Positions 1 through 64,000 of a stretch of 64,000 bases of DNA are shown here, in pieces. Below the pieces are notes generated by a model. It was not told where the DNA came from. It did not search any database and saw only the letters and a list, made by a program, of their open reading frames with translations. How positions within the stretch are numbered: position 1 is the stretch's first letter; each line of letters begins with the position of its first letter. Source of the stretch: a virus; the IMG/VR virus record IMGVR_UViG_3300046501_000233, positions 44,081-108,080 of that record. One strand, written 5' to 3'. Both the position numbers and the translations under genes were made by a program.

Positions 1-1193
1 TGGAGGCTGAACGGCTTGTCCATGCGCGAGCGCTCGGCCACTTCGAGGCTCTCGTAGATCATGTCGGCCGTGCGACGGACCGACAGGTGAGCCCAGAGAG
101 GATCGGTGCTGGTGCTGCGGACGCCCCAGAAGCGGTAGCCGTCGTCGTGGATGACCGTGGTCACCTGCGCGGCGTTCAGCATGTTCGCTTCGCATTCACG
201 ATCGTTGATCATGAAGTCGACGGGACGGCCAGGGCCGCCGATGTTCTGGATCGGCTCGTTGGAGAACGAGTACCAGAAGCCCTTCTCGTTATCGATGCGG
301 GCCTGGATGCCTGCGGCGTAGGCCGAGGCCGGCTTGTTCACGTAGAGCGAGTTCTCGGTATCCCACTTGAGGACGCCGGGATCGATCACGGAGACGCGCT
401 GGCTGCCGTAGTCGCCGCGGTACTGAACCGCATCGGCATAGTTGGTGCCGGGGCCATCCAGGAAGGCAACGGCGCGGAGGCGGCTGGTGATCGCCGACAG
501 GGCGACGCCGACCGGGTTCGCAACGCCGCCGAGGACTGCTCCAGCAGCTGCGTTCGTGCCTTCACCGGTGATGGTGACGGTCGGGGTGCCGCCGGTGTAG
601 CCGAAGCCAGGGTCGGTGATCGAGATGCCGGTCACTGAGCCGCCAACGACCTGAGCAACCGCCGTAGCGGTGCGACCGCCAGCAGCCGGGGCGCCGATGG
701 TGACGTTGGTGGTGGCTGCTACGTAGCCCGTACCAGGGGTGGTGACGTTGATGTTGGCAACGCCGTTCGTCGGGCGGGCGCCGGTCATGCCGGGGGCGAT
801 GAGCAGCTTCGGGATGACCCGGAGCATCGGGCGCGACTTGAGCAGCGACCAGATGCCGGTCTTGGCGGAAGGCGAGCCGACCGCGTTGGACCAGGTCTGA
901 GCATCCTGATTGGCGCCGGAAGCACCTTCGGCGACACGAACCACCACGACGGTGGCAGAGCCCTGACCGTAAATGGCGTCGATGCCGTCGAGCAGCGTTC
1001 CGTTGGTCTTGAGCTGGCCAGCCTTGAGCGTGTCAGCGAAGACAGGGACCGGCGTGTTCAGCGGGAACAGATCGGGGTCTGCATCCGGCGCGGTGCCGAC
1101 GAGGCCGATGACGTTGGACTTGACGGTCTGAACCGGACCGGAGGGGCTGTCGAGTTCGATCGTCTCGATGCCGTGAAGATAATTCGTAGCCAC
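1..1193 (-). CDS. Contractile tail sheath protein (runs off window edge)
   Basis: GTG at 1193 with AAGGAGA RBS. Translates MATNYLHGIETIELDSPSGPVQTVKSNVIGLVGTAPDAD..., a typical P2 FI-like sheath N-terminus. Not in the ORF track because it is truncated. Confidence 0.9.
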   Translation of the reverse strand, partial: MATNYLHGIETIELDSPSGPVQTVKSNVIGLVGTAPDADPDLFPLNTPVPVFADTLKAGQLKTNGTLLDGIDAIYGQGSATVVVVRVAEGASGANQDAQTWSNAVGSPSAKTGIWSLLKSRPMLRVIPKLLIAPGMTGARPTNGVANINVTTPGTGYVAATTNVTIGAPAAGGRTATAVAQVVGGSVTGISITDPGFGYTGGTPTVTITGEGTNAAAGAVLGGVANPVGVALSAITSRLRAVAFLDGPGTNYADAVQYRGDYGSQRVSVIDPGVLKWDTENSLYVNKPASAYAAGIQARIDNEKGFWYSFSNEPIQNIGGPGRPVDFMINDRECEANMLNAAQVTTVIHDDGYRFWGVRSTSTDPLWAHLSVRRTADMIYESLEVAERSRMDKPFSL

Positions 1194-1212
1194 GAAGTGG
1201 TCTCCTTGAAAC

Positions 1213-1240
1213 GAAAAAAGCCGCCCGGTGAGGGCGGCCT
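1213..1240 (-). terminator. Rho-independent terminator upstream of sheath gene
   Basis: GCCGCCC-tcacc-GGGCGGC followed by TTTTTT on minus strand. Confidence 0.75.
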
Positions 1241-1265
1241 TGGTGGTGGGTTGTTGGCGATGTGT

Positions 1266-1691
1266 TTACGGTCGAGAGATCAGTGGGTAGTGGGTCCACT
1301 TCTCTTGTCCGGGGACGATCGTGATGCCCCGCTGGACCGTGATGCTTCCCGACACGAGTCGGTAAATGCCATCGCCAGCAACGAGGACGATGTCATAGTC
1401 GTAGAGGCCGGGCGCCACTTGGGACGTCTCCGACATCTTGATCTGAAGTGCGAACTTGCCAGCAGCGCGGTCGGTGACCACGATCTTCTGATTGTCCGAA
1501 TTGATATTGGCAGCGACGTTGCCGTTGGAGTCCTGCATCTGCATGTAGAACTTCCAGCTGAGGTCGATGGCGAGAGGTTCGTCATCCTTCTTCAGCTGAT
1601 ATTCTCGGCTCCAGTCTTCATTCGTCGCCGCATTAAAGGCATCCAGAATAACATCCGGAGGCGAGTCGATCAGAGAGACCGTGATGCTCAT
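1266..1691 (-). CDS. Virion-associated hypothetical protein (Ig/BppU-like beta fold)
   Basis: 141 aa, GxYxYDIVL motif, ATGA-coupled to upstream gene in the tail module. Confidence 0.55.
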   Translation of the reverse strand: MSITVSLIDSPPDVILDAFNAATNEDWSREYQLKKDDEPLAIDLSWKFYMQMQDSNGNVAANINSDNQKIVVTDRAAGKFALQIKMSETSQVAPGLYDYDIVLVAGDGIYRLVSGSITVQRGITIVPGQEKWTHYPLISRP

Positions 1692-2305
1692 TCCGGTGCT
1701 GGCCTTAGATCCGGGAGAGCTTCTTCAATCTCACCCTTCGTCGTGATCTCGCCGCTCTGGATGCGTCCCTGCACTTCCTCTTCCAAATCGAAAAGGTTCT
1801 GCACATATGCCACGATCTCCTGAGAGATCGCGACGAACAGCGGGCGGGTCAGCGACAACCAGCCGCCATTCGCCTTGAAGCGGATGGGCTCCTGGGCGAT
1901 GCCAAGATCGATTGACTGGATCGCCTGCGCGATAATCGCGCGGGTGTCTCGATCCGTATCCAGCGCGCCGAAGTTCGGGGAGACCATGCCACCAACCTCT
2001 CTGTCATAACGAACCGATGCAAGGTGAGCCATGAGCTGCTCCTTTGTAGGAGCTTCCGGCGACGCGACTTCGAGGATCTGAACGACCGTCCCTTCGACCC
2101 GCTCGTAGCGAGATCCGGTGACAACCATTTCAGGATTGAGAGGGCGCTGGGCAGGCTCGACACGATAGACGCCGACACCCGCCAACTCCTGATCACTCCA
2201 TAGTTCAGTGATCTGCCAGGCATGTGTTACATCCTGGGCTCGGATCGATGATCCGTAAGGCACATCGATAAACGTGCCGTCTTCAAGCTCTTGTGCGATG
2301 AGCAT
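1688..2305 (-). CDS. Tail fibre assembly/chaperone-like protein (DUF4376-like C-terminus)
   Basis: 'RYDREVGG...LDTDRDTRAII...FKANGGW' pattern; position downstream of fibre genes. Confidence 0.65.
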   Translation of the reverse strand: MLIAQELEDGTFIDVPYGSSIRAQDVTHAWQITELWSDQELAGVGVYRVEPAQRPLNPEMVVTGSRYERVEGTVVQILEVASPEAPTKEQLMAHLASVRYDREVGGMVSPNFGALDTDRDTRAIIAQAIQSIDLGIAQEPIRFKANGGWLSLTRPLFVAISQEIVAYVQNLFDLEEEVQGRIQSGEITTKGEIEEALPDLRPAPE

Positions 2306-2308
2306 TTA

Positions 2309-3262
2309 TTATCCCCATGAGGTGTAACAGGCACCATTGCCGCCCCAGCCGCCACCAGTCCGAGAAAGACCGGCGTTGTCGTATGGGTCTCCGCCCGGTC
2401 CACCGCCTTGCCCGACGTTGATGATAAGGCGGGTGCCCGGCGTCAGAATGCCACGAGCAACGCTGCGATACGCGCGACCGCCGTAACCACCAGGTCCCGA
2501 GTAGACATCGTTCTCCCACGCATAAGTGTACCCGCCAGCGCCGCCGCCAGCGCCGCCAGCGTAGACGTTGCCGTCACCGCCTTGAGCATTGCCGTGACCG
2601 CCACCGCCGCCGTTGTAGAATGATCCGATGCCGCCGGAGATGCCGTAGTACGAGGCACCACCACCGCCGCCAGCCCATCCGATGACGTTGACCTTGCCGC
2701 CGCCGGTTTCCTCGTCATAAATCTGCGAGTAGCCACCAGCGCCGCCGGGGTTGGCGTTAATCCAGCCGGGCGGAACACTAGAGTTGTATCCCAACGGGGA
2801 GCCACCACCTCCGCCAGCTCCGTACACATCGAAGTTGAACACGCTGTGGTACGGGATCGTGAGAGCGTACTGCCCCGGAGACCCCCATGAGGCGGACCCG
2901 CCTGAAACGGCGACAGTCACGACGTACCAAATCGCGTTGGCCTTTCCGACCGTCACCGACATGGATGCCGTGGCGCTGAAGGTGTTCGAAGAGGTCTGGC
3001 GTAACTGAATACACTGACCCTTCTTGATGCTTCCGAAGGTCGACCAATCCTGAATGACTTGCGTCTGGGTGGCGTCCAAGACTCTGAACTGGCCGGTGTT
3101 GACCGTCACCGGAACAGGAACACTGATGCCGGTGATCTGCACGATGTTCGAGGACTGGAGACTGTTCGGGGCCACGCCATTGAGCTGCGTGAACGCGAAC
3201 GGGTTCGGCATCATATCGATGTCGGCGCCGCCGATGCGCGCCTTCAGGAATGGCAACATCAT
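2309..3262 (-). CDS. Glycine-rich tail fibre/receptor-binding protein
   Basis: GAGGGGG and GGxGGxG repeats in the C-terminal half; TAATG coupling at 3262. Confidence 0.7.
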   Translation of the reverse strand: MMLPFLKARIGGADIDMMPNPFAFTQLNGVAPNSLQSSNIVQITGISVPVPVTVNTGQFRVLDATQTQVIQDWSTFGSIKKGQCIQLRQTSSNTFSATASMSVTVGKANAIWYVVTVAVSGGSASWGSPGQYALTIPYHSVFNFDVYGAGGGGGSPLGYNSSVPPGWINANPGGAGGYSQIYDEETGGGKVNVIGWAGGGGGASYYGISGGIGSFYNGGGGGHGNAQGGDGNVYAGGAGGGAGGYTYAWENDVYSGPGGYGGRAYRSVARGILTPGTRLIINVGQGGGPGGDPYDNAGLSRTGGGWGGNGACYTSWG

Positions 3263-4428
3263 TACGGTGTCACCTTCCATCCGGCAGCGATGACGTCACC
3301 GTTCCAGGCGCCAGCGCTAGTTACGATGACAGCGTAGCCATTGGCGGCAGTTGCCACCTCGGGAGCAGATCCACTTGGCCATTTGAACTTGGTATTCCAG
3401 CTCACCGTGCGACCGCCCGTGGCATCCTGAAGGAAGGCCAACTCAAACGGCGCTCCGTCCTTGAGGTTGGAGACGTCGATGGTGACGTTGCCAACAAGCG
3501 TGGCGCGGAAGCGAGCGCCGGTATTGGCGTCGATGGTCACAGCGCCCGTGATATTGCCAAGCGGCACCCACTTCGCTGCTTCCCACGCCTGATCGTTCGT
3601 GACGATTGCGGTGTTGGCCTTCGAGCGAAGCTCGGCAGCAGTCGCGGCGTTTCGCGTCGCGGTATTGCCAAGCTCAAGCGACGTACGGGCAACCGACTTG
3701 TCAGTCAGGCTGGCCAGATTGTCGGACTTGCCGAGGTAGTTCTCCGGATCCCAGACTTCCGCGCGATCGGCTGCCGCGATGGCAGCGTTTCGAGCAGCGA
3801 TCGACGTTGAAGCGTCGGCTCCCGTCTGCACTCGGTCAGCAGCAGTCTTGACCGCATCCGCAGCAGCGCTCGTGCGCGATGCGAAAGCATTGACGCGGGC
3901 GGCTTCGATCTGGGTCAAGTAGGCCTGAGCAGCCAGATTGGATCCTGCGGTTGCTCCGATCCACCAATCGTTGAAGGGACCGGGATTGCCGTAGATCGAC
4001 AGGATCGTGACCATCAGGGTTCCGGTCGACTTCTCGTAGGAAATCAGCCGGCCGATGGCGTAATCGGTGGCGTTCGCCTCGCGCGTGATGGCGACGAAGG
4101 GCGTCGGGGTAAAGAGGTCTCGCTTGACCTCGTCATTAATGATGAACGTGACGCTCTGGTCATTGACCAGCGTGCGTTCACTGTTCGACTCCGCAGTCAG
4201 GAAGCCCATCGCGGACAACTGCTGAATGCGCTGATACGCAGGCAGGATGGCGTCATTCAGACGCGCGAGCCCAACCAGACGAAGATCGTTGACCGCCGCC
4301 TCCCACGAAGGGGTGAAAGGCTCAAGGCTGCGGAGGCGAGTATCAATCACCTCCATAGCTTTGTTCAGACGCTCGGCGTCAAAATCTTCCGTATCCTTGA
4401 ACGTAAGCTCAGGGTAGCTGCTTGACAT
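3262..4428 (-). CDS. Tail fibre protein
   Basis: Ala-rich coiled region, 'NLASLTDKSVARTSLELG' fibre motif, C-terminal 'QDATGGRTVSW' domain. Confidence 0.7.
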   Translation of the reverse strand: MSSSYPELTFKDTEDFDAERLNKAMEVIDTRLRSLEPFTPSWEAAVNDLRLVGLARLNDAILPAYQRIQQLSAMGFLTAESNSERTLVNDQSVTFIINDEVKRDLFTPTPFVAITREANATDYAIGRLISYEKSTGTLMVTILSIYGNPGPFNDWWIGATAGSNLAAQAYLTQIEAARVNAFASRTSAAADAVKTAADRVQTGADASTSIAARNAAIAAADRAEVWDPENYLGKSDNLASLTDKSVARTSLELGNTATRNAATAAELRSKANTAIVTNDQAWEAAKWVPLGNITGAVTIDANTGARFRATLVGNVTIDVSNLKDGAPFELAFLQDATGGRTVSWNTKFKWPSGSAPEVATAANGYAVIVTSAGAWNGDVIAAGWKVTP

Positions 4429-4594
4429 CTGCAACCACTCCCGCTGCATTCATCGCATCGAGCGTCACCTGGTCGACCACATGGTGGTTGCCAGGCAGAT
4501 ACCAAAACTGGTGCAGCTCGAAGCGACCATTCAGCGTGACGTCGTAGCGGACGTCATCACCCGCCGGAGCGGGTTCAGACTTTTTGGCGGCCAT
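4409..4594 (-). CDS. Small tail-associated hypothetical protein
   Basis: 61 aa, AAGGA RBS, overlaps next gene. Confidence 0.55.
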   Translation of the reverse strand: MAAKKSEPAPAGDDVRYDVTLNGRFELHQFWYLPGNHHVVDQVTLDAMNAAGVVADVKQLP

Positions 4595-4627
4595 TGGATT
4601 GTCCTTGTGAGAGGAGGAGCTACGCGC

Positions 4628-6889
4628 TTAGAGCGCGTAGTCCTTCTGGAATGCGACGTGGAACAGCTTCTGGTTCGAAGTCGTGTCGATCTTCGTCATG
4701 ACCCGATACTGGGTGACGGAGGCGCCGAGGTTGAACACGTAGGTTCGCTCGGTGGAGCCATCGACAGGATCGATGACCGTGGTGGCGCTCGACGGATTAA
4801 CCTGAGTGGCGAAGCCAGCACCCGTCATCAGCTTGACTGCCGCGGTGTGGTAAGCCGGCTCCATGAACTCGTAACGCTCGATCACTCGGATCTGCGTCGA
4901 GGCCACTGGCAGCGTGCGGGTCTGCGTGATGTGCGTCGCGGTGATATCCGGACGCGACACGAGCACCGAGCTGTCGAGCAGGTTGATTGCCGCCTGACAG
5001 TCGACCGAACCGTTGAACACTGCGCGGAGCGGCAGCAACGGAGGAACCGAACCACCCTGGCCAAGCAGGTACTTCTCGGGCTCCTGCAGATTGTACCAGA
5101 TGCCGCCGACCTGGATCTCGTAAGAGAGGGTCGCGCCGGCCGGGACGATCGTGCCGGCGATGAGGTCGATGCCGAGGATGCCGCCGGACAGCTGCAGCGG
5201 AGCGAGCGTGACGACCTGTCGAGCCTGCTTGAACTTGCAGCGGTAGAGACGCATCCACAGATCGCGGAATGCATCGCCCTGCGCATATGCACCGTCCAGC
5301 ACGTAGAAGAACGTGCCCTGGGTGAACTGCTGGCCTGGGACCGTACCAACCCAGTGGTCGGCGGCGGTGGTCAGCACGAGTGCGTAACGCTTGCCGCCCT
5401 GCAGATAAGTCGGCTGCAGCGGGACCGTGGTCTCGGTGTTCAGCTTCATGTCTGCGCGGAGCAGCGTGGTCTCGGCGATGACCTTCTTCAGGTCAGGCAG
5501 GCCGAAATCGGAGACCTCGACGATAGCGACGTGGATCGAACCTTCGGCAGCGAGCCGCGTGATCCAGATGCCGACCGCGTCGAGCCACATGTTCTGGCCC
5601 TGGAGCCAGGTCTCGGCGATCTGGGCGCCCGTCACCGTCTTGGTGATGGTCACCTTGTCCCAATAGGGTTCGTCGTAGGTGTCGATCCAGATCTGCCGCA
5701 GACGGATCCAGTTGTGGCCTGGATAGTCGATCATGGTGATCGACTCGACCTCGTAAGTTTCGCCGTCGCGATAGAAGCGCGAGCCGCCGTCGTAGGCGCC
5801 CGTCTGCCACCAGAGGCTGTTCGAACAGACCGTAAATTCGGCGCCGTAGCGGATGCGCTGACGTGCAACGGTCCGCTGCACCATGTCGAAAGACGACTGC
5901 GAGTAAGCCGCGATCTGGGTTTCGGCAACGATGCCGCCCGACAGCAGCCAGGCTTCGCGGTCATAAGCCGGAAGCAGCATGCCGTTCTTGATGTTGGCGG
6001 CGGGATCGAGCGGGTTGAAGATCTGCAGAGCGGACGAGCCCTCCGCAGCGTTCGGCATACGAATGCCCTCTTCCACCTTCACATGCGACAACGGATCGTC
6101 GAGCTTCGACTTGACGTGATCGAGGAAGAAGTTGGCGCTGGAGTCGACTGCGGTTGAGAGAACACCGTTCTTCGCTTCCAGAACCGCGAGGCGCTGGAGC
6201 GTACGGCCGAGCGAAGCCTGGTCGGCCTGGCCCTGGTTGCCCTGAGCCTTGATGCCGGCGATGTCGGATGCGAGCGTCTTGATCTGGAAGCCGGCCGAGA
6301 CCTCAAACTCTTCCAAATCGACGATGCGATCTTCGTGACCTTGCACGCTGGGGAGCTTATTGCTCTCGACCATCGTGATGGTGTCGACACCAGTGGGGCT
6401 CAGCGTCACCAGTGCGATGATCGTGTAGCCTACGTCGACCAGCGGTGCGGTCGGATCCGGCGCTTCCGTGCCGATCATGACGTTCAGGTTGGCGATGCGC
6501 GAATGCACCATCGGCACAGCCTGCGGCTCGGCCTGACGGGTCTCAGCGTTGATCAGGAACTGGCGCGGACGAATATCGACGTCAGCTTCCGTGCCCCAGG
6601 TGACGATCGCCGCAATCTTCTTGCCGGCAACCGGCAGCTGCGTGATGAAGTCCTTGGACCAGCTGGTCGTGCCCGAGCTGTAAACCTTACCCGCCGAATA
6701 GAGCCGGCCAGTAGCGACCGAGATCTGCGTGACCGCAGACTTGGTTACGCCGAAGCCGGTGTATTTGGCGCGGTCCGTGATGCCGTCGAGAACGACGTGA
6801 TCCAGAGCCGCCTCGGCGAAATCCTGCAACGACGTGAAGTCGGTCGGATCATCGTCGATGTTCGGGTGAAAGATAATCTTATTTTCCAC
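4628..6889 (-). CDS. Large baseplate wedge/tail structural protein
   Basis: 753 aa with strong codon bias and AGGAG RBS; follows the gpI-like gene. Confidence 0.65.
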   Translation of the reverse strand: MENKIIFHPNIDDDPTDFTSLQDFAEAALDHVVLDGITDRAKYTGFGVTKSAVTQISVATGRLYSAGKVYSSGTTSWSKDFITQLPVAGKKIAAIVTWGTEADVDIRPRQFLINAETRQAEPQAVPMVHSRIANLNVMIGTEAPDPTAPLVDVGYTIIALVTLSPTGVDTITMVESNKLPSVQGHEDRIVDLEEFEVSAGFQIKTLASDIAGIKAQGNQGQADQASLGRTLQRLAVLEAKNGVLSTAVDSSANFFLDHVKSKLDDPLSHVKVEEGIRMPNAAEGSSALQIFNPLDPAANIKNGMLLPAYDREAWLLSGGIVAETQIAAYSQSSFDMVQRTVARQRIRYGAEFTVCSNSLWWQTGAYDGGSRFYRDGETYEVESITMIDYPGHNWIRLRQIWIDTYDEPYWDKVTITKTVTGAQIAETWLQGQNMWLDAVGIWITRLAAEGSIHVAIVEVSDFGLPDLKKVIAETTLLRADMKLNTETTVPLQPTYLQGGKRYALVLTTAADHWVGTVPGQQFTQGTFFYVLDGAYAQGDAFRDLWMRLYRCKFKQARQVVTLAPLQLSGGILGIDLIAGTIVPAGATLSYEIQVGGIWYNLQEPEKYLLGQGGSVPPLLPLRAVFNGSVDCQAAINLLDSSVLVSRPDITATHITQTRTLPVASTQIRVIERYEFMEPAYHTAAVKLMTGAGFATQVNPSSATTVIDPVDGSTERTYVFNLGASVTQYRVMTKIDTTSNQKLFHVAFQKDYAL

Positions 6890-6907
6890 AGTGGTCTCCT
6901 GCGCCGC

Positions 6908-8140
6908 TTACGCGACTGGTTTGATTTCACCGAGCTTGAAGGAGCCAAGCTTCCGCCTGTCCCCGAGGCGCACGACCCGGTGAGTGATGGTGTTGACGAG
7001 GACGGTGTCTCGAAGCGGCTTCGCGGCGACGATCGCGTCGCAGGCGTTCCAGAGCTTCGAATTGTCGGTGATCATCCGGAAACCGTTCCGGAAGCGCCCG
7101 CCAAATCCCCTTGATGGTGATCGCTTGCTGAAGACTTCGACCTTCGCTTCGGCGGTGAAGGCTTGGATGCCGTAGCGCGAATGGCCGCGATACCACTTGG
7201 CCCGAAGACCAGCTGGCAGATCAGCCTTGTCGTGAAGAGAGAGTCGGTCGTAAACGAACTGAGCAGCGACCGTTTCGGTGCGGAAGTGACCGTCACCGCG
7301 GAACGACTTTGCAAAGGAGCGAAAGTTCTCCGCCGGCCGCGGCGTGTGGCGCTCGTAGATCGGGACCGGCTTGACGTTCTGAGGTGTCAAACCAGGCGTG
7401 ATAGAGACCAGCTCGGAGGCGGCCTGGCTAATGCGAACCGTGACGATGTGGTCGGCGGCGTCAGACAGTTCGTAGAAGCCGTGACCACGAAACCCGGTGG
7501 AGCGGAAGTCGCGGGTGACAATCCCGGCGAAGTGAAGCCGATCGACCGTGAGGCCGCCCAGCTCAACCGTGGACTCCAATCGAACCGGGACTTCAACGCC
7601 CTGACGATAGAGTGTTGCTCGCCGCCCGTAGATGCTGGGGCCGATGCTCTTCTCGCGGAAGTTATCGTTCCGGAAGGTGTAGCGCGGCATGCGGAAGTCG
7701 CGGGGGCCGGCGGGATCACGGATCAGGAACGGGTAGACACGAAGCTGCGGGAGCTTCCCGAGCCATTCGAGGAATACCTCGTTCGTCATGGCGGGGATGC
7801 GATACCCCCGCGCAGGCGGAACGATCAGCTCGCGAAGCTTGGCGTCGACCAGTTCGAGATATGTCGCGACACCAAGCTCGGTGCCCTTCATACGGTGATG
7901 ATCGACCGCGTCGGCGACGACACGGCGCTTCTTGTCCTCGCTCCAGTCAGGATCCCAGATGTCGACCGACATAGACCAGGCCAGGTAGGCCAGGTCGTCG
8001 ATGTGACACTTCCAAGGGTTCCAGAGATTGCGCAGGCGTTCGGTGTCGAGCGCCAGCAGTCGTTCAACCTGCGATGCCAGCGTGCGCTCATAGAACGTCG
8101 CGTTCGGCGGCAGGATGCCTTCCAACAGCCGAGCGGCCAT
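6908..8140 (-). CDS. Phage tail protein I (P2 gpI-like baseplate wedge)
   Basis: 'LLPPNAT...LWNPWKC...LAYLAWSMSVDIWDPDWSEDKKR...HRMKGT'-type Tail_P2_I signature. Confidence 0.9.
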   Translation of the reverse strand: MAARLLEGILPPNATFYERTLASQVERLLALDTERLRNLWNPWKCHIDDLAYLAWSMSVDIWDPDWSEDKKRRVVADAVDHHRMKGTELGVATYLELVDAKLRELIVPPARGYRIPAMTNEVFLEWLGKLPQLRVYPFLIRDPAGPRDFRMPRYTFRNDNFREKSIGPSIYGRRATLYRQGVEVPVRLESTVELGGLTVDRLHFAGIVTRDFRSTGFRGHGFYELSDAADHIVTVRISQAASELVSITPGLTPQNVKPVPIYERHTPRPAENFRSFAKSFRGDGHFRTETVAAQFVYDRLSLHDKADLPAGLRAKWYRGHSRYGIQAFTAEAKVEVFSKRSPSRGFGGRFRNGFRMITDNSKLWNACDAIVAAKPLRDTVLVNTITHRVVRLGDRRKLGSFKLGEIKPVA

Positions 8141-8143
8141 GGG

Positions 8144-9013
8144 TTACTCCTGACGAGTGTTTAAGACCTGCACGCTTGCGGAGTTGATCCAGACGACGGC
8201 GTTGGTGCCGACATCGATGTCGGTGAAGTCGATCTCGACATCCTGCACACCCTCTTGCGTGAGGGCGGCGAGCACTGCAGTGCGCTTCAGATCTCGACCG
8301 ATGATCGAGACCCGCTGCCGCAGATTGGTCAGCGCTTTGTTAATGTCATTCAGAACGACCGAAGCGTCGGGGCCGGGGTAGAGCCTGATGTAGGCGTTCA
8401 GATCCGCAGGGATCTTGGTGACGGGTACGACGGCGATTTCATCCGTCAGCGGCTTGATGCCTTTTTGCATCAGCTTGTCGTAGACGGCGTCCAGAAGCGT
8501 CGACGTGGGGACCGGTTCGTTGCCCTTCGCCATCACGGTGACGGTCACACGGCCTGTGCCGCGCTCCGCAACCACGGTAACGTCGTGGACATCCGCTGAG
8601 ACGCTGAGGGCGTGATAGATATACGCGCCGTGCGATCCCGCGGTCGAGAAGGTCTCCATCGAGATCTGAATGCGACGACGGAAATGATCATCCAGCTCGT
8701 TGGTGAGCCGGAAGCACTGGAAGCGAGCGCCGATAACGTCGAGATCGGACCCGGTGGCGAAAGGCAGCATGACTGCCCGAGCCGCAGCGTTGATGCGCTG
8801 CCGGACGATCATCTCGCCGTAGGCCTCGGTTTCCAGAATGATGTTGGTGCCGGACTGCTCCAGCTTCAGCGCTGCGGCGAGTGCCGGGTTCTTCTCCAGA
8901 ACCTCGGCCTTGTAGATCGCGAGCAGAGCTTCGTAAGTGATCTCCTCGATCACCTTCGGGGGAGGAAGGCGAGCGAAGTCGATATAAAGGCGGGGTGACT
9001 CGAAAGACGGCAT
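8144..9013 (-). CDS. Baseplate J-like protein
   Basis: 'RQRINAAARAVMLPFATGSDLD...FSTAGSHGAYIYHALS...IKPLTDEI' gpJ signature. Confidence 0.92.
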   Translation of the reverse strand: MPSFESPRLYIDFARLPPPKVIEEITYEALLAIYKAEVLEKNPALAAALKLEQSGTNIILETEAYGEMIVRQRINAAARAVMLPFATGSDLDVIGARFQCFRLTNELDDHFRRRIQISMETFSTAGSHGAYIYHALSVSADVHDVTVVAERGTGRVTVTVMAKGNEPVPTSTLLDAVYDKLMQKGIKPLTDEIAVVPVTKIPADLNAYIRLYPGPDASVVLNDINKALTNLRQRVSIIGRDLKRTAVLAALTQEGVQDVEIDFTDIDVGTNAVVWINSASVQVLNTRQE

Positions 9014-9045
9014 GTTCCCTCTTGATGATCAGAGTGGACGCCGCA

Positions 9046-9399
9046 TCAGACGAGCGTTGTTCGGACCGATTTGATTGCGCTCTCAACGAGATCGACACCT
9101 TCAGTGGTGATGGTGATCGAGCCATCCGGGCCAAGGGAGTCGATCACTACGCGCCGGACTTTGAACTCCGGCTCGTATGTGTTGATCGCTGCGATGGCGG
9201 CCATGATGCCGTTCATCAGGACTTCCTCGTTTCCGGGCTTGTCCTGCATGTCGAGAAAACTCGATCCCCACCAAAGGCGCATGATGCGCCAGCGCAATCG
9301 CGTGGTGAGGATGGTCCTGATGCTCTGCTTGATGCGCGGCCAGCCCGAGATGTACTCCCCAGTGTCCCGGTCGATATCGACCAGGTACTCGGTAGCCAT
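9046..9399 (-). CDS. Baseplate W / gp25-like protein
   Basis: 'IDRDTG...IKQSIRTILTT...RIMR..WGS...YEP' GPW_gp25 signature. Confidence 0.9.
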   Translation of the reverse strand: MATEYLVDIDRDTGEYISGWPRIKQSIRTILTTRLRWRIMRLWWGSSFLDMQDKPGNEEVLMNGIMAAIAAINTYEPEFKVRRVVIDSLGPDGSITITTEGVDLVESAIKSVRTTLV

Positions 9400-9411
9400 G
9401 GCGGCCTCGCT

Positions 9412-9651
9412 TTACTTCCGGCGCTTGGCCGGCTTGTCTTCGGAGTCGACTTCCAAGAGGTGGATGTCGAACGAGCTGGTTGCGACTTCGTCGGTTTCTG
9501 CCGGAGCAGTAGCCGGCGCGTCGGCGGGCTTCTTCGCCAGCGCGTGGCCGAGATACTTGGCTTCGGCGTCCGTCAGCTCGATCGGAGTTCCGACTGCGAC
9601 CAGAAGGCCATGTCGCCAGATCTCGGTCGTGGTGGTGTAGGTCTTCTTCAT
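9412..9651 (-). CDS. Small hypothetical protein between gpV and gpW
   Basis: MKKTY...GTPIELTDAEAKYL, AAGGA RBS; similar small genes occur at this position in P2-like tails. Confidence 0.55.
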   Translation of the reverse strand: MKKTYTTTTEIWRHGLLVAVGTPIELTDAEAKYLGHALAKKPADAPATAPAETDEVATSSFDIHLLEVDSEDKPAKRRK

Positions 9652-9662
9652 TCTTCTTTTCC

Positions 9663-11060
9663 TTATGACGCCGGGATCGGAAGCCCGGTCTGGGCAGGTC
9701 CGGCCATGACATCCGTGTGCTTGTGGGTGGCGCCGACGTTCTTGCCGTCGTGGGCCATCTTGCCGCCGGTCTGCTTGAAGCCTTCGCCGTTGAAGAGCCA
9801 TTCGACTCCCCCGGCTGAAATCTTCAGCGAGCCCGCTTCCTGGATGAAGGTGCTGTTGTCGCCGACGTTCGTCGTGATGGCGTTGTCGCGAACGCTGATC
9901 ATGGAGTCGCCCTTGGACGCCTTAATCGTGTCCTCGGACATCTCGACCTTCGATCCGTTCTTGGCGGCGATGGTGATGAGATCCTCGGTCAGCGACATCT
10001 TGGTGTCGCCCTTCGAAATCTTCGCCTCTTCCTTGTTGACGTGGAAGGCCATCTTCTCGTTGACGATAAAGATGTCGTTCTCGTCGACAGCGATCGATGT
10101 CTTCGACTTGCCGTGCGTGAGCAGCCAGCCTTTGTCGGTGGCGAGGATCTGCAGCGTCTTCTCGGCGCCCTCTTTCGGGACGTCGGGCATCTCGCGCTTT
10201 TCCTGGGTCTTCTGACCCTCCCCGAGGGACTCGCCCTTGGGGTTCTCTTCCGGCTTGCGGCCGATCACAGTGTGGTGCGAGTTATTGGTCTCGCGCGTCC
10301 ACATGTTCTGCTTGTCGGTCTTCTCGTCGTTCTTGGCCTGCATCAGGCCCTGCATCTTGCCCTGCAAGAAGCCCATCATGTTTCCGGCAGCGCCCTTGAT
10401 GGCCTGCTGGATGGCGGCTTTCGCGAGACTGATCGGATCGCCTGCTGGGCCGATGACCTGATTGGCGAGAGCCTGAACCGATTGGACGTCGGGGATCTGG
10501 ATGCCGTTCGGCCCGAAATTCAGGATCGATGGATCGATGCCGGCTTCCTGGAGCTTCGAAAGCCCCATGCTGATCGGGTCTATCTGCGAGAAGCTGGCAA
10601 ACGATCCTGTGCTGGCAGACCCGAAAATGCTCGGGGCCGGCTGCGATTTCTTGCTGTTCTCTTCATGCTCGATCAGCGTGACGATCTCGTCAGGCTTGCC
10701 GCTGGGCGACGGATGTTCCGGGCCGTAGTGATGCGGCTCGACGGTCGCCAGCTCGGCCATGCCGCCAACGGAGCGCATCAAGGCGTACTGCCCCTTTTTC
10801 GGGGGCACCGATTTCTTGATGGTGCCATGGGAGAAGCTCTTCCACGGCTGCCAATCGCTCTTGAAGGTGGTCTCATTCGAAGGCGTCAAGCCTCCGGATG
10901 CTTCTTCGCTGCTCGGCTTGTCGTCCTCGCCGTCGTTCATCTTGACGTACCAGCGGTTCTTTTCGAACTTGACGTCAACGATCTTGCCGAGGCGCTCCTT
11001 GTTCTCGAACTTGCGCTCAAGATCCTGGAGCCGGCGCTCGGTCGCGAGTAGCGTCTTCAT
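9663..11060 (-). CDS. Baseplate central spike protein V (extended)
   Basis: N-terminal OB-like region (SDWQPW...PPKKGQ), beta-helix repeats, C-terminal HxH iron-binding tip (THKHTDV). Confidence 0.85.
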   Translation of the reverse strand: MKTLLATERRLQDLERKFENKERLGKIVDVKFEKNRWYVKMNDGEDDKPSSEEASGGLTPSNETTFKSDWQPWKSFSHGTIKKSVPPKKGQYALMRSVGGMAELATVEPHHYGPEHPSPSGKPDEIVTLIEHEENSKKSQPAPSIFGSASTGSFASFSQIDPISMGLSKLQEAGIDPSILNFGPNGIQIPDVQSVQALANQVIGPAGDPISLAKAAIQQAIKGAAGNMMGFLQGKMQGLMQAKNDEKTDKQNMWTRETNNSHHTVIGRKPEENPKGESLGEGQKTQEKREMPDVPKEGAEKTLQILATDKGWLLTHGKSKTSIAVDENDIFIVNEKMAFHVNKEEAKISKGDTKMSLTEDLITIAAKNGSKVEMSEDTIKASKGDSMISVRDNAITTNVGDNSTFIQEAGSLKISAGGVEWLFNGEGFKQTGGKMAHDGKNVGATHKHTDVMAGPAQTGLPIPAS

Positions 11061-11069
11061 CGGAAGGCC

Positions 11070-11645
11070 TTAGTCTTCCGGCGAAACGTCCAGCTCATCG
11101 TGCAGGGTGTTGCCGGCCATATGGATGTTGCCGCGAGCCGTGACCGTGCCGGGCGTCTGGGTGACGTGGCGGTTCTCGAAGAAGACCTGATCTCGATCGT
11201 AGGCACGGTTGTTGCCGATCGTCAGACATGTCTCCCATTCGACAACGCCGATCGTCACGCCGTCGCGGCGCAGGTCGGTATCGCTGAGGCGGGTGAGGTT
11301 AACTTCTGTGGCGGGGCCGGCGTTGAGGTCGCCGAACTTGTTGAGGTTTGCGAAGACTGCGATCTGTTCGATCCAGTCCCAGACGCGCATATCGCCGTCG
11401 CGCTGACCGCGACCGTCCGTCTCGACAACCACACACACGACCCGGAGGTAGGTGTTCAGCTCACCGGTGGAGTGATGCTTGGTCGGAGATTTCATGACGG
11501 CAACGCGGGCTGCCGGCGTGCGGAGGATCCACTCGCCGACATCCTTTTCGTCGAAGATGCCGTCGTACCATTCGACGTCCATCTTGGGGATGAGCGTCCG
11601 GATCGCGTCGCAGACGCGCTCGCGATATTCCAGGATCTTGCCCAT
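11070..11645 (-). CDS. Tail terminator/neck protein (Mu gp37-like)
   Basis: Position between gpG-like and gpV genes; 'RTPAARVA' motif; 191 aa. Confidence 0.55.
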   Translation of the reverse strand: MGKILEYRERVCDAIRTLIPKMDVEWYDGIFDEKDVGEWILRTPAARVAVMKSPTKHHSTGELNTYLRVVCVVVETDGRGQRDGDMRVWDWIEQIAVFANLNKFGDLNAGPATEVNLTRLSDTDLRRDGVTIGVVEWETCLTIGNNRAYDRDQVFFENRHVTQTPGTVTARGNIHMAGNTLHDELDVSPED

Positions 11646-12127
11646 TAGCCCTTACCTTGGTCGATGTAATCGCGCAGGATCTTGGCGATCCGCCGATTGT
11701 TCTCATCGGAGAAGCCGATGAACGGGCGCGGTGGGATGCCGGCCTTGGGCCGATACTTGCCGCGCATGTTCTTGACACCCTTCTGGTGCCACTCGGACTT
11801 CGGGTCCGTGCTCTCGATCGAGAAGCCGTTCTTGCTGAGCCCTTTGACCTTGATCCCCTTGTAGAGATCACCTTTGTCGTAGAGCGGCTTGTCGTGGCCT
11901 TTCAGCTGCACGGTGAGTGCGGCGAGGTTCGGCCATCGTTCGCCGTCCGGCCCGGTACGGGTGCGGAAGCGGTTCTGCGTCGAGCGCAGCATGTATTTTG
12001 ATGCCTCGTCCCAAGCCGGCCGCATATTGCGTGACCGGTCGGTGATTTCTTCGAGGCGCTTCTTCAGCAGCGAGATCTTCTCGGCGCTGAAGCGGATCTT
12101 GACCGATCCGTTACGCTCGCGAGGCAT
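11645..12127 (-). CDS. Phage virion morphogenesis protein (Mu gpG / P2 S-like)
   Basis: 'STQNRF...GPDGERWPNL...PLYDKGDL...HQKG...IPPRPFIGFS' signature. Confidence 0.9.
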   Translation of the reverse strand: MPRERNGSVKIRFSAEKISLLKKRLEEITDRSRNMRPAWDEASKYMLRSTQNRFRTRTGPDGERWPNLAALTVQLKGHDKPLYDKGDLYKGIKVKGLSKNGFSIESTDPKSEWHQKGVKNMRGKYRPKAGIPPRPFIGFSDENNRRIAKILRDYIDQGKG

Positions 12128-12533
12128 TGAAGGAGCCGCCGCGGCGCTTGATGTTCAGGTCGGTGTCACCCGTCCCGTCGCCATCAGTGTCCTGCGGCGG
12201 AAGGCCGAGGCCGACCTTGCCCTGGCTGATCTTGTCGAGCAGAGCGAGTGCATCCTCGTAGCGGACGCGCATTTCATCGGTCCGGCCGCCGCGCTGAAGG
12301 GCGATCTTGTAGACCGCAATATCGATCGCGCAGTTGCGGACGACTCCGGGGACTGCCGGGAGCGGCAGCGAATATTGGGCTGACAGATAGGCGTCGCAGA
12401 TCTCGTCTGCGGAAGCCAATCCACGATCGACAATCGCCGGGTCGGGGGTGCCGTCCCGGTCGTTGTCAGCCAAACGAACAAGGAGGTCTTCGCCGTAGAG
12501 ATTGTCGATATCTTCCTTGGTCGCGTAGGGCAT
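12111..12533 (-). CDS. Head-tail adaptor, Mu gp36 / DUF1320 family
   Basis: 'MPYATKEDI...DAYLSAQYSLPL...DIAVYKI...RYEDALALLDKISQGKVGLG' signature. Confidence 0.9.
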   Translation of the reverse strand: MPYATKEDIDNLYGEDLLVRLADNDRDGTPDPAIVDRGLASADEICDAYLSAQYSLPLPAVPGVVRNCAIDIAVYKIALQRGGRTDEMRVRYEDALALLDKISQGKVGLGLPPQDTDGDGTGDTDLNIKRRGGSFNASRA

Positions 12534-12937
12534 TACTTGTCCTTAGCCTTGTCGGCTTTCGCCTTTGCCTTCTTCGCAGCGGCGGCCTTTTCAGCAGCTT
12601 CCTTTTCGGTAGCAGCCTTCTCAGCAGCAGCCTTCTCAGCAGCAGCCTTTTCAGCAGCAGCCTTTTCAGCAGCTTCCTTCTCGGCAGCAGCTTTTTCAGC
12701 GGCTTCCTTTTCGGCAGCGGCAGCGATGGCAGTGTCGTCGGCGGGGTCAGAGGTTGACGTCGAGGCCGGGTTGTCAGCAGGCACCTTGGCCTCGGCGGCA
12801 ACCACAGTCTCGTCGCCCTCGGCATAGTCCGGCAGCATGGCAGCGCGCTGGGCGCGGACTTCTTCGCTCACCAGCCGGCGGTTATTGCGCAGCTTGGCGG
12901 CGGCCTCACGGGCGCGGTAGCCCTTGGGGACGATCAT
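12533..12937 (-). CDS. Hypothetical protein with (AAAEK)n repeat
   Basis: 134 aa; about 8 tandem AAAEK/EAAEK units; GGAG RBS. Confidence 0.75.
   Translation of the reverse strand: MIVPKGYRAREAAAKLRNNRRLVSEEVRAQRAAMLPDYAEGDETVVAAEAKVPADNPASTSTSDPADDTAIAAAAEKEAAEKAAAEKEAAEKAAAEKAAAEKAAAEKAATEKEAAEKAAAAKKAKAKADKAKDK
12580..12725. repeat. Degenerate 15-bp coding tandem repeat (CAGCAGCCTTYTCAG-like)
   Basis: Visible 15-nt periodicity encoding AAAEK on the minus strand. Confidence 0.85.
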
Positions 12938-12960
12938 ACGGGTGTTTCTCCAAACAAAAG

Positions 12961-12990
12961 CAAAACCCCTCCCGGCGAACCGAGAGGGGC
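12961..12990 (-). terminator. Terminator after major capsid gene
   Basis: CCCCTCTCGG-TTCG-CCGGGAGGGG followed by TTTTG on minus strand. Confidence 0.8.
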
Positions 12991-13004
12991 AATTGCGTTG
13001 AGGC

Positions 13005-13982
13005 TTAGGCGGCCAGCATGTGCTTGAACGCGACGATGCGGATCAGCTTGCTGTCGTACACGCGCTCCCAGTTCGTGCCGGTGGCGAGTTCAGCGTTGGT
13101 CGGCGTGACGCCGGCCGAGCTGCCCTTCCACTTCACGCCGCGGGGGTGCATGACCCACTGGCGACGGTTCACGATGTACTCCTGGCCCATGCCCTTCAGA
13201 GCCTGGCGCTCCACTTCGACCGGCACCTTCGGCGACTTCTCGCCGTAGCCGATCGCGCCCTGACCGAAGATGTAGGTCGTGAACACGCGGGTTGCGCCCG
13301 CGCCCGACACCGGCATGCTGTCATCCTCGATGACGGTCTTGCCCATGTAGGTCGGGATGGTGAGCTTGCCCTGGCTGTCGGCCACGTAGTCGATGAGGTC
13401 AGCCTTGACCATCGCCTTCAGGGTCAGCGAGTGAACGGCAACGCCGGTCAGGCCACCCTGCTCGTCGCCGAGCAAGAACGCCGAGTCGATGAACGAGTCA
13501 GCATCGAAATACTGAGCGCCGCCGGTGCCGGCCGAGATGTCATTGACGTTCGCAGCCATCGTAGCTGCGCCCATCGCGCCGGCCAGCGAGGCGAGCAGCG
13601 CCTTCTGGAAGCGGATGTCCCACCAGGTGGCGAAGCGGTCAGCGATCGCTTCGATCGGATCGGCGCCGGACAGGTCGGCCGCGAGGTCCGACGTACCGAA
13701 TGCCTTACCGCGCAGCAGCTTCACTGCCACGTCCTGGCCGGTCGTCATACGACCAACGGTCAGGTCAGCGGTGTCGTCGAGCACGACTTCGGCGTCCTCG
13801 GAGTCGAGGTCGTTGAAGAAGGGCATGTTGACGGTCTTGCCGGCGATTTCGGCGTCGATCGTCGAGGTCAGGTCGGTGATGATACCCGACTGGAAGAGCC
13901 GCGACTTCTGGGTCGTCAGCGTCTGGACGTAGTTGTTGAACTTGGTCGGGACAATCATGTCCGCGAGACGGGTCTCAGTCAT
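13005..13982 (-). CDS. Major capsid protein
   Basis: 'TRLADMIVP...SRLFQSGI...VNMPFFNDL...DLAADLSGADP...HPRGVKW...ELATGTNWERVY' coat protein signature. Confidence 0.92.
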   Translation of the reverse strand: MTETRLADMIVPTKFNNYVQTLTTQKSRLFQSGIITDLTSTIDAEIAGKTVNMPFFNDLDSEDAEVVLDDTADLTVGRMTTGQDVAVKLLRGKAFGTSDLAADLSGADPIEAIADRFATWWDIRFQKALLASLAGAMGAATMAANVNDISAGTGGAQYFDADSFIDSAFLLGDEQGGLTGVAVHSLTLKAMVKADLIDYVADSQGKLTIPTYMGKTVIEDDSMPVSGAGATRVFTTYIFGQGAIGYGEKSPKVPVEVERQALKGMGQEYIVNRRQWVMHPRGVKWKGSSAGVTPTNAELATGTNWERVYDSKLIRIVAFKHMLAA

Positions 13983-14023
13983 TTCTCACTCTTGAGGTTC
14001 TGACTGGCCTGACCCCTGAAACG

Positions 14024-14052
14024 CAAAAAGCCGCCCCCGAGGGAGCGGCTTC
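14024..14052 (-). terminator. Terminator-like hairpin between scaffold and capsid genes
   Basis: AGCCGCTCCC-TC-GGGGGCGGCT followed by TTTTG on minus strand. Confidence 0.7.
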
Positions 14053-14077
14053 GTATTCGTGCGAGCTGCGTGAAGAC

Positions 14078-14962
14078 TTAGTCTTCGACGCCGGCTTCTG
14101 CCTTCAGGCGCTTGGCCAGTTCTGGTTTGGTGTTTTCGAGCAGCATCTGCTGCGTGAAGTTCCGGCTCTCTTCCTTCCAGGGGTTCTTTTCCTTGGAAGC
14201 AGGAGCGCCGTGGTTGGCCGGCTTGACGCCGATGCCGCGCTTGTCGTCGGGCTTGAACAGTCCAGCCCGCGTCTCGCGGATCTCACCAAGGAGATCTGCG
14301 ACCGAAACTGGGGTGCCCAGGTGGTCCTTGATCCGGGGATTGCCGTTGGCATCGATCACGTCCACCTTGATCTGCCCATCGACCAACGAGGTCTTGATGG
14401 ACTTGGTGGCGATCATCTCGATGGCTTCGCGCGCATCATCCAGCGGATTGAGTTTTGCAAGTTCATCCTTGATGGCGTTGTCGCGCATCAGAGTCTGAAG
14501 CTGCCCCGTGAGGCTGCCGATCGTCTTCTCCGCGCCGGTGACCTTCTGGGTCAGCTCGGTCTCGCGCAGAGTGAACTGCTGAGTGAGCTGGTCCTTGAGG
14601 GTGCCGAACTTGGTGTTGGCGATCGCTTCAGCTTCTTTCTCGGGATCGAGTGCTGACAGTCGTGCTGCAGTTTCCATGGCGGTGCGAGCCGCGTCCGGAG
14701 TGATGTCACCGAAGGCCGTAGCACGCTCGATGGCGGTGCGGGCGACGGTGGGATCCAGGCCTTCGAAAGGCTGGAGCTGCGCCTTCAAGACTGAAACGCT
14801 CTGGCGCTCGGCGCCGAGGGCGGTCTTGAGACCGGTGACATTGTCGAGTTCGAAGCCTTCGACCGGCGTTACGTTGACATAGAACTTCCCGTTCCGTTCG
14901 ACGTAAAACCCGCGATGCGCTTCATCGACGGTGTTGAGATCAGTAACGACTGCTTTAAGCAT
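14078..14962 (-). CDS. Capsid scaffolding protein
   Basis: MLKAVVTDLNTVDEAHRGFYVE..., coiled-coil middle, C-terminal 'NPWKEESRNFTQQ...PELAKRLKAEAG'; directly upstream of capsid. True start is probably 14962, not 15310. Confidence 0.85.
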   Translation of the reverse strand: MLKAVVTDLNTVDEAHRGFYVERNGKFYVNVTPVEGFELDNVTGLKTALGAERQSVSVLKAQLQPFEGLDPTVARTAIERATAFGDITPDAARTAMETAARLSALDPEKEAEAIANTKFGTLKDQLTQQFTLRETELTQKVTGAEKTIGSLTGQLQTLMRDNAIKDELAKLNPLDDAREAIEMIATKSIKTSLVDGQIKVDVIDANGNPRIKDHLGTPVSVADLLGEIRETRAGLFKPDDKRGIGVKPANHGAPASKEKNPWKEESRNFTQQMLLENTKPELAKRLKAEAGVED

Positions 14963-15318
14963 ATCCATCCCGGAAATGCGGGGCATCCCGCCCCTCGTAG
15001 AGAAAAGACCTTCAGCATCCCGCCGAAGGTCCGGTGTCATCCCCGAGGTTCGGGGAATCGGTAGAGACAGCACTGATCGTTCCAAGGGCCATCCCGGCTC
15101 TCGGTTGGTTTGATCAGCGATGTCGAATTGGTGCGTAGGGCCGGAGACGATCCAGCACCTACACGGTAGGTTCTCAGCGGCGGCGCGGGCGTGCGACGCG
15201 CTCTTTAGGCATCCCTGCTCGTCTTGGTGGAGTGCGAGCTGGGACCGCTGAAGTCGCGCTCGACTGGTGGCACCCAGGAGCGCGAAAAAGAGAGGGCCGC
15301 TTCGCCGCATCCCGCGGC
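14961..15318 (-). promoter_or_regulatory. Structured 5' leader with repeated GGGAU-loop hairpins
   Basis: CATCCC on + strand at 14966, 14984, 15016, 15038, 15090, 15210 and 15308; five copies sit at hairpin tips. Confidence 0.7.
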
Positions 15319-15324
15319 AGAAAC

Positions 15325-15357
15325 GAAAAAGCCCGCCGCGAATGAACGGGGCGGGCT
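15325..15357 (-). terminator. Rho-independent terminator
   Basis: GCCCGCC...GGCGGGC followed by TTTTT on minus strand. Confidence 0.7.
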
Positions 15358-15379
15358 GTCTTGGATCTTGGTGTTGCGC

Positions 15380-15691
15380 TTATGCAGCGCTGCGCAATGC
15401 CTCGGGCTCGATCACCGTGTACTGGGTGAAGGTCTCGGGCTTGCAAAATTCTATGATGCCGTCCTCGTGGAGGAGGACGATGTCTCCTGCGATGCAGGAG
15501 AGGATGCCGAAGGGGGAGAGCGTCGAGAACCCGCCCTTGTTGTTGATTTGCAGCTCACCCGACTGGATGCGCTCGATCAACCACTGCGGCGGCGTGTCGT
15601 CAGCAATCTGACCCCAGAGAGGCAACTTGAAGGCTTGGACAATCGAAAGTCGTTCGAGCAGCTTCACGGGCACTCCATTTGCATTCTGCAT
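15380..15691 (-). CDS. Hypothetical protein (probable start GTG 15667)
   Basis: 'GDIVLLHEDG...CKPETFTQY' pattern seen in many phage small proteins; GGAG before GTG 15667. Confidence 0.6.
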   Translation of the reverse strand: MQNANGVPVKLLERLSIVQAFKLPLWGQIADDTPPQWLIERIQSGELQINNKGGFSTLSPFGILSCIAGDIVLLHEDGIIEFCKPETFTQYTVIEPEALRSAA

Positions 15692-15693
15692 GA

Positions 15694-15723
15694 CTTATAC
15701 GCACGGTTGGGCGCATTTGTCAA
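15694..15723 (-). promoter_or_regulatory. Sigma70-type promoter
   Basis: TTGACA (15723-15718), 18-nt spacer, TATAAG. Confidence 0.65.
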
Positions 15724-15903
15724 CCCCTGTAGAGCAAAAAGCAAAACAAAATGCAAATGAGTTCGAACTGTGGTCAGTTCTTGGCCGCAATGCGGAAAAT
15801 AAACCACGCAACCAGGGCAAAGGGTGTCATCAGCCCGAGACCAACGGCGAGGAGAACGATGCCGGCCGCCTTGCGGGCGGGGCTGATCTTGACGGGGGGT
15901 GCT

Positions 15904-16206
15904 TCAGACATTGGAGGCCTTTGCAGGATGCAGCGGCGTGACCGAGGCGGCGGTGCGCTTCTCCCCGCGCTTACGCGGAGGCTTAGACACCGTCGCCTTG
16001 TCGTTCATGACCGACCGGCGGGTTTTGACGTCGAACTTCGGCTTGAAGCACACGGCGCAGCAGTAGGCCTCACTTCCAACGAGCTTGCCCATGAACACCA
16101 CGGAGGCGGGGATCATCCGGACGAGCGCCCGGACGTCTTCCCCACGCTCCTTGGAGCAGGGCTCGCATCGGTATTCCGATGCTTCAATGTTGAGAACGAT
16201 TGCCAT
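15904..16206 (-). CDS. Zn-finger-like hypothetical protein
   Basis: CxxC...CxxC and a basic C-terminus. Confidence 0.55.
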   Translation of the reverse strand: MAIVLNIEASEYRCEPCSKERGEDVRALVRMIPASVVFMGKLVGSEAYCCAVCFKPKFDVKTRRSVMNDKATVSKPPRKRGEKRTAASVTPLHPAKASNV

Positions 16207-16245
16207 TTGCTTTCGGCTACCATGCGCTTGCAAGCGCGTCAACGA

Positions 16246-17814
16246 TCAAACCTCGCGCGTCGGACGGCTCTGGCCGTTCGGGAAGTCAAACGTCTTCTTG
16301 GCCGGAGCGTTCCCTTCTGTGTCGCCCGCTTCAGCGTCTGGGTGCTCGATCGTTGTCTTGGCGCCGGGGTCCGACGTCAGTTCGCCGGACGAGATCAGCG
16401 CATCGACCTTGGACCAGAACGCGATCTCCTCGTCCTTACTGAACTCGGCGCTCAGCAAGTTGCGATTGACCATCTCGTCCAGCAAGACCGGACGGGAGAT
16501 GCCGCGCTTTTCCCAGAGCTTCACGAGCTGGGCGATCTCGGTGATCTTGTCCTTGGTGTTCGAGAACTCCGTGTTCAGTGCGACCGTCACGTTGCTGTAA
16601 TCGGCGCCGGTCCACTGGCTCATGAACCGGATGGCCTTCTCGATCGTGTCCTGCGCATTGATCGCCATATCGTGGACGACCGAGTGGACTCGGGTCTCCT
16701 GGATGTCGCGCTCGTTCTGCGGCACATACTGGCGGTGCGTGCCCGTGACCGGGTTCAGCGCCATCATGTCCATCTGCATTTCGAGGGCGTTGAGATCCTT
16801 GAAGCCGGACTCGATCGCAGTGCCCTTGGGTTCGACGTAATACCAGCGGCCATTGGCCTCGGGCGCGTAGAGCACTTTCCAAGGGCCGATCTCGAAGCCG
16901 GTCTGATCGTCCGGGTCGATCTGCACGCCGGAGCACGCCAGCATCGGGAAGCGGGCGGCCGACAGGATCGAGCGCTGATCCGACGTCGAGATCCAGTGCT
17001 CGATCTGCTTGTAGGCCAGATCGATGAACACCGGACGCACGAGATAGTCGGCTTCCTTTTCACCGGCATAGAACGTGGCGAACGGCACCTCGGCCATTTC
17101 GATCGGGGTCTCTTCGATAAAGTCCCAGTTCGAACCGCCGGACGTCGCCTTCTGCTCCCAGAGCTGAACGATGCCCTTGGTGCTGCCGGGGTCGACCTCG
17201 ATCACACGCATCTGGTTGTAGAGGACTTCCTTGAAGCCTTCACGCGCCGAGCGCTGACCGCGGATGCGGACGTGGACAGTCTTGGTGTCGCCGCCGACGT
17301 ATTCGTCATAGGCAGCCGCCACGTCGTCCACCTTGTAGAGCTTCATGAAAGGACGAGCGCCGGACTGCTTCTGCTCGGCGAGGTTCTTCATGTTGAAGGT
17401 GTCAGGGTGATCGACCAGGACGTGCGACATGCCGTCCAGAAAGCCGTTGTTGAACATCTGGTGGGCAAAGACGTGCAGGTGATTGCCCTGCAGATCGATG
17501 TCCTGCTGCCACAGGTCGAGATCGGGCGTTGAGTTCGTGAGCTTGAGCAGCGTACGGAACGGCTTGGCTGACGCAGCGTCCACAGCCTCGCGCAGCTTGT
17601 TCAACGCGAAGGTCGAAGCGAGCCGCGCATTGTAACGCAGGTCGCTCTCCTTCTCGTACTGCGGAAGGAAGCTCTTGCCCTGCGCACGCATGGTCTCGGT
17701 GCCGCCATAGACGGCGCGGAGCATCGCGGTGCGCTCCCGCATGGTGGCGGCTGCCGAAGACAGTTCGCCGGGATTACCCGACTGTGGAGACGGGGTGTAA
17801 ACGATATCGACCAT
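16246..17814 (-). CDS. Portal protein (DUF4055-type)
   Basis: 'GGTETMRAQGKSFLPQ..ES..Y.ARL', 'DIDLQGN', 'DLAYKQIEHW..TSDQ' signature; follows TerL. Confidence 0.9.
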   Translation of the reverse strand: MVDIVYTPSPQSGNPGELSSAAATMRERTAMLRAVYGGTETMRAQGKSFLPQYEKESDLRYNARLASTFALNKLREAVDAASAKPFRTLLKLTNSTPDLDLWQQDIDLQGNHLHVFAHQMFNNGFLDGMSHVLVDHPDTFNMKNLAEQKQSGARPFMKLYKVDDVAAAYDEYVGGDTKTVHVRIRGQRSAREGFKEVLYNQMRVIEVDPGSTKGIVQLWEQKATSGGSNWDFIEETPIEMAEVPFATFYAGEKEADYLVRPVFIDLAYKQIEHWISTSDQRSILSAARFPMLACSGVQIDPDDQTGFEIGPWKVLYAPEANGRWYYVEPKGTAIESGFKDLNALEMQMDMMALNPVTGTHRQYVPQNERDIQETRVHSVVHDMAINAQDTIEKAIRFMSQWTGADYSNVTVALNTEFSNTKDKITEIAQLVKLWEKRGISRPVLLDEMVNRNLLSAEFSKDEEIAFWSKVDALISSGELTSDPGAKTTIEHPDAEAGDTEGNAPAKKTFDFPNGQSRPTREV

Positions 17815-17832
17815 TTCTGGTGTGTCCTGACA

Positions 17833-19296
17833 TTACCAGTCAAGGATCACGGCGCGACGGGGGCCGAGCAGCGAGTTGAATGCGTCAGACGCGGCATCGA
17901 CCTGGTCGTCGTTGACACCGAGCGGGAATAGCTCCAGCTCGTCGAGGAACGCTTGGTTCCAGCTGCCTCTGACCAGTTTGACGTTTCGCGCTTCGCACTG
18001 CGCCGCAAATGCGGACGCTCGCGTTTCTTTCGGACCCGTGGGACGGATTGCCTTGACGTTATAGCCGGCGAGCCGGCGGATGAAACTCTGGGCCTGGCTC
18101 TTGCCGGCCTGACCTGGATCTTGCGGAAGGAAGATCTGCGTGGAGCGACCGTCCTCTGCTGCGGTCGAGAAGACCTTTCGCTCGACAGCCAGCGGCGTGT
18201 CGCGCATGCGGATGACGTTCTCGATGTAGAAGATGCCAGCAGAGTCCTTGGACATCTTGACGCCGACCGTGTAGTCGCCGTCCTTCGATGCCGCGAGATC
18301 CCAAGCCCGCACGACCGATCGCTTGGCCGGCAGCTCATTCACGATCTCGAACCACGAGGCCTTGAACATGCCGCCGTCGTCGGACATCGGCTTCTGCTGA
18401 TAGAGAGCCGCAAACGACCGCTCGCCGAGAACGTCCTGACGATCCATCAGAGCGGCGTAGGAGAAACGGTTGGGAGCCAATGGCTCGTTCGGCATGCGCC
18501 GCAGCGGATCGCCGGGCACCGTGCCGTCATCGTTGAGGATCAGCTCCTTGGTGCCGTCTTCCTTGGTGATCGACTTGGTGTACGGGAGCGCCGGCAGATA
18601 CAGGATTTCCCAGGGGAGACCCTTGCCGTCGTTCATCAGCTCGATAAGGCGGCCGGCGATGTCGTCGTAGTGCCAGCGCGTGAGCGTGAGCACGATTGCC
18701 GCGTCTTCTTCGAGACGGGTGTAGACGACGTCTCGATACCAGGCCCACTGGTCTTCGCGGAAACCTGGCGACTCCACTTCCTTTCGATCCTTGATCGGAT
18801 CGTCGATGAGGAAGAGATGGGCGCCCTTACCGGTCGTGCCCGAGCCGACGCCGACCGCGTAATACTGACCGCCCTGCTCCAGCTGCCAATCGTCTGCGGC
18901 GCGCTGGTCGGTTCGGATACGGACATCGGGGTAGAGCGTTTGGAACTGCTCGCCCTTGATGATATCGCGGACGTTACGACCGAAGCCGGTGGCGAAGTCG
19001 GCGTTGTATGAAGCCGAGATGACATTCTTGTGGGGGTTCCGGGCCATGTAATAGGCCGGGAAGCGGCGGGTCGACAGCTCGCTCTTTCCGTGCCGAGGCG
19101 GCGCGAAGAGCATCAGACGCTTGATTTCACCCCGCTCAACAGCCTCAAGCTTCTTCGCCACGATGTGGTGGAAGGGATCGGCGTAGTATTTGGGGAGCGT
19201 GTAAGTGGTGAAGTCGATGAGGTTTTCGCGGCCACGACGGCGATGCAATACCTCGGCTGCCGCCGCCTCGGGTGAGACGTCGGTGAGATCGAGCAC
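17833..19296 (-). CDS. terL: Terminase large subunit
   Basis: Walker A 'PPRHGKS', 'LIDDPIKD', 'TRWHYDD', nuclease 'AWDLA' and 'NDDQVDA'. Confidence 0.95.
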   Translation of the reverse strand: MLDLTDVSPEAAAAEVLHRRRGRENLIDFTTYTLPKYYADPFHHIVAKKLEAVERGEIKRLMLFAPPRHGKSELSTRRFPAYYMARNPHKNVISASYNADFATGFGRNVRDIIKGEQFQTLYPDVRIRTDQRAADDWQLEQGGQYYAVGVGSGTTGKGAHLFLIDDPIKDRKEVESPGFREDQWAWYRDVVYTRLEEDAAIVLTLTRWHYDDIAGRLIELMNDGKGLPWEILYLPALPYTKSITKEDGTKELILNDDGTVPGDPLRRMPNEPLAPNRFSYAALMDRQDVLGERSFAALYQQKPMSDDGGMFKASWFEIVNELPAKRSVVRAWDLAASKDGDYTVGVKMSKDSAGIFYIENVIRMRDTPLAVERKVFSTAAEDGRSTQIFLPQDPGQAGKSQAQSFIRRLAGYNVKAIRPTGPKETRASAFAAQCEARNVKLVRGSWNQAFLDELELFPLGVNDDQVDAASDAFNSLLGPRRAVILDW

Positions 19297-19511
19297 GGTG
19301 AACTTTCAGTTGAAGTTTAGACTCCGCCCGCGGCCTTGCGGCGAACGCCCCCGAAGCGGCGACTTGGGCAGAGTGAAAAAGGAAGACCCCACGCCCGCTG
19401 GCCTAGCGGATCGTCATGTGCTCATGACTCCTGGTGCGGTCAGACGTTCACTGGGTAACTAGATGTCCAGCTGCAGCGTCTGATCCCGAGGGGGGACTTG
19501 TTCTCGTGGCC

Positions 19512-21251
19512 TTACTGGCCGGCGGGCACCTTGCGAACGTAAGGACGTCCGAAGGTCACATCGGCAGCGACAGCGCCAGCGGCGAACGTCAGGTAAGCCT
19601 GAAAGCTCGTCGAGGTGTCGGTGCCAGCCAGTGGCGTGTTGATGGGCGTGCGCAACGTGCCGGACAGCGCGCCCGCTCCGTCCATGACGACGGCTGCAGT
19701 CGAACTGGGCGACAGAGCGGTGTCACAGGATAGCGACAGGGCGCGGAGACCCGTGTGACCCGCAGCGAGGGTGAAGTCGATGCACGCTTCGACCTGATCA
19801 CCGGCAGCGCCGGAATAGGCCGCGGTGTTTTGGAAGTTGACCAGACGGCCAGCCGCATTGCTCGTGCCGGAGACCACGATCTTCTGAGCGGCAGCGCCGT
19901 TCTGCGTGGTTTTCGAGGCAACGATCGTCATGGCGCCGTTTTCCGTCAGCGTCCAGCTGTCGGCCACCTCGCCGGTCGGAGCGGTCGTGCCGGACTTGGT
20001 GCCGGTCGTGCCGGTCAGCGCCGGGTTGCGGCCAACTCCCACGAGCAGGTTGCTCGCATCGAGATACAGGTCATTCAGCGTCGCGGTCTGCTGCATCAGC
20101 GTGTTTGCGACAGCCGCAATTCCGTCGCCGAGCTTGATTGCGCCGAGCCAGTTCGGGTGAAGGAAGTCGCCCATGTCCGTTGCCGGAACAATGGTGCTTT
20201 CCAAGTCAACGACGTGGATCTTGCTCTTGTAGGCCGCGAGATCCGGGTCGGTCGCAAAGCTTCCGATCAGATCGTTGAGCGCGATGCGGTCAGCCTTACG
20301 AGCGGCGGAGAGCGCATTCCACGTTGCGTCACTACGCGGCAGAACCTTGATCGCGATGACATGCTTGGCGCCGCCGTCGATGTAGGCCTTCCAGCAGGTC
20401 TTCAGGTTATTGTAGATCACGGCCGGCGTGTCGGCGCTGCCGGTGAGGTCGTTGGTGCCGGCAAGCAATGAGACCAGCATGGGCGACAGACCGACGACAG
20501 TCGCGGTCTGCCCGGCCATAGCTGCAGCGGTCTCTCCGCCGGTGGCCTTGTTGTAGCCATAGGGCAGGAAGAACCGGCCACGGGTCTTGTTGATGAACTG
20601 CCAGAGCCAGGTCGGGCCGTTCGATCCGGCGGTGATGCTGTCACCTTCCGCGACGAAGCGGGCGTTCAGAGCCTGCAGTGCCACGGTGGTGGTGACTGCG
20701 ACGACCGAAGACTTCGGCGAGTTGGTGCCGAGGGCGTTGGTTTCGCTGATCGTGTAGTTGACAGTACCAGGCTCCGATGCCGAGATGCCTACCACGAGTG
20801 CAGACTGGTCTGCATTGAAGGTCACTCGACCGTCGCTCGGCGAGATGGTCAGGATCGATCCGGACGTCTTTCCGACGATGTTGCCGATGACGGTGCCCGG
20901 AGCAGCGGTTTCCGCGAACGTCGACGCCGACAGGGTCAGAGACCCGAGGGCAACAGGGGTGCGTGGGACAACCGAAACCTTGGAGTCGACCACGCCGGCC
21001 CAGGTAATCACCGCGCCGCCGGCCGGCGCCGATGCGAACGCATATGACCAATTGCCCGACGAGTCGGCGGTGGCAGTGCCTGCGGAAGTGCCGTCCTTAT
21101 AGACGGTAACGGTTGATCCCGGCTTTACGCCGAAGCCGACCCAGGTCTTGTTGTCGAGCGAGCCAGGCATGGCCGGCTCAAGAACTTGGAGGATGGGCTT
21201 GCGGCTGCCGGCAGAACGCCACTGACCCTTACGAAATTTTGGACTGGCCAT
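19512..21251 (-). CDS. SGNH/GDSL esterase with Ig-like and cadherin-like N-terminal domains
   Basis: GDS (AEGDSITAG), GTND and DxxH (DFLHPN) catalytic blocks; Bacterial-Ig-like 'TADSSGNWSY'. Confidence 0.85.
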   Translation of the reverse strand: MASPKFRKGQWRSAGSRKPILQVLEPAMPGSLDNKTWVGFGVKPGSTVTVYKDGTSAGTATADSSGNWSYAFASAPAGGAVITWAGVVDSKVSVVPRTPVALGSLTLSASTFAETAAPGTVIGNIVGKTSGSILTISPSDGRVTFNADQSALVVGISASEPGTVNYTISETNALGTNSPKSSVVAVTTTVALQALNARFVAEGDSITAGSNGPTWLWQFINKTRGRFFLPYGYNKATGGETAAAMAGQTATVVGLSPMLVSLLAGTNDLTGSADTPAVIYNNLKTCWKAYIDGGAKHVIAIKVLPRSDATWNALSAARKADRIALNDLIGSFATDPDLAAYKSKIHVVDLESTIVPATDMGDFLHPNWLGAIKLGDGIAAVANTLMQQTATLNDLYLDASNLLVGVGRNPALTGTTGTKSGTTAPTGEVADSWTLTENGAMTIVASKTTQNGAAAQKIVVSGTSNAAGRLVNFQNTAAYSGAAGDQVEACIDFTLAAGHTGLRALSLSCDTALSPSSTAAVVMDGAGALSGTLRTPINTPLAGTDTSTSFQAYLTFAAGAVAADVTFGRPYVRKVPAGQ

Positions 21252-21315
21252 CGTTTTTGTCGATGCTCTCTTTGGTGATTGGAATGTTTGGGTGAAAAGG
21301 TGCTGAAGGCGCGAC

Positions 21316-21858
21316 CTAGTGGACGCTGTCCTTCTTCGGAGCCTCGGGCTTCGATCCGCGAGCGGCGATTTCCAGCAACTCGTCCTCGGACATCTTCTTG
21401 ACGTCCTTGGTCACGTTGAGGTTCGTGGTGCTCTCGTCCTTCTGGCCGAGGTAGTTCTTGCCGAGGAAGATCGCGGCAGGCGCGTTCTTGTCAGCCAGGG
21501 TGAGCTGCTTGCGGCGGAGCGAAACCTTCGCGCCCTGCTGCCCGTCGTCCCAAGCTTCCCGGCTCTCCGGGAACTCGTTGAAAAATGTGGTTAGGGTGCG
21601 CTTGGTGACGCCGAGCACAGCGGCGGCCTCGTCCTGAGTACAGAACAGGCGCGCCAGCTCGAACAGCAGGCGCAGGGTGTCTTCGTCGGGATTGAGTTTG
21701 GCGTCGGAGCGGCGCTTGCGATACGGCTGGTTCAGCTTCTCATCGAGAAACGACTGCTCGGCAGTATCCTTTTCGGACTTCGCATTGAGCGCTTCTTGGC
21801 GCGCAGCCCGCTCTTCGTTCGTCGGGCGACCCCGGCGACGGGCAGGAAAATCGGTCAT
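21316..21858 (-). CDS. terS: Terminase small subunit
   Basis: HTH 'CTQDEAAAVLGV', 'KVSLRRKQ...AAIFLGKNYLGQKD' signature; N-terminal AT-hook RRGRP. Confidence 0.85.
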   Translation of the reverse strand: MTDFPARRRGRPTNEERAARQEALNAKSEKDTAEQSFLDEKLNQPYRKRRSDAKLNPDEDTLRLLFELARLFCTQDEAAAVLGVTKRTLTTFFNEFPESREAWDDGQQGAKVSLRRKQLTLADKNAPAAIFLGKNYLGQKDESTTNLNVTKDVKKMSEDELLEIAARGSKPEAPKKDSVH

Positions 21859-21874
21859 TGTTGTTGCTCTTGGA

Positions 21875-22108
21875 TCAGTGCGTGGTGAGGATCAGATCGT
21901 CCTCAACGAGATCGCTCATGTTGATGCGCATCAGCCAGCTGTCAGGCGGGACTAAAGCTTCGATGAAGACCACCTCCTTCAGATCCTCGGTGTCCTCGCC
22001 AAACCGATCGAGCATGGCAGTGATAGGAACCGAGTATCCGTGGGTGAAGTGCAGCGTCTCGTTTTCGAGGTCGACGGTGAAACCGTAAGAAGCCGCGTCC
22101 ATCGACAT
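21875..22108 (-). CDS. Hypothetical protein
   Basis: Acidic 77 aa ORF in operon. Confidence 0.55.
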   Translation of the reverse strand: MSMDAASYGFTVDLENETLHFTHGYSVPITAMLDRFGEDTEDLKEVVFIEALVPPDSWLMRINMSDLVEDDLILTTH

Positions 22109-22111
22109 TTG

Positions 22112-22444
22112 TCAGCTCGCCCGAGCGCCGGGAAGCGCCGTGTCGATCCAGTCGATGATCTGAGACCGCATTGATGCGCCCGTCTTCGTGGCCTTCACCT
22201 GCCCGCCTTCGAACAGAACGAGTGCAGGGATCTGGGCGATGCGGACGCGCTGGGCAACCAGCGGCACTTCATCGACATTGGCTGTGACGAAGGCGACCTT
22301 GCCTTCATATTCCTTGGCGACAGCGTCGAGGACCGGCTTCATCGCCTTACACGGCGCGCACCACTTGGCCTCGAACTTGACGATCACAGGGATCTTGGAC
22401 TCCAGCACATCTGCGCTGAAGCTGAACTCGTTGATGGATTTCAT
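22112..22444 (-). CDS. trxA: Thioredoxin
   Basis: WCAPC active site, cis-Pro 'IPAL', 110 aa. Confidence 0.92.
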   Translation of the reverse strand: MKSINEFSFSADVLESKIPVIVKFEAKWCAPCKAMKPVLDAVAKEYEGKVAFVTANVDEVPLVAQRVRIAQIPALVLFEGGQVKATKTGASMRSQIIDWIDTALPGARAS

Positions 22445-22445
22445 G

Positions 22446-22856
22446 TTACCTCGAAAAGATCTTCTTCAGCGAAGAGACGCCGGCCACGCCGCATACGGTC
22501 AGAACGATGTTCGCCTGCATGCCTTCGTAGATGCCGGGGAGCCTGGAGATTTGCCAGGAGCCGATCTCGTGGCCGAACATCGGTATGCTATCGAACACGA
22601 TAGCCGCGATGTGCAGGAGGAAGACCGCGAAGGTGACAGGCACCATCCACGCGGTGAACCAGTGCTCGCGATCGTCCTTGCGCATATCGGCCGCCATACG
22701 GGCGACTTCGACCTTGTAGCGCAGCTCGGCGACATTCAGCTGGACGTCGCCGCCGATCGCCGTCTTGAACTTTTCGAGATCGGTATCGGCTTTCTTATTC
22801 AGCCATGTGAGAAGACCCGACACGAAGCCGGGAATGAGTGTGAGAAGCCCGAACAT
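22446..22856 (-). CDS. Membrane protein, 3TM holin-like
   Basis: Hydrophobic segments and basic C-terminus (SLKKIFSR); start re-assigned to MFGLL. Confidence 0.55.
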   Translation of the reverse strand: MFGLLTLIPGFVSGLLTWLNKKADTDLEKFKTAIGGDVQLNVAELRYKVEVARMAADMRKDDREHWFTAWMVPVTFAVFLLHIAAIVFDSIPMFGHEIGSWQISRLPGIYEGMQANIVLTVCGVAGVSSLKKIFSR

Positions 22857-22871
22857 GTATGTCCTGAAGAT

Positions 22872-22943
22872 TGGCACCGGCGTAGGGTATCGAACCCTCT
22901 GACCGAGGTTTTGGAGACCTGGCCGCGACCTACGCTCGCCGAT
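22872..22943 (-). tRNA. tRNA-Trp(CCA) with shortened D-arm
   Basis: Acceptor ATCGGCG/CGCCGGT, anticodon loop CTCCAAA, T-loop TTCGATA, encoded G-CCA end. Confidence 0.75.
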
Positions 22944-22956
22944 GTGTTGATGAATT

Positions 22957-23120
22957 TGGTGGGATGACGGACTCAACCGCCTTGCCTGCTGCTCCCCAAC
23001 AGCGCCCGCCCTCATGCGTGACAGCGCCTGACTAGCGGCGCGTCCGGGCGGCCTGATGGTCTGTCGTAGCCGCGGAGTCACCGCGGGCTGGGGATTCGAC
23101 AGCGCCTATTCAGGGCTCAC
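22957..23120 (-). ncRNA. Structured RNA between tRNAs ending in T-arm-like hairpin and ACCA
   Basis: GGCGG-TTGAGT-CCGTC-ATCCC-ACCA end; upstream hairpin CTGTCG...CGACAG; three copies of GGCGCTGT. Confidence 0.4.
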
Positions 23121-23122
23121 TA

Positions 23123-23198
23123 TGGCTGGGAAGGCAGGACTCGAACCTGCGACTCTCTGATTAACAATCAGGCGCTCTACCAACTGAGCTACAACCCA
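23123..23198 (-). tRNA. tRNA-Asn(GTT)
   Basis: TAGCTCAGTTGGTAGAGC D-arm, anticodon loop TTGTTAA, GGTTCGAGTCC T-arm, G-CCA end; two U-U mismatches in acceptor stem. Confidence 0.88.
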
Positions 23199-23199
23199 A

Positions 23200-23660
23200 A
23201 ACTCCACGGCTTGGAACATGGCCCCATTTAACCTGCCACCCCTATGTCCTTCTTTCATTTGACGATCGGCAGGCACCGCAAAAATTTAAGGGGGCGCCCG
23301 CAGGCAACCCCCATCGACCGCACTTTGGTCTCCTGCCCTTTCGGTCGATGGAGATGCCTGTTTCGGTCGATCGCACAGGTGGGAGTGATCCAATCCAGAA
23401 GTCGATCACTCAGGTCGCAGGCCTACTGGCTATCCTGCCTAGCGGACACCCGTTACCGGGGCCGTGAAACCACCTGATCTCTTGCCCCGATGGTATGCGT
23501 CGCAGTGACCAGTCGGGGCTTACGAAATGGTCTCAGGGTTTTGCAGCAAGCTGATTTGTGCCCTGAGTGCCGCGAGGTAAAGGAGGAGGAGGAACCCCCC
23601 GCGGCTGTCCGGGCATCACAGACGGTCGGCGTGTCTAGCGCCGCTCCCTGCTAAGCTCCG
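23200..23660 (-). ncRNA. Putative multi-hairpin ncRNA region upstream of tRNAs
   Basis: About 460 nt with no credible ORF and at least five strong stems (23301-23360, 23376-23476, 23484-23519, 23532-23567, 23569-23605). Confidence 0.5.
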
Positions 23661-23666
23661 GGGATG

Positions 23667-24812
23667 CTATTGTAGAAAGACAGGCGCAAGCTTCGCGCCG
23701 ATGTCCGAGTAACCCGATCCATTCGGATGGATGCCGTCAAAATAGAACGGCTCGTTGGCAGCGTATGGCCGCCACTGGCTACCCATATCGAAAACCGGAA
23801 TGTTGTTGGTCGAACCAAGATCGCGCACGTACTGCGCGAAGGCGAGCTGCAGCGGATCATCCCCGTTGACACCCTGCGGCTCGATCATCAGCATGACGTC
23901 GCCGGATATTTTCGCGGCGTCGATCACCATCTGATATTGGGCCTTGAAGTCTTCCGGGGTAATTCCGGTGGCAGGATCATTCACGGTCATGGCGATTACC
24001 GTCATGTCCGGACGAAGTGCCTCTATGCCGCCGAGCGTCGCGCCCGTCAGATTGCCGATCGTGGCGCCGAACCAGCCGGCGCGCATGACAAGCACTTCAG
24101 GACGCTGCGAGTTCGAGGCGATCAGGCCGCTAATCAGGCCCGCATTTGCCCAGTGCTCAACGCTGATCGTCGAGTAACCCTCGCCAAGATCGATGGGGCT
24201 GCAAATGGTCGCGTCGCCAAAGCGCTGCGAATTATACATTGTCACGCTGGCGGCGGATGGCTGTTCATCGACGGAGACATAGATACCCCATTCACCGTTG
24301 TAGATGCCCAGCACTTCGACAGTGTCGAATGCCGATGACGGGGTGAACGAAAACTTCACGCCAGTTTCGCCGAGCGCCGCGAGGACGTTCGCGCCAATGG
24401 AGCCAAGGCCGTAATCTGTCCAGCCTCCCATATCGATGCGATTGTCGTGGGCGTGCCAGTCGGACTCGTACTGGCCGCCGATGAACGAGTTCCAGGATGC
24501 CGGCAGCGCCGAGGCGTTCAGCATTTCGGCGAGCCTGGTCGGGTACGATGCCGCAGCCGCGTTGTTCTTCTGGTACGTTCCAGTGGTGTCGCCGGTGGCG
24601 CCGGATCCTGCAGTGATTGAGTTGCCGATGAACAGCAAGCGGGCGTTTCCTGTGCCGGCGATCACCTGAGCCTTTGCTGCGGACCAACTGGACGTATTCT
24701 CTGCCGTCCAATTCGTGAGCCCCGCAATGCCGGCCGGCTTGATGGCACGGGCGCGGCGCTTTTGCCGATGGTTCTGTCGCTTCAAGGCAGCGAGAAGTTC
24801 TTTCTTATTCAT
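23667..24812 (-). CDS. SGNH/GDSL hydrolase
   Basis: 'IGNSITAG', 'TVND' and 'DGIHPN' blocks. Confidence 0.85.
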   Translation of the reverse strand: MNKKELLAALKRQNHRQKRRARAIKPAGIAGLTNWTAENTSSWSAAKAQVIAGTGNARLLFIGNSITAGSGATGDTTGTYQKNNAAAASYPTRLAEMLNASALPASWNSFIGGQYESDWHAHDNRIDMGGWTDYGLGSIGANVLAALGETGVKFSFTPSSAFDTVEVLGIYNGEWGIYVSVDEQPSAASVTMYNSQRFGDATICSPIDLGEGYSTISVEHWANAGLISGLIASNSQRPEVLVMRAGWFGATIGNLTGATLGGIEALRPDMTVIAMTVNDPATGITPEDFKAQYQMVIDAAKISGDVMLMIEPQGVNGDDPLQLAFAQYVRDLGSTNNIPVFDMGSQWRPYAANEPFYFDGIHPNGSGYSDIGAKLAPVFLQ

Positions 24813-24825
24813 CTGACCTTTCCGA

Positions 24826-25092
24826 TCAGTTGTCGACGTGCTCCTGCGGGATGCGCCACGTAAGCGGCAGCGTGGAGCATGTCTCAGTGAGGCTTGGCAC
24901 GAGTTTGGCGAACACCCAATCGGCGTGTTGCTTCTCGATGCCGCCGAGAGGGCGCACGAGCTTGGCGTGCTGGTAGAGAACTTTGATCTCCTGCCCGTAG
25001 ACGATGGGCTCCCAGATCGTGGGGTCGAGCTTGAGCCAGGCGATCATCGCGGATGCGTGCGCCTTGCTGTCAGCGACAATGGCGGAACGCAT
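24826..25092 (-). CDS. Hypothetical protein
   Basis: 88 aa, fits operon. Confidence 0.55.
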   Translation of the reverse strand: MRSAIVADSKAHASAMIAWLKLDPTIWEPIVYGQEIKVLYQHAKLVRPLGGIEKQHADWVFAKLVPSLTETCSTLPLTWRIPQEHVDN

Positions 25093-25093
25093 G

Positions 25094-25447
25094 TCACTTG
25101 GCCTTGGGTGAAAAGCATGGCCGCGCGAGGACTCCTTCGATCCAATCGTAGATCTGTGGATTGTCCCTGCGGGCCATCATAAGAAAAGGGGTAAAGAGCG
25201 AGATCACTCGCTCCTCGGTGGCGCGGCTCTTCAGGCCGCAGGCGTACCAGCAGGCGTGACCCATCTCGTGTTCGAGGGTCTCCGCGAAGGTCGCGTCGTC
25301 AACGTCGTCTCGGACCTTGATCTTCTTCCGCGTGTGGTCGCATTCGCCGAACTGCTCGACAGCCTCGGCCTCCGCCGCCGGCCAGTGGACCAGCTCATAC
25401 CGGAAGACGCCGATCTGAATGTGCGAGGGGAGATCCTGCCGCGTCAT
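25094..25447 (-). CDS. HExxH metallopeptidase-like protein
   Basis: 'FGECD...IKV...ETLEHEMGHACW'; ATGA-coupled start at 25447. Confidence 0.7.
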   Translation of the reverse strand: MTRQDLPSHIQIGVFRYELVHWPAAEAEAVEQFGECDHTRKKIKVRDDVDDATFAETLEHEMGHACWYACGLKSRATEERVISLFTPFLMMARRDNPQIYDWIEGVLARPCFSPKAK

Positions 25448-25923
25448 GGCGCATCCGCCCCGGTGCACTGGCGCACGAACTCGAACAGCGTCTTTCCTCT
25501 GAGGATGACGAAGTTCGGGTGCGGGATCGTCGGATCGTCGCCGAGCCAGCCGAGCTGGGTCAGCTTCTCGCGAAGCTTCTGCGGGTACAGGTTCCACATC
25601 AGCGCCGAAAACTCTGCGGCGTGATACGGCTTGCTGCGATCGCCGCCCTTGTAAGCAGTGGCTGAATGGAAGCCGAGCGCCGCCCTCTCGGTGGCGCAGA
25701 CATTCTCCGGACGAACAATGCCGACGAAGAGCGTGCAGGCCGACATGCAGTCGCCGTCGATGACGAGCGAGCCGCCGCTGTCCCGGAGGTTCGAATAGCT
25801 CTTGACGAAGTCGACGATGACGCCGCCCCGGTCTTCGCTGATCTTCACAGTCTGCGCGCTGGCCGGCGCCAAGGCAGCCGTCAGCAACGCGCCCGCAACC
25901 GCGAGCACGCTCAAGATCTTCAT
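25444..25923 (-). CDS. Secreted ClpP/crotonase-fold-like protein
   Basis: Signal peptide (…PASA-QT); 'DRGG', 'IDGDCMSACT' and 'LGFH' motifs. Confidence 0.7.
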   Translation of the reverse strand: MKILSVLAVAGALLTAALAPASAQTVKISEDRGGVIVDFVKSYSNLRDSGGSLVIDGDCMSACTLFVGIVRPENVCATERAALGFHSATAYKGGDRSKPYHAAEFSALMWNLYPQKLREKLTQLGWLGDDPTIPHPNFVILRGKTLFEFVRQCTGADAP

Positions 25924-25946
25924 GTTGTGGGTCCGTGGTGTCGGCC

Positions 25947-26150
25947 TTAGCCGAGGAAAAACCGCGTGGCGAAATAGACGAGCCAGATCAGCAGCGTTCC
26001 GGCCACGCCGACGAAGAAGCGAAACACGCCGCCGAGATCGAAGTCGAAATATCCGCCGGTGTAACTCGGCTCGCGGGGCCACGCGGCCCAAAGCCAGAGC
26101 AGAGCTGTGATTGCACCTGGGATGGCCCAGGATCCGAGTGTAATGGTCAC
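25947..26150 (-). CDS. Small 2-TM membrane protein
   Basis: Two hydrophobic stretches; coupled start. Confidence 0.55.
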   Translation of the reverse strand: MTITLGSWAIPGAITALLWLWAAWPREPSYTGGYFDFDLGGVFRFFVGVAGTLLIWLVYFATRFFLG

Positions 26151-26374
26151 GCTATCTTCACTTCCGGAGCGTTGATGCGGATCTCGTTGGCGTTCATCGT
26201 GATCGTGCCGTACTCGGCATCCGTGCGAACGGCTTCCGCGATATCCGCGAGACGCTCGTCCACCATCTCGGCGAAGTCGTCGAAAAGCTCATTACCCTCC
26301 TCGATCGAGGAGGAGATGATCTTGGCCGCCGCGACGATTGCCGCAGCGAGGACGATGATTGCTGTTTCGAGCAT
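26147..26374 (-). CDS. Hypothetical membrane-anchored protein
   Basis: N-terminal TM, TGATG coupling. Confidence 0.5.
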   Translation of the reverse strand: MLETAIIVLAAAIVAAAKIISSSIEEGNELFDDFAEMVDERLADIAEAVRTDAEYGTITMNANEIRINAPEVKIA

Positions 26375-26643
26375 CAGATGATCTTGCAAATTCCGTGCAT
26401 CGACAGTCGCGTTGGCAGCGACCGGATGAACTGTTCGAGGGCATTAACCCGTGCCGCTGTCGGCTCCTGGTAATGCGGGCGGAGGAAAACGATGTGGTCG
26501 AACTGGCGTCCGATGAGCTGCACGTCCTGCCAGGACTTCACCCACCATTCGTCACCGGACAGCAGGAAGGCTTCCTGGTACTGCTGGGCGATCCACTGGG
26601 TATCGGCGAGGAGCAGCTTGCGCTGATTTCGGTGAGGCGTCAT
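26374..26643 (-). CDS. Hypothetical protein
   Basis: Coupled ORF in small-gene array. Confidence 0.5.
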   Translation of the reverse strand: MTPHRNQRKLLLADTQWIAQQYQEAFLLSGDEWWVKSWQDVQLIGRQFDHIVFLRPHYQEPTAARVNALEQFIRSLPTRLSMHGICKII

Positions 26644-26785
26644 GCCCACACCGACAACACGAAGATGGCCGCAAGAGCGATCGCCGCCATGGCGCCGCTG
26701 CAGAGCAGGACGCGGGTCTCGTGGGCCGAGAACTGACGCGACGGATCACCGCGATCAACCAGAGCAAACATCGAAAAAGCTTCCA

Positions 26786-27046
26786 TCACGTCCTCTTGGG
26801 CGGCTCGGGTGGGAGCCATGGTGCGTCGAAGATGCCCTTCTCGGCGGCGAGGCACTTCACAGCGCGCTCGACATCGAGGATGCGACCTTCCTTGATTGCA
26901 GCGACCGGCGTCTCTCCTGCCGGCAGGTTCTCGTTGGCGGAGAGCATGAAGCTCTGCGCCTCGGCTGGGCCGACGAGCGGATCCAGCCACTTGATCATCA
27001 GGAATGCCTGCATCGCCTTCGGGCTGGTCGAGATGCTGTCACGCAT
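26786..27046 (-). CDS. Antitoxin Xre/MbcA/ParS C-terminal-like protein
   Basis: 'EAQSFMLSANENLPAGETPVAAIKEGRILDV' resembles the DUF2384 'A..W...PN..L.G.TP...I..G....V' pattern. Confidence 0.5.
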   Translation of the reverse strand: MRDSISTSPKAMQAFLMIKWLDPLVGPAEAQSFMLSANENLPAGETPVAAIKEGRILDVERAVKCLAAEKGIFDAPWLPPEPPKRT

Positions 27047-27652
27047 CGCGCATCGCCATTTCCGTGATGATCTCCTCGGTACTCCGATAGAACTCATCGA
27101 CGTAGAAGCGCTTCAGGCCCTTGCTGCGGGCCGCCTGGGCGCGCTGGAGCGAAGCATTGATCAACGGCAGCCGCCGATCGCCGGAGGCCGCCTTGAGGGC
27201 CAAGAAGGCCGCTGCGTAGATCTCCTGCATCAGCGCCCTACCCGATCATGCCGTGGATAAGCCACGCGAGCGAAAAGCCGATGGCGCCGTCGATCATGAA
27301 GCGCTGGCGGACGTGGAAGCGGTACGCCTCCAGCTGGCGTTTCAGGCGCTTGTTCATGATGGGTCTCCGTGTAGGCGGACGCGATGCGTCTCCCAACCTT
27401 CGGTGTTTACGATGTTGCTTTCGATCTTCAGCGGAAAGGCTGCCCATCCGGGAAGTTCAGCATCGGCGATCTGATCGGTGTCGATCCGAACTTCTCCGAC
27501 AATCGACTTCTCGAACTCGGGATGCGAGAACGGAGCGAAGACAACAACGCCCTCGCCAAAACGCTCCTGAAGCGCCGCCTTGAGGCCGACACTCGATGTC
27601 GGTTCAAGCTTTGTGATGAAGGCCCACAGCGTTCTGATGCACTCGGTCAAGG

Positions 27653-27979
27653 TCACGGCCTCCGGACGAAGTAGTCGGGGGTGTCCTGAAGGATCAGGCG
27701 GACAGCCTCCGGGGTGAATTTCTTCCACTCGTTTTCCGAGTAGCCGTGGTAGCGGGCCAGGAAACGAGCGAGGTGCTCGTGCCGCGGTCGGCGCATGTAT
27801 TCGAAGAGCTTGTTGCGGTCCGCGTCGCGCTGGGCCTGGCGCTCCGTGCGCCACGCGGCGACCTTGCCGAGGAGGTCGATCGACATCAGCAGCAGAACGC
27901 CGACGATAATGGTCAGGCCGACGCCGAAGATCGTGACGGCGACGCGCACTTCTGTCTCAACGATCTCGACCCCGGTCAT
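27653..27979 (-). CDS. Hypothetical membrane protein
   Basis: GAGGAG RBS, N-terminal TM. Confidence 0.55.
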   Translation of the reverse strand: MTGVEIVETEVRVAVTIFGVGLTIIVGVLLLMSIDLLGKVAAWRTERQAQRDADRNKLFEYMRRPRHEHLARFLARYHGYSENEWKKFTPEAVRLILQDTPDYFVRRP

Positions 27980-28179
27980 GCCGGCCTACTCCTCGTAGCA
28001 GTAGCGAGCGGTGAAGCGCTTGGAGAGGTTGTCGCCTTCATTCTCCAGGAAGTCGGCCTGCTGGCGCAGCCACTTCGCGACCAGCTTGCGACCGCGCTTG
28101 CTCATCTCGGGGGCATCCTTGATCGTGACGATCGCGGCGCTCACCATTTTGACATCGGACATTTCGTTCTCCCCTACAG

Positions 28180-28575
28180 TTACGGCCGGCCGCGGCGGCG
28201 CGGCACTCCGACGTCCCACGTCATGTTGTAGGCCTGCTGGTTGCGGCGCTCGTCCATTCGGCGCTGTGCGATTTCCCGGCGCGACATCTCGGCGCGGCCT
28301 GGGTCAATTGCGACCATGATGGCGACCTGCAGAGCCCGAAACAGGATCATCTGGTGGGCGACTTCCTTTGACATCGGACCGAAGCGCTCGATGCGCTCTT
28401 CCATCTGGCTGGGGATGTTTGGGCCATCAAACACCGACATCGCTGGCCGGCGCTGAAGCATCACCTCCGCGTCTCGACCACGGGGTCCGTGGTATGCGGG
28501 AAAGACGTCCCAGTTCTTGAACTCTTCCGCGAACGCTTCGTATGCGGGCACCATGACGTGGGGAGGCAAGGACAT
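28180..28575 (-). CDS. Hypothetical protein
   Basis: Operon context; C-terminal RRRGRP AT-hook-like motif. Confidence 0.5.
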   Translation of the reverse strand: MSLPPHVMVPAYEAFAEEFKNWDVFPAYHGPRGRDAEVMLQRRPAMSVFDGPNIPSQMEERIERFGPMSKEVAHQMILFRALQVAIMVAIDPGRAEMSRREIAQRRMDERRNQQAYNMTWDVGVPRRRGRP

Positions 28576-28714
28576 GAACGGGCTCCGAAAGGGTGGACCC
28601 GTGCTGCCGAAGTGAGCGAGCAACGGGTTCCTGTTTAACTCGTTGGTTCAGCCCTCAAGGGAGAACCAGATAATTCCGATACCGAAGACGAGGCAGCCGA
28701 TGGCGAAGGCGTTC

Positions 28715-29098
28715 TCAGCCATCCTTGGGCTCCTGCTCGAAGAGGCGCGCCTGCTCGATCTTGACCGCGAGGTCCGGCACGAGGGCCAGGACGAAGTCCA
28801 ACTCCGCGGCGGTGCGCAGGCCGTGCCGCGCCATGACGCAGCGGACCGCCTCTATGTTCATCTGGCGCGAAGCGCCCGCTGCAGCCCGCGCCTCCTTGCG
28901 ACGTTCCGTCAGGATCTTCTCGCGCTCACCTATGGTGATGCCGATCCGGAAGAGGCCGGTGCCGGACTGATAGTCGGCGTATGCCTGCGGGCCGAGTAGC
29001 TGCTCCAGGGAGCCCATCGCGTCCTTTTCAGCGAGCCGGTGGTGGTCGAATGCGGTGTGGGCGACTAGGTTTTCAAAGTCCTCGCGGACGCTGGTCAT
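28715..29098 (-). CDS. Hypothetical protein
   Basis: GGAG RBS before MTSVRE. Confidence 0.55.
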   Translation of the reverse strand: MTSVREDFENLVAHTAFDHHRLAEKDAMGSLEQLLGPQAYADYQSGTGLFRIGITIGEREKILTERRKEARAAAGASRQMNIEAVRCVMARHGLRTAAELDFVLALVPDLAVKIEQARLFEQEPKDG

Positions 29099-29381
29099 GC
29101 GCTTACTCCGCTGGAATGCAGAAGGCCGCTTCAACCTTCGAGCGCATGCTGGTGAGCTGGTAGGTGGAGACGAGGCTTCCGACCGTGGCGCCGAGCAGAG
29201 CGAAGAGCACAGCCCACATGGCGACTTGGTTGGGCGCTGAATTGTCAGGCATGCGGGTCACCGAAGTGGTGGGAGAGGAGGCACCCGATGGTGCCGATGA
29301 AGAGAGCGCCGCTCGTGATGAGCAGCAGGTAGAGAACCAGCCGCGCCATCGCGGTCAGGAACTCGATGTCACCCCATGGCA

Positions 29382-29576
29382 TCACACGATGCCGAGCCAG
29401 ATCAGCCAGCCGTGGATGACGCCGACCGGAAAGAAGACCGCACCGGCCACGAGGAACCCCCAGGACGCGGTCTTGAAGCAGACGATGACGTGGGTGAACC
29501 ACGCGGCGATCGCGAGCAGGGCCGCGGCAACGGGCAGAAACAGTCCGAACATGGCGGCGGCGAAGTAACGCGGCAT
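29382..29576 (-). CDS. Small membrane protein
   Basis: AGGAG RBS; 'AAWFTHVIVC...FFPVGVIHG' phage membrane-protein pattern. Confidence 0.6.
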   Translation of the reverse strand: MPRYFAAAMFGLFLPVAAALLAIAAWFTHVIVCFKTASWGFLVAGAVFFPVGVIHGWLIWLGIV

Positions 29577-29606
29577 TCTCTCTCCTGTAGGGCGAAGCCC
29601 TCGCTG

Positions 29607-29848
29607 CAAATTGAAAATCCCGATCGGGAAGAAATGCCGAGACCGACAAACTCTTCCCGATCGGGAGCAGCCCGTGATCGTGCCAACCTCATGTCGCCTT
29701 GCCCTCACAGTCGCGGCGTTGAAGCGGCGGACTGGATCAGCATGGGGTTTGCGGGGCCGGACACCGCCCAATGTCCTGGTTGATAGCCAGGCCACGATCG
29801 CGGGGCAGTTGGGGACCAGTTCCCTCATCGCGAGGTGCGCCGATCCTT
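29607..29848 (-). ncRNA. Structured leader/sRNA ending in terminator-like hairpin
   Basis: Long-range stem CCCGTGATCGTG/CACGATCGCGGG enclosing sub-hairpins; perfect 15-bp inverted repeat TCCCGATCGGGAAGA followed by TTTT; directly downstream of a promoter. Confidence 0.55.
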
Positions 29849-29854
29849 CCCTTT

Positions 29855-29883
29855 TTCATACAGGGGTGGTTTGCATTTGTCAA
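29855..29883 (-). promoter_or_regulatory. Sigma70 promoter driving leftward operon
   Basis: TTGACA, 17-nt spacer, TATGAA; overlapped by TGCAAA motifs. Confidence 0.75.
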
Positions 29884-30066
29884 GAGAATGCAAATGCTAA
29901 TGCGCATTTACAATCTAGAGGGTTGATTCCCTTCAAGATACAACTTGGCCGATGTGTTTGCCGGTTTGCCGGCCGGCTGATCTGGCTGCGGCCCAGGGGC
30001 TCGGCGCCGATCGGCGCGCTGGCTTTGCCGGTTGGATTGCCGGTTCTGGCCGATCTCTCGGCGGCC

Positions 30067-30088
30067 ATATTCACTGCGCAGTGAATAT
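30067..30088. repeat. Perfect 22-bp palindrome ATATTCACTGCGCAGTGAATAT
   Basis: Read directly from the sequence. Confidence 0.9.
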
Positions 30089-30278
30089 CCACGATCCAGC
30101 GAATATCAGCGCAGCCAGCCCCCTTGGGGGTAGGGGGAATCTTCCTGTTTCTAGGGTTGGGTTATAATATAAAGGTACAAGATGTTCGATTATCAGACAT
30201 GGGATGTCTGAATTTCAGACATGGTATGTCGGGCAATCGAACATACCCCACTCGTTCATTTCTTGGTTTGCGACACCC

Positions 30279-30488
30279 ATGGCGCTCCCTACTCCGAAGC
30301 CTTACACGCACGTCCGGCTGATCGAGGACAAGCACCAGATCGACCGCTTTGAGGTCCGCGTTTCGACCTTTGTCGAGTTCGATGACAATCCCGGCCGGCG
30401 CGCCATCAGCGGCCTGCCCACCAGGGAGGAAGCGATGCGGATCGCCAAGGAGATTGCACGGGCCAAGCGGGTCGAGGAGGGCTTCTGA
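30279..30488 (+). CDS. Small hypothetical protein
   Basis: 'FEVR...FDDNPGRR...TREEA...AK..AR' resembles small rhizobial proteins. Confidence 0.55.
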   Translation: MALPTPKPYTHVRLIEDKHQIDRFEVRVSTFVEFDDNPGRRAISGLPTREEAMRIAKEIARAKRVEEGF

Positions 30489-30530
30489 TCCGTCAACAGA
30501 TCACAGCCGGCGTCGTGGACCGTTAACGGA

Positions 30531-30821
30531 TCACTGATCGCGGATCAGCTTGCGTCGGTTGCGCCAGACAGGGTCTTTGGATCGGGAGTGATAGACCGGC
30601 TCCCCCTTCGGATGGAGCGCCTGCATCAGGCCGATCCTGGCGAAATCAGCCGGCCCGCCATTGGCGGCAAGCATCAGCGCCTCAGTCGCGGTCTGCCACA
30701 CCGTGAGCTTCTGGGTCTTGGGCGGAAGTTTGAGGATGAAGTCGCGGGCGTCGGCAAGCGTGCGGATGCTGCCCCCATCAGGAAGCGGCACCGGTTCGGC
30801 AAAGGACGCATGCCAGGACAT
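30531..30821 (-). CDS. Small hypothetical protein (Bradyrhizobium-type family)
   Basis: 'W...F..P..LPDG..I.TL.DA..FI..LP...WQ.A.EAL.LAA...ARIG' pattern recalled from Bradyrhizobium genomes. Confidence 0.6.
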   Translation of the reverse strand: MSWHASFAEPVPLPDGGSIRTLADARDFILKLPPKTQKLTVWQTATEALMLAANGGPADFARIGLMQALHPKGEPVYHSRSKDPVWRNRRKLIRDQ

Positions 30822-30827
30822 GCCGGA

Positions 30828-31046
30828 TCAACCGGTGGCGGCCGGCGGAGTTCCGTCTTCTTCAGGGCGAAGCCCTCGCCGCTCTTGCTCATCCTGAGCC
30901 TGCTTTCGCGCGACCCTGCGCAATTCCTCGGCTTCTCGAAACTCGACGCGCTCCTTGCGCCACGCGGCCCGCCTCTCCCGCACCGCATCCCATTTCGCCT
31001 TGAGGGTGGCAGCCTTCTCAGCCTGCCTCTTCGTCATCTTCTTCAT
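30828..31046 (-). CDS. Basic coiled-coil hypothetical protein
   Basis: K/R/E-rich ORF. Confidence 0.45.
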   Translation of the reverse strand: MKKMTKRQAEKAATLKAKWDAVRERRAAWRKERVEFREAEELRRVARKQAQDEQERRGLRPEEDGTPPAATG

Positions 31047-31173
31047 GGCGCCCACATAGCAGCAAATGGCCTTTTAGGCAGCGCCGCGCGACGGTGAACC
31101 TCCCGAATAGGGAGGGGTCTTTTCCAAGGCCACCCCCCTGTTTGTCCCAAATGTGTATACAAATTTGGGACAG

Positions 31174-31941
31174 CTACGCGGACTTGATGGCGGCGACACG
31201 CGGGTGCACCTGCGCACCACGTCGCAGCGCGACTTCTTTGGCCTCAGCGTTGGCGTTCTTGAGCTGCTGCCTCACCTCGTCGTTGTCGTTGCTGGCCGGC
31301 CAACCTATCGCGTGCGGCAGCGGCGTGTGTGTCGCCAGCGCCAGGGCGACATCGAGCCCGTGCGACTTACCGAATACCGAGAACAGCCGGTGGATGTCGC
31401 GGTGGATCCAGCGGATGTTGCCTTCGCGGTACGGCAGCGTGTCATCCCGCCGGTCGAGCATCGCCGTGCGGGGCATCTTCGGCAGGTCATTGAGCCGCAG
31501 CGGCGTGCCAGTCGCCGAGCACCGGCCCTTCTGTTCTTCATAGGCGCGTAGCGCCGCGCCGGTGTCGAGGTCGAACACGGCGCCGTGCAGCCGCGCCTGA
31601 TCACCCATGGCGGCGAATGCGGCAGGATCGATGCTGACCTCGTCGGCCCGCGATTTCATCTTCAGTTCGTGCGTAGCACGCCGCGCCGCTCGCTCATTGG
31701 CGGCATCCCTGTCTCGGGCATCGCGCTCGATGGTCACGCAGCCCACGCACTTCAGGCGGCCCCGATCGTATTTGAACTGACCAGGGATGATCCACTGCTC
31801 GTGGTCGCAGTCGATGCAGGCGCACAGCCAAGGGATCGCCTGCCCATTGATGGATGGCTCTACGACAGGGCCGCGGCGCAACGCCAGCCAGCCTCCATAG
31901 ACCTTGCCTGTGTGATCTTCGGGTTCTCGGCCGCGGGGCAT
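31174..31941 (-). CDS. HNH-like endonuclease with N-terminal Zn-ribbon
   Basis: 'WLCACIDC...CVGC' plus 'EQKGRCSATG...LDRRD...Y..GNIRWIH'; AGGAG RBS. Confidence 0.7.
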   Translation of the reverse strand: MPRGREPEDHTGKVYGGWLALRRGPVVEPSINGQAIPWLCACIDCDHEQWIIPGQFKYDRGRLKCVGCVTIERDARDRDAANERAARRATHELKMKSRADEVSIDPAAFAAMGDQARLHGAVFDLDTGAALRAYEEQKGRCSATGTPLRLNDLPKMPRTAMLDRRDDTLPYREGNIRWIHRDIHRLFSVFGKSHGLDVALALATHTPLPHAIGWPASNDNDEVRQQLKNANAEAKEVALRRGAQVHPRVAAIKSA

Positions 31942-32094
31942 TTTACTCTCCTGTGAAGCGATGCGCTTGCATTTGCATTATCACAAATGGACACAGGATG
32001 CAAGAGGCGGCTCGTAAATGGTCTTTTGGAGATGCAAAGTTTGGATGTGTTGGCCAACACCGGGGGCCATGTTCAATAAAAAAAACCTCAATGT

Positions 32095-32381
32095 TATCAA
32101 CGACTTGCACCTAGGATAATGTTCTGAGAAGGCTAGGATGATTTTCACTTTCCTTGATTGTATTCCTGTCAAGAATTGCATTCTCATTTTCACTCACAGT
32201 TTCGTGATGCAATTATTTTCGGGTTCCAAGGGTTCACGGGCAGGAAAATGATAACGAGCGCACGGAATCGTTTTCACTCTCACAAGCCATTGAAATCATT
32301 CAACAATCTTTGTCCGAAGGCGTGCGCTTTTCTCTGATTTCGAATGAAAATGGAATTTGTTCCTGCTCTAAGTCATTGATT
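32095..32381. promoter_or_regulatory. IHF binding sites
   Basis: WATCAANNNNTTR matches: TATCAAcgacTTG (32095-32107, +) and AATCAAtgacTTA (32369-32381, -); near-match at 32283-32295 (-). Confidence 0.6.
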
Positions 32382-33301
32382 TCTCTACTCTTATTATTTT
32401 AGCATTTTCATTTGCGTTCCTGTCTGTGTACCCATAGATTGAATTCAAGAGAGAGACGCGGCGGCCACGGCGGCCACTCTCTAGGGGCAAGCGGTGACGC
32501 TTCCCTCCCATCTGCGGGATAGAGGCTAGGCGAAAGGAGATTGTTCTAGGTTGCTAGGTTGCAAGTATGCAGTAGCGAAAATGAAGTCATGAGCGCCTAG
32601 TCGCGTTCCCCCTAGGGGGCATGACAGATTGAGTAGTGAGCGAAAGCAATCCGTGCAGTGCAAGGCGGACCAATGGCGGACACGCGCAAGCGTAGGTTTC
32701 CGGCGGGATGCAATGAGACTGGCAGGCAATGGCCTTCAATGGCCACTAGGGCAATCGAGTTTCGCGCGGGCATGAGACGCGGCCGACGACGAGTCGGATG
32801 AATACTATCGGAAAGCCCTATTCAGTTAGGTAAGCCGGTAGCAACGCGGGCGGACATTACGCCATGAACCTTGTACGGGCAGGTAACCAATCCTGTTTCC
32901 ATGCATTTCATGCGGCGATCTATTGCGAGACGATAGACTGCTAGGCCTCTCATGGCGTGGTGCAAACCGTGAAAATCGAAACCCTGTTGCAATGCCAAGC
33001 TTTGGGCAATTCGATTTTCTGACAGGTACAGCGCTCAATTCATAGCTTGACCATAGGCCAAAACGTATCGCTTTCGCCACGCCGTTTGCGTGGGGCTTAC
33101 GCTTGGAAATGTGGCCATTGAACTAGCCTTGTCCGACTCCCTGTTTCACAAAAACCCCTATCCCTAAGCCAACAGAGTTCGAGCGTCGCTTCAACCCGCG
33201 CTCGGACTCTGTCTGTGCTTTGCCATCTCGGCAAGTCCACACGGTGCATTTGCCCGGATGGCAATCAAGCCATACCGCACACCCAATGGAGTACACTTCC
33301 C

Positions 33302-33925
33302 ATGTCTAAGACCACCGCAGTCAAGGCTACGACTCCGTCTGTCATCACCCTCCTGACCTCGGTCAAGGCGATCGAAACGGCGCTCGATAGCATCAAGAAG
33401 CGCGGCGACGAATTGCAGCGCGATACCCACGTCGCGGCGTGCTCGATCCTCCAGCATGTCGGCAAGCATAAGGACGTGCGCCTCATCACCCGGCTGCTCG
33501 ACAGCCTGCCCAACATGACGCGCAAGAATGCCGTCAAGGCATGGTTCGAGGAGTTCGGCCCGGTCGCATTCGACAACGAAGAGGTGCAGTATATCAAGAC
33601 CGGCAAGACGCGCCTCGGCGACGCCATGGGCAACCCGTTCTGGGACTTCCAGCCCGAGAAGCCCTACGTGCCGGTGTCGGTCGAGAAGCTGCTGGCCAGC
33701 ATGATCAGCAAGCTCACCAAGGACACCAAGGAAACCGGCGTGCGCCATGACGCGGTTATCCGCGGCCTGACCATGCTCAAGGAAGGCGCTGTGGCTGCCG
33801 ATACCGTGCAGGCCATGACGAAGGTTCCGGCACCGCCTGCCACTGTCCCGGCGCCGGCTGCCAAGGACAAGGCCAAGACCACGGTCAAGTCGCTGGCTGA
33901 CCTCGGACAGGCCATCGCGGCCTAA
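33302..33925 (+). CDS. First early-region protein (conserved phage hypothetical)
   Basis: GGAG RBS, strong codon bias; ends AIAA. Confidence 0.75.
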   Translation: MSKTTAVKATTPSVITLLTSVKAIETALDSIKKRGDELQRDTHVAACSILQHVGKHKDVRLITRLLDSLPNMTRKNAVKAWFEEFGPVAFDNEEVQYIKTGKTRLGDAMGNPFWDFQPEKPYVPVSVEKLLASMISKLTKDTKETGVRHDAVIRGLTMLKEGAVAADTVQAMTKVPAPPATVPAPAAKDKAKTTVKSLADLGQAIAA

Positions 33926-33995
33926 TCCACCCATCGCCACCCCTGCCGGCAATCCGGTCGGCAGGGATCGACTCTCCCGACGCCAGAGGTGCGCC

Positions 33996-34340
33996 ATGCT
34001 CCCATCGCCCAACGTGTTCCTCCAAGTCCACCACGACGGCGCATGGCTCACCCCTCGCGACAACCACGGCAAGCGGCTGACCTACGTCATGTCGCGGGCT
34101 CTGGCGCGTGAGTTCGTCAAGGCTGGACGCAATGTCCGGCTGGTCTGGATCGAAGGCGGCGCAACCGCTTGGGATCTGCACAACGGCGCCAAGCTCACCC
34201 CTCCCCCCTCGCACGTCAAGGCGAGGCCCCTGCCGGTCATCCGGCTGAAGCATACCCTCGGACGGGTCGGCAAGCTCGACAAGTCCGGCAAGATCGGAAG
34301 CTGGCTCGGCCCCATGATGCGCGGCGCGCCCTCCCTCTAA
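33996..34340 (+). CDS. Hypothetical protein
   Basis: GAGG RBS, codon bias. Confidence 0.6.
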   Translation: MLPSPNVFLQVHHDGAWLTPRDNHGKRLTYVMSRALAREFVKAGRNVRLVWIEGGATAWDLHNGAKLTPPPSHVKARPLPVIRLKHTLGRVGKLDKSGKIGSWLGPMMRGAPSL

Positions 34341-34347
34341 TTCCAAT

Positions 34348-34452
34348 CAGGTGACGGTCAGGCGTGAAGGTACGTCCTGATTAACAGGCAATGTGGTCGC
34401 AAACGCCGGATGGCTACCATGCACGTTCGATCCGTGCCCTGACCGTCACCTG
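34348..34452 (+). ncRNA. tRNA-like RNA in an extended 15-bp closing helix
   Basis: GGTCAGG/CCTGACC acceptor-like stem stacked on a perfect T-arm GCACG-TTCGATC-CGTGC; CCTG-ATTAA-CAGG arm; long variable arm. Confidence 0.6.
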
Positions 34453-34497
34453 CCCCTCTCCGAAACCATCGACTCTCCCAACGCCACAGGTGTGTCC

Positions 34498-34686
34498 ATG
34501 ATGACCCAGGCTGAAGCACGTCAACGTCTCTCCATCAACCGCATGTCGCTGCGTCGCTCCCCCGGCGGGGACTGGCGCGTCGCATTCGCCGACATCCGCG
34601 ATAACGAGGCATCCGCCTACTACACGGACGACCTCGAAGACGCGGTCATCACCGGTGCCGATATGCGCCGTCGCAATCGGAGCTGA
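34498..34686 (+). CDS. Hypothetical protein
   Basis: 'EASAYYTDDLEDAVIT' pattern common in phage early genes. Confidence 0.6.
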   Translation: MMTQAEARQRLSINRMSLRRSPGGDWRVAFADIRDNEASAYYTDDLEDAVITGADMRRRNRS

Positions 34687-35769
34687 CCCATGTCCGCTCA
34701 GATCCGCCGCCTCGCGATCGAGGCAACCATCCTGTCCATCGTCGCAGTCTCCGGCTGGCACTTCGCCGGCTGGCTGCATCAGTTCTGAGATCCGCCATGC
34801 GCATTGAACCATTCCGCTCCGAGGCATCAGCCCAAGCCCTCGCAACACGACTCGAGAAGCTGGGTCGCACTCCCCTCATCGTCACCGGTCCGCCCGATCG
34901 GTATGACCGCGTCACCCATTTCGTGGTATGGTTCGCTCTATGACCAATCCATCGTCTGACGACCTCATCACCAAACGCCGGGAGACCGGCACCGTATCGC
35001 TCGACCACCTTATCGGGCAGACCGGCTTCCTCGAAGGGAAGCCACGCTCATGGGCCGGTCGTCAGGGTCAGCGCGTGCTGGATGGCTACGAAGCAGCCGA
35101 GGCAGAAGCTCTGTCACGCAAGATGTAGTTTTCAGGCATATACCAGACCGGGGTTTGGAGTATCCGAGTAGCGATTGATCTCTTGGACCCACCATATCTT
35201 GTGTTTGAGGCCTGAGAATACCCCGTAATTGCAATTCGCCTTTTATGGCGAGGGTAAGAAGTTGATGACGGACCATCAGCTTGTTCTCGCTGAAAGCCTA
35301 ATCACAGGTGCTGTTCTGGCTCTGTAGTGAGGCTTACGGCCACATGAGCTACCTGTCCCCCAGTTCAATGGGACCGGCTCTGTACCCTGTCTATGCCCCT
35401 CCTACGGTATGTCTCTCTTGGGGCCGGTTAGCGCGGGCGGCCCAGGAAATTTGGGGCTTTCTGCGCTTTCGTCTCTGGCTGGTTTGTGAGGCGCGACGAC
35501 CTCGATACTGTCGATGCCACCCTTGGGTCTGGCATCTGCGTGGCTCTCTCCGGCTGGCTCTTCCCCTTGGGGTTTGCTCTGTCCGGCGGCCCTCGAAAAA
35601 TCCCCTCGGCGATCGAATTAATTCGCGGCTGGGGAATTACGACCCGAATTATTCGGGAATTGTTTTGGGCTTTTCAGCCCCTTGCGTAGGTATTTAGAGA
35701 CCGCCTGAAGCGTCTCTGGAAGCATCCCTTATCCCACACAACTGCGGCAAATGTATGTTTGCATTTTCA

Positions 35770-35798
35770 CTTGCGCTTCGAAAGCGCATGGTGCAAAT
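35770..35798 (+). promoter_or_regulatory. Putative promoter CTTGC-N18-GCAAAT
   Basis: Same architecture recurs at about 49593 and 59390. Confidence 0.5.
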
Positions 35799-35874
35799 GC
35801 ATGTCGCCGCCAATGCAAATGCAAGCCGAGGCCGTCGAGAGTGGCGAGCGCTCCGCGCTGAAGGAGAGAGTCCG

Positions 35875-36255
35875 ATGACCGCTACCGTTGAACTGAGCAT
35901 CCTGCGTGAGATCCATCGCATGGTGTCCAGCCCCCTGACCTGGACCCAGGGCGGATGCGCCCGCAATGCCCAAGGCAAGGTAATCGACCCCTTCAAGCCG
36001 GAGGCAGTCTGCTTCTGCGTGTTCGGCGCGTCAGTCGTGGCGCAGAAGGGTTCGCATACAAACGGCGGCGCCTTCAGCCGCATCGAGAAGGCCGCCGAGC
36101 AGCTCTATCGATACCCCAAGCCGATCGCCATCAACGATGGCCGCCTGCGCGTCAAGGATGATCCCCACACGGCGATCGTGAACTGCATCAACCTCGCCAT
36201 TTCCCAAGCCGAAGCTGAAATCGCCGCTGAAAATGCGGCGAGCGCTTCGCACTGA
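35875..36255 (+). CDS. DUF6197-like paralog 1
   Basis: 'WTQG..ARN..G...P....A.CFC..GA' motif; AGGAG RBS. Confidence 0.7.
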   Translation: MTATVELSILREIHRMVSSPLTWTQGGCARNAQGKVIDPFKPEAVCFCVFGASVVAQKGSHTNGGAFSRIEKAAEQLYRYPKPIAINDGRLRVKDDPHTAIVNCINLAISQAEAEIAAENAASASH

Positions 36256-36621
36256 CAGGAGAAAGCTATGCCGAGAAGATCACCGCAACGACATCGGTTC
36301 AGTACCGGGCGCTTGGTGAGCGCTGCCATCTGTCGCCGCCATGTTTGAGCGTGCGTTCATACCGTGCCGGCGGTGGCCACCGGTCAAGCCAACTCACATA
36401 GCACCCCTATGTTTCGGTGCAGCCTATTCAAGCCACGGTCCCGCAACCATTGCCCGACCTTTCCACGCTGACGCACGACCACGCCACGGTCACAAAACAT
36501 CCGGCCGTTCGAGGCACGTAAGCCTCCAGCCCACGAAGGAGCTGAGATCCTGAGCAGCCCGGCGGGAGCTGAGATCCCGCCAACAATTGCAGCGAGCGCT
36601 TCGCACTAACCGGAGAGAGCA

Positions 36622-36993
36622 ATGACCACCAATCCCCGCATCAGAAGAATCCTGATCGATGCCCGCACCCTCGTGGCCAACCCCATGACGTGGACAACCC
36701 ACAATCTGGCCATCGACTCGAAGGGTAACGCCTGCAACGTCGACGATCCCGATGCGCAGTGCTTCTGCGCCCTCGGTGCGGTCAACCGCAGCGCTCCGAA
36801 CAACAACATCGGCGATGAGGCCTGGGAATTTGTGCGGAAGGCCGCACAGGATCTCTACGACTGCCGCTATCCCGTAGACCTCAACGACGGAACACACGAG
36901 GTGGACGAAGCGCCGCGCCGCGCCATCGTCAACGTCTTCAACCGCGCCATCGAGATTGTCGATACGCCGGCCGGCTGGAGCCATGCGTCATGA
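36622..36993 (+). CDS. DUF6197-like paralog 2
   Basis: 'WTT...AIDSKG...DA.CFCALGA...NDG...FNRAI'. Confidence 0.75.
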   Translation: MTTNPRIRRILIDARTLVANPMTWTTHNLAIDSKGNACNVDDPDAQCFCALGAVNRSAPNNNIGDEAWEFVRKAAQDLYDCRYPVDLNDGTHEVDEAPRRAIVNVFNRAIEIVDTPAGWSHAS

Positions 36994-37361
36994 GTGCGAC
37001 CGTCGAGACCCTGATCAGCGCTCGCGCCATCATCGCCGATCCAGTCAAATGGACGCAACACGACTATGCAAAGGACGCCAGCGGCAACGGCGTTCCACCT
37101 CATTCTCACTCTGCGGTCTGCTTCTGTGCAGGCGGTGCGATCGACAAGACCAGCCCGAGCTGCGTCGCCGCGTGGGATAGTCGCACCGCTCTGCAACAGG
37201 CAGCCGTGGATCTGTACGGCGTCGACTCATTCGTCAAAGTCAACGACGGAGAGTGGGCGGTTGAGGGTATGACTCCGCACGAAGCCATCCTGAAGACCTT
37301 CGACCGCGCCATTGAGATGGCAAAGGCTGAAGCACAGGACACTGAGCCGGAGGTCGTCTGA
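36990..37361 (+). CDS. DUF6197-like paralog 3
   Basis: 'WTQ..YAKD..G...AVCFCAGGA...NDG...FDRAI'. Confidence 0.75.
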   Translation: MSATVETLISARAIIADPVKWTQHDYAKDASGNGVPPHSHSAVCFCAGGAIDKTSPSCVAAWDSRTALQQAAVDLYGVDSFVKVNDGEWAVEGMTPHEAILKTFDRAIEMAKAEAQDTEPEVV

Positions 37362-37597
37362 TGCCCTTTTATCAGGTCTGCGGACAAACCGACATGGACG
37401 AGCCGGTCGATTGCTTCGTTGTTGCGGAGACTCCGCAGCGTGCGGTCGCACTGACCCTCGAACACGAGAAGCTGACTGCCGACGACTTCGATATGGACCT
37501 CGGCGTCTACGAATTTCCCATGGTTACGCTGCCCGAGCACTACCGGGACTGCGTGATCGAGGACCACCTCATCAACCTCACCGAGGTCACCCCATGA
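37361..37597 (+). CDS. Hypothetical acidic protein
   Basis: TGATG coupling. Confidence 0.6.
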   Translation: MPFYQVCGQTDMDEPVDCFVVAETPQRAVALTLEHEKLTADDFDMDLGVYEFPMVTLPEHYRDCVIEDHLINLTEVTP

Positions 37598-38001
37598 CAA
37601 TCGAGGCCAGGGATCTGCAAGCGAGCCTGCGTCTCGCGGCGAGGCTGATGAAGCGCCGTGTGCAACTGGTCTGCGACACCGATGACATCGTCGCCGGACT
37701 CCGGAACTGGCACTATGACCAACTGGGTGTCACATGGACCGCCGACGCCGAGCGTGGCCGCAATGGCTATGCCTGCTACTATTTCGCCAACTTCCGCCGG
37801 CTTCCGTGCGGCAAGAAGGGCAACGGCGCCATCGCTCTGCGTCAACTTTGCGAGCTGATGGACGCTCTCAATCTGCCCATCACACTGCAGAGCACTCCCG
37901 GTCTGTTCGACTGGTATCCCCAGTTCGGCTTCGTCCGCGCTGACACCGAGTTCGGCTTCTATCGGCTTCCGCCTCGGCTCGCCATGGCGGAGGCCGCGTG
38001 A
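37594..38001 (+). CDS. GNAT-like acetyltransferase
   Basis: Motif A-like 'GKKGNG...LRQL' and C-terminal 'LFDWYPQFGF'. Confidence 0.55.
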   Translation: MTIEARDLQASLRLAARLMKRRVQLVCDTDDIVAGLRNWHYDQLGVTWTADAERGRNGYACYYFANFRRLPCGKKGNGAIALRQLCELMDALNLPITLQSTPGLFDWYPQFGFVRADTEFGFYRLPPRLAMAEAA

Positions 38002-38187
38002 TGCTGCACTACGCCCTCAGTGCCAATGAGCGGCTGGTCTATGGCTTCACCGGCCCCAAGTCCGAGCAGTCGGACATGATCTGCGACACGGGCGACCAGC
38101 GCGCCCGGTCAACCTGCATCGAACCCCTCGTCACCTGTCCCAAATGCGCCCGGCGGCTCGCCCTGATGCGCGGCAGAAAGCACTGAC

Positions 38188-38640
38188 ATGCCATTCCTCT
38201 TCGATCACACCCCGACCGCGCAGGAAGTCTTTGACGAGGCCTGCAACTATTTCGCTACCTCAGCCGGACCATCGCGAACGGCGAGAGTGCCAAGCGCTGG
38301 CATTAACGATCGCTGTCTGTATCGCGGCCCGGATGACCGCTGCTGCGTGGCCGGCCACTTCCTGCCGGACGGCCCATACCTCAAGAAGATGGACGAGACC
38401 GATAATTCGGCGATCTTCACATTCATCAACGACGCCAATTACGACGAGTTTCTGCCGTCATGGTTCTCTCAGCACCGGCACCTGCTGACATCCCTGCAGA
38501 ACGTCCATGACGATCATTCGAACTGGGACAGATCGGCTCCCGGAATTGGCTGGCACCGCCAAAACATCTTCCGCGATCTGATCAATGTCGCTGCAGACCA
38601 CAGCGTGGATGCAGGCAAGGCGCGGGAGCTGGCGGCATGA
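38188..38640 (+). CDS. Hypothetical protein (C.YRG...CCxxG family)
   Basis: 'QEVFD...CLYRGPD.RCCVAG...LL..LQ.VHD' phage pattern. Confidence 0.7.
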   Translation: MPFLFDHTPTAQEVFDEACNYFATSAGPSRTARVPSAGINDRCLYRGPDDRCCVAGHFLPDGPYLKKMDETDNSAIFTFINDANYDEFLPSWFSQHRHLLTSLQNVHDDHSNWDRSAPGIGWHRQNIFRDLINVAADHSVDAGKARELAA

Positions 38641-38990
38641 AGACGATCACCGCCCTCACTGCGGCTCGCGATCTGCTGCAAGACATCAACAAGTGGACCC
38701 AGAAGGCCGGTGCTCGCACCGACTTCGGCGCAACCATCCACCCGGCACACGATAACGCTTCCTGTTTCTGCTCCGGCGGCGCATTGGAGCGCATCGTGAT
38801 CAGCCGCTCCGGCGAGGTCGGTGGCGCATTCCATCGCAGCGGCTGGCGGCTCGATCAGGCGGCGCGGCTGCTCGGATATCGCGGCTACATCCACCTCAAC
38901 GACGACACGTCGAAGCCGAGGGAAGAGCAGCATGCGCTGGTCATCCGCATGTTCGACATGGCGATCACCACTGAGGCGGCGCACTCGTGA
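38637..38990 (+). CDS. DUF6197-like paralog 4
   Basis: 'WTQ...ART...A.CFCSGGA...LND...FDMAI'. Confidence 0.75.
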   Translation: MKTITALTAARDLLQDINKWTQKAGARTDFGATIHPAHDNASCFCSGGALERIVISRSGEVGGAFHRSGWRLDQAARLLGYRGYIHLNDDTSKPREEQHALVIRMFDMAITTEAAHS

Positions 38991-39310
38991 GCGCGATGAT
39001 CTGCATCCAAAGTGATGAAGAGGCCAGCGACTTGATCGCATGGCTTGATCATCACCCTCAGCCGGAGGACTTCGACGGACCCAACGTCGAGGAATTGTAC
39101 GGCGAAGCCACCCGCGAGGCGGCGCAAGCCTGGCTTCAGATGATGCGGGACACCGGCGAAGGCCCGGACAGCTATCCGATCCACGCACCCATCCCGCTCC
39201 GGCTGATCCCCGTGATCGATGCCGTCATTGACGACTGGGCCGAGGTTCTCGGCTCACACAACGAAGAGACCTACACCCACACCGTCCACGCAGCCGAGGC
39301 TGAGCCATGA
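38987..39310 (+). CDS. Hypothetical protein
   Basis: GTGA coupling, acidic. Confidence 0.55.
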   Translation: MSAMICIQSDEEASDLIAWLDHHPQPEDFDGPNVEELYGEATREAAQAWLQMMRDTGEGPDSYPIHAPIPLRLIPVIDAVIDDWAEVLGSHNEETYTHTVHAAEAEP

Positions 39311-39443
39311 AAATCGAGATCGTCTACATCGAGAGCGGCAAGACCAAGACCTTCGAGACGCACAACTGCGATCAGGCGCTGAAGTTCATCGACATCCAGG
39401 CGCCGATCAAGATCCTCGCCATCCGCACGTCGGGTCCAACGAA

Positions 39444-39647
39444 ATGACGGACAAGGCGCAGGTTGCCCTCTCCATTCTGCGAGAGGGGTTCGCGAAGGTC
39501 GACAATGGCCAGATGGCGCTGAAGGAAGCCGGCGCCTGGATGTACGAGCAGGCAGTCGAGTTCGGCATCCCGCACGAAGCATGGACAGCAGCGTGGCGCA
39601 TGTGGATGCCGGGCAATGTCCATCAAATCGGGACTCCGATGTCATGA
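39444..39647 (+). CDS. Hypothetical protein
   Basis: ATGA-coupled chain. Confidence 0.5.
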   Translation: MTDKAQVALSILREGFAKVDNGQMALKEAGAWMYEQAVEFGIPHEAWTAAWRMWMPGNVHQIGTPMS

Positions 39648-39919
39648 GCGGCATCTACTCCGACAACCGGTTCAACGACAGCCGGATGTCCCAATATTCG
39701 CACAAGGCACCGCTCGGCCCGCACGGCCGGCGCGCCTTCTTCTCGGTCAACACCAAGGTGCTGTCGGCCTATCCAGGCTGGCACTCCGTCCACATGCACG
39801 CTGACTACGCCTATTCGGTCGACTGCTCCACCCGCGACGTTCTGGGCTGCATCGCTCAGATGCAGGCGGAGTGGGAAGCCGAACTGACGGCGAGGTACGG
39901 CGGCGGGAGGATTTCATGA
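39644..39919 (+). CDS. Hypothetical protein
   Basis: ATGA-coupled chain. Confidence 0.55.
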   Translation: MSGIYSDNRFNDSRMSQYSHKAPLGPHGRRAFFSVNTKVLSAYPGWHSVHMHADYAYSVDCSTRDVLGCIAQMQAEWEAELTARYGGGRIS

Positions 39920-40176
39920 CGGAAAAACTGGTTAGCGTCGCCATCAAGCGCAATGGCGAGATCCACTCCGGCGGCTTCAAGGAGCATTGGCGGGTCCGCG
40001 CCGCGCTCGGCGATGCCGATCCCTACGCCAAGAACAGGACCGACGAGAACGGCTTCCTTACCAGCGAAGGTCGCTTCGTCGGCCGCTGGGAGGCGGGAGA
40101 CATCGCAGCACTGGCCGGACAGATCAGTCGACCGATGGGTCGTGAGTTGCTGTCCGCCGACATCGACAAGTGGTGA
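39916..40176 (+). CDS. Hypothetical protein (GFLTSxGRFVxRxEA family)
   Basis: 'GFLTSEGRFVGRWEA..IA..AGQ...L.S.D.W' widespread phage motif. Confidence 0.7.
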   Translation: MTEKLVSVAIKRNGEIHSGGFKEHWRVRAALGDADPYAKNRTDENGFLTSEGRFVGRWEAGDIAALAGQISRPMGRELLSADIDKW

Positions 40177-40179
40177 CCC

Positions 40180-40461
40180 ATGCGACCGATCTCATTCGAA
40201 GAAGCCAAGCGGCGCTATCCCCATCGCTTCACGATGGAATACGTCCCCGCGTGGTCACGGCATCCGCTACCTCCCCGCGCTGACGGCACCGAGCGCCACT
40301 ATGCGCCGCAATATCGCACTGACCGCGAATGGTACGACAAGACGCTCTTCCCAGGCGAAGGGCATGTCAGTCGCCGCGACAGGCACTGTTACTCCGCCGG
40401 CCAATCGTTTCCGGTCGGCCTGTTCCTCACCGAACCATACCGCATGGGATTTCACCGATGA
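40180..40461 (+). CDS. Hypothetical protein
   Basis: 'YPHRFTMEYVP.W...YAPQY.TD.EWY..T.F'. Confidence 0.65.
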   Translation: MRPISFEEAKRRYPHRFTMEYVPAWSRHPLPPRADGTERHYAPQYRTDREWYDKTLFPGEGHVSRRDRHCYSAGQSFPVGLFLTEPYRMGFHR

Positions 40462-40964
40462 AGCTCTACAGCGTCAACATCAAGATCTGCGCAACGGCTT
40501 ACATCCATGCGGATACGCCGGAACAGGCGATGCAGATCGCAAGGGACATGCAGAACGACTGCCTCGAAGTCCGTGAGGACTGGGATGGTGAGGTGCCCAT
40601 CACCGGCGCTCAGTATGACGACCCTGATCTTCCGGAGGTTAGCCTGTCGCCGGCCATGACCATTCACGGCGTCTTCGATGACGAAGAGGAAGCTGAAGAG
40701 GTTCACGACTTCGGAGAAGCGTTTGCCGTAGGCGACAGCGTCGTCATCTTGGTCGAGGCCACGGGTGCCGACCACGAGGACATTGAGCACACGATCGGTG
40801 CCGGCGCGATCGGCAAGATCGATAGCATCGATGGCGACGCCTATACGGTTGTGATCCCGGTGGATGCTGGCGATGAGCGTCACATTGTCAATGTGTTCGA
40901 CGAAGAGGACGGCCCGATCACCGCGTTTCTAGCTCACGAGGAAGAGAGCGATGCGGTTTCCTGA
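40458..40964 (+). CDS. Acidic hypothetical protein
   Basis: ATGA coupling, codon bias. Confidence 0.6.
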   Translation: MKLYSVNIKICATAYIHADTPEQAMQIARDMQNDCLEVREDWDGEVPITGAQYDDPDLPEVSLSPAMTIHGVFDDEEEAEEVHDFGEAFAVGDSVVILVEATGADHEDIEHTIGAGAIGKIDSIDGDAYTVVIPVDAGDERHIVNVFDEEDGPITAFLAHEEESDAVS

Positions 40965-41286
40965 AGGCTTCAAGCCACCATCGGACGAGACCATCGCCCG
41001 CGTCAACAATCCCGACACGTTCGTGGTTGCGACGTGGAACGGCATTCCGGCTGACAACAGCGGACGTCGGCTCGTGATGTACCTCACGGATCAGATGAAC
41101 GCGATGGGGATGCTCAATCGGTGGAGCCCCTGGCGTAGCGATGCGCAGCAGTATGCGAGCGCGGATGATGCTGAACAGGTGCGTCTGGCGATCAAGCTGC
41201 CGCACCTGCGCGAACTCGCGAAGGTCTACCGCAACACCGAGGCCCACGTCATGACGGGCGGCCTAGAAGGATACGAACTGACATGA
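40951..41286 (+). CDS. Hypothetical protein
   Basis: Overlapping chain. Confidence 0.55.
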   Translation: MRFPEGFKPPSDETIARVNNPDTFVVATWNGIPADNSGRRLVMYLTDQMNAMGMLNRWSPWRSDAQQYASADDAEQVRLAIKLPHLRELAKVYRNTEAHVMTGGLEGYELT

Positions 41287-41481
41287 GAGCGAGCAAAGCT
41301 GAGATCCTGATCCTGAGAAATCAGGTGCAGATCATGACTTCGCTGTCGTTGATTATGCAGCGGCAGAAGGTGCAACTGAAGGAGCGCGGCGTCCACACTG
41401 GCGACGAGCACGCCATGCTGACCGGCTCCATCAGTGAAACGCTGCGCGAGGTCGCCGACGCGAAGACATGGGCGGACTGAC

Positions 41482-41811
41482 ATGAGCATCAGAGCGTTGA
41501 TAGTGCGCGTTCCTGATATCGGCGAAACCTTCACCATCGCCGACAAGTATTCGGCGCACCGTTACCGTGTAACTGGATGGATGCGCCGCTCACGCCGGCA
41601 TTCGCTGATCGCAGGAACCTTCGGTCCTGACAACGTACAGCTGGAATGGTGTATCCGCGACGCCGCTGAGTACATCACCGGCTATGGCGTCTGCGGCATC
41701 ATTCGGCGCGTCGGCGACGTCCATATCGACGGTCGAGTGAGCTGGACGCCAGCCATTCTCGCGGAGGAGAAAGCGCAGGCGATGCGCCTTGTAGGAGAGC
41801 GACTGTACTAG
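41482..41811 (+). CDS. Hypothetical protein
   Basis: Operon context. Confidence 0.5.
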   Translation: MSIRALIVRVPDIGETFTIADKYSAHRYRVTGWMRRSRRHSLIAGTFGPDNVQLEWCIRDAAEYITGYGVCGIIRRVGDVHIDGRVSWTPAILAEEKAQAMRLVGERLY

Positions 41812-41875
41812 ACACAAGAGATAGCCGGAAGGATTCCCCCGTCCGCCGGCTCTGCTGCACCCCAAAGGATGCAGT

Positions 41876-41963
41876 GCGGTTGGAGGGAAACCTGCTTCGC
41901 TGACGCCAGTCTCCAGCTGGCTGTAGGGCGAGGTGGTGGAGAGAGCACTCGCGAACCGCACCA
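41876..41963 (+). ncRNA. Cloverleaf-like RNA ending in ACCA
   Basis: GCGGTT/AACCGC closing stem followed by A-CCA; arms AGG-GAAA-CCT, GCCAG-TCTCCAG-CTGGC and GCGAG..CTCGC. Confidence 0.45.
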
Positions 41964-42021
41964 ATTCAATCGGCGCCACAGGTGCGCCTTCTCGCCTGCT
42001 TGCATGCGAACGGAGATCGAA

Positions 42022-42258
42022 ATGAGTACGCACGTTATCGAGGTTGAGGTGCAGGTCCAGGACCACGCCGAGCTGCGGGCATACGCCCTGCGCCGAGCAA
42101 TTGAAGGCGGCATCGACGAGCAGGAGTTCGAGACTGGAGAGACCGGAGAGACCTCCGCTGAGAACGTCGACTACTGGCTGTGCTGGGCATTCGACGCAGG
42201 CACCCCTGAACAGTGCGGCTTCCAGATCAATCACAGCGCGAGCACGGAGACGGCGTAA
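42022..42258 (+). CDS. Hypothetical protein
   Basis: GGAG RBS. Confidence 0.6.
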   Translation: MSTHVIEVEVQVQDHAELRAYALRRAIEGGIDEQEFETGETGETSAENVDYWLCWAFDAGTPEQCGFQINHSASTETA

Positions 42259-42830
42259 TGGCCAAAGTAAAAAAGGTTATGGCAAAGCCCGAGAGTTTCA
42301 CCCGCCTTGAAGTCGAGGCGGCACTCTGTGTGTGGGAGTGGATCTGCGAAGTCACGGTCTGTGCTGAGGAAGGTAAAGACCTGAAGAACTGGACCGAGCT
42401 GCGCGAAGGCGTGGGCTCTGCGGAGTTGCGTTACCAGTCCGTCACGCTGGGTCAGTGGTGTCTGAAGATCTATGACATCTGCAAAGCCCGCGACGAAGAT
42501 ATCTTCGACGGCATGGCCTACGACTGGGAGGTCATCCCCGAGATCATGATGCACGCAGTGGACGGCGACGGCGCGGCGATCATCTACGCCGAAGGCCTCG
42601 CTGATCCGAAGGTCGTGGCGGACAAGGTGTTCCGCTGGGCGAAGCTGCATGACTTCACGATCTCCTGCCGCATGGAAGCCCGCAAGCAGTGGGCTTACGA
42701 GGAGCTGATCTCCGATCACCCCGAGCGCGTCGAGCAGTCCTTCGATATGGGCGAGAAGCCGGCCGACTTCGTGAAGTGGCTCGGCGAGAAATACGACCTG
42801 ACATCTGTCAGGGAATGGGGAGGCTTCTGA
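42258..42830 (+). CDS. Hypothetical protein
   Basis: TAATG coupling; 'YDWEVIP' motif shared with next ORF. Confidence 0.65.
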   Translation: MAKVKKVMAKPESFTRLEVEAALCVWEWICEVTVCAEEGKDLKNWTELREGVGSAELRYQSVTLGQWCLKIYDICKARDEDIFDGMAYDWEVIPEIMMHAVDGDGAAIIYAEGLADPKVVADKVFRWAKLHDFTISCRMEARKQWAYEELISDHPERVEQSFDMGEKPADFVKWLGEKYDLTSVREWGGF

Positions 42831-43249
42831 TGTCCGAGCGATACAAGAAATTCCAGACCGACTACGCCGAGGTGGATACCGCCATGGTCGGCTACTTCGT
42901 GATGATGCTTCATCGCACCGGCAAGCGGTCGAAGCGCGGTCATCCGTTCCGCGATCAAGAACTGCAGATCGATAATTGGATTGCCGACAACGGCGAGTGC
43001 GCAACCCGCGAGGCGGTCTTATCCATGGCGCCGGTCATCGAGGCCGCGTGGCAGGCGCTTGCCGAAACAGAGCGGGACAACGTGGTGTGGGATTGGGAGT
43101 TCGTCCCGACCTTCATCCTTTGTTGCATCTCCTGGCTGAACGAACTGCCGACACCGGTCTACCAGCGGCCCGAGCAAATGGCAGAGCACTGGCGGAAGTC
43201 ATTCGCCGCCATCAGCGCCTTCCATAAATCGTCGCAGAAAGGAAAGTAA
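42830..43249 (+). CDS. Hypothetical protein
   Basis: TGATG coupling; 'WDWEFVP' motif. Confidence 0.6.
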   Translation: MSERYKKFQTDYAEVDTAMVGYFVMMLHRTGKRSKRGHPFRDQELQIDNWIADNGECATREAVLSMAPVIEAAWQALAETERDNVVWDWEFVPTFILCCISWLNELPTPVYQRPEQMAEHWRKSFAAISAFHKSSQKGK

Positions 43250-43422
43250 ATGGCACGCAGGAAGAAGAACGAGCGCGCCGATCGCATTCAGCGCGCCATC
43301 ACCGGCCTCATCATCTCGATAGGTTCCATCCCGCGCATCTATGCCCATGCCGAGATGCTGATCGAAGAGGGCGCCGACGATGCGCAGCTCACTCGCGGCA
43401 TCCGGGATTTCGTGGGGCACCC

Positions 43423-43995
43423 ATGAAGATCACATCGACACCCTGGGGCAAGCCCCAGACGATCAGGCTGCTGGCGGAAGGCATCTGGACCGTATCGACC
43501 GCACGGCACGGCGGGATCAAGCTGGACCGCAAGCGCAATGCCGAGGTGCCGGACTACATGCGCATCGAAGGCGGTTGGTACGAGGAGGATTGCTCCTGGG
43601 CGATCGCGGCGGTCGTTCACACCGACGCCTTCAAGCGCGTCGTCAAAATCGACGGCAAACCGGATCGGCTCGAATGGGAATATGCCCACGAGACGCTGAA
43701 GCGCTGGATGCCCGACGAGTATGAGCGCTTCACCGGCATCAAGATCATGCCGGGTGAGTCGTACAAGCGCGATGAGCAGCTCTTCAAGCAGGAGAACCTC
43801 GACAACTTTGTCGTCTCTGCTGCCTGGGGAGATTGGGACACCGCCTGGGTGCCGAAGGGCATGATCGGCGTCTTGGCGAAGCGTGAGCGCGATGGCGCCA
43901 GGAAGTGGTTCCACATTCCGGCCGAAGGCTACCCTGGATCGCGCCCCGGCTTCGTCATCGATCTAACTCGCCACAAGGAAACGGACCCGCGATGA
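43423..43995 (+). CDS. DUF7007-like protein
   Basis: 'TPWG...AEGI..VST..HGG..L...GWYEEDC.WA' signature. Confidence 0.75.
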   Translation: MKITSTPWGKPQTIRLLAEGIWTVSTARHGGIKLDRKRNAEVPDYMRIEGGWYEEDCSWAIAAVVHTDAFKRVVKIDGKPDRLEWEYAHETLKRWMPDEYERFTGIKIMPGESYKRDEQLFKQENLDNFVVSAAWGDWDTAWVPKGMIGVLAKRERDGARKWFHIPAEGYPGSRPGFVIDLTRHKETDPR

Positions 43996-44273
43996 GCACG
44001 GAACGAACAGAGCGTATCAACACAGCACTCAAAGCGATCGATGATCTGCAAATCGCTGACGTTTTGCAGTTCTTCTACGACAAGGCTTCGCCCCGCGATC
44101 ACGAGATTGCCGGCCTGGTCCCGACCGATGACGAACTGGAATGCGACGGCGCCCTCATTTCCGAGGGCGATAACAACGGTGCATTCGTTCTGTGCTGGGT
44201 CTGGGTGGATTTCTGCGGAACGGATCTCGACAAAAACAATGAGGACGAGAAGGAAGAAGAGGATGCCGACTAG
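43992..44273 (+). CDS. Hypothetical protein
   Basis: 'ISEGD.NGA.V..WVWV' phage motif. Confidence 0.6.
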   Translation: MSTERTERINTALKAIDDLQIADVLQFFYDKASPRDHEIAGLVPTDDELECDGALISEGDNNGAFVLCWVWVDFCGTDLDKNNEDEKEEEDAD

Positions 44274-44517
44274 CTACTACGTCGACAAGGCGCCGTGTTG
44301 CTGGAACTGCGGCGCAACGCGAGACAGCTTGAAGATCGGCGAAAGCGCGCACGGCACCGATTTTAGCTTCTCCAGCTATCCCGATCGCAACCTCACCACA
44401 CCTGAGCAGTGGTTCGCCTTCCTCGAAGGCAGGCGCATCGTCACTGAAGACGGTTCCGAGTCTGATCTGAAATGGATCAGGGACTATCCAATCATCACCA
44501 TCACCAACAGCAACTGA
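44263..44517 (+). CDS. Zn-ribbon hypothetical protein
   Basis: CxxC; 'LKIGESA.G..FSF'. Confidence 0.55.
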   Translation: MPTSYYVDKAPCCWNCGATRDSLKIGESAHGTDFSFSSYPDRNLTTPEQWFAFLEGRRIVTEDGSESDLKWIRDYPIITITNSN

Positions 44518-44526
44518 GAGAAGACA

Positions 44527-44928
44527 ATGAAGTTTGTAATCGCGTTATCTGCCGCCCTCCTGTCCATCGCCTCGCCGGCCAGCTCTGAGCCGTTGCGGGA
44601 GGTGGATCGAAACTTCGCAGTCTTGGCGACGACGGCGTGGGTAGTCGGCACCCTTTGCGGCAACTTGCGGATCGTCGAAGGTGCGGCGGCCAAGATGGCT
44701 GACCGCAATGGCGCCGACATCGGGCGCATCGGTCCTGCTCTCGTTGCTGCATGGCAGGCCAACATCAGCCAGGATTACGATCGCTCAGCCCTTGTTCCCG
44801 AGGTGACCGAGGTCGTTCGCAACACCTTCAACATGATCGACAAGGACTACACCCGCAACAAGACGAAGGCCTGCGCGGATTGGACCAAGGCGATCATGCC
44901 ATCCGGTCTCATTGAGAGGACGAATTAA
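44527..44928 (+). CDS. Secreted hypothetical protein
   Basis: Sec signal peptide, two Cys. Confidence 0.65.
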   Translation: MKFVIALSAALLSIASPASSEPLREVDRNFAVLATTAWVVGTLCGNLRIVEGAAAKMADRNGADIGRIGPALVAAWQANISQDYDRSALVPEVTEVVRNTFNMIDKDYTRNKTKACADWTKAIMPSGLIERTN

Positions 44929-45233
44929 TGGCATCGTATTCGGCATGCGACTATCTGGACGATGTCCAGCGAGCGCTGGATATCGACGAGGACTCCGGAG
45001 ATCCTGGCGACGCTGCACACTTGGCAATCGCCGAGATCGAGCGGCTTCAGGCGGTTGACCTCTTCTGGCAGGAGCACGGAGCAAACATATTGTCCTGCGT
45101 GACAATAATCTCCAGGAGCACCACGCCGGAGTGCCGCGCTGCCCTTGCCATGATCCTTGCCAAGGGGCCTGAGCTAATCCAACCGGACCGCACCGTCGTA
45201 ACGCTGAAAGGAAATGCGTCATGCGATACCTGA
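44928..45233 (+). CDS. Hypothetical protein
   Basis: TAATG coupling. Confidence 0.55.
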   Translation: MASYSACDYLDDVQRALDIDEDSGDPGDAAHLAIAEIERLQAVDLFWQEHGANILSCVTIISRSTTPECRAALAMILAKGPELIQPDRTVVTLKGNASCDT

Positions 45234-45430
45234 TCAAGACCGGCGCCGGCTATCGGCTCCCCTTCATCACCACTTTGCTCGACCAGGCAGTGGTCAATCA
45301 CCGTCACACCAACCCGGACGGCAGCCAGTGGGTCGAGAAGCAGACGCAACAGATCCGCTATCCGGACATGTTGCGCTCCGCCATTCAGCCGGCCTGCAAC
45401 GATAACGAGCTAATCCATGAGCCTGTTTGA
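45221..45430 (+). CDS. Hypothetical protein
   Basis: AAGGA RBS; 'PACNDNE' near C-terminus. Confidence 0.55.
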   Translation: MRYLIKTGAGYRLPFITTLLDQAVVNHRHTNPDGSQWVEKQTQQIRYPDMLRSAIQPACNDNELIHEPV

Positions 45431-45842
45431 GCCTGACACCCGCCCGGCCACGGCATGGCCGAGCAACGGCATCTCGCACAATCGCTGGTTCACCGGGCTG
45501 CATCGCTTCATCCTGGCGCTCAACGCCTTCCATTGGCCGCGGGCCAGCGAGTTCAAATACGTGAACCTGCGCATTGACACCCGGAACGGTTCCTTCCTGG
45601 TGTTCGGCGAGCGCGACGAAAAGGGCGAGCGTCGGCGCGTCGATCCCGACGAGATCGCAAAGCACGTCGACATGGTCGCTGTCGATCGCAAACTGGCGAA
45701 GATGGTCTGCGGTCTCATGCAGGAAGATGTCCGCGACGCGATCAGCCTATCCATCAAGGAGCTGGAACACAATCGCGAGAACGACTTCGCCCCCGACGCG
45801 ACCACTATCCGAAGGCTGAAGGAGGCAATCAATGTCCGGTAG
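45417..45842 (+). CDS. Hypothetical protein
   Basis: Overlapping chain. Confidence 0.6.
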   Translation: MSLFEPDTRPATAWPSNGISHNRWFTGLHRFILALNAFHWPRASEFKYVNLRIDTRNGSFLVFGERDEKGERRRVDPDEIAKHVDMVAVDRKLAKMVCGLMQEDVRDAISLSIKELEHNRENDFAPDATTIRRLKEAINVR

Positions 45843-46023
45843 TAAGCGCGATTTCCTCGTGATCGAAAATTCCGGTCACGAGGGCGAACAGGAAGTGTCC
45901 AGGCACAAGGAATACGTGGACGCTGTCGCCTACTGCAAGAAGACCTACAGCACCTCGGAGATCGACAGCCTGCACGTCGTGATCTGCATCGAGCGTGACG
46001 GCCAGCGGTCCTACGAGATCTAG
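45832..46023 (+). CDS. Hypothetical protein
   Basis: AGGAGG RBS. Confidence 0.6.
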   Translation: MSGSKRDFLVIENSGHEGEQEVSRHKEYVDAVAYCKKTYSTSEIDSLHVVICIERDGQRSYEI

Positions 46024-46466
46024 GCGTGCTTGATGGCCGCCTCGATGCGGCGCTTCCGGGTCTCCCGGATTTTCTCCAGCATCTCTCCGTGAGTGAAGGT
46101 CGGTACGCCGGCCTTCTGCGCTGAGATCCTGATCGCCTGCTGGGCGAACTCCGACGTTACATCGAACCAGTCACCGAACAGACGGCGGCCTGCCTTGTCG
46201 AACAGGGCGGTTGCCTCGTTCGCCACACGGATCGCCAGCATGTCGCCGGCCGTCCATACGATCTCATGGATCTGCAGCTCCTTCGGATTGCCGAGCTGCA
46301 AGGCATTCATGCGGTCTTTGAGCTGACGTGCCCAACCTAGCCTAAGCGGCCGACCCCCGGAGGGACCGACCGCATAGACGCATGCGAACTGAAGTTCATC
46401 AAAAATCGCGCGTTCCGCTTTCGAAGAAAGCCAAGGCAACCCGCTCACAATCTCAGTTTTCTGCAT
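46020..46466 (-). CDS. GIY-YIG (T5orf172-like) domain protein
   Basis: 'VYAVG....P..LG.A.....R..ALQ.GNP.EL...L.G.WF' pattern; counter-oriented. Confidence 0.7.
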   Translation of the reverse strand: MQKTEIVSGLPWLSSKAERAIFDELQFACVYAVGPSGGRPLRLGWARQLKDRMNALQLGNPKELQIHEIVWTAGDMLAIRVANEATALFDKAGRRLFGDWFDVTSEFAQQAIRISAQKAGVPTFTHGEMLEKIRETRKRRIEAAIKHA

Positions 46467-46561
46467 GGTTAGAACGGGTTAGCACACCGCGAATGCAAAT
46501 GCAAATATCGCTTGCATTCGCGTTTGCATTTCCATAGACCGTGAAAACGAAAGGACAGCCC

Positions 46562-47026
46562 ATGCCCGACTTAACGACCCTGCCAGCCAGATCTCTCAGC
46601 ATTACTGGCCACGAGCTGCAGGCACTGCTCTGGACCCGCGAGCAGCTCCAGCTTGGAGAGATCATCTTTGATGCGAAGGCCTCCGGAAAGCAGGGGCGCG
46701 GCTTCAATATGTCCGTTTCTGACGAGGAAACGGAGTGCGGGACCACCTGCTGCATTGGCGGATGGATGTACAAGCACATGACCGATCAGCAGAACTGGGC
46801 GCCACGGACAAGCTCCGGCCACTGGGCAAGCCTCGGCGGTTACGTCGGCTTTCATCGAAGCCCCGCCCTTGCGGAGCTATTCCACCCCTTCACCACAGTG
46901 ACCGGCCCCGATGACACGACCGTCGACTGGGACGTCATCCCGCCGGTCTGGGCGATTCAGGCAATCGACAACTTCCTCGCCACTGGCAAGCCGAACTGGC
47001 CCCAGGTCTGCGGGCTCGTGCCTTGA
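46562..47026 (+). CDS. Hypothetical protein (FNM...CGTxxCIGGW family)
   Basis: AAGGA RBS; conserved phage motif. Confidence 0.7.
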   Translation: MPDLTTLPARSLSITGHELQALLWTREQLQLGEIIFDAKASGKQGRGFNMSVSDEETECGTTCCIGGWMYKHMTDQQNWAPRTSSGHWASLGGYVGFHRSPALAELFHPFTTVTGPDDTTVDWDVIPPVWAIQAIDNFLATGKPNWPQVCGLVP

Positions 47027-47124
47027 GGCTTGCAAGCATGCAAACGCCTTTCGAAACCATCGTGTGGCTCATCCGCGCCGCCCTCACGAATGGCTCATTT
47101 CAAGCGGTCGCAAAGGAGCAGCAA

Positions 47125-47847
47125 ATGAACGTACTTCCCAATGGCATGTCACCGCAGACCCATATGACTGTCGGTGACGCTGTGTTTCCGAAGTGGCCGG
47201 TCGGAAAAATCGACTTCAACCAGCCCTTCAACGTCAAGGATACGCAGTTCGGCAACGACATCTCGCTCGGCCTCGGCGAGGTGATCAGCTTCCTCGACGG
47301 TGCAAGCTATCCGGTGGTCGTGAAGTTCACGACCGAAGGCGGCCAGCGTGTCGCCATGTTCGACACGGACGGCGAGGACGAGGACGGCAACTACGAAGTC
47401 GAGCAGGTCCGCGTCGCCCCGTACCAGGGCTTCATCGTGGTGATCCAGGACGCAGACGGCGACCTCGAAGTCCTGCCCAAGGTCTACCTCTCCCGCGACG
47501 CTGTGACCGGCGATGACGACATCATCCCGGACGACATCATCCTGGTGCAGGAGATCACCGTGCCAGCGAAGAGCGATGGCCCGGTCTCCGATCCCGTCGT
47601 CGCTGAAGTCGAAGAGGAAGAAGATGGTCAGGCCGAGGCCGGCGCTGCCGCTGCTCTGGGCGAAAGCGCCTGGATCAACGGCTTCAACCGCCGCGTCGGC
47701 GAGACCGTGACGGCGTGGCGTTCGGGCTTTGGCTCCCGCCCTGTCGAGATCCTGCGCTTCCGCTCGCACTCCTTCAAGAAAGCGTTCGTTGATCCGAAGG
47801 ACGGCAACAAGCCGTACTGGGCCTACGACCGCAACATCAGCAGCTAA
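47125..47847 (+). CDS. Acidic hypothetical protein
   Basis: AAGGAG RBS, strong codon bias, followed by a terminator. Confidence 0.7.
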   Translation: MNVLPNGMSPQTHMTVGDAVFPKWPVGKIDFNQPFNVKDTQFGNDISLGLGEVISFLDGASYPVVVKFTTEGGQRVAMFDTDGEDEDGNYEVEQVRVAPYQGFIVVIQDADGDLEVLPKVYLSRDAVTGDDDIIPDDIILVQEITVPAKSDGPVSDPVVAEVEEEEDGQAEAGAAAALGESAWINGFNRRVGETVTAWRSGFGSRPVEILRFRSHSFKKAFVDPKDGNKPYWAYDRNISS

Positions 47848-47855
47848 CGTCAACC

Positions 47856-47889
47856 GGCCCGCTCCTTCATTGGGGCGGGCCACTTTCTT
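47856..47889 (+). terminator. Rho-independent terminator
   Basis: GGCCCGCTCC/GGGGCGGGCC followed by ACTTTCTT. Confidence 0.65.
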
Positions 47890-47898
47890 GAGGGCATC

Positions 47899-48276
47899 AT
47901 GAGAACGCCGGTCCGCATCGTTTCCGAAGTTGAGTTCGATCAGCGCATTCGCCAGATCCTAAACGATACGGATCTTAGCCACGTCCGGTGCGTGACTGGA
48001 CCCGGCCGGTCAGGCGCGATCGCCTCCGTGTATGCCTCGCACATTCTGCGCATTCCCTTCATCCCATACGGTGCCACCTGCCCGCCCGGATGGAATGTGC
48101 TGGTCATCGACACCGCCCGCGAGAGTGGCCGCACACTGCGCAAGGCTGAGCGTCGCTATGACTACGCCAACCCGACTGTTCTGGTCTGCTTCGAAGAGCC
48201 GCCGCGCGTGGCGTTCTGGTACGAGGCGCCGAAGCCGCAGCGATATCGGCACGAGCCGGCGCTGATCGCAGCATGA
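47899..48276 (+). CDS. Type I phosphoribosyltransferase-like protein
   Basis: 'GPGRSGAIA' and PRPP-loop-like 'VLVIDTARESGRTL'. Confidence 0.65.
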   Translation: MRTPVRIVSEVEFDQRIRQILNDTDLSHVRCVTGPGRSGAIASVYASHILRIPFIPYGATCPPGWNVLVIDTARESGRTLRKAERRYDYANPTVLVCFEEPPRVAFWYEAPKPQRYRHEPALIAA

Positions 48277-48352
48277 GACATCAGCACATGCGACGAAATC
48301 GTCGCACACCTCACCCCTTCGAGGCGTTCCGTCGTCTCCTGGAGACGAAAAC

Positions 48353-49156
48353 ATGGAAGCGACATCCCGAACCATTCTCGAAGACAAGGGCCGGCAAGAT
48401 GCGGCGGGACGAACGGTGGTTCGTGATGCGGTCGAAGCACTGCGTGGTGCCAATGGCAGACGCAACCCGCTGACGAATAACTTCGACAGGCCATGGACTC
48501 CAGAAGAGTTGGCGATCTTAGAGGCGAATGCGAGCCTCTCGATCGACGAGTTGCTGTCGCTCCTCCCCGGCCGCAGCATCAAAGCGATCCGGGTGAAGCG
48601 GTCGAAGGTCTCATTCAGAAGCCCGCCATGGACTGGCGACGAGCTTGCGACCCTGCGCAAAAACAGAAAGCTGACCACAAAGCAGCTGACGGCAGTGCTG
48701 CCAGGCCGGAGCGCGAAGTCTATCAACAACAAGCGCGAACGAATGGGCCTTCAACTCAACCAGTGGACCGGCGAAGAGCTGATGTCACTTCGTCGCCTGG
48801 CACCGCTGCATTTTCCGCAGACGGTCGCCAACGAGATAGGCAGGACGGTGACGATGGTCAAGGCGATGGCTGAGACGCTCGGCATCAAGTTCCGTCCGAA
48901 CAAGCCACTACGACGGACTGGCAACGAAGTCCTGGACGCCATCATCCAGCGATGCGTCGAGGACGACATCTCGCTTCGTGCTCTCGATCGAGAGGCTGGT
49001 ACGAAGACCTACTTCGCCTTGGATATTTTCAACAAGCGGCGTCAAGCCATGAACCCCAACCTCGTCAACGTCGCCAAGGCTGTGACCTTCTTCGGAGGGC
49101 GCGGCCTCCTGTTCGGCAAAGACGGCAAGATCACCATCGACTGGAACGACGAATGA
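48353..49156 (+). CDS. Myb/SANT-like repeat DNA-binding protein
   Basis: Three repeats 'WT.EEL..L...L...LPGRS.K.I..KR' plus C-terminal HTH-like region. Confidence 0.7.
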   Translation: MEATSRTILEDKGRQDAAGRTVVRDAVEALRGANGRRNPLTNNFDRPWTPEELAILEANASLSIDELLSLLPGRSIKAIRVKRSKVSFRSPPWTGDELATLRKNRKLTTKQLTAVLPGRSAKSINNKRERMGLQLNQWTGEELMSLRRLAPLHFPQTVANEIGRTVTMVKAMAETLGIKFRPNKPLRRTGNEVLDAIIQRCVEDDISLRALDREAGTKTYFALDIFNKRRQAMNPNLVNVAKAVTFFGGRGLLFGKDGKITIDWNDE

Positions 49157-49545
49157 CCACCAGCCACTACCGCACTTCGCAATATCAGAAGCTGCGTAAG
49201 CGCCGCGCCATTGAGGCACCATCACACATCGAGGCCGAGAACGATCGCATCACCGATCAGATCGCCATCACCGAATTGAGGGAAAGCCTCGACTCCGGTG
49301 GCGGGCGCGGCTTTCGCCTTTAACGCCAACGCGACAACCGAGGAGGTGCATCACACCACATCTAAATTGGGGAACTAACAATAGACGGGACTAGATCTTG
49401 AAGAGCGACATTCAAGTAGACGGGGAAAAAGTCCGGCAAAAAGCCGGCAGCGTAGGCGTATGCGTAACGAGTACAGGGACTACCAATGATCATAAGAGTC
49501 ATCGGCGGATGGGTCTTTACCCTCCGCTTCTACAATGCGCGCGAC

Positions 49546-49575
49546 AGACCACGAAAAAATCGGTGGTCTTTTTTT
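49546..49575 (+). terminator. Rho-independent terminator
   Basis: AGACCAC...GTGGTCT followed by TTTTTT. Confidence 0.8.
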
Positions 49576-49745
49576 ATGCCCGCATGTTTGCACTTGCTTT
49601 CCTCGCAAAGCAAATGCAAATAGGCAGCAGTGATCATCTGGCGCGGTCGTCGGCATAGCAGCTGCGATCGCGCCTTCCATCGGGAGAGCTGCGCCTTGGG
49701 GCGCGTTCAAATGCAAATGATGTTGAAGTGCAAATGGAGAGATAG

Positions 49746-51236
49746 ATGTCCTTCTACCTGGTGAAGCTGGTTCCGGATCCAAACAATCCCGGCCAGATGA
49801 TGGACGAGCCTATTCCTGGCGCCGGCCCTTACGACACTGGCCCCCAGGCCGCTGCTGCAGCCAAGGCTGCGCAGACCAACTATTCCGAGAAGGTGCAGCC
49901 GCGCCGTATGCGTCAGGCAGGCGACTGGCGCCCTCGCATGAAAGAAGCCCAGCTGGCGTGTCCGCCGCTTCCCAAGGAATGGGATCTCCCGGACGTTACA
50001 GATCACTTCGCGCACCTTGATCCGGTCAGCCGATGCAATATCCGTTTCGTCGAGAACGACGAACTGGGTGTGATCGGTCGCTTCACGCTGCTGTCGCCGG
50101 GTCGCTACATCAGCCGCTATTTCCCGGAAGTTGACGATGATCACCGTCGCCGCCTGATTGCCGCGGTCGATCCGAGCGGCGAGATCCACTTCGCAATCAC
50201 GCCAGAAGAAATCGCCGAGATCTACAAGTGGGGTCCAGGCTCGTGCATGGACGCCGCCAAGGGTCGCGACGTCACATGGGCCAAGTTTTCTATGTGGCCG
50301 CCGGCAGTCTACGGCGCGGGCGACTTTGCTGTTGCCTACACCCGCAATGAGCGCGGATCGGTTCAGTCCCGTGCACTCTGCTGGCCCGAGCGAAAGGTGT
50401 TCGGCCGTTGCTACGGCGACGTGCAGCGCATGGAAAAGGCCATGGCGGCCGAAGGCTTCAAGGACATTCGCCAGTACGGCAACGGCAGCTATGCCGGCGC
50501 CCGCCTGCTGAAGGTCAAGGGCGCCGACGAGCACTACTATCTGATGCCGTATTTCGATGACTTCAACATGGTCTTCGACATGGGTGATCACTTTGTGGTT
50601 GCCGGCGACGAGAAAGAGGACGGCAAGATCCTAAGCAAGGGGACTGCCGAAGGGCAGTGCTTCCTGCAGAAGAAATGCCCGAAGGAGCGGAATCTGCAGC
50701 CCGCTCACCGTTTCGTTCCGGTCCAGCCCTCTGGCGAAGAATGGTCGATCAGTGCTGCCAAGTATCACGCTCGGCAGTGTTCAGCCACGAACGAATGGTG
50801 GGATCGCCACAAGGTCATCACCCTTATCGGCGGTGAGTATTGGTCTCCTATCCACTTCGCAGAGCATGGAGCGCACTGCGATTGGACCAAGCAGCCGTGC
50901 AAGAAGGTCGACCTCGTCGAGCTTTCTGACGGTCGCAAGGTTCACAAGGACTCGGTCGTTGCCGCAACGGCGCCGGCCATGAAAGTCAAGCAGGGCGTCG
51001 ACTGGGGCGGTCGTGACTACACCGACTACCGGGCAATGTTCCAGAACGATTGGTCGATTTCGGGCGTCATGGACGACGTCGACCTCAGGACCACCCCCGA
51101 AATGATGCGGATCGTAGAGCAGGCGCTCAGCCGGCAGCTGAGCCGTGTCGTCTTGAACGGCGACGTGCTGGCCGAGACCCGCAACTTCCACATCGCGAAT
51201 GACGATAACGACAACGAGGTTACCAATGCTGCCTGA
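49746..51236 (+). CDS. Large hypothetical protein (GPxSCM motif, Cys-rich C-half)
   Basis: GGAG RBS, 496 aa, coupled to peptidase gene. Confidence 0.75.
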   Translation: MSFYLVKLVPDPNNPGQMMDEPIPGAGPYDTGPQAAAAAKAAQTNYSEKVQPRRMRQAGDWRPRMKEAQLACPPLPKEWDLPDVTDHFAHLDPVSRCNIRFVENDELGVIGRFTLLSPGRYISRYFPEVDDDHRRRLIAAVDPSGEIHFAITPEEIAEIYKWGPGSCMDAAKGRDVTWAKFSMWPPAVYGAGDFAVAYTRNERGSVQSRALCWPERKVFGRCYGDVQRMEKAMAAEGFKDIRQYGNGSYAGARLLKVKGADEHYYLMPYFDDFNMVFDMGDHFVVAGDEKEDGKILSKGTAEGQCFLQKKCPKERNLQPAHRFVPVQPSGEEWSISAAKYHARQCSATNEWWDRHKVITLIGGEYWSPIHFAEHGAHCDWTKQPCKKVDLVELSDGRKVHKDSVVAATAPAMKVKQGVDWGGRDYTDYRAMFQNDWSISGVMDDVDLRTTPEMMRIVEQALSRQLSRVVLNGDVLAETRNFHIANDDNDNEVTNAA

Positions 51237-52188
51237 CGAAAAGTACATGGACGACGTCGACGCGATCGCCTCGATGCTCACCTACTGCCGACCGGCTGGA
51301 AGTAAGACCGAGCGGGAGTTCATCCGCCGGTTCATCCAGCCGACCGGAGCCAAGCCGGACCAGAACAGCAACTGGCTACTGACGATCGGCGACAACCCGA
51401 ACGTGCTGTGGTCCAGCCACACCGACACGGTTCACAGCCGTCAGGGCCGGCAGCAGGTCGACATCGTCGAGAACAAGATGATCCGCCTGCCACGGCAGTC
51501 CAAGTCGAGCTGCCTCGGCGCGGACTGCACGGCTGGCGTCTGGATCATGCTTGAGATGATCAAGCACCAGGTGCCCGGCCTGTATGTCTTCCATGCTGCG
51601 GAAGAGATCGGCATGGTCGGCTCGAAGGCGTTGCTGAGGGATACGCCGGAAGTCCTCAACGGCATCCGGTTCGCGATTGCATTCGATCGACGCGGTAACG
51701 ACTCGGTCATCACACACCAATCCGGTGTCCGTGGATGCTCGAATGCCTTCGCCGACTCGATCGCAAAGCAGCTTCCGACTGGCTATTCCTGCGATCCGAC
51801 CGGATCGTACACCGACACCCGCGTCTATTTCGACAAGGTGGATGAGTGCACCAACATCGGCGTCGGCTATCAGGGAGCGCATAGCCCCCACGAGCGGCAG
51901 GATATCGAGCATCTGGTTCGGCTTCGCGATCACATGATCAAGATCGACGTAAGCAAGCTCGTTGCCGAACGCGACGCCGCTACTGCGATGGCCGAATGGA
52001 TCGCAGCACAGCGCCGCCGCGGCAAGGTTCGCTACATCCGCGAGAATGCCGAGCCCTTCCTCGACCTGATCGAAAGCCTCGGCGTCAACTTCTCAGATCT
52101 GGAGGCCGCAATCGAAGCGCGCCGCCGCCCCGTCACCACCATCGCAGATCTCTTCGACGCTGAAGAGTCCGCGCTCAGCGCAGCCTGA
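51226..52188 (+). CDS. M28/M20-family Zn metallopeptidase
   Basis: HxD (SHTDTVH), GADD-like (LGADCTAG), EE (AEEIG), FDRRG and C-terminal H (GAHS). Confidence 0.88.
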   Translation: MLPDEKYMDDVDAIASMLTYCRPAGSKTEREFIRRFIQPTGAKPDQNSNWLLTIGDNPNVLWSSHTDTVHSRQGRQQVDIVENKMIRLPRQSKSSCLGADCTAGVWIMLEMIKHQVPGLYVFHAAEEIGMVGSKALLRDTPEVLNGIRFAIAFDRRGNDSVITHQSGVRGCSNAFADSIAKQLPTGYSCDPTGSYTDTRVYFDKVDECTNIGVGYQGAHSPHERQDIEHLVRLRDHMIKIDVSKLVAERDAATAMAEWIAAQRRRGKVRYIRENAEPFLDLIESLGVNFSDLEAAIEARRRPVTTIADLFDAEESALSAA

Positions 52189-52199
52189 AAGGACAGAAC

Positions 52200-54356
52200 A
52201 TGAAGATCCATATGAAGGAACACTCGAACGTGACCGTTGGCGCCAAGAAGCGCATCAAGGTCGCATTCGAGACCAACTCCGTCGCATTCTTCGCAACCTT
52301 CTCCGGTCTCGCCAGCGACAAGATCGGCTACCCGGTCCGTGAGCTGTCGACCAATGCATGGGATGCATCCCGTGGCAACTTCGAGGTTCATCTGCCGACC
52401 TCGCTGAGCCCGATTTTCCGCATTCGCGACTACGGCACCGGCATGTCGGAAGACGCGATGGAGAACATCTACGCCCGGCCATTCTCGTCCACCAAGCGCG
52501 ACGATGACAACTCGGTCGGCGGCTGGGGCCTCGGCTCCAAGAGCCCGTACGCCTACCTCATCAACGACGAGGGGGCCGGCTCTTACAATGTGACCTCGTA
52601 CCACGATGGCATGATGCGCTCTTACGAGCTGTCGATCGGCAGCGACGGCATGCCGAACATGGACGAGATCTATTCGGGTCCATCAGATGCGCCGTCAGGC
52701 ATGGAAGTCTCCTTCCCGGTCAAGCGCGAGGATATCCACCTGTTCGTGGATCGGGTCCGCTCGATCCTGTGGTCATTCACTCCTCGCCCTCAGGTCTTCC
52801 CCGCCATCAAGTGGGCCGAGCCTGCGGTCGTGAAGTCCGGTGAGAACTGGATCGAATACGACGGCAACGCCCCGTTCGACGGCCCGCATGTCCGCATGGG
52901 CTGCGTGATGTATCCGATCGACCTGAGCAAGATCCAGACTGCCAACTTCCTGAACGAGAGCGACAACGTCCTGTTCGATGCGCAGATCGGCTCGCTGAAG
53001 CCGACCCTGTCTCGCGAAGAGCTGGCCTACGACGAGCGCACCCGGCAGACGCTGCAGGGCCTGATCCACAATTACGAGCACAGCGTCATCTCGCAGCTCC
53101 AGGAGGTCGTCAACGGCGCAGAGACCTACTTCGGTGCGTCCCGTGATTTCGAGGCTGCGGCCAAGTCATACGGGAGCCGCATCGACAGCCTGCGCCGCCA
53201 GGTGAATTGGGAAGGTCGTCCACTCCTCCAGATGATCGGCACCGATGCCGAGAAGCACCTCTACAAGACGATGATCCTTCGCGAGGGCTGGTCCCATCTG
53301 GAGAAGTTCGAGATGACGTCGACATCGGCGTCTTACAACGCTGATGCCCTGGTGGTGATGGAACACAATCCGCACTACTCGATCGCACGGCTTCAGCAGG
53401 CCGGCCTCGTCGGCAAGAAGCTGCTCTGGATCCGCTGTAAGAAGCACAATCGCGAGCAGGTTCTTCACTACCTCGGAGACCCTGAGGTCATTACGCTTGA
53501 TGACTACAAGGTCTCGGTCGAGCGGATCGCTATGTCGAAGACGATCCGCAAACGCCGCGTACTCAATGCCGACCAGAATAATGTTCACCGCGAGGTCGCA
53601 AGCGTCGATCTGGCGGCTGGCGGTTATTACGTCAAACTGACCAGCTCGACGTATGGCCGTCGTCGTCGCTCGGAAGAGTACGCCATTTCCGATGATCTGC
53701 ACTATGTGAACGGGTCGAACCTTGATACCGCGATCACAACTGCGATCCAGCTCGGCGTTCTTGATCCGGGCCAGATCGTCGTTCAGCGCGGCAAGGATAC
53801 GCCGCTTCCAGCAAACTGGGAGCTGCTCGGCGACGATCTGATCGACGGCCTCAACACCAAGGTCGACACGTCGGAAATGACCGGCCTTCGCAAGAAGACG
53901 ATCACCCACGTTTCGAGCAAGGTGCGCACCTTCTGCGATCACCTCACCGTCGCCAACGCTCCTCTGAGCGTTCAGACGTTGCACGCTGATGCGAAGGCGC
54001 TCTGCGACACGCTCCGCGGCAACGGCCACAGCGAAACCGATAGCGACAAGGCAGTCTACGCCCTGACGCGCATCGGCAAGGCTCCTGAACTTCCCCAGGA
54101 GGTGGCCGACCCGATCGCAGACCTGGAGAAGCGTTTCGAACAGCTGACCGACACGACCCTCCCGCTGCTGTCGATCATCTTGAAGAACGCAGGTGGCTAC
54201 TACGGCTACACCGAGCCGCAGAAGCATCTCGACCACTACTTCGACCTACTGGCACGCAGCGGCCACATCGAGCCCGCCGCCCTGCCCGTTCCAGCCAACG
54301 ACGACATCGAGCTTGCCGAGGACACTATGCCGGTCCTCGAAGAGCTTGCTGCCTAA
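52200..54356 (+). CDS. rIIA: RIIA-like protein with GHKL ATPase domain
   Basis: 'VRELSTNAWDA', 'IRDYGTGMS', 'STKR....VGGWGLGSKSPYAY', 'SREELAYD'. Confidence 0.85.
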   Translation: MKIHMKEHSNVTVGAKKRIKVAFETNSVAFFATFSGLASDKIGYPVRELSTNAWDASRGNFEVHLPTSLSPIFRIRDYGTGMSEDAMENIYARPFSSTKRDDDNSVGGWGLGSKSPYAYLINDEGAGSYNVTSYHDGMMRSYELSIGSDGMPNMDEIYSGPSDAPSGMEVSFPVKREDIHLFVDRVRSILWSFTPRPQVFPAIKWAEPAVVKSGENWIEYDGNAPFDGPHVRMGCVMYPIDLSKIQTANFLNESDNVLFDAQIGSLKPTLSREELAYDERTRQTLQGLIHNYEHSVISQLQEVVNGAETYFGASRDFEAAAKSYGSRIDSLRRQVNWEGRPLLQMIGTDAEKHLYKTMILREGWSHLEKFEMTSTSASYNADALVVMEHNPHYSIARLQQAGLVGKKLLWIRCKKHNREQVLHYLGDPEVITLDDYKVSVERIAMSKTIRKRRVLNADQNNVHREVASVDLAAGGYYVKLTSSTYGRRRRSEEYAISDDLHYVNGSNLDTAITTAIQLGVLDPGQIVVQRGKDTPLPANWELLGDDLIDGLNTKVDTSEMTGLRKKTITHVSSKVRTFCDHLTVANAPLSVQTLHADAKALCDTLRGNGHSETDSDKAVYALTRIGKAPELPQEVADPIADLEKRFEQLTDTTLPLLSIILKNAGGYYGYTEPQKHLDHYFDLLARSGHIEPAALPVPANDDIELAEDTMPVLEELAA

Positions 54357-54374
54357 CGCAGAAAGGAGAGCGTC

Positions 54375-54839
54375 ATGATCGCCAGCGTCATCAGCGATAC
54401 GTCGATCACATTCATCGCGAGGGGTCGCCCTTGGCAACTCGCATCGGATCATCCGTCGTTTCATCGGGTGAAGGCCATGTTGGCCTCTGAGAGCACTACC
54501 GAAGATGAAGTGATCTACCTGGCTGACGTCCGCGTGGCCATCAACGAAGCGACCGAAGGTAAGGCCGTCCTCAGTGAGGACGGTCTCTTCCTCGACGGCG
54601 AGAAATTGTCTCACGCCTGGGAAGAGATGGCGGTCGCAACACCCGAGCATATCCACGTCCTGATCGTCTCACCCGGCGATCAGGTTCGTGTCGAGGGCGA
54701 CGAGGATGCGCCGGACGGCGTCTACACGGTCGGCGACACCGACAACAGCGACACCCAGAAGCGGGTCTATGTCGAGAGCGAAGACGACTACTTCGGTTTC
54801 GTTTCCAATTCATCGATCAAGGAGATCATCCGTGGCTGA
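54375..54839 (+). CDS. RIIB N-terminal-like protein (short)
   Basis: 'SITF...DHPSF..V' resembles rIIB N-termini; follows rIIA; only 154 aa. Confidence 0.5.
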   Translation: MIASVISDTSITFIARGRPWQLASDHPSFHRVKAMLASESTTEDEVIYLADVRVAINEATEGKAVLSEDGLFLDGEKLSHAWEEMAVATPEHIHVLIVSPGDQVRVEGDEDAPDGVYTVGDTDNSDTQKRVYVESEDDYFGFVSNSSIKEIIRG

Positions 54840-55251
54840 TCACTTCACCCACTTCTGCGCGACCTTCGATATCGGCCAGGACAATATCTCGGCCGCCATC
54901 GAGATCGCAGCGACAATGCGCGACGACCCGGAGATGTTCGGTCTCGACTACTTCGGCCTCACCGTACACGAGGCTGATGGCGCACTGATCATTGACGACA
55001 ACGGCACGTCAGACACCGACGCCGCAATCCGGTTCGTGTGCCACTGCGCGAAGCGGTTCGGTCTGACCGGCTTCTGGGCAATGGAATACTGCAACTCATC
55101 AACGAAATCACGACCCGACGCTTACGGCGGCGGCGTCATCGCCATCAAGCTCGACGATCAGTCGATCCGATCAATGGATACCCGGCCGATATTCAATGCC
55201 TGGATGCAGGGGAAAGAGGAGTCAGTCTGCAACTCATGGTCACCACAGTAA
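54832..55251 (+). CDS. Hypothetical protein
   Basis: 'ADHFTHF...SKSRPDAYGGG' pattern; AGGAG RBS. Confidence 0.65.
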   Translation: MADHFTHFCATFDIGQDNISAAIEIAATMRDDPEMFGLDYFGLTVHEADGALIIDDNGTSDTDAAIRFVCHCAKRFGLTGFWAMEYCNSSTKSRPDAYGGGVIAIKLDDQSIRSMDTRPIFNAWMQGKEESVCNSWSPQ

Positions 55252-55278
55252 CAACCGCAACAAGGACGAGATAAGATT

Positions 55279-57336
55279 ATGGACTTCATCAAATTCAAGC
55301 ATGCCGTCGCCAAGAAATTCCAGGAGATGTCGAAGCACGATCTGTTCGTGACCGGCAACCAGGAAGACATGTTCGAGACTTACCTCGCCAGCTTCCCGGC
55401 CGGCACCAACCCGATGTTCCGCGAGCGGACCGAGCATGACTGCAGCTGCTGCAAGCAGTTCATCCGCAAGATGGGCAACGTGGTTGCCATCATCGACGGT
55501 AAGCGCACCAGCATCTGGGACACGGTAATCGACGAGCCGGCCTACCAGGCAGTCGCCAACGAGATGCACAAGGCTGCACTCTCTATGCCGATCACCAACG
55601 AGTTCCTGCACTACGAGCGCAGCGCCGGAACCGACAAGACCTTCGAAGAAATCACCGGCAAGGTGACGACCTGGTCGCACTTCCACGTTGACATTCCGCA
55701 GACCTTCGTTTGCGTGAAGGCTAATATCGACACCAAGCTGTCGCAGAGCCGATCTAACCGCGACCTCCTGTTCCGCGGCCTGGACGAGCTGACGATCGAT
55801 GCTGTCGATACCGTGCTCGAACTGATCGCTCAGGGATCGCTGTATCGCGGCGCTGAGCACAAGGCCACTCTGCTGGCTTTCCGCAAGTTGCAGGCGGACT
55901 TCAAGACACTCACCGACGATCGGCGCAACGCCTTCGTGTGGATGAATATCAAGAAGACGCCGGGCAGCGTCACCCGCATCCGCAACACCGCCATCGGCAC
56001 TCTGTTGATCGACCTGTCCGCCGGCATGGAGCTGGAGCAGGCCATCCGCAAGTTCGAAAAGGTGGTCGCGCCAGAGAACTACAAGCGCCCGACTGCGCTG
56101 GTCACGCCGACAATGGTTGCGAAGGCCAAGGCGACCATCTCCGACCTGGGTCTTACCTCAGCCCTGGATCGCCGGTACGCCACGATTGATGACATCGCCA
56201 TTACCGACATCATCTTCGCCAACCGCGATGCCCGCAAGGCGATGAACACTGACGTGTTCGACAGCATTCAGACCAAGGTCGTCACTCGCAAGATGGATAA
56301 GGTTGAGGAAGTCGGCATCGAGCGCTTCATCAGCGAGATCGTGCCTAAGGCAGACTCGATCGAGGTCATGATTGAGAACAAGCACCAGAACAATCTGGTC
56401 AGCCTGATCGCGCCTTTCGATCCGGTTGCCCCGTCCATGTTCAAATGGGACAACTCGTTCTCGTGGTCATACAACGGCGATGTCGCAGACTCCATGCGGC
56501 AGAAGGTGCAGGAGCGTGGTGGCCGCGTCGATGGCGTGCTGCGGTTCACCCACATGTGGAATCACCTTGGCCGTAACGCCAGCCTGATGGACCTGCATGT
56601 GTTCATGCCGGGCTCGTCCGCACACCGCGAAGGTGCCGGCGATTACTATCCGGCCGGTCGTCGTGTTGGTTGGAACCAGCGCAATGATGCTGCGTCCGGC
56701 GGCATCCAGGACGTCGACTATGTCGATGCGGCTCCGGCGGGCTACGTCCCGGTCGAGAACATCACGTTCCCGAGCCTGAGCAAGATGCCGGAGGGTGTCT
56801 ACACCTTCAAGATCCACAACTGGTCACGTCGCGCTCCGACCGACTCCGGCTTCAGCGCCGAAATCGAGTTCGGCGGCAACGTCTACGAGTTCGAGCATCA
56901 GGCTCCGCTCGGACAGAAAGCGTGGGTCACCGTCGCCAAAATCGAACTGAAGAAGGGGCAGTTCAATATCCTTGAAATGATGCCCACCACTCAGTCGACC
57001 CGAACCTACTGGGGCCTCGGCACCCAGAAGTTCCACAAGGTCAACGTCATGATGTTGTCCCCGAATTACTGGGGCGATCGCGGCGTCGGCAACAAGCACT
57101 ACTTCTTCATGCTTGATGGTTGCGTCAACGACGGCCAGGCGCGCGGCTTCTACAACGAGTTCCTCAAGAGCGAGTTGGATCCGCACCGCAAGGTCATCGA
57201 GATCGTCGGCTCGAAGATGAAGACTGAAGCTTCGGACCGCCAGCTGAGCGGCCTCGGCTTCTCCGACACCCAGCGCGCTGAACTTCTGGTCAACGTGAAG
57301 GGCTCATTCAACCGGACCGTCAAGGTCATCATCTAA
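55279..57336 (+). CDS. Large conserved phage protein with YfaP/DUF2135-like domain
   Basis: N-terminal 'EHDCSCCKQF'; internal 'DLHVFMP...DVD...VENITF...G.Y...IHNW'. Confidence 0.75.
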   Translation: MDFIKFKHAVAKKFQEMSKHDLFVTGNQEDMFETYLASFPAGTNPMFRERTEHDCSCCKQFIRKMGNVVAIIDGKRTSIWDTVIDEPAYQAVANEMHKAALSMPITNEFLHYERSAGTDKTFEEITGKVTTWSHFHVDIPQTFVCVKANIDTKLSQSRSNRDLLFRGLDELTIDAVDTVLELIAQGSLYRGAEHKATLLAFRKLQADFKTLTDDRRNAFVWMNIKKTPGSVTRIRNTAIGTLLIDLSAGMELEQAIRKFEKVVAPENYKRPTALVTPTMVAKAKATISDLGLTSALDRRYATIDDIAITDIIFANRDARKAMNTDVFDSIQTKVVTRKMDKVEEVGIERFISEIVPKADSIEVMIENKHQNNLVSLIAPFDPVAPSMFKWDNSFSWSYNGDVADSMRQKVQERGGRVDGVLRFTHMWNHLGRNASLMDLHVFMPGSSAHREGAGDYYPAGRRVGWNQRNDAASGGIQDVDYVDAAPAGYVPVENITFPSLSKMPEGVYTFKIHNWSRRAPTDSGFSAEIEFGGNVYEFEHQAPLGQKAWVTVAKIELKKGQFNILEMMPTTQSTRTYWGLGTQKFHKVNVMMLSPNYWGDRGVGNKHYFFMLDGCVNDGQARGFYNEFLKSELDPHRKVIEIVGSKMKTEASDRQLSGLGFSDTQRAELLVNVKGSFNRTVKVII

Positions 57337-57346
57337 GGAGACTGCA

Positions 57347-57745
57347 ATGTCTGATCTGTTCTTGAAAGCATCCCGGCTCAAGCTTCGCTTCGACAGCGCG
57401 AAGGGGCCGATCAACGTAGAGGATCTGTGGGATCTTCCGATCACCAGCGACAAGAAGATGAACCTCGCTGACATCGGCCTCGCCATCAAGGCGAAGCTCG
57501 ACAGCGTGGCCGGCCTGTCGTTCGTGAAGCAGGCGATCCCGACTGCGGACGCAACCGACCAGCTGCGCTTCGATATCATCCGCCACGTCATCGAGACGAA
57601 GCAGGAAGAGAACGCTGCTGCATCGACCGCCCGCGACAATGCGCAGAAGAAGCAGCGCATTCTTCAGCTCATCGCCGAGAAGGAAGACGACTCGCTCAAG
57701 GGCAAGTCGCTCGACGATCTGAAGGCAATGGCGGAAAGCCTGTAA
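57347..57745 (+). CDS. Conserved phage hypothetical protein
   Basis: 'LF.KASR.KLRF.S.KG...VEDLWDLP'; AAGGAG RBS. Confidence 0.75.
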   Translation: MSDLFLKASRLKLRFDSAKGPINVEDLWDLPITSDKKMNLADIGLAIKAKLDSVAGLSFVKQAIPTADATDQLRFDIIRHVIETKQEENAAASTARDNAQKKQRILQLIAEKEDDSLKGKSLDDLKAMAESL

Positions 57746-57751
57746 CGGCGC

Positions 57752-57787
57752 CGGGCGGACGGCTTCGGCTGTCCGCCCGCTTGCTTG
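57752..57787 (+). terminator. Terminator-like hairpin
   Basis: GGGCGGACGGC-TTCG-GCTGTCCGCCC with a weak U-tract. Confidence 0.55.
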
Positions 57788-57805
57788 CATCAGAAGGAAA
57801 ATGCA

Positions 57806-58363
57806 ATGAGCACGACGAGCTGGGCGAGCTTCTACGCCGGCAGAGGTGACGACTACCTTGCCTATGTCAAAACCCGCTATCGGCCGATGATCGATGTGAT
57901 GGCATCCGCCATCGAGACTGGCGACACGATCCTAGAGATCGGCGCCGGCACCGGCACGATCACGAAGGCCCTTATCGACGAGCTGCAGTCTCCGCATCTC
58001 TACGATTTCATCGCGACCGATATCGATGCACAGATGAGATCCAAGGCGTCGCTTCGCCTCGCATCGACGAGTGCGAGTGTTCGTGAACACGACGCCCGTC
58101 AGCCCACGCCATTCTACGCCGACATCGTCCACAGTCACGGAATGCTTGAGCACTTCGATGACGACACGATCCGCCAGGTGATCGAGGTGCATCGCGCTGC
58201 TCGTTGGCAGTTTCACTATGTGCCCGGCCTCTATCCCTCGCCATCGTTCGGCGACGAGCGGCTGATGTCCGCTTCCCAGTGGGTCGATATCTGCGAGCCC
58301 ACGTCCATTACCCATTTCAATGACGGTCTCGATTACCTGCTGGTTTTCGACGGCCCGCTCTGA
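57806..58363 (+). CDS. Class I SAM-dependent methyltransferase
   Basis: 'ILEIGAGTG', 'ATDID' and 'SHGMLEHF' motifs. Confidence 0.88.
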   Translation: MSTTSWASFYAGRGDDYLAYVKTRYRPMIDVMASAIETGDTILEIGAGTGTITKALIDELQSPHLYDFIATDIDAQMRSKASLRLASTSASVREHDARQPTPFYADIVHSHGMLEHFDDDTIRQVIEVHRAARWQFHYVPGLYPSPSFGDERLMSASQWVDICEPTSITHFNDGLDYLLVFDGPL

Positions 58364-58373
58364 GGAATTACAT

Positions 58374-58742
58374 ATGACCGAGCAAGAATACGCCGCGTTG
58401 CGCGAGATCCTGTACGAAGAGACGCCCGTCACGATCGGCGTCGTTCCCGGCCCAGATCGCACGTTGCTCTATGGCTACGACGTCGAGCGCTTCACCTGGC
58501 ACGTATTTCAGATGAACGGCTTTCTACACCGTGTGGTGTACCGCATGGAAGAGCCGCTGCTTGCCAACTCTTCCGGACTTCGACTGCGTGTCGACATGCT
58601 GGTGCCGAATAAGCGCCTGTACCCAGAAGGCTGCGACTTCGCCTTCTGCAAGAAGCTCCGCAAGCTCAACGCCTACCTGCCCTTCACGACATTCGGCTCG
58701 ATGATGCCGAAGTCTGGCCCCTTCATGGGGAGGACTTACTGA
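58374..58742 (+). CDS. Hypothetical protein
   Basis: 'DRTLLYGY...VPNKRLYPE.CDF.FC..L...LPFT' pattern; GAGG RBS. Confidence 0.7.
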   Translation: MTEQEYAALREILYEETPVTIGVVPGPDRTLLYGYDVERFTWHVFQMNGFLHRVVYRMEEPLLANSSGLRLRVDMLVPNKRLYPEGCDFAFCKKLRKLNAYLPFTTFGSMMPKSGPFMGRTY

Positions 58743-59041
58743 TGCCGGTCACCGAGGAAGAGGTCGAGGCGTTCATGGCAGGGTGCATGCGCATCACCCA
58801 CGATCACATGGATCGGAACTTCCCTACTCTCACGAAGCCGGTGTTCCGGCTGGAAGAGCTGCAGAAGCGCTATCGCATCGTTAATGGCGGCGGCGTTCAC
58901 GCCTTCGTCGATAAAGAGACCGGCGACGTTCTCAAGCCCGCAACATGGTCGAAGCCGGCCAAGCATGCTCGCGGCAATCTCCGCGACGAACACAACGGCC
59001 TGGGCCGAATGGGTCCGTACGGCCCAGCATATCTGAGGTGA
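58742..59041 (+). CDS. Conserved phage hypothetical protein
   Basis: 'VHAFVDKETGDVLKPATW.KPAKHARGN' motif. Confidence 0.75.
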   Translation: MPVTEEEVEAFMAGCMRITHDHMDRNFPTLTKPVFRLEELQKRYRIVNGGGVHAFVDKETGDVLKPATWSKPAKHARGNLRDEHNGLGRMGPYGPAYLR

Positions 59042-59044
59042 CCC

Positions 59045-59383
59045 ATGTCCAAGACACTCACGAAAACCCAGGAGCGCATCGTTGCGCTGGCGCTGGTCGG
59101 CGGATCCCTGCATCCGCAAAAGGGCGAGGCCAACTCGGTCAACGATCTCAAGCGCAAGGGGCTTGTACGTTCGGACCACTACCTGATCGGCCGCGCCAGC
59201 ATCACCGATGAGCTGCGGCGAATTTTCTTCACGGAGAACAAACCGGTCTTTGCCATCCAGACGGACGGGTTCAGCAACGTCGCCGTGTTCGATCACGGCC
59301 ACCACATCGCCGCCTGCAAGACTGAAGAACAAGCACACCGGGTGGTTCGCGCTCTGCAGTTGTTGGCCAAAACGGCGAATTAG
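59045..59383 (+). CDS. Hypothetical protein
   Basis: GAGG RBS. Confidence 0.55.
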   Translation: MSKTLTKTQERIVALALVGGSLHPQKGEANSVNDLKRKGLVRSDHYLIGRASITDELRRIFFTENKPVFAIQTDGFSNVAVFDHGHHIAACKTEEQAHRVVRALQLLAKTAN

Positions 59384-59443
59384 CGTTTGCTTGCATGCAA
59401 ACGTAATGCTAATGCAAATAGACACCAACCCAGGGATCAGACG

Positions 59444-61066
59444 ATGACCGCCCCCCTCGCTATCTATGTGCCGTCGCCGCAGCAGGCGGCATTCATCCAC
59501 GAGGCTCACACTGGAACCAGCTCGATCGTTTTGATCGCTGTGGCCGGTGCCGGCAAGACGACCACCATCCTCCAGGCCGTCAAGAAGATGCGCGGTCAGA
59601 CCATCATCCTGGCGTTCAACAAGAAGATCGCCGAGGAGATCAAGGCGAAGCTGAAGCGCGACGGTATCGACTGGAAGAAGGCCGAGGCAGCCACCACCCA
59701 TTCGATCGGCCTGCGCAACTGGAAGAACCACATCAAGCGCCACGTTGGCGGAGAGGTGATGATTCAGCAGGACAAGGTGGGCCGGATGATCGGTCCGATG
59801 CTGGAACATGGCGAGATCGACGCCGAGCTGAAGCCGTTCATTGCAGTCATCCTGCAGCTAGTGACGCTGGCTAAGGCCAATGCCATCGGCATCGTCGGGC
59901 ACATCGAGGACGAGTCCCTCTGGGAAGATATCGTCGAGCACTTCGATCTGTTCGACGACAAGGAGATCAAGAAGAAGGGCCAGGAGATCATCGAGACCGC
60001 GATCATGCTCCTCAAGAAGTCGAACGACGAGCTGAACGTCATCGACTTCGACGACATGATCTACCTGCCTCTCCTCTATGACATCACGTTCTTCCAGTTC
60101 GACAACGTGATCATGGACGAGGCGCAGGACTCGAACCTGACCCGCCAGCTGCTGGCTGATGCGCTTCTGAAGCGTGGCGGCCGGTTCATGGGCGTCGGTG
60201 ATCCCCGACAAGCGATCTACGGCTTCACCGGTGCCGACAACGACAGCATGGACAACCTGAAGCAACATTTCCGCGCCAAGGAAATGCCGCTGACGGTCAC
60301 CTATCGCTGCCCGAAGGCGGTCGTGAAGTTCGCTCAGACCTGGGTCGATCACATCCAGGCTCACGAGACGGCGCCCGATGGCGAGGTTGCCATCGAGTCG
60401 TTCGAAACGATGCTGCTCAAGCCGGAGATGCTGAACGGCGACGCGGCGATCCTGTGCCGCAATACCCGTCCGCTGGTGACTGCAGCCTTCGCTCTGATCC
60501 GGGCGAAGATCCCTTGCCGCATCGAAGGCCGCGACATCGGCGAGCAGCTGGTCAAGCTCGTCACCCGGTGGAAGTCGATCAGCGATGTCCACGAGCTGGA
60601 AGACAAGCTTGTCGACTGGCTGGAGGCGGAAGAGATCAAGTGGACCGAGAAGAAGAAGCTCGCGAAGGTCCAGGAAGCCCAGGACAAGGTCGAGACGATC
60701 CGCGTGATCATCGAAGCCTGCCTCGAAGACAAGCGCGACCAGATCTCGGACGTTGTTGCCTACATCGACAATATCTTCGCCGACAACGTGACCGGCATCC
60801 TGACGCTGTCGACCATTCACCGCTCGAAGGGGCGCGAATGGAAGACCGTCTACTGGCTCGATCGCTTCAACACCTGCCCATCCCGCTTTGCCACCATGGA
60901 GTGGGAGCAGCTGCAGGAGGCGAACCTCTGCTACGTCGCCGCGACACGATCGATGGGCCGTCTGGTCGATCTGTTCATGCCGCTGCCGAAGCAGAAGGCG
61001 GTCAACGACAACGCCAAGCCGGCGCCCGCCGTCAATGACAACCAGCAGAAGGAAGCGGTCGCATGA
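59444..61066 (+). CDS. Superfamily 1 (UvrD/Rep-like) helicase
   Basis: Motif I 'AVAGAGKTTT', 'DEAQD', 'VGDPRQAIYGF', 'TYRCP', 'STIHRSKGREW', 'YVAATR'. Confidence 0.93.
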   Translation: MTAPLAIYVPSPQQAAFIHEAHTGTSSIVLIAVAGAGKTTTILQAVKKMRGQTIILAFNKKIAEEIKAKLKRDGIDWKKAEAATTHSIGLRNWKNHIKRHVGGEVMIQQDKVGRMIGPMLEHGEIDAELKPFIAVILQLVTLAKANAIGIVGHIEDESLWEDIVEHFDLFDDKEIKKKGQEIIETAIMLLKKSNDELNVIDFDDMIYLPLLYDITFFQFDNVIMDEAQDSNLTRQLLADALLKRGGRFMGVGDPRQAIYGFTGADNDSMDNLKQHFRAKEMPLTVTYRCPKAVVKFAQTWVDHIQAHETAPDGEVAIESFETMLLKPEMLNGDAAILCRNTRPLVTAAFALIRAKIPCRIEGRDIGEQLVKLVTRWKSISDVHELEDKLVDWLEAEEIKWTEKKKLAKVQEAQDKVETIRVIIEACLEDKRDQISDVVAYIDNIFADNVTGILTLSTIHRSKGREWKTVYWLDRFNTCPSRFATMEWEQLQEANLCYVAATRSMGRLVDLFMPLPKQKAVNDNAKPAPAVNDNQQKEAVA

Positions 61067-61440
61067 CCTTTCCGTTCAAGGTCCACTACCCCTTCGGCCA
61101 ACCGCCGGAGGGGATGGATGTCCTTTGGCGCTGCGAAGCCAAGCGATATTCCTACGTGATCGACGCCGACCGTGAAGAATACGGCGTCACTAACCCCCAG
61201 CTCGAATTGACCTGGTGGAGCGTCAGCCGGCGCACTCCGAAGGGCGCATGGCTCCACGACAAGTTCATCCGGCTCACCGCGTTCAAGCGTTGGGCCTGTA
61301 ACACCCCGCAAGAAGCGGTCGATTGCTTCATCGCCCGCAAGAAACGGCAGATCGCCATCATTTCCAATCAGCTCCAGCGGGCTGAGGGGGATCTGGCGCT
61401 GACTGCCCCGCCTCTCTTCAAACTAGCGAGATCAGCATGA
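61063..61440 (+). CDS. Hypothetical protein
   Basis: 'RRTPKGAW...KRWA..T..EA...FIARK..Q' phage motif. Confidence 0.7.
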   Translation: MTFPFKVHYPFGQPPEGMDVLWRCEAKRYSYVIDADREEYGVTNPQLELTWWSVSRRTPKGAWLHDKFIRLTAFKRWACNTPQEAVDCFIARKKRQIAIISNQLQRAEGDLALTAPPLFKLARSA

Positions 61441-62207
61441 TGTTCACCGCCAACGGTTTCGTCCTCTACCGCGGCCCGTCCGCAATCGACGGCAGCCCGA
61501 TCGTCTGCATCGCATCTGGCCTGTTTCGCCCTAGCCCGAACGTCAAGACCGGACCGATGGTCCAGGTCTACATCCTGGTTGATGGCAAAAGCCCTCTCCA
61601 GGCGGCCCAGGACGGCTCGGACAGCGCCATCTGCGGCGACTGCTCTCATCGTGGCAAGATCGTCACCAACCCCGCCACGGGCGTCCGCAAGAACGTGGAG
61701 CGCAGCTGCTACGTCACCCTGATGCACGGCCCTCGGGTGGTCTACGACGGCTACCAGCGCGGCATCTACCCCGAGGTGACCCCGGCTGAGGCCCGCAAGA
61801 TGCTGGCCAAGCGCAAGGTCCGTCTCGGCGCCTACGGGGATCCCGGTGCAGTGCCGGTCGCCATCTGGGACCAGGTGCTCGACCGCGTCTCCGAACTATC
61901 CGGCTATACACACCTGTGGAAGAAGATCCCGACCCTGTCGGCCTTCTGCATGGCATCGGTCGATACCGAAGCCGAGCGCGCCGAAGCCAAGGAGCTGGGT
62001 TTCCGAACCTTCCGTGTTCGCCGCAGCACTGATCCGACCTTGAAGGGCGAAGGACATTGTCCCGGCTCCGACGAGATGAAGAACGCCGTGCAGTGCGTCG
62101 CCTGCCTCCTCTGCGGCGGCAAGCGATCCAGCGCCAAAGCCGACATCACCACCATCGTTCACGGCACGGGTTCGAAGAATTTCGAGCGCGCCCTTGAGCT
62201 TGCGTAA
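61437..62207 (+). CDS. Cys-rich Fe-S/radical-SAM-like protein (gp88-related)
   Basis: 'N.KTG.M.Q', 'ICGDC..R...CYV', 'VRLG.YGDP', 'GYTH.W', 'CP...C..C.LC'. Confidence 0.55.
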   Translation: MMFTANGFVLYRGPSAIDGSPIVCIASGLFRPSPNVKTGPMVQVYILVDGKSPLQAAQDGSDSAICGDCSHRGKIVTNPATGVRKNVERSCYVTLMHGPRVVYDGYQRGIYPEVTPAEARKMLAKRKVRLGAYGDPGAVPVAIWDQVLDRVSELSGYTHLWKKIPTLSAFCMASVDTEAERAEAKELGFRTFRVRRSTDPTLKGEGHCPGSDEMKNAVQCVACLLCGGKRSSAKADITTIVHGTGSKNFERALELA

Positions 62208-62442
62208 TCACAACGGCCTATCGGCCAATTGGAGACCCCGATGAGCGACAGACTTTTCGATGCTGATGGCGACCGCTTTCTGCTCGAACACGACGACGAT
62301 TCGACCGACCTCGGCGAGTTTGTCCGCGTGTCGAGAGGGAGTTGCCACACCGCAGCTCACAGCGGTGAAGAATACCGCAGAAGATCACGTCGGCCGGCCA
62401 GCGACGGATACGACGAACTTGATTTCGCATAAGGAGCGAACC

Positions 62443-62760
62443 GTGTCGAAACCAACCATCAAAGAGATGGACGAGCAGATCGTCCGCAAGGTCGTAACCG
62501 ATGCCATAGGCGCAGGTTATGTCCTCACAGTCGACGATTATGGCGTCAAAAACAGTAACGATGTCGAGAGCATCATTTCCGACCTTCATGCGGTCGATCA
62601 GGCTGGCCTCCTGTTCATCAAGGATGGCCGGCAGATCGGCTGGGTCAACTTCATCTTCGGCGAGTGTGGCTGGGATGTAATTCAGGACTACACGACGAAC
62701 CTGGAGGACGTCCTAAAGGGAGCGACGGAACTGGCTGACCAGTTATCCGAGCATGTTTAG
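62443..62760 (+). CDS. Hypothetical protein
   Basis: AAGGAG RBS; 'GWV..I.G..G.DVI.DY'. Confidence 0.65.
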   Translation: MSKPTIKEMDEQIVRKVVTDAIGAGYVLTVDDYGVKNSNDVESIISDLHAVDQAGLLFIKDGRQIGWVNFIFGECGWDVIQDYTTNLEDVLKGATELADQLSEHV

Positions 62761-62825
62761 CGGCAACTTGCCACACCCAAGGCCGTCACAATCCGAAAAC
62801 AGATCATTCGCAAGGAACTAACTAT

Positions 62826-63002
62826 ATGAAGCGAAATCCGGAAGAAATGGTTGTCGTCATGGCATTCACCCCCAAGTGGAAAGAGTGGCGGACGGTGTCC
62901 GATCCTGTCACTCGAACGTCGGCAGCACCGCTTATTGAGGCCCAATGGAAAGCCAAACGGCTGGCGCGACTGACACCGGTAGAGAAAGCGGTCGCTGCAT
63001 AG
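62826..63002 (+). CDS. Small hypothetical protein (58 aa, ends AVAA)
   Basis: AAGGA RBS; below ORF-track cutoff; read manually. Confidence 0.5.
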   Translation: MKRNPEEMVVVMAFTPKWKEWRTVSDPVTRTSAAPLIEAQWKAKRLARLTPVEKAVAA

Positions 63003-63238
63003 CCGGAATGCATTATTGACCTTGCGCATTGCATTTGCCGACGTGAAAACGAAATTGCACATCGGCGGAGTCGACGTGCAGCACCTGCCCGCAAATGGGT
63101 TAGCCTTTTTTGGAAAGCGGACCGACAGCTCGGCTATGTCGCGCTGTGCGGTCTCCTATTGTCGTTGCGGGTCGCAATAATGCGCTTCGAATACAGAGAA
63201 CCTTCGGTTGTAATAAGCCGATCTATTGCGAGGAAGCG

Positions 63239-63532
63239 ATGGGAAGCGTGAAGCGGAAGGCGTCAGAGAAATATCTCTCTGGTCGCGAGGTTCGGATCTG
63301 GAGACTGTCACGCGGCATCACCCTCGCTGAGGCTGCCGAGTGGATGGGTCTCACGCCCCAGGCTTTCAGTAATTACGAAACCCGCGGCTGCTCGAAAATG
63401 GCAGCTCTGGCGATGTCCGCGATCGACCGTGGCCGGCCTCCATATCAGCCGACAGATCTGGACGTCGCTGCCGCTTACGCCGCCGAACGACGAAAGGATG
63501 GAAATGACGATCACCCGGCGACAAACCACTGA
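63239..63532 (+). CDS. XRE-family HTH transcriptional regulator
   Basis: 'VRIWRLSRGITLAEAAEWMGLTPQAFSNYETRG'; GAGG RBS. Confidence 0.8.
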   Translation: MGSVKRKASEKYLSGREVRIWRLSRGITLAEAAEWMGLTPQAFSNYETRGCSKMAALAMSAIDRGRPPYQPTDLDVAAAYAAERRKDGNDDHPATNH

Positions 63533-63893
63533 AGAAGATGTCTACAAGCCACCCGATATCAATCCGCATCTTCGGGGCCGGCTCCCTCATATTCGCGAGG
63601 AGCTGGCCAACAAGCTGATCCACCTGAGGCCTCAGCTCGAAAGCGCCGAGGTTGCCCTCGGTGAGCTGCGAGACTTCATCCTGTTCGAGATCAAGAAGGT
63701 GAGGCTTCGGATCGAGCAGCAGGAGTGGGAAAACGTGGTCAACGTCCAGCACGTTGCGGTCGACAAGAAGTGGCTCCAGGATCTGGAGGATATCCTCACG
63801 GATTTCGACAGTCATGGACTTCGGGGATCGCAACGGTTCATCGATGGCCTGCTGGACAGGCTTGACCGCGTACTAGGAAAGCATCGCCTGTAA
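63504..63893 (+). CDS. Hypothetical coiled-coil protein
   Basis: AAGGA RBS; followed by terminator. Confidence 0.6.
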   Translation: MTITRRQTTEEDVYKPPDINPHLRGRLPHIREELANKLIHLRPQLESAEVALGELRDFILFEIKKVRLRIEQQEWENVVNVQHVAVDKKWLQDLEDILTDFDSHGLRGSQRFIDGLLDRLDRVLGKHRL

Positions 63894-63894
63894 G

Positions 63895-63927
63895 AAAAAG
63901 GGCCGCGGCACTACACTGCGGCCCTTA
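63895..63927. terminator. Terminator hairpin (U-tract favours minus strand; possibly bidirectional)
   Basis: AAAAA-GGGCCGC...GCGGCCC-TT. Confidence 0.65.
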
Positions 63928-64000
63928 ATCACTTGAACGCTGCAACGACAATCGCAATGTCGCTGAGTTCGTCAAACGAGAGCGTCTCATCAACCTTCGC

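Follow-up and report, generated by a model that had tools for sequence, protein, structure and literature searches.

The window, a stretch of 64,000 nt (positions 44,081 to 108,080 of IMG/VR record IMGVR_UViG_3300046501_000233), belongs to a Bradyrhizobium phage. The genes at the locus follow the order TerL, portal, a small ORF, the leader, scaffold and major capsid protein. The gene served by the leader is located on the minus strand at 14078-14962 and encodes a head scaffolding protein (phrog_206, E 1e-35); the array of hairpins in the leader lies on the sense strand of the scaffold mRNA, and all leader elements given here are on the minus strand. The 5' limit of the leader is the intrinsic terminator of the upstream 103-aa ORF (15332-15350), which was identified by a terminator scan. 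A long ORF of 410 aa, starting at 15310, was considered as a coding leader and rejected. Its first 114 codons match nothing, and the leader is therefore regarded as non-coding.

The sequence-only reading had placed seven copies of GGGATG on the minus strand, and all of them were found (14966, 14984, 15016, 15038, 15090, 15210 and 15308). They lie within 348 nt, where about 0.1 copies are expected on a single strand, since the whole window contains 43 copies on both strands. The Poisson probability of at least seven copies in 348 nt is 1.6e-11, or approximately 6e-9 when corrected for all such windows. The five hairpins described in that reading fold as it claimed, with energies of about -10, -11.4, -18.2, -9.1 and -8.0 kcal/mol from 5' to 3'. 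Five of the seven copies are located in the hairpin loops, but those at 15038 and 15210 are base-paired inside stems, each in the 3' arm of a further conserved helix. The array of loops is conserved for the hairpins named A, C, D and E below, so that four of the seven sites are kept as loops among relatives. The 108-kb phage genome contains six GGGAY-loop hairpins with at least four uninterrupted pairs, three of them in the scaffold leader, and no such hairpin precedes any other gene of the phage genome, where a phage regulon would show them.

The 5'-most hairpin (UGCCGC-GGGAU-GCGGCG, 15303-15319) folds at approximately -10 kcal/mol. Its GGGAU loop had been counted as a member of the array (15304-15318), but in relatives the hairpin at this site bears another loop. 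Next comes a structured element, conserved and about 115 nt long (15172-15287), consisting of P1 to P4 and a long-range closing stem. Its consensus fold, from 20 sequences, has 33 pairs, 7 of them with compensatory changes. The CGCUCC in P1 resembles boxA loosely, and no more. The GGGAUG copy at 15215-15210 is within the 3' arm of P3, where the window has CCC/GGG in place of the CUC/GAG of the relatives; the copy near 15210 exists because of this compensatory change. Compared with the relatives, both this copy and the 5'-most GGGAU loop are restricted to the window sequence. Further downstream is a tRNA-like minihelix (15129-15164), in which an acceptor-like stem of 7 bp and a 6-bp stem capped by a 5-nt loop are followed by ACCA (-21 kcal/mol, z -4.4). 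The same site is occupied by a full tRNA-Asn(GTT) in about half of the relatives (12 leaders) and by a longer tRNA-like version in relative L027.

In the minimum-energy fold, hairpin A is extended (15066-15124), with a core (15082-15104) atop an outer 12-bp stem. The core, CCGAG-A-GCC-GGGAU-GGC-C-CUUGG, folds at -11.4 kcal/mol; its GGGAY loop and closing C-G pair are invariant, and six of the eight core pairs show compensatory changes. Hairpin B (UCCCCGA-ACC-UCGGGGA, 15038-15056) folds at -11.3 kcal/mol and contains a GGGAUG copy (15043-15038) that is paired with AUUCCCC, outside the loop; among the 26 relatives 98.9% of its cells are paired. Hairpin C with its U-run occupies 14996-15032 (the hairpin alone 15006-15032) and has an 11-bp stem and the loop C-GGGAU-G (-18.2 kcal/mol, z -4.2). 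It is flagged by the terminator scan as terminator-like, because a GC-rich stem is followed by a U-run that is kept among relatives, and six of its eight counted pairs have compensatory changes. All 26 relatives have the same stem in hairpin D (GGGGC-GGGAU-GCCCC, 14980-14994, -9.1 kcal/mol), and loop position 5 is U or C. A GA before its 5' arm creates the SD-like sequence GAGG, an in-frame AUG (14986) lies in its loop, and the hairpin is built like the start-codon hairpins of other lineages. The last is hairpin E (GCAUUUCC-GGGAU-GGAUAUGC, 14959-14979), which folds at -8.0 kcal/mol.

The relatives form a set of 26 distinct sequences from the cultured Bradyrhizobium phage BDU-MI-1, IMG/VR contigs and two Bradyrhizobium prophages. 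When the leaders were aligned, hairpins A, C, D and E all retained the signature C-GGGAY-G. The GGGA and the closing C-G pair are invariant in these four loop hairpins in all 26 sequences, and loop position 5 is U or C in 103 of the 104 family hairpins. The named structure has 96.7% of cells paired across the 26 distinct relatives. Compensatory changes affect 14 pairs. Shuffling gives 5.1 ± 1.5 such pairs, with none of 500 shuffles attaining 14, and slid controls give 1-7. The loop and its closing pair are thus constant while the stems vary with compensation, as the description of a fixed loop on differing stems had it. G-U pairs are numerous in the structure, which is consistent with an RNA of the minus (array) strand. 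The block from -48 to +25, including the last 45 nt before the gene, is nearly invariant, whereas the scaffold proteins are just 62-73% identical. A promoter within this block was found neither by scan nor by eye.

The loop of hairpin E (GGGAU, 14971-14967) is the sole SD-like sequence for the scaffold start, with GGGA at 14971-14968. A first AUG (AUG1) is located at 14968-14966 and the conserved start (AUG2) at 14962-14960, in the 3' arm; the alignment to the scaffold profile (phrog_206) starts at the MLKA N-terminus. As proposed, the last hairpin does occlude the ribosome-binding site; hairpin E holds the SD-like GGGA in its loop together with the start codon. It was described as containing part of the start codon; in fact it contains AUG2 whole. 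Of the 26 relatives, 24 have hairpin E unchanged, and the other two (L077 and L094) have the variant UCCC-GGGAY-GGGU, in which the structure is preserved, and a 1-nt insertion. The AUG of hairpin D was also considered as the scaffold start and rejected; the insertion shifts it out of frame in both of these relatives, so AUG2 is the scaffold start there.

Arrays of 2-5 copies with the same loop on unrelated stems are present in at least 26 other phage lineages, ahead of scaffold, protease, major-capsid, small-terminase (terS) and ParB-like/methylase genes. The scaffolds belong to phrog_206, 2303, 1793 and 194, families of which none are linked by BLAST, and the other genes include protease phrog_80, capsid phrog_10 and 283, and terS phrog_51 and 309. 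The downstream genes fall into 26 clusters at 50% identity and into 16 groups unlinked by BLAST. Tandem GGC-GGGAY-GCC pairs within 2-32 nt were found in at least 120 IMG/VR stretches, compared with 15 for the control loop GGGYA, which has the same composition. The pattern scans fixed the GGC/GCC stems and the GGGAY loops, and loop variation outside the Bradyrhizobium family is seen through this bias. Complementarity extends to the fourth stem pair, which the search pattern did not specify, in 105 of 149 non-open-frame copies (chance 0.375), the copies being classed by open frame only. The last loop is always inside the span of mRNA usually covered by a 30S bound at the start codon. The distance from G1 of the loop to the AUG is 3 nt in 7 cases (the AUG is within the loop and the proteins begin Met-Pro), about 10 nt in 4 cases (with no SD other than the loop) and 20-26 nt in 13 cases (the hairpin adjoins a canonical SD). 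Across whole records the strand bias of the motif is 8:0, 8:0 and 4:0. One contig has arrays ahead of a terS-like gene as well as the scaffold gene, and another ahead of scaffold and capsid genes alike. In record G006 the order is replication gene, array, protease and capsid, and the ORFs scanned there gave no scaffold-family match. No arrays were found in eight cultured phages with a phrog_206 scaffold (PaMx11, Iggy, Epa5, Kpn2-P2, PHB10, Medea1, R5C and Xp15), and this scaffold family therefore does not require the element.

Searches of Rfam 15 gave no relevant match for the leader at E up to 10 (including TwoAYGGAY, ROSE and PhotoRC), for the whole window at the gathering score, or for six other motif-bearing loci by cmscan at E up to 1. 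In the literature on GGGAU or GGGAUG hairpins in phages only primers and unrelated matches surfaced. The element had been suspected to be an undescribed cis-acting RNA, and the lack of a matching Rfam family supports this. Candidates for a binding factor were also sought. The CsrA domain (PF02599) has no match in the complete phage genome (G000) or in the motif-bearing records G003-G007, and only sub-threshold matches in two Bradyrhizobium genomes with related prophages. An all-against-all blastp of six-frame ORFs found no protein common to G000, G003, G004 and G006; scaffold and portal are the only proteins that link three of them. Arrays in the two host genomes are at the level of a reversed-pattern control and single motifs at 1.4-fold over control, so these two genomes give no evident sign of a global regulator acting on many host targets. 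A search for trans antisense elsewhere in the phage genome returned chance-level 7-mers only.

The most likely function of the array, which precedes head genes and lies outside the described RNA families, is to control the amount of head protein that is translated. The chances are about even that, more specifically, the 3' 150 nt of the leader are a cis-acting translational operator for a putative trans-acting factor other than CsrA. The unit of such an operator would be a small hairpin showing the 7-nt signature, in which a C-G pair closes a GGGAY pentaloop. The factor would read the loop and the closing pair and would bind several hairpins simultaneously. By stabilising or covering the hairpin at the ribosome-binding site it would set the rate of translation initiation of the head genes, and the upstream copies A and C may raise occupancy through cooperative binding or as a local reservoir. 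This factor is more likely to come from the host, or to be a small phage protein that evolves fast, than to be the scaffold protein itself, because four motif-bearing phages have no common protein detectable by BLAST. A broader proposal, which is possible and has somewhat less in its favor than an even chance, is that the arrays are the operator of a new RNA-binding factor that coordinates the whole head module (terS, scaffold, protease and major capsid protein) across unrelated phages, as a Csr-like 'head regulon'. Its factor would be encoded by the host or would be a tiny protein of the phage, and the regulon would be used at least in a host genus, Bradyrhizobium, of which two genomes yielded no CsrA.

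Several known RNAs share part of this architecture. The operators of the MS2 and PP7 coat proteins are loop-specific hairpins that hold a gene start, where binding of the protein blocks initiation; however, they are single, belong to ssRNA phages and have other loops and a bulged A, whereas the present arrays are found in dsDNA phages. The ROSE thermometers of Bradyrhizobium, the same host genus, are also multi-hairpin 5' leaders whose last hairpin hides both SD and AUG. They differ in serving heat-shock genes and in having no repeated conserved loop, and the leader has no Rfam match to them. The TwoAYGGAY motif of Rfam has two adjacent hairpins with identical GGA-containing loops, but these are AYGGAY, and cmscan matched it neither to the leader nor to the six other loci. 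The ANTAR target consensus is two hexaloop hairpins in which the first loop position is A and the fourth is G; the loops of the leader, by contrast, are of 5 nt, GGGAY.

Other explanations can be set against the translational operator. The loops may form a ribosome platform independent of any protein, in which GGGA loops hold the 30S in standby, the last one is the real SD, and head proteins are highly expressed. This is unlikely, but it has points in its favor: in hairpin E and four terS/ParB leaders the loop GGGA is 7-10 nt before the AUG with no other SD, and since it occupies the exact SD position there, the ribosome itself could be the partner. Also, the start codon is inside a hairpin, the setting in which standby sites are believed important, the genes served include those of the most abundant virion proteins, and neither a common phage protein nor a host regulon turned up. 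However, the remaining genes of the phage have SDs of the GGAG/AGGAG type, and 13 lineages have a canonical SD after the hairpins anyway. GGGA pairs with the anti-SD of the 16S 3' end through 4 bp only, one of them G-U, and such pairing leaves unexplained both the strictness of GGGAY and C-G in the 104 family hairpins and why none of them has a GGAGG-type loop. Somewhat less probable again is autogenous control of the P22 type. The scaffolding protein of P22 autoregulates its own translation post-transcriptionally, although we know of no operator hairpin defined for its gene. Here too a tailed-phage scaffold gene (phrog_206) is directly downstream and the putative control is at translation; free scaffold would bind the loops and repress its own translation until procapsid assembly relieves the repression. 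Sensing of free scaffold, as proposed in the sequence-only reading, is possible for the present phage, in which the array is confined to the scaffold leader, and scaffold genes follow most arrays found elsewhere. There is a precedent in the N-terminus of the P22 scaffold, which is implicated in translational autoregulation (bioRxiv 10.1101/2022.12.13.520362). Genes for terS, ParB/methylase, protease and capsid have the arrays in front of them as well, in some contigs alongside a scaffold array, and that of G006 lies before protease and capsid. The scaffolds linked to arrays span at least four PHROG families unlinked by BLAST, and cultured phages of the same scaffold family have no arrays. Scaffold autoregulation therefore cannot account for the arrays in general.

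Control acting on the transcript, by nut/boxB-like loading of an antiterminator, by attenuation, or by processing or stability of the RNA, is improbable. The head genes are separated by terminators, which lie on both sides of the leader and after the scaffold gene; hairpin C, with its conserved U-run, resembles a terminator, and the tRNA or tRNA-like element of the leader implies processing by RNase P. The boxB of lambda and P22 is a phage RNA hairpin read by a protein, N, and it resembles the present hairpins (5-6-bp stems) in its GC-rich stem of about 5 bp, free in sequence, and its fixed, purine-rich pentaloop starting with G. However, the boxB loop is GNRA-like and ends in A, whereas the leader loops end in U or C, and boxB is single in each nut site, beside boxA and near the beginning of operons, where its position is not tied to a start codon. 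The quantised spacing of loop and AUG, and AUGs inside the loop, would have no purpose in antitermination, and a U-tailed GGGAY hairpin is present in just 2 of 26 arrays of other lineages. Pairing of RNA with RNA, in which the loops would bind the AUCCCGC loop of the upstream element in cis or in a small RNA ending at hairpin C, is very improbable. In 18 of 24 distinct relatives the 600 nt ahead of the scaffold start do contain ATCCC, and the P3 apical loop of the relatives, AUCCCGC, is the exact complement of GCGGGAU. But the window has CACUCCAC at the position of the P3 loop and yet retains its GGGAU loops, and upstream of the arrays of the 26 other lineages AUCCC occurs 6 times in 7.7 kb, against approximately 7.5 expected. 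The probability of a CsrA/Rsm-type regulator acting on the GGA loops, which had also been suggested, is close to negligible. The leaders bound by CsrA and RsmA-RsmE and the CsrB/RsmZ sponges likewise have several short GGA-loop hairpins, one of them over the SD, and imply multivalent binding; the closing pair is likewise C-G in the RsmE-hcnA site, and the core of the CsrA consensus from SELEX is similar to GGGAUG. However, the Csr loop is the hexaloop A-N-GGA-N, whereas that of the leader is a pentaloop, GGGAY on C-G, without the 5' A. The arrays are found before phage head genes, no host regulon being visible from the arrays in the two Bradyrhizobium genomes, and PF02599 is unmatched in the complete phage and five other records and stays below the cut-off in those two hosts.

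To our knowledge, little is known of how tailed phages control the amounts of scaffold, capsid and terminase beyond the scaffold of P22. A short, recognisable signature before the head genes of dozens of otherwise unrelated phages provides a concrete experimental handle, which can be mutated or used as bait for its partner. In metagenomic phages it could also help to mark head modules and the true start codons, and the known phage cis-regulatory RNAs gain a candidate family from it. Should the partner prove to be a host factor, the array would reveal a post-transcriptional regulator in Bradyrhizobium, two genomes of which yielded no CsrA.

The window comes from a virus record of 108 kb that is complete and has terminal repeats; the nearest cultured relative, Bradyrhizobium phage BDU-MI-1, has an identical gene order. 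On the minus strand the large terminase (17833-19296) is followed by the portal (16246-17814), then by a 103-aa ORF (15380-15691; conserved in relatives, without PHROG or Pfam match), a gap of ~420 nt, the head scaffolding protein (phrog_206, E 1e-35) and the major capsid protein (13005-13982). Homology to the scaffold profile begins at the Met-Leu-Lys-Ala N-terminus and the 114 upstream codons added by a mechanically called ORF (from 15310) are without homology; 14963-15331 (minus strand) is therefore a leader. Its 5' border is an intrinsic-terminator-like hairpin after the 103-aa ORF (15332-15350, minus), and another such hairpin lies between the scaffold and capsid genes (14020-14046, minus). 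Terminators thus stand between the head genes with the highest expression, and this implies that late transcription involves readthrough or antitermination.

The window contains 43 copies of GGGATG on both strands, which equals the shuffle level. Seven of them, all noted in the sequence-only reading, were confirmed on the minus strand within 14966-15313, where ~0.1 is expected (P ~1.6e-11; 6e-9 after correction for all windows). The leader folds at -175.5 kcal/mol (z -4.4), and each of the five hairpins named earlier, folded individually, shows a 5-nt GGGAU loop closed by a C-G pair. The copies at 15038 and 15210, previously listed as two more GGGATG copies, are not in loops; they lie in the 3' arms of other helices, namely hairpin B (15038-15056, minus; AUUCCCCG...CGGGGAU) and helix P3 of an upstream element. 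GGGAY-loop hairpins (Y = U or C) with at least 4 pairs number six in the whole phage, three of these in the scaffold leader.

A scaffold-protein search yielded 28 IMG/VR loci and two Bradyrhizobium prophages (62-73% protein identity), which together with BDU-MI-1 and two later-found variants gave 26 distinct leaders. The 45 nt 5' of the scaffold gene and its first 8 codons are near-invariant at the nucleotide level, and the leader farther upstream is variable. In the structure assigned by the analyst to hairpins A to E, paired cells make up 96.7%, and 14 of 35 pairs changed on both sides, compared with 5.1 ± 1.5 in shuffles (0/500 reach it) and 1-7 with slid partners. The covariation is located in hairpins A (core 15082-15104) and C (15006-15032, both minus); D (14980-14994) and E (14959-14979, both minus) are unvarying, so the family is silent on them. 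All 104 family loop hairpins have a C-G closing pair and a loop beginning GGGA, with U or C at loop position 5, save one A. The claim of an invariant loop on differing stems is thus borne out for the A, C, D and E loops, with stem covariation in A and C. The stems are rich in G-U pairs, consistent with a sense-strand RNA rather than a DNA site. Relatives do not share the GGGAU loop at 15304-15318, nor the GGGAU at 15210, which was created in P3 by a compensatory change of CUC/GAG to CCC/GGG.

In two relatives (L077 and L094) hairpin E has the variant form UCCC-GGGAY-GGGU, with the helix kept. A 1-nt insertion in this variant puts the hairpin D loop AUG out of frame and leaves a 14-codon upstream ORF overlapping the scaffold start; L077 is also without AUG1 (14968-14966). 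AUG2 (14962-14960) is therefore the conserved start; it is base-paired in the 3' arm of hairpin E and has as its only SD-like sequence the GGGA of the E loop, 6-9 nt upstream. The last hairpin does hold the SD-like sequence, as had been proposed, and the whole start codon, of which only a part had been placed there. Other genes of the phage have GGAG/AGGAG-type sites. The D-loop AUG (14986, minus) is served by a good SD (GAGG), and most relatives have it in frame with the scaffold gene; a start there would extend the N-terminus by MPRISG(MD).

Farther upstream, a structured RNA element of ~115 nt (15172-15287, minus) is conserved in 20 relatives with 7 covarying pairs. Its parts are P1, whose tip varies in length, P3, P4 and a closing stem formed at long range; it matches no Rfam family. 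The P3 loop is AUCCCGC in most relatives, the exact complement of the GGGAU hairpin loops; the window has CACUCCAC. A minihelix resembling a tRNA acceptor stem plus T-arm, with an ACCA end, is located at 15129-15164 (minus; -21 kcal/mol, z -4.4). About half of the relatives carry a tRNA-Asn(GTT) at the same place inside the leader (L001 4100-4175 and 11 other loci); the window's own tRNA-Asn lies at 23123-23198. The leader tRNA-Asn and minihelix suggest RNase P processing of the leader.

An IMG/VR scan for three CGGGAYG at leader-like spacing recovered contig L040, in which neither the portal nor the scaffold-like protein resembles its counterpart in the window by blastp. Its portal-to-scaffold gap contains a consensus sigma-70 promoter, then four C-GGGAU-G hairpins; the first has a U-tail, and the last holds the start codon, preceded by an AAGGAG SD. 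At least 120 IMG/VR stretches have two GGC-GGGAY-GCC within 2-32 nt (control loop GGGYA: 15), some of them coding Gly-Gly-Met-Pro repeats and the remainder non-coding pairs or arrays with varied stems. The patterns of these scans specified the loop and three stem pairs, and loop constancy outside the family is thus set by the search. The fourth pair lay outside the pattern; among copies with no frame open over ±150 nt it is complementary in 105/149 (chance 0.375), and the fourth and fifth together in 69 of the same 149 (chance 0.14). Strand counts of GCGGGAYGC in whole records are 8:0, 8:0 and 4:0. Eight cultured phages whose scaffolds also belong to phrog_206 have no arrays. Pseudomonas phage PaMx11 and Epa5 have, ~60 nt 5' of the scaffold start, two conserved hairpins before the SD with pentaloops GAGAU and GUGAU/GUGAG, perhaps a related variant of the loop with the form G-N-G-A-Y. 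At L034 112-208, L046 2638-3238 and L081 3317-3479, 9-nt units of the GCGYGGGAT type form long tandem tracts with many copies in each; these have no relation to the leader arrays.

Clustered at 50% identity, the genes behind arrays fall into 26 clusters; by BLAST they form 16 groups with no link to one another. They include scaffolds (phrog_206, also phrog_2303, 1793 and 194), a head protease (phrog_80), major capsid proteins (phrog_10, 283), small terminases (phrog_51, 309) and a ParB/methylase gene heading a packaging operon. Arrays precede both a terS-like and a scaffold gene on one contig, and both scaffold and capsid genes on another. Counted from loop position 1 of the last hairpin, the spacing to the start codon falls in classes. 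At 3 nt (seven lineages) the start is the AUG of GGGAUG with an SD immediately 5', and the GCC arm gives the proteins a Met-Pro start; at 10 nt (four lineages) the loop is the sole SD; at 20-26 nt (thirteen lineages) the hairpin adjoins a canonical SD. In the window, hairpin E falls in the 10-nt class and hairpin D resembles the 3-nt class. In contig L198 a tRNA and a sub-threshold abiF RNA match (2357-2474; 32.4 bits, gathering score 37) lie directly 5' of the hairpin pair that precedes terS. In a 56-kb provirus (L197/G006, ~1080-4845) a replication-initiator gene precedes a GGGAY array, behind which lie a head protease gene and a capsid gene of HK97 type; this may be a capsid-encoding satellite or compact head module.

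Rfam 15 has no matching family for the GGGAY-loop motif, and no description of such hairpins was found in the papers searched. Sensing of free scaffold protein, as suggested earlier, is possible, if unlikely, in this phage given the P22 precedent of autoregulation, but leaves the arrays before terS, protease and capsid genes unexplained; in G006 protease and capsid gene directly follow the array, with no scaffold-family match among the ORFs scanned. A CsrA-like reader, also suggested earlier, has a negligible chance, with no CsrA in the phage or five other motif-bearing records and none above cut-off in two Bradyrhizobium genomes with related prophages. In host genomes, apart from the prophage leaders themselves, arrays are not above a reversed-pattern control, and single motifs are 1.4-fold over control. 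Blastp of six-frame ORFs, a crude form of ORF calling, revealed no common protein among four motif-bearing phages. RNA-RNA pairing of the loops is very improbable; the complementary P3 loop AUCCCGC was rejected as partner, being absent in the window and not enriched in other lineages. Transcript-level roles are improbable: among 26 other arrays only 2 have a U-tailed GGGAY hairpin like C, and termination is thus a lineage-specific addition, not the core function. The main rival, in which the loops are bound by the ribosome itself as standby SD-like sites, is rather unlikely; the strict GGGAY invariance speaks against it, as does the use of ordinary SDs elsewhere.

The reading we favour, at about an even chance, is that the leader array is a putative multivalent translational operator. 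The footprint of a bound 30S subunit is usually put at roughly -35 to +19. An unvarying 7-nt signature on free stems, present in several copies, confined to the sense strand and placed within this footprint, is what a protein-read hairpin usually shows, and the presence of the SD or AUG in the last hairpin points to regulation at the initiation of translation. Such a protein would read the loop plus closing pair, and control would act where translation of these head and packaging genes begins.

What the first reader, a model, noticed from the sequence alone, without database searches (positions are those of the whole stretch)
15129..41963. Dispersed family of tRNA-mimic / CCA-terminated RNA elements in intergenic spaces
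Seen: besides two real tRNAs, at least five intergenic elements, each on the locally transcribed strand, show tRNA-like features without being canonical tRNAs. These are 15129-15164(-), a minihelix GTGTAGG..CCTACGC-A-CCA; 22957-22997(-), a T-arm-like hairpin plus TCCC-A-CCA; 23528-23567(-), CTCAGGG..CCCTGAG-A-CCA; 34356-34445(+), an acceptor stem plus perfect T-arm; and 41876-41963(+), a cloverleaf ending A-CCA. The four ACCA ends all use discriminator A and are followed by A/T-rich trailers (ATTC, AATT, TTTC, ATTC), as tRNA genes usually are. Established: RNase P cleaves helix-NCCA substrates, and several anti-phage systems (PrrC, RloC, PARIS/AriB, tRNA-pyrophosphorylating toxSAS) attack tRNAs. 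Inference: the phage may use tRNA-like 'punctuation' to process its mRNAs, or release decoy RNAs against tRNA-targeting defences.
Basis: partly seen in the sequence, partly recalled or inferred. Interest (0 to 1): 0.8.

Follow-up and report, generated by a model that had tools for sequence, protein, structure and literature searches.

The report
Mixed intergenic hairpins, one tRNA remnant
The five "tRNA-mimic" elements of this Bradyrhizobium-type temperate phage are not one family: one is a cut-down tRNA gene, one is a lone tRNA-like long hairpin, and three are conserved intergenic RNA hairpins whose ACCA ends are a coincidence of this genome.

Summary
They are not a family. They share no sequence. 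A stem followed by ACCA is no commoner than expected (window 21 vs 23.2; intergenic 8 vs 5.0).

In related phages the ACCA tail is mostly absent. For E2 it is in ours only, of 6. For E3 it is in 4 of 15. For E5 it is in 2 of 4.

- **E1 (15129-15164-)** is tRNA-derived. The closest relative has the same acceptor strands and ACCA around an 86-nt tRNA-Tyr-like gene. Ours has lost positions 8-48, leaving acceptor plus T-arm hairpin. Other relatives carry tRNA-Asn or nothing there.
- **E4 (34348-34452+)** has a perfect 15-bp stem on a canonical T-arm, but no NCCA, no Rfam hit and no homologue in ten related records.
- **E3** is a covarying, terminator-like hairpin ending a conserved ~150-nt structured RNA.
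- **E2 and E5** are conserved structured RNAs of unknown role.

No data show any RNA ends. Cutting of E1 by RNase P is inferred only.

Earlier unchecked notes of this scan describe tRNA top-half minihelices between genes of other phages. E1 resembles them but is unique to this genome.

The parts
15129..15164 (-). E1: tRNA-derived minihelix. It has a 7-bp acceptor stem GTGTAGG/CCTACGC, one U, a 6-bp hairpin derived from a T-arm, and ACCA. It is an internal deletion of a tRNA-Tyr-like gene.
   Evidence: RNA fold -21.2 kcal/mol, z -4.4. L004:9506-9591 has the same ends around 51 more bases. The 3' 16-mer is shared with canonical phage tRNA-Tyr genes.
22957..23053 (-). E2 block: conserved structured RNA between tRNA-Asn and the tRNA-Trp-like gene.
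   Evidence: 27 predicted pairs, 7 with compensatory changes in 6 sequences. The tail is ACCA only in this genome, while ATTC downstream is invariant.
23520..23666 (-). Conserved ~150-nt structured RNA after gene 23667-24812(-).
   Evidence: 16-sequence alignment: 33 pairs, 9 with compensatory changes, and indels not in threes. Tail ACCA in 4 of 15 distinct copies.
34348..34452 (+). E4: 105-nt hairpin. A perfect 15-bp stem (34348-34362 / 34438-34452) abuts a canonical T-arm (34421-34437). The interior is non-canonical and there is no NCCA.
   Evidence: Sequence; T-arm scan; no Rfam hit; absent from ten related records; other long hairpins at the same spot in G001 and G003.
41854..41967 (+). 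E5: conserved non-coding element made of a small hairpin plus a multibranch closed by GCGGTT/AACCGC. It lies upstream of a small terminator-like hairpin and gene 42022-42258.
   Evidence: 84% identical in G004 where the flanks are about 70%. The closing stem has a C-G to U-A change. The tail is ACCA, ACTA, ACCA or deleted in the 4 copies. A 1-nt indel between near-identical relatives excludes coding.
23123..23198 (-). tRNA-Asn (GTT), canonical, CCA encoded.
   Evidence: ARAGORN and Rfam, 63.7 bits.
22872..22943 (-). tRNA-Trp(CCA)-like gene with a short D-arm, discriminator G and CCA encoded.
   Evidence: Below ARAGORN default. Its only Rfam hit is the tRNA-Sec model at 22.7 bits, below the gathering score. 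It is homologous to tRNA-Trp genes called in most relatives, with covariation at pair 28:42.

Best explanation
The five elements have separate origins, and their shared ACCA end is a coincidence of this genome.

(1) E1 is what remains of a tRNA-Tyr-like gene after an internal deletion that removed the D-arm, anticodon arm and variable arm (positions 8-48). This left the acceptor stem joined to the T-arm, plus ACCA. It lies in a hypervariable 'tRNA slot' between a conserved block and the leader of the head-scaffold gene. Relatives there carry tRNA-Asn, tRNA-Asn plus hairpins, other inserts, or nothing. It is most likely a decay product of rapid tRNA-gene turnover. As an RNA it would be a stable 13-bp hairpin with 3' ACCA, a shape that RNase P can cut. 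That last step is inferred, not shown.

(2) E4 is a lineage-specific long hairpin whose tip carries a T-arm. It may be built from a decayed long-arm tRNA. It occupies a spot where related phages have unrelated long hairpins, so the conserved property there is 'a strong stem-loop between two early genes' (processing, stability or termination; inferred).

(3) E3 is the terminal, terminator-like hairpin of a conserved ~150-nt structured RNA downstream of a tail-fibre/lipase-like gene.

(4) E2 is the 3' hairpin of a conserved structured spacer RNA in the tRNA operon.

(5) E5 is a conserved structured element at the end of an early transcription unit.

For E2, E3 and E5 the stems are under selection, but the ACCA is not.
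For: - No shared sequence among the elements beyond one 11-mer, CGCACCAATTC, in E1 and E5.
- Stem+ACCA is at the expected frequency.
- E1: L004 has identical acceptor strands and ACCA (18/18) around a tRNA-like gene. That gene has an anticodon-like loop TTGTAAC (GTA) and the T-arm GCTGG-TTCAACT-CCAGC. Canonical tRNA-Tyr(GTA) genes of other phages end in the same CCAGCCCTACGCACCA. Relatives have tRNA-Asn at the same slot.
- E2: covarying stems; tails are ACCA, ACCC, TCT, TTC, ACTC and AGC.
- E3: the stem covaries (CTCAGGG/CCCTGAG, GCCCGAG/CTCGGGC, GCCCGACG/CGTCGGGC, GCCCGATG/CATCGGGC). The tails are ACCA 4, ACCT 3, ACCC 2 (3 before the L006/L013 duplicate is collapsed), ACTT 2 and four others, followed by T-rich runs.
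- E5: ACCA in 2 of 4 copies.
- E4: a 15-bp perfect stem, no NCCA, no Rfam match, no homologue. Different long hairpins sit at the same position in G001 and G003.
Against: - The acceptor strands and ACCA of E1 are 18/18 identical to L004, while the flanks are 70-84% and the T-arm 76% identical. This hints at selection on the E1 stem and tail, so E1 may not be a neutral remnant.
- The deletion is strikingly exact (positions 8-48).
- The L004 element itself is not a canonical tRNA: ARAGORN finds none at 90% or above, and the Rfam tRNA-Sec model gives 20.3 bits, E 0.07.
- An (A)ATTC box is conserved a few bases after E1's slot, E2 and E5. This could point to a shared processing signal that I have not explained.
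- Intergenic stem+ACCA is nominally 1.6 to 2.2 times the expectation.
- There are no transcript data.
Confidence: 0.72

Rival explanations
1. E1 (and perhaps E4) is a working tRNA-type processing signal, like a plant-mitochondrial t-element. Host RNase P (5' side) and 3' trimming enzymes would cut the late polycistronic RNA at the minihelix. This would separate the upstream message from the scaffold-capsid message and release a 36-nt minihelix RNA. In relatives the whole tRNA-Asn in the same slot would do this job.
For: - E1 has the shape of the classical RNase P model substrate: acceptor stem, T-stem-loop and RCCA, cleaved efficiently at the canonical site (PMC11143913).
- t-elements and acceptor-like stem-loops mark mRNA ends in plant mitochondria (PMC1920247).
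- The same slot holds a real tRNA in 10 or more relatives.
- The acceptor strands and ACCA are 18/18 conserved against L004 while the T-loop drifted.
Against: - The minihelix form is found in this genome only.
- Relatives L007 and L028 have nothing in the slot, so no element is required there.
- The T-loop consensus is lost (ATCGTCT).
- E4's 15-bp stem pairs leader with trailer and has no free NCCA, which should hinder RNase P.
Confidence: 0.25
2. One reading: one functional family of CCA-terminated tRNA mimics, released as decoys against tRNA-targeting defences or used genome-wide as punctuation.
For: All five are intergenic and on the sense strand. Four end in ACCA followed by an A/T-rich trailer. 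The stems of E2, E3 and E5 covary.
Against: - The ACCA is not conserved in relatives.
- There is no enrichment of stem+ACCA.
- The elements share no sequence or fold.
- None has an anticodon stem-loop, which is the target of PrrC, RloC and similar nucleases (established knowledge).
- None matches the Rfam tRNA model.
Confidence: 0.05
3. The hairpins mark ordinary endonuclease processing sites. In this reading RNase E cuts in the conserved single-stranded (A)AUUC or U-rich box just 3' of each stem, or RNase III cuts in the long E4 stem, as at the intergenic hairpins of T7 early RNA. The stems would then protect the new 3' ends.
For: ATTC is invariant after E2 in 6 of 6 copies, AATT after E5 in 4 of 4, and ATTCG after the E1 slot in most relatives. 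WTTC-rich tails follow E3. E4 stacks 15+5 bp, and relatives have other long hairpins there.
Against: AATTC is only about twofold enriched in spacers (9 vs 4.2), as expected for an AT-rich word in a 60% G+C genome. No cleavage data exist. The RNase E preference is taken from enterobacteria and recalled from memory.
Confidence: 0.15
4. All five are chance hairpins with no ancestry or function.
For: Stem+ACCA is at chance frequency. The E2 fold is no better than shuffles, z -0.25.
Against: E1 is homologous to a tRNA-like gene. E2, E3 and E5 are conserved with compensatory changes. A 15-bp perfect stem next to a canonical T-arm is very unlikely by chance.
Confidence: 0.03

Closest known systems
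Synthetic tRNA minihelix / RNase P model hairpin substrates (acceptor stem + T-stem-loop + RCCA; McClain, Guerrier-Takada and Altman, as reviewed in PMC11143913)
   Same: E1 has a 7-bp acceptor stem continued by the T-stem, a single-stranded 3' ACCA, and no D, anticodon or variable arms. It arose from a tRNA-like gene by loss of exactly positions 8-48.
   Different: E1 is natural and genome-encoded. It has one extra U at the junction. Its T-loop has mutated (ATCGTCT) so that the stem grew to 6 bp with a 5-nt loop. Cleavage and charging are untested.
t-elements of plant mitochondria (PMC1920247)
   Same: These are non-canonical tRNA-like folds or acceptor-like stem-loops between genes on the sense strand, some with a perfect T-arm (as in E4). 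They are proposed or shown to direct RNase P/Z cuts that form mRNA ends.
   Different: Their transcript ends were mapped; here none are. E1 and E4 are each unique to one phage genome rather than conserved. E4 has its ends sealed by 8 extra base pairs.
Phage tRNA pseudogenes and variable tRNA gene sets (for example 'tRNA-Pseudo-CCA' annotated in Bradyrhizobium phage BDU-MI-1, KY940711)
   Same: E1 and the tRNA-Trp-like gene sit in tRNA slots whose content differs between close relatives (Asn, Trp, Met, Phe, Gly, Cys). They score below tRNA-finder thresholds.
   Different: E1 is not a point-mutated pseudogene but a clean internal deletion that leaves a stable hairpin.
T4 species 1 and 2 RNAs (rnaC, rnaD): small stable RNAs in the T4 tRNA cluster (from my own knowledge, not checked here)
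   Same: The E2 block is a conserved structured RNA between tRNA genes, so it would be co-transcribed with them and freed by their processing.
   Different: There is no sequence relation and no conserved CCA end. RNA stability is unknown.
Intrinsic (Rho-independent) terminators
   Same: E3 has a G+C-rich covarying stem followed in most relatives by a T-rich run, at the end of a gene and its 3' region.
   Different: It has a 22-nt invariant loop with an inner hairpin, 2-4 bases (ACC) before the T run, and a weak T run in this genome (ACCATTTCG). It is not picked up by the simple scan.

Membership tests
Canonical tRNA (Rfam RF00005 / ARAGORN) | Cloverleaf scoring at or above the Rfam gathering score (29 bits), or called by ARAGORN at default settings | tested here: not met
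   Only tRNA-Asn passes. No hit to any of E1-E5 at E<=10, even on 161-281-nt stretches. ARAGORN sees E4 only at -ps80, together with 104 other calls.
Canonical tRNA (Rfam RF00005 / ARAGORN) | Anticodon stem with a 7-nt loop | tested here: not met
   E1, E2 and E3 have none. E4 has CCTG-ATTAA-CAGG with a 5-nt loop. E5 has a long irregular central arm.
tRNA minihelix / t-element-like processing signal | 7-bp acceptor stem stacked directly on a T-stem, with the 3' strand of the T-stem abutting the 3' acceptor strand | tested here: met
   E1 is 7 bp + U + 6 bp. In E4 the T-arm 34421-34437 abuts the stem strand 34438-34452. E2, E3 and E5 do not meet this.
tRNA minihelix / t-element-like processing signal | T-loop consensus TTCRANN | tested here: inconclusive
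   E4 has TTCGATC, which meets it. E1 has ATCGTCT, which does not, while its full-length relative L004 has TTCAACT.
tRNA minihelix / t-element-like processing signal | Free single-stranded 3' NCCA | tested here: inconclusive
   E1 has ACCA after the stem, which meets it. In E4 the position is base-paired and reads GTCA, which does not.
tRNA minihelix / t-element-like processing signal | Descent from a tRNA gene | tested here: met
   E1 against L004:9506-9591 and against canonical tRNA-Tyr genes. No ancestor was found for E4.
tRNA minihelix / t-element-like processing signal | Cleavage by RNase P/Z at the element's ends | not testable with these tools
   No transcript data or enzyme assay is available.
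   Pairwise and genome-wide blastn-short finds only an 11-mer shared by E1 and E5. The folds differ.
   E2 1 of 6, E3 4 of 15, E5 2 of 4.
Intrinsic terminator (E3) | G+C-rich stem followed at once by a U tract | tested here: inconclusive
   The stem is G+C-rich and covaries. T-rich tails occur in most relatives, for example ACCTATTTTTCT and TATTTTCGATTT. The tail in this genome is weak, and the loop is too long for the consensus scan.

The most novel reading that the evidence does not exclude
This phage lineage may recycle decayed tRNA genes as RNA-processing hairpins. E1 would be a natural minihelix and E4 a sealed tRNA-like fold. Both would be cut by host tRNA-maturation or double-strand RNases to punctuate the late and early polycistronic RNAs. 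The whole tRNAs in the same slots of relatives would do the same job. E1 would then be a naturally occurring, genome-encoded acceptor/T-arm minihelix caught just after its birth from a tRNA gene.
Probability: 0.2. Interest if true: 0.6.

Novelty: new member of a known kind. Interest (0 to 1): 0.3.

Why it matters
The result mainly shows the limits of pattern-spotting. A hairpin followed by ACCA is a chance-level pattern in a 60% G+C phage, and comparison with relatives removes three of the four CCA ends.

The useful residue is small but concrete. First, there is a clean natural example of a tRNA gene collapsing into an acceptor/T-arm minihelix, in a slot where relatives keep whole tRNAs inside the capsid-operon leader. 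This gives a direct test case for tRNA-type punctuation of phage mRNAs. Second, three conserved structured non-coding RNAs (the E2 block, the 150-nt E3 RNA and E5) in Bradyrhizobium-type temperate phages are absent from Rfam.

Tried and rejected
- **Rfam:** gathering and E<=10 scans of the whole window and of short stretches found nothing for E1-E5.
- **Relaxed ARAGORN:** it does not separate the elements from noise, giving 5 calls at -ps90, none of them ours, and 105 at -ps80.
- **E5 as a small protein:** rejected. The 31-codon frame in L047 is broken by a 1-nt insertion in the near-identical L048.
- **E3 region as coding:** rejected. Indels are not in threes and stops occur in all frames.
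- **E4 as attP:** rejected. The integrase and a 47-nt copy of the host tRNA-Met 3' part lie elsewhere, at genome 21919-23338.
- **E4 relatives:** a pattern scan of viral contigs gave only unrelated tRNA-Phe genes and chance hits. Searches of ten related records found nothing.
- **More E1 copies:** the viral-contig scan found only L004 and unrelated tRNA-Tyr genes. The metagenome scan gave one chance hit inside a gene.
- **More E3 copies:** none beyond the relatives already held.
- **CCAATTC as a genome-wide motif:** 11 copies, no more than expected overall.
- **Early-gene protein as a probe for relatives:** no hits.

Full report
**Source.** The window is bases 44081-108080 of a 108,080-bp IMG/VR phage record with direct terminal repeats. 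It is about 60% G+C. Its nearest named relative is Bradyrhizobium phage BDU-MI-1.

My codon-usage gene call puts minus-strand genes at 1-31941 and plus-strand genes from 33302. PHROGs names 13005-13982(-) major head protein and 14078-14986(-) head scaffold. All five elements lie in gaps of that gene call, on the local coding strand.

**Observation.** ARAGORN and Rfam find only tRNA-Asn at 23123-23198(-).

It is below threshold here, with the Rfam tRNA-Sec model at 22.7 bits. It aligns with tRNA-Trp(CCA) genes that ARAGORN calls in most of 27 related loci, with covariation in the anticodon stem.

None of E1-E5 reaches the Rfam tRNA model at E<=10, even on short stretches. Relaxed ARAGORN reports E4 only at a setting that yields 105 calls in 64 kb.

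**Chance.**
- A stem of at least 7 bp (G-U allowed, loop 3-40) directly followed by ACCA occurs 21 times in the window on both strands. From the number of stem ends and the ACCA frequency, 23.2 are expected. For stems of at least 6 bp the figures are 50 against 55.8.
- In sense-strand spacers the counts are 5 against 2.3 and 8 against 5.0. ACCA ranks 23rd and 35th of 256 possible tails, and TTTT-type tails lead.
- Dinucleotide shuffles give fewer (8 against 3.1, none of 200 reaching 8). Shuffling destroys all hairpins, so this measures hairpin richness, not a link to ACCA.
- The five elements share no sequence apart from CGCACCAATTC in E1 and E5, and none has a paralogue in the genome.

**E1.** The RNA folds as a 7-bp stem, one U, a 6-bp stem and a 5-nt loop, then ACCA (-21.2 kcal/mol, z -4.4).

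In the closest relative (L004, 86% identity in a neighbouring protein) the same GTGTAGG and CCTACGC-ACCA enclose 51 more bases. These include an anticodon-like loop TTGTAAC (GTA, Tyr), a long variable region and the T-arm GCTGG-TTCAACT-CCAGC. Ours keeps GTGTAGG-T-GCTGG-ATCGTCT-CCGGC-CCTACGC-ACCA, which is a deletion of positions 8-48.

Canonical tRNA-Tyr(GTA) genes of unrelated phages end in the same CCAGCCCTACGCACCA. The L004 element is itself sub-threshold: ARAGORN finds none at 90% or above, and the tRNA-Sec model gives 20.3 bits.

The slot is hypervariable:
- tRNA-Asn alone in L009, L012, L025, L026 and L029;
- tRNA-Asn plus hairpins in L006, L008, L011 and L013;
- other inserts in L005 and L016;
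- nothing in L007 and L028.

The flank CCAATTCGCCAGCA is kept throughout, so the 'CCA' of E1 overlaps a conserved flank.

The acceptor strands plus ACCA are 18/18 identical to L004. The flanks are 70-84% identical and the T-arm is 13/17. This suggests, but does not prove, constraint on the stem. No other copy exists in the viral or metagenome collections.

**E2.** It is the 3' hairpin of a block (about 23053-22957) conserved in six distinct sequences, with 7 of 27 pairs changed on both sides. The hairpin covaries (GGCGG/CCGTC against GGCCC/GGGTC), but its loop is not a T-loop in L008, L011 or L014. The tail reads ACCA only here, and ACCC, TCT, TTC, ACTC and AGC elsewhere. ATTC just downstream is invariant.

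**E3.** It ends a ~150-nt non-coding block (23666-23520) aligned in 16 sequences, with 33 pairs, 9 of them compensatory. The E3 stem covaries, and its loop ACAAATCAGCnnGCTGCAAAAC is invariant. After the stem, 4 of 15 distinct copies read ACCA. The rest read ACCT, ACCC, ACTT, ATTT, ATCT, TATT or CACT, mostly followed by T-rich runs. I read this as terminator-like.

**E4.** The stem is a perfect 15 bp (34348-34362 with 34438-34452), so the would-be discriminator and CCA positions are paired and read GTCA (lead from note e1-6009399). A canonical T-arm abuts it.

It has no Rfam hit and no homologue in ten related records. G001 and G003 have unrelated long hairpins at the same spot. T-arm-like motifs number 9 in the genome against about 2 in shuffles. 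The four intergenic ones are tRNA-Asn, E4, a palindrome at 35772-35788, and a host tRNA-Met fragment.

**E5.** It is 84% identical in G004 where the flanks are about 70%. Four copies keep the closing stem through a C-G to U-A change, and the boxes GGAGGGAAACC and GGTGGAGAGAGCACTCGCGAACC. The central arm varies. The tail is ACCA, ACTA, ACCA or deleted. A 1-nt indel between near-identical relatives rules out coding.

**Reading.** The elements are heterogeneous: one tRNA remnant, one lone tRNA-like hairpin, and three conserved structured RNAs. The ACCA ends do not survive comparison with relatives.

The idea of tRNA-type punctuation remains open for the E1 slot only. RNase P cleaves acceptor/T-stem-loop model hairpins with RCCA (PMC11143913). 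Plant mitochondria use t-elements and acceptor-like stem-loops to form mRNA ends (PMC1920247). This is inference; no RNA data exist.

Earlier notes of this scan describe tRNA top-half minihelices between genes of other phages. They are unchecked by me, and unlike those, E1 is not conserved.

Noticed in passing
outside the window: G000 genome 21919-23148 (+) and 23292-23338 (+); L123:1420-2649 and about 2793-2839: A tyrosine integrase (Pfam PF00589) is followed about 150 nt downstream by a 47-nt copy of the 3' part of Bradyrhizobium tRNA-Met(CAT), running from the anticodon stem to CCA. This is a classic attP core and another 'CCA-terminated tRNA-like' piece with an ordinary explanation. It also points to a Bradyrhizobium/Xanthobacteraceae host.
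   Followed up: yes
window 23520-23666 (-): A conserved ~150-nt structured non-coding RNA with five helices and compensatory changes. It has an invariant CUCCUCCUUU (anti-Shine-Dalgarno-like) stretch predicted to pair with GCGGGGG. It is not in Rfam.
   Followed up: partly
window 23200-23420 (-): Further conserved non-coding blocks lie upstream of tRNA-Asn. 23207-23286 is 84-86% identical in several relatives. 23315-23413 holds a direct repeat ATCGACCGAAA twice.
   Followed up: no
window 14987-15330 (-): The leader of the scaffold gene is conserved and repeats (C)GGGATG four or five times in small hairpin loops. A terminator-like hairpin (15032-15006) lies just before the start codon, and another at 15350-15332.
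   Followed up: partly
window 33981-33991, 34482-34492, 41974-41984 (+): The motif CGCCA(C/G)AGGTG occurs three times, always on the + strand just upstream of early genes. It is kept in relatives G001 and G003. Three matches are within the chance range for the window (21 of 100 shuffles).
   Followed up: partly
genome-wide spacers, e.g. window 29840-29870 and 35790-35830: AATGCAA / CAAATGC / GCTTGCA words are enriched about sevenfold in sense-strand spacers (14 vs 2.0). They are probably promoter or operator boxes.
   Followed up: no
window 60124-60139 (-), inside the UvrD-like helicase gene 59444-61066 (+): An exact 16-mer of the tRNA-Asn T-arm (CAGGTTCGAGTCCTGC) lies antisense within a coding region (blastn-short E 0.001). 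Its meaning is unknown and it may be chance.
   Followed up: no
related loci L003-L029: tRNA gene content differs between close relatives (Asn, Trp, Met, Phe, Gly, Cys), and the same tRNA (Asn) occupies different slots in different phages. tRNA genes seem to move between fixed intergenic slots.
   Followed up: partly
E1 slot, E2 and E5 tails (window 15125-15128, 22952-22956, 41964-41967) and their relatives: An (A)ATTC(G) box 0-5 nt after the closing stem is more conserved than the ACCA itself: 6 of 6 for E2, 4 of 4 (AATT) for E5, and most relatives at the E1 slot. This is unexplained.
   Followed up: partly

Follow-up and report, generated by a model that had tools for sequence, protein, structure and literature searches.

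A perfect 15-bp inverted repeat encloses a tRNA-like acceptor/T-arm half between two small genes of a phage: a candidate RNA processing signal

We have investigated a 105-nt element (34348-34452) located in a rightward block of small genes of the phage G000, IMG/VR record IMGVR_UViG_3300046501_000233, the full record of which is 108,080 bp. Coordinates are positions in the window, the 64,000-nt stretch of DNA that was analysed, unless they are marked as genome (C1) or as the contig of a relative. GC3 analysis indicates that the gene block starts at 33215, after a 1.3-kb non-coding divergent region; placement of the locus in the "early region", as given in an earlier note on this DNA, is presumptive. 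On the coding strand, the element occupies most of the spacer that separates two small genes of like orientation, the upstream stop codon being situated 7 nt before the inverted repeat which closes it (the clamp) and the downstream start codon 45 nt after the element (Table 1). Proteins encoded in the neighbourhood are small, unannotated and without an informative family. Open reading frames overlapping the element have GC3 values of 0.57-0.69 compared with 0.75-0.84 in the flanking genes, and as the GC3 signal is missing from the frames across it, the element is considered non-coding and a coding sequence was rejected. A scan for promoter-like and terminator-like sites detected none near the element, and an intrinsic terminator was rejected because there is no U-tract downstream and the scan found none there.

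Table 1. Positions of the genes and sequence features at the locus (window coordinates)
Feature	Position	Strand	Remarks
Upstream ORF, 114 aa, no family	33996-34340	+	GC3 0.84; weak homolog at the same position in G005
Outer 8 nt of 5' clamp arm, CAGGTGAC	34348-34355	+	Pairs with 34445-34452
SD-like AGGTGA inside outer 5' clamp arm	within 34348-34355	+	By sequence inspection; equated with CAGGTG of the downstream ribosome-binding site
Acceptor-like 5' strand GGTCAGG	34356-34362	+	Inner 7 bp of the helix
Weak D-position mini hairpin CGT-GAAGGT-ACG	34363-34374	+	Pair probability ~0.2
GGTA in the D-position loop	within 34363-34374	+	Compare tRNA G18 G19 U20 A21
Anticodon-position hairpin CCTG-ATTAA-CAGG	34376-34388	+	Pair probability ~0.8; 5-nt loop, anticodon unusable
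32-nt spacer, variable-arm position	34389-34420	+	Competing fold possible between its CGGAUGGC and the 5' strand and loop of the T-arm
Canonical T-arm, 5-bp GCACG/CGTGC, loop TTCGATC	34421-34437	+	G53:C61 equivalent present
3' clamp arm: CCTGACC (acceptor 3' strand), G (discriminator position), then TCACCTG	34438-34452	+	
Conserved leader/RBS cassette with ATCGACTCTCCCAACGCCACAGGTG	34453-34497	+	~90% identical in G010
Downstream ORF, 62 aa, phrog_19328-like	34498-34686	+	Synteny anchor

The two arms of the clamp, CAGGTGACGGTCAGG (34348-34362) and CCTGACCGTCACCTG (34438-34452), enclose 75 nt and are 100% complementary on the + strand, confirming the perfect 15-bp flanking helix described in the earlier note. 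By our own arithmetic, the expected number of such perfect 15-nt repeats within 150 nt is ~0.01 per 64 kb, and the only other perfect repeat of the same arm length within 250 nt in the 64 kb is a short hairpin at 29618-29666. The T-arm adjoins the 3' clamp arm with a gap of zero nt, so that the inner 7 bp of the helix (GGTCAGG/CCTGACC) stack directly on it, as that note had also stated, and with the 5-bp T-stem form a 12-bp acceptor/T stack composed exclusively of Watson-Crick pairs. A 7-bp acceptor stem on a 5-bp T-stem with a TΨCRANY loop, the arrangement expected of a tRNA, is thus present. The acceptor stem and T-arm are intact, 24 paired nt plus loop with 0 mismatches, whereas the D and anticodon arms are wrecked. 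An encoded CCA is absent, again as noted earlier, the acceptor strand being followed by GTCA. Shuffled genomes contain ~3.3 T-arm-like hairpins each when both strands are counted, from which the probability that a T-arm falls exactly at the repeat junction by chance is ~3e-5, given the repeat. The fold of the 121-nt region surpasses those of 200 of 200 shuffled sequences (z = -3.75). The acceptor/T-arm half is non-random, with a geometry far beyond chance. The fold containing the T-arm (-48.8 kcal/mol) ties with a competitor in which the T-arm is unfolded (-48.9 kcal/mol), and owing to this competing pairing the T-arm pair probability is only ~0.16 (RNAfold).

The earlier note interpreted the locus as a tRNA-elbow mimic or tRNA-like RNA, a description which fits the acceptor/T-arm half but not the rest, as the remaining cloverleaf is not significant. 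The anticodon-like arm reported there does exist as a hairpin; however, its stem is 4 bp and its loop 5 nt, compared with 5 bp and 7 nt in tRNA, and U33 is absent. The 8-9 linker is also absent, and the D-like mini hairpin could not be upheld as a tRNA feature, since its 3-bp stem is weakly paired where a tRNA would have a D-arm with U8 and A14. A long variable arm, also claimed previously, is not predicted to form.

ARAGORN, together with Rfam at gathering scores, detected only a tRNA-Asn gene at 23123-23198 and did not call the element. A permissive Rfam scan of a 301-nt slice (E<=10) yielded no match to tRNA, tmRNA or Y-RNA models, the check that the earlier note had proposed for its tRNA and Y-RNA readings; the sole matches were two spurious ones, to a snoRNA and a miRNA. 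ARAGORN called the element, as a poor "tRNA-Leu", only when the threshold was lowered to 80% (-ps80), and as the same genome gives 54 calls at 85%, this call is at the level of noise. Approximately 1,900 single interior deletions were tried in silico and none yielded an ARAGORN tRNA call. Combined, the lack of a proper anticodon loop, of a tRNA call and of rescue indicates that the element cannot decode. The degenerate ochre-type (UUA) tRNA put forward in the earlier note, whether as a suppressor or another decoding tRNA, was therefore rejected, there being no 7-nt anticodon loop, U33 or D-arm, no covariance-model hit at E<=10, no ARAGORN call at standard settings and no single-deletion rescue.

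Two other classes of tRNA-like RNA were considered. The tRNA-like domain of tmRNA resembles the element in having a two-ended acceptor stem on a T-arm, a reduced D-arm and a replaced anticodon arm. However, tmRNA is ~360 nt long, compared with 105 nt here, and the element lacks the tag frame, pseudoknots, G3:U70 pair and CCA; its third acceptor pair is T:A. The ARAGORN tmRNA search, even at a relaxed threshold, and Rfam gave nothing. YrlA and other Y RNAs likewise mimic tRNA with a T-arm and a D-like loop and have a long stem formed by their 5' and 3' ends (Chen et al. 2014, PMC4201824); the acceptor-like stem of Mycobacterium smegmatis YrlA measures 7 bp, and this RNA is a substrate of RNase P to which CCA is added (PMC4201824). 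In YrlA, however, the terminal stem takes the place of the anticodon stem and includes the GNCGAA motif to which Ro binds, a closed hairpin forms the acceptor stem, and rsr is the neighbouring gene (PMC4201824). The element shares none of these features: its terminal stem continues the acceptor stem and not the anticodon stem, and the GNCGAA(N)G motif is absent within ±30 nt. No match to Ro60/Rsr (TROVE, PF05731) was obtained at E<=1 in the whole 108-kb genome, nor any to DUF2828 in the genome, and an ACAGCA handle was not found. Every defining feature tested thus fails for a YrlA/Ro60-partner RNA, and the Y-RNA-like alternative of the earlier note was abandoned.

The tRNA-like parts do not trace to one source. 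An identical T-arm 17-mer was detected in 19 viral contigs, where it mostly belongs to genuine phage tRNAs, including 7 tRNA-Asn. The acceptor 7-mers with a TTCGATC loop correspond to the tRNA-Phe acceptor stem in several phyla (Planctomycetes, Actinobacteria and others), and none of these tRNA-Phe genes has the T-stem of the element. As no tRNA has both the acceptor 7-mers and the T-arm, no donor can be named and a specific donor tRNA was rejected. The interior is colinear with the phage's own tRNA-Asn at GGTA (D-loop), CG-CCTGA, TTAA-CAG and GTCGCA (variable/T border), with p ~0.04 relative to shuffles. The anticodon-position hairpin aligns with CCTGATT[GTT]AA[T]CAG of this tRNA, the anticodon GTT being missing from the element. 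Alignment of the interior to a panel of tRNAs did not single out Asn. The likenesses hint, weakly, at descent from a tRNA gene. The element is 11 kb from the tRNA-Asn gene. Genes for tRNA-Asn, Trp, Gly, Met, Cys and Glu vary between records of the phage group, which appears to gain and lose tRNA genes freely.

Additional tRNA-like sequences were observed in this phage and its relatives. A non-canonical tRNA-Trp(CCA)-like gene, missed by default ARAGORN and Rfam, is present ~180 nt from tRNA-Asn at ~22875-22944 (-) of the window (C1:66955-67024). The copy in G010 is nearly identical, its T-stem differing by a compensatory change from GAGGG/CCCTA to GATGG/CCATA, and at the homologous place ARAGORN calls a tRNA-Trp in G008 and G413 while G005 has a similar, uncalled copy. 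In the corresponding gene block of G008, a 300-nt spacer contains a 110-nt segment (G008:C1:67290-67399, +; L187:2754-2863) closed by GACTGGG/CCCAGTC, a stem abutting a perfect T-arm, GGAGG-TTCGAGC-CCTCC, then ACC. It receives no ARAGORN or Rfam call, its fold is no better than shuffles (z = -0.21), and it could be a second tRNA-like relic or chance. Metagenome contigs L197, L198, L201 and L202 contain the 3' half of a tRNA-Phe, from the anticodon loop onward, preceded by ~40 nt of non-tRNA sequence which still starts with the acceptor strand GGTCAGG. Integrative elements with pseudo-tRNAs at their att sites may account for this arrangement; genomes also contain many tRNA-Phe 3' halves of the plain kind. 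A cloverleaf ending in ACCA, with an 8-bp closing stem and a fold marginally better than shuffles (z = -1.97), is located at window 41874-41961 (+). Inverted motifs of the TTGCAAAT/ATTTGCA type are repeated in spacers of G000, G005 and G008, with sites at window 15676-15759 and 46493-46535 and at L187:2690-2730 and 2880-2935, and are possibly operator or promoter sites of the phage group.

The terminase was used to pick ~10 long related virus records, and the 62-aa protein served as the anchor for the syntenic spacer in G005, G008, G010, L205, L207 and phage BDU-MI-1. The element is absent from this spacer in all six, and the spacer is 30-90 nt in 5 related records. In G008, L205 and L207 the spacers are ~30-60 nt and share a C-rich motif past the stop codon. 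G005 contains CCAATCCCCTC, in which the two G000 flanks are joined contiguously (CCAAT|CCCCTC), indicating that the 105 bp in G000 are a precise insertion, and the inverted repeat forms its exact boundary. By comparison with these records the element is a lineage-specific insertion. The earlier note had stated in advance that a T-loop not conserved in homologous phage loci would tell against its reading, and every locus that could be reached lacks the element.

The nearest relative, G010, in which the 62-aa protein is 74% identical and the leader ~90% identical, carries a different hairpin at the same site. This 63-nt hairpin (L186:1389-1451; z = -3.26) has a perfect 11-bp base stem, CCCTCACGGTG/CACCGTGAGGG, and is flanked by the direct repeat CCCATCCC. 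The likeness between the G000 and G010 inserts is not significant, 15-24% of shuffles scoring equally well. Homology of the two inserts was therefore rejected, and the apparent 'compensatory' changes in their stems are no evidence. The presence of a different strong hairpin in G010 suggests that the intergenic site favours a stable stem.

Copies elsewhere were not detected. A covariance model built from the element (R1) found only itself in 15 virus records, that is, in 0 of the 14 related records. BLAST revealed no copies in 401 Rhizobiales genomes, a set not targeted at the genus Bradyrhizobium, none in 72,556 plasmids and 50,697 phages, and a single copy in the phage's own genome. Pattern scans of viral contigs and metagenomes produced no copy, the metagenome matches being only tRNA-Phe genes or their 3' halves. 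The element thus appears to be an orphan singleton, without a homolog among the records searched.

A tyrosine integrase is encoded at genome C1:22618-23064, and a tRNA-Met(CAT) 3' half ending in CCA just downstream of it (region C1:22618-23340) is likely to be attP; an integrase together with attP indicates that the phage is temperate. The element itself was rejected as attP, as the integrase and true attP are 55 kb away and the element has both acceptor strands. The 127-bp "terminal repeat" on the 108,080-bp record is, judging from its length, probably the assembly overlap of a circular sequence. Genomes of Bradyrhizobium and the Bradyrhizobium phage BDU-MI-1 encode homologues of the 62-aa protein, which points to this genus as host. 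The closest homologues of the protein are P0002 (81% identity) and P0004.

The leader sequence ATCGACTCTCCCAACGCCACAGGTG is common to G010 and, ahead of a different gene, to G005. The SD of the downstream gene, CAGGTG, recurs as the first 6 nt of the clamp (34348-34353). The 3' end of the clamp, CACCTG (34447-34452), is complementary to this SD and could pair with it instead of with the 5' arm, and this predicted pairing may constitute a translational switch. A six-codon frame, GTG AAG GTA CGT CCT GAT TAA (34364-34384, +), begins 9 nt past the SD-like AGGTGA of the clamp and terminates within the ATTAA loop; the helix sequesters this SD-like sequence, and the frame is probably due to chance.

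We tentatively favour the reading that the element is a tRNA-derived, non-decoding signal acting in cis in the processing or stability of a polycistronic transcript. The element would be transcribed within the polycistronic mRNA, where the 15-bp helix and the stacked 5-bp T-stem would provide ~20 bp of dsRNA, presumably as a target for RNase III or a block to 3'-exonucleases. Opening or trimming of the helix could then expose the acceptor/T minihelix to RNase P, with a cut at ~34355/34356, and to RNase Z or exonucleases near 34445. The message upstream would thereby be separated from that downstream, and a ~90-nt tRNA-shaped by-product would be set free. Gating of the maturation of a putative RNA by the flanking helix, as proposed in the earlier note, is possible. 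In favour of a processing or stability signal, preservation of the acceptor stem and T-arm beside wrecked D and anticodon arms is unlike even neutral decay, and the fold (z = -3.75), the non-coding character and the intercistronic site on the coding strand are in keeping with it, as are the weak signs of tRNA descent and the strong stem at this site in G010. Precedents are the plant-mitochondrial t-elements described below and M. smegmatis YrlA. On the other hand, the element is a singleton absent from related records, and a recent insertion would account for the perfect stem without selection. The low T-arm probability also counts against this reading, as do two features of the helix: 15 bp is short for a classic RNase III site, and full pairing of leader and trailer is expected to hinder RNase P.

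Hairpins cleaved by RNase III, whose sites comprise about two turns of dsRNA, are found between the early genes of phage T7 and in rRNA precursors. These have in common with the element a strong intercistronic hairpin or a double-stranded stem in which the flanks of a structured RNA are paired. In contrast, the stem of the element is only 15 bp (20 with the T-stem), its interior is tRNA-like, an internal loop of the T7 R1.1 type is absent and cleavage is hypothetical. A second parallel is provided by the t-elements of plant mitochondria, non-canonical tRNA-like structures in mRNAs which were found via the motif GGTTCRANYCC and direct cuts by RNases P and Z (Forner et al. 2007, PMC1920247). The corresponding sequence of the element, CGTTCGATCCG, agrees with this motif at 9 of 11 positions; the other two are paired with each other (52:62) and have co-varied. 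The T-arm motif is thus present within a non-canonical tRNA-like fold, here intercistronic and on the coding strand. The acceptor/T part is kept in t-elements as in the phage element, and t-elements are thought to direct the cuts which define mRNA ends (PMC1920247). They differ in being organellar, in having ends that were mapped experimentally and in lacking a long leader-trailer seal, whereas the processed ends of the phage element are predicted.

The main rival to a processing or stability signal, because nothing shows conservation, is a functionless relic, which is quite possible and nearly as likely. A tRNA-Asn-like phage cassette would have landed between copies of the repeated leader and then decayed, the 15-bp helix being an accident of insertion, such as might result from template switching or from capture within a pre-existing hairpin of the spacer. 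Such an origin is consistent with a single-copy element which no relative has, the 30-90 nt spacer of the 5 related records, the colinear tRNA-Asn remnants without their anticodon triplet and the free gain and loss of tRNA genes in the phage group. The identity of CAGGTG in the clamp and in the SD of the repeated leader agrees with it as well, as part of the stem may derive from a leader copy. However, neutral decay should not spare 31 nt of acceptor and T-arm while destroying the remainder, and the 8 extra, perfectly complementary flanking bases do not come with a tRNA gene. Several events must moreover be assumed, as no single deletion restores a tRNA.

It is unlikely that the element is a small tRNA mimic acting in trans, in which the clamp would serve only for processing and the RNA, once released, would have a separate function. 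Such an RNA might associate with a phage protein, or act as a decoy or inhibitor of a host enzyme that binds tRNA or of a defence nuclease that targets it. The half of tRNA which faces enzymes is kept, and the D-position loop contains GG that could make the docking contact with the T-loop. Stable, non-decoding tRNA-like phage RNAs do exist: T5 RNA1 (NC_005859 30501-30644) is annotated as 'tRNA-like stable RNA with unknown functions', and both it and T4 species 1 RNA resemble the element in being non-decoding and in having a tRNA acceptor stem and T-arm. However, T5 RNA1 is located in a tRNA cluster and has a good D-arm, a variable arm and open ends, whereas the element is 11 kb from tRNA-Asn, sealed and without a proper D-arm, and no sequence similarity between the two was found. 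A trans-acting role is further opposed by the absence of the element from every relative and by the want of an evident partner, the genome having neither a Ro60/TROVE nor a DUF2828 gene, the element no ACAGCA handle and the neighbourhood only small unannotated proteins. A broader version, slightly more doubtful still, is that the element is one case of an undescribed, widespread phage device in which a dsRNA clamp holds interchangeable, often tRNA-derived, trans-acting cargo RNAs. The cargo would be excised from an early transcript, to serve for example as a decoy for tRNA-binding enzymes or tRNA-targeting defence nucleases, and the G010 hairpin would be another cargo in the same slot.

An element acting at the level of DNA, namely a miniature inverted-repeat mobile element, a REPIN-like hairpin or a recombination target, is improbable. 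The insertion is precise, the joined flanks being contiguous in G005, its boundary coincides exactly with the inverted repeat, and another hairpin insert, flanked by the direct repeat CCCATCCC, occurs at the same spot in G010. Tyrosine integrases commonly target the T-arms of tRNAs, and the T-arm of the element, 5-bp inverted repeats with a 7-bp spacer, would correspond to the core site of a tyrosine recombinase. However, the G000 flanks, CCAAT and CCCCTC, are not repeated and a target-site duplication is absent, and the genome contains one copy, with none in the 401 Rhizobiales genomes, the plasmids, the phages or the pattern scans; both marks of a MITE/REPIN-type repeat, multiple copies and a target-site duplication, are thus missing here. 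The integrase and true attP are distant, and the G000 and G010 inserts are not significantly alike. Finally, chance resemblance, in which an ordinary intergenic hairpin happens to contain a T-arm-like stem-loop, is very improbable: relaxed tRNA criteria produce dozens of false calls in this GC-rich genome, a T-arm with abutting 7-9-bp helices arises by chance in coding DNA of the relatives and loose rules give a 7-bp 'minihelix' in 27% of shuffled genomes, but a T-stem of Watson-Crick pairs only, with a perfect TTCGATC loop, abutting a 15-bp helix has the joint probability given above, and the colinear tRNA-Asn remnants add to the improbability.

As a single unconserved copy, the element carries modest weight. 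If it is only a relic, it shows that tRNA cassettes enter and decay in a recombination-prone leader-repeat region of Bradyrhizobium phages. Punctuation by tRNA-shaped structures is established in mitochondria and in a few eukaryotic long RNAs, but there is, to our knowledge, hardly any record of it in phages. Should the element prove to be processed, it would represent a bacterial virus using tRNA-shaped punctuation inside an mRNA, and would add to hints that many phage non-decoding tRNA look-alikes are missed by tRNA finders and Rfam.
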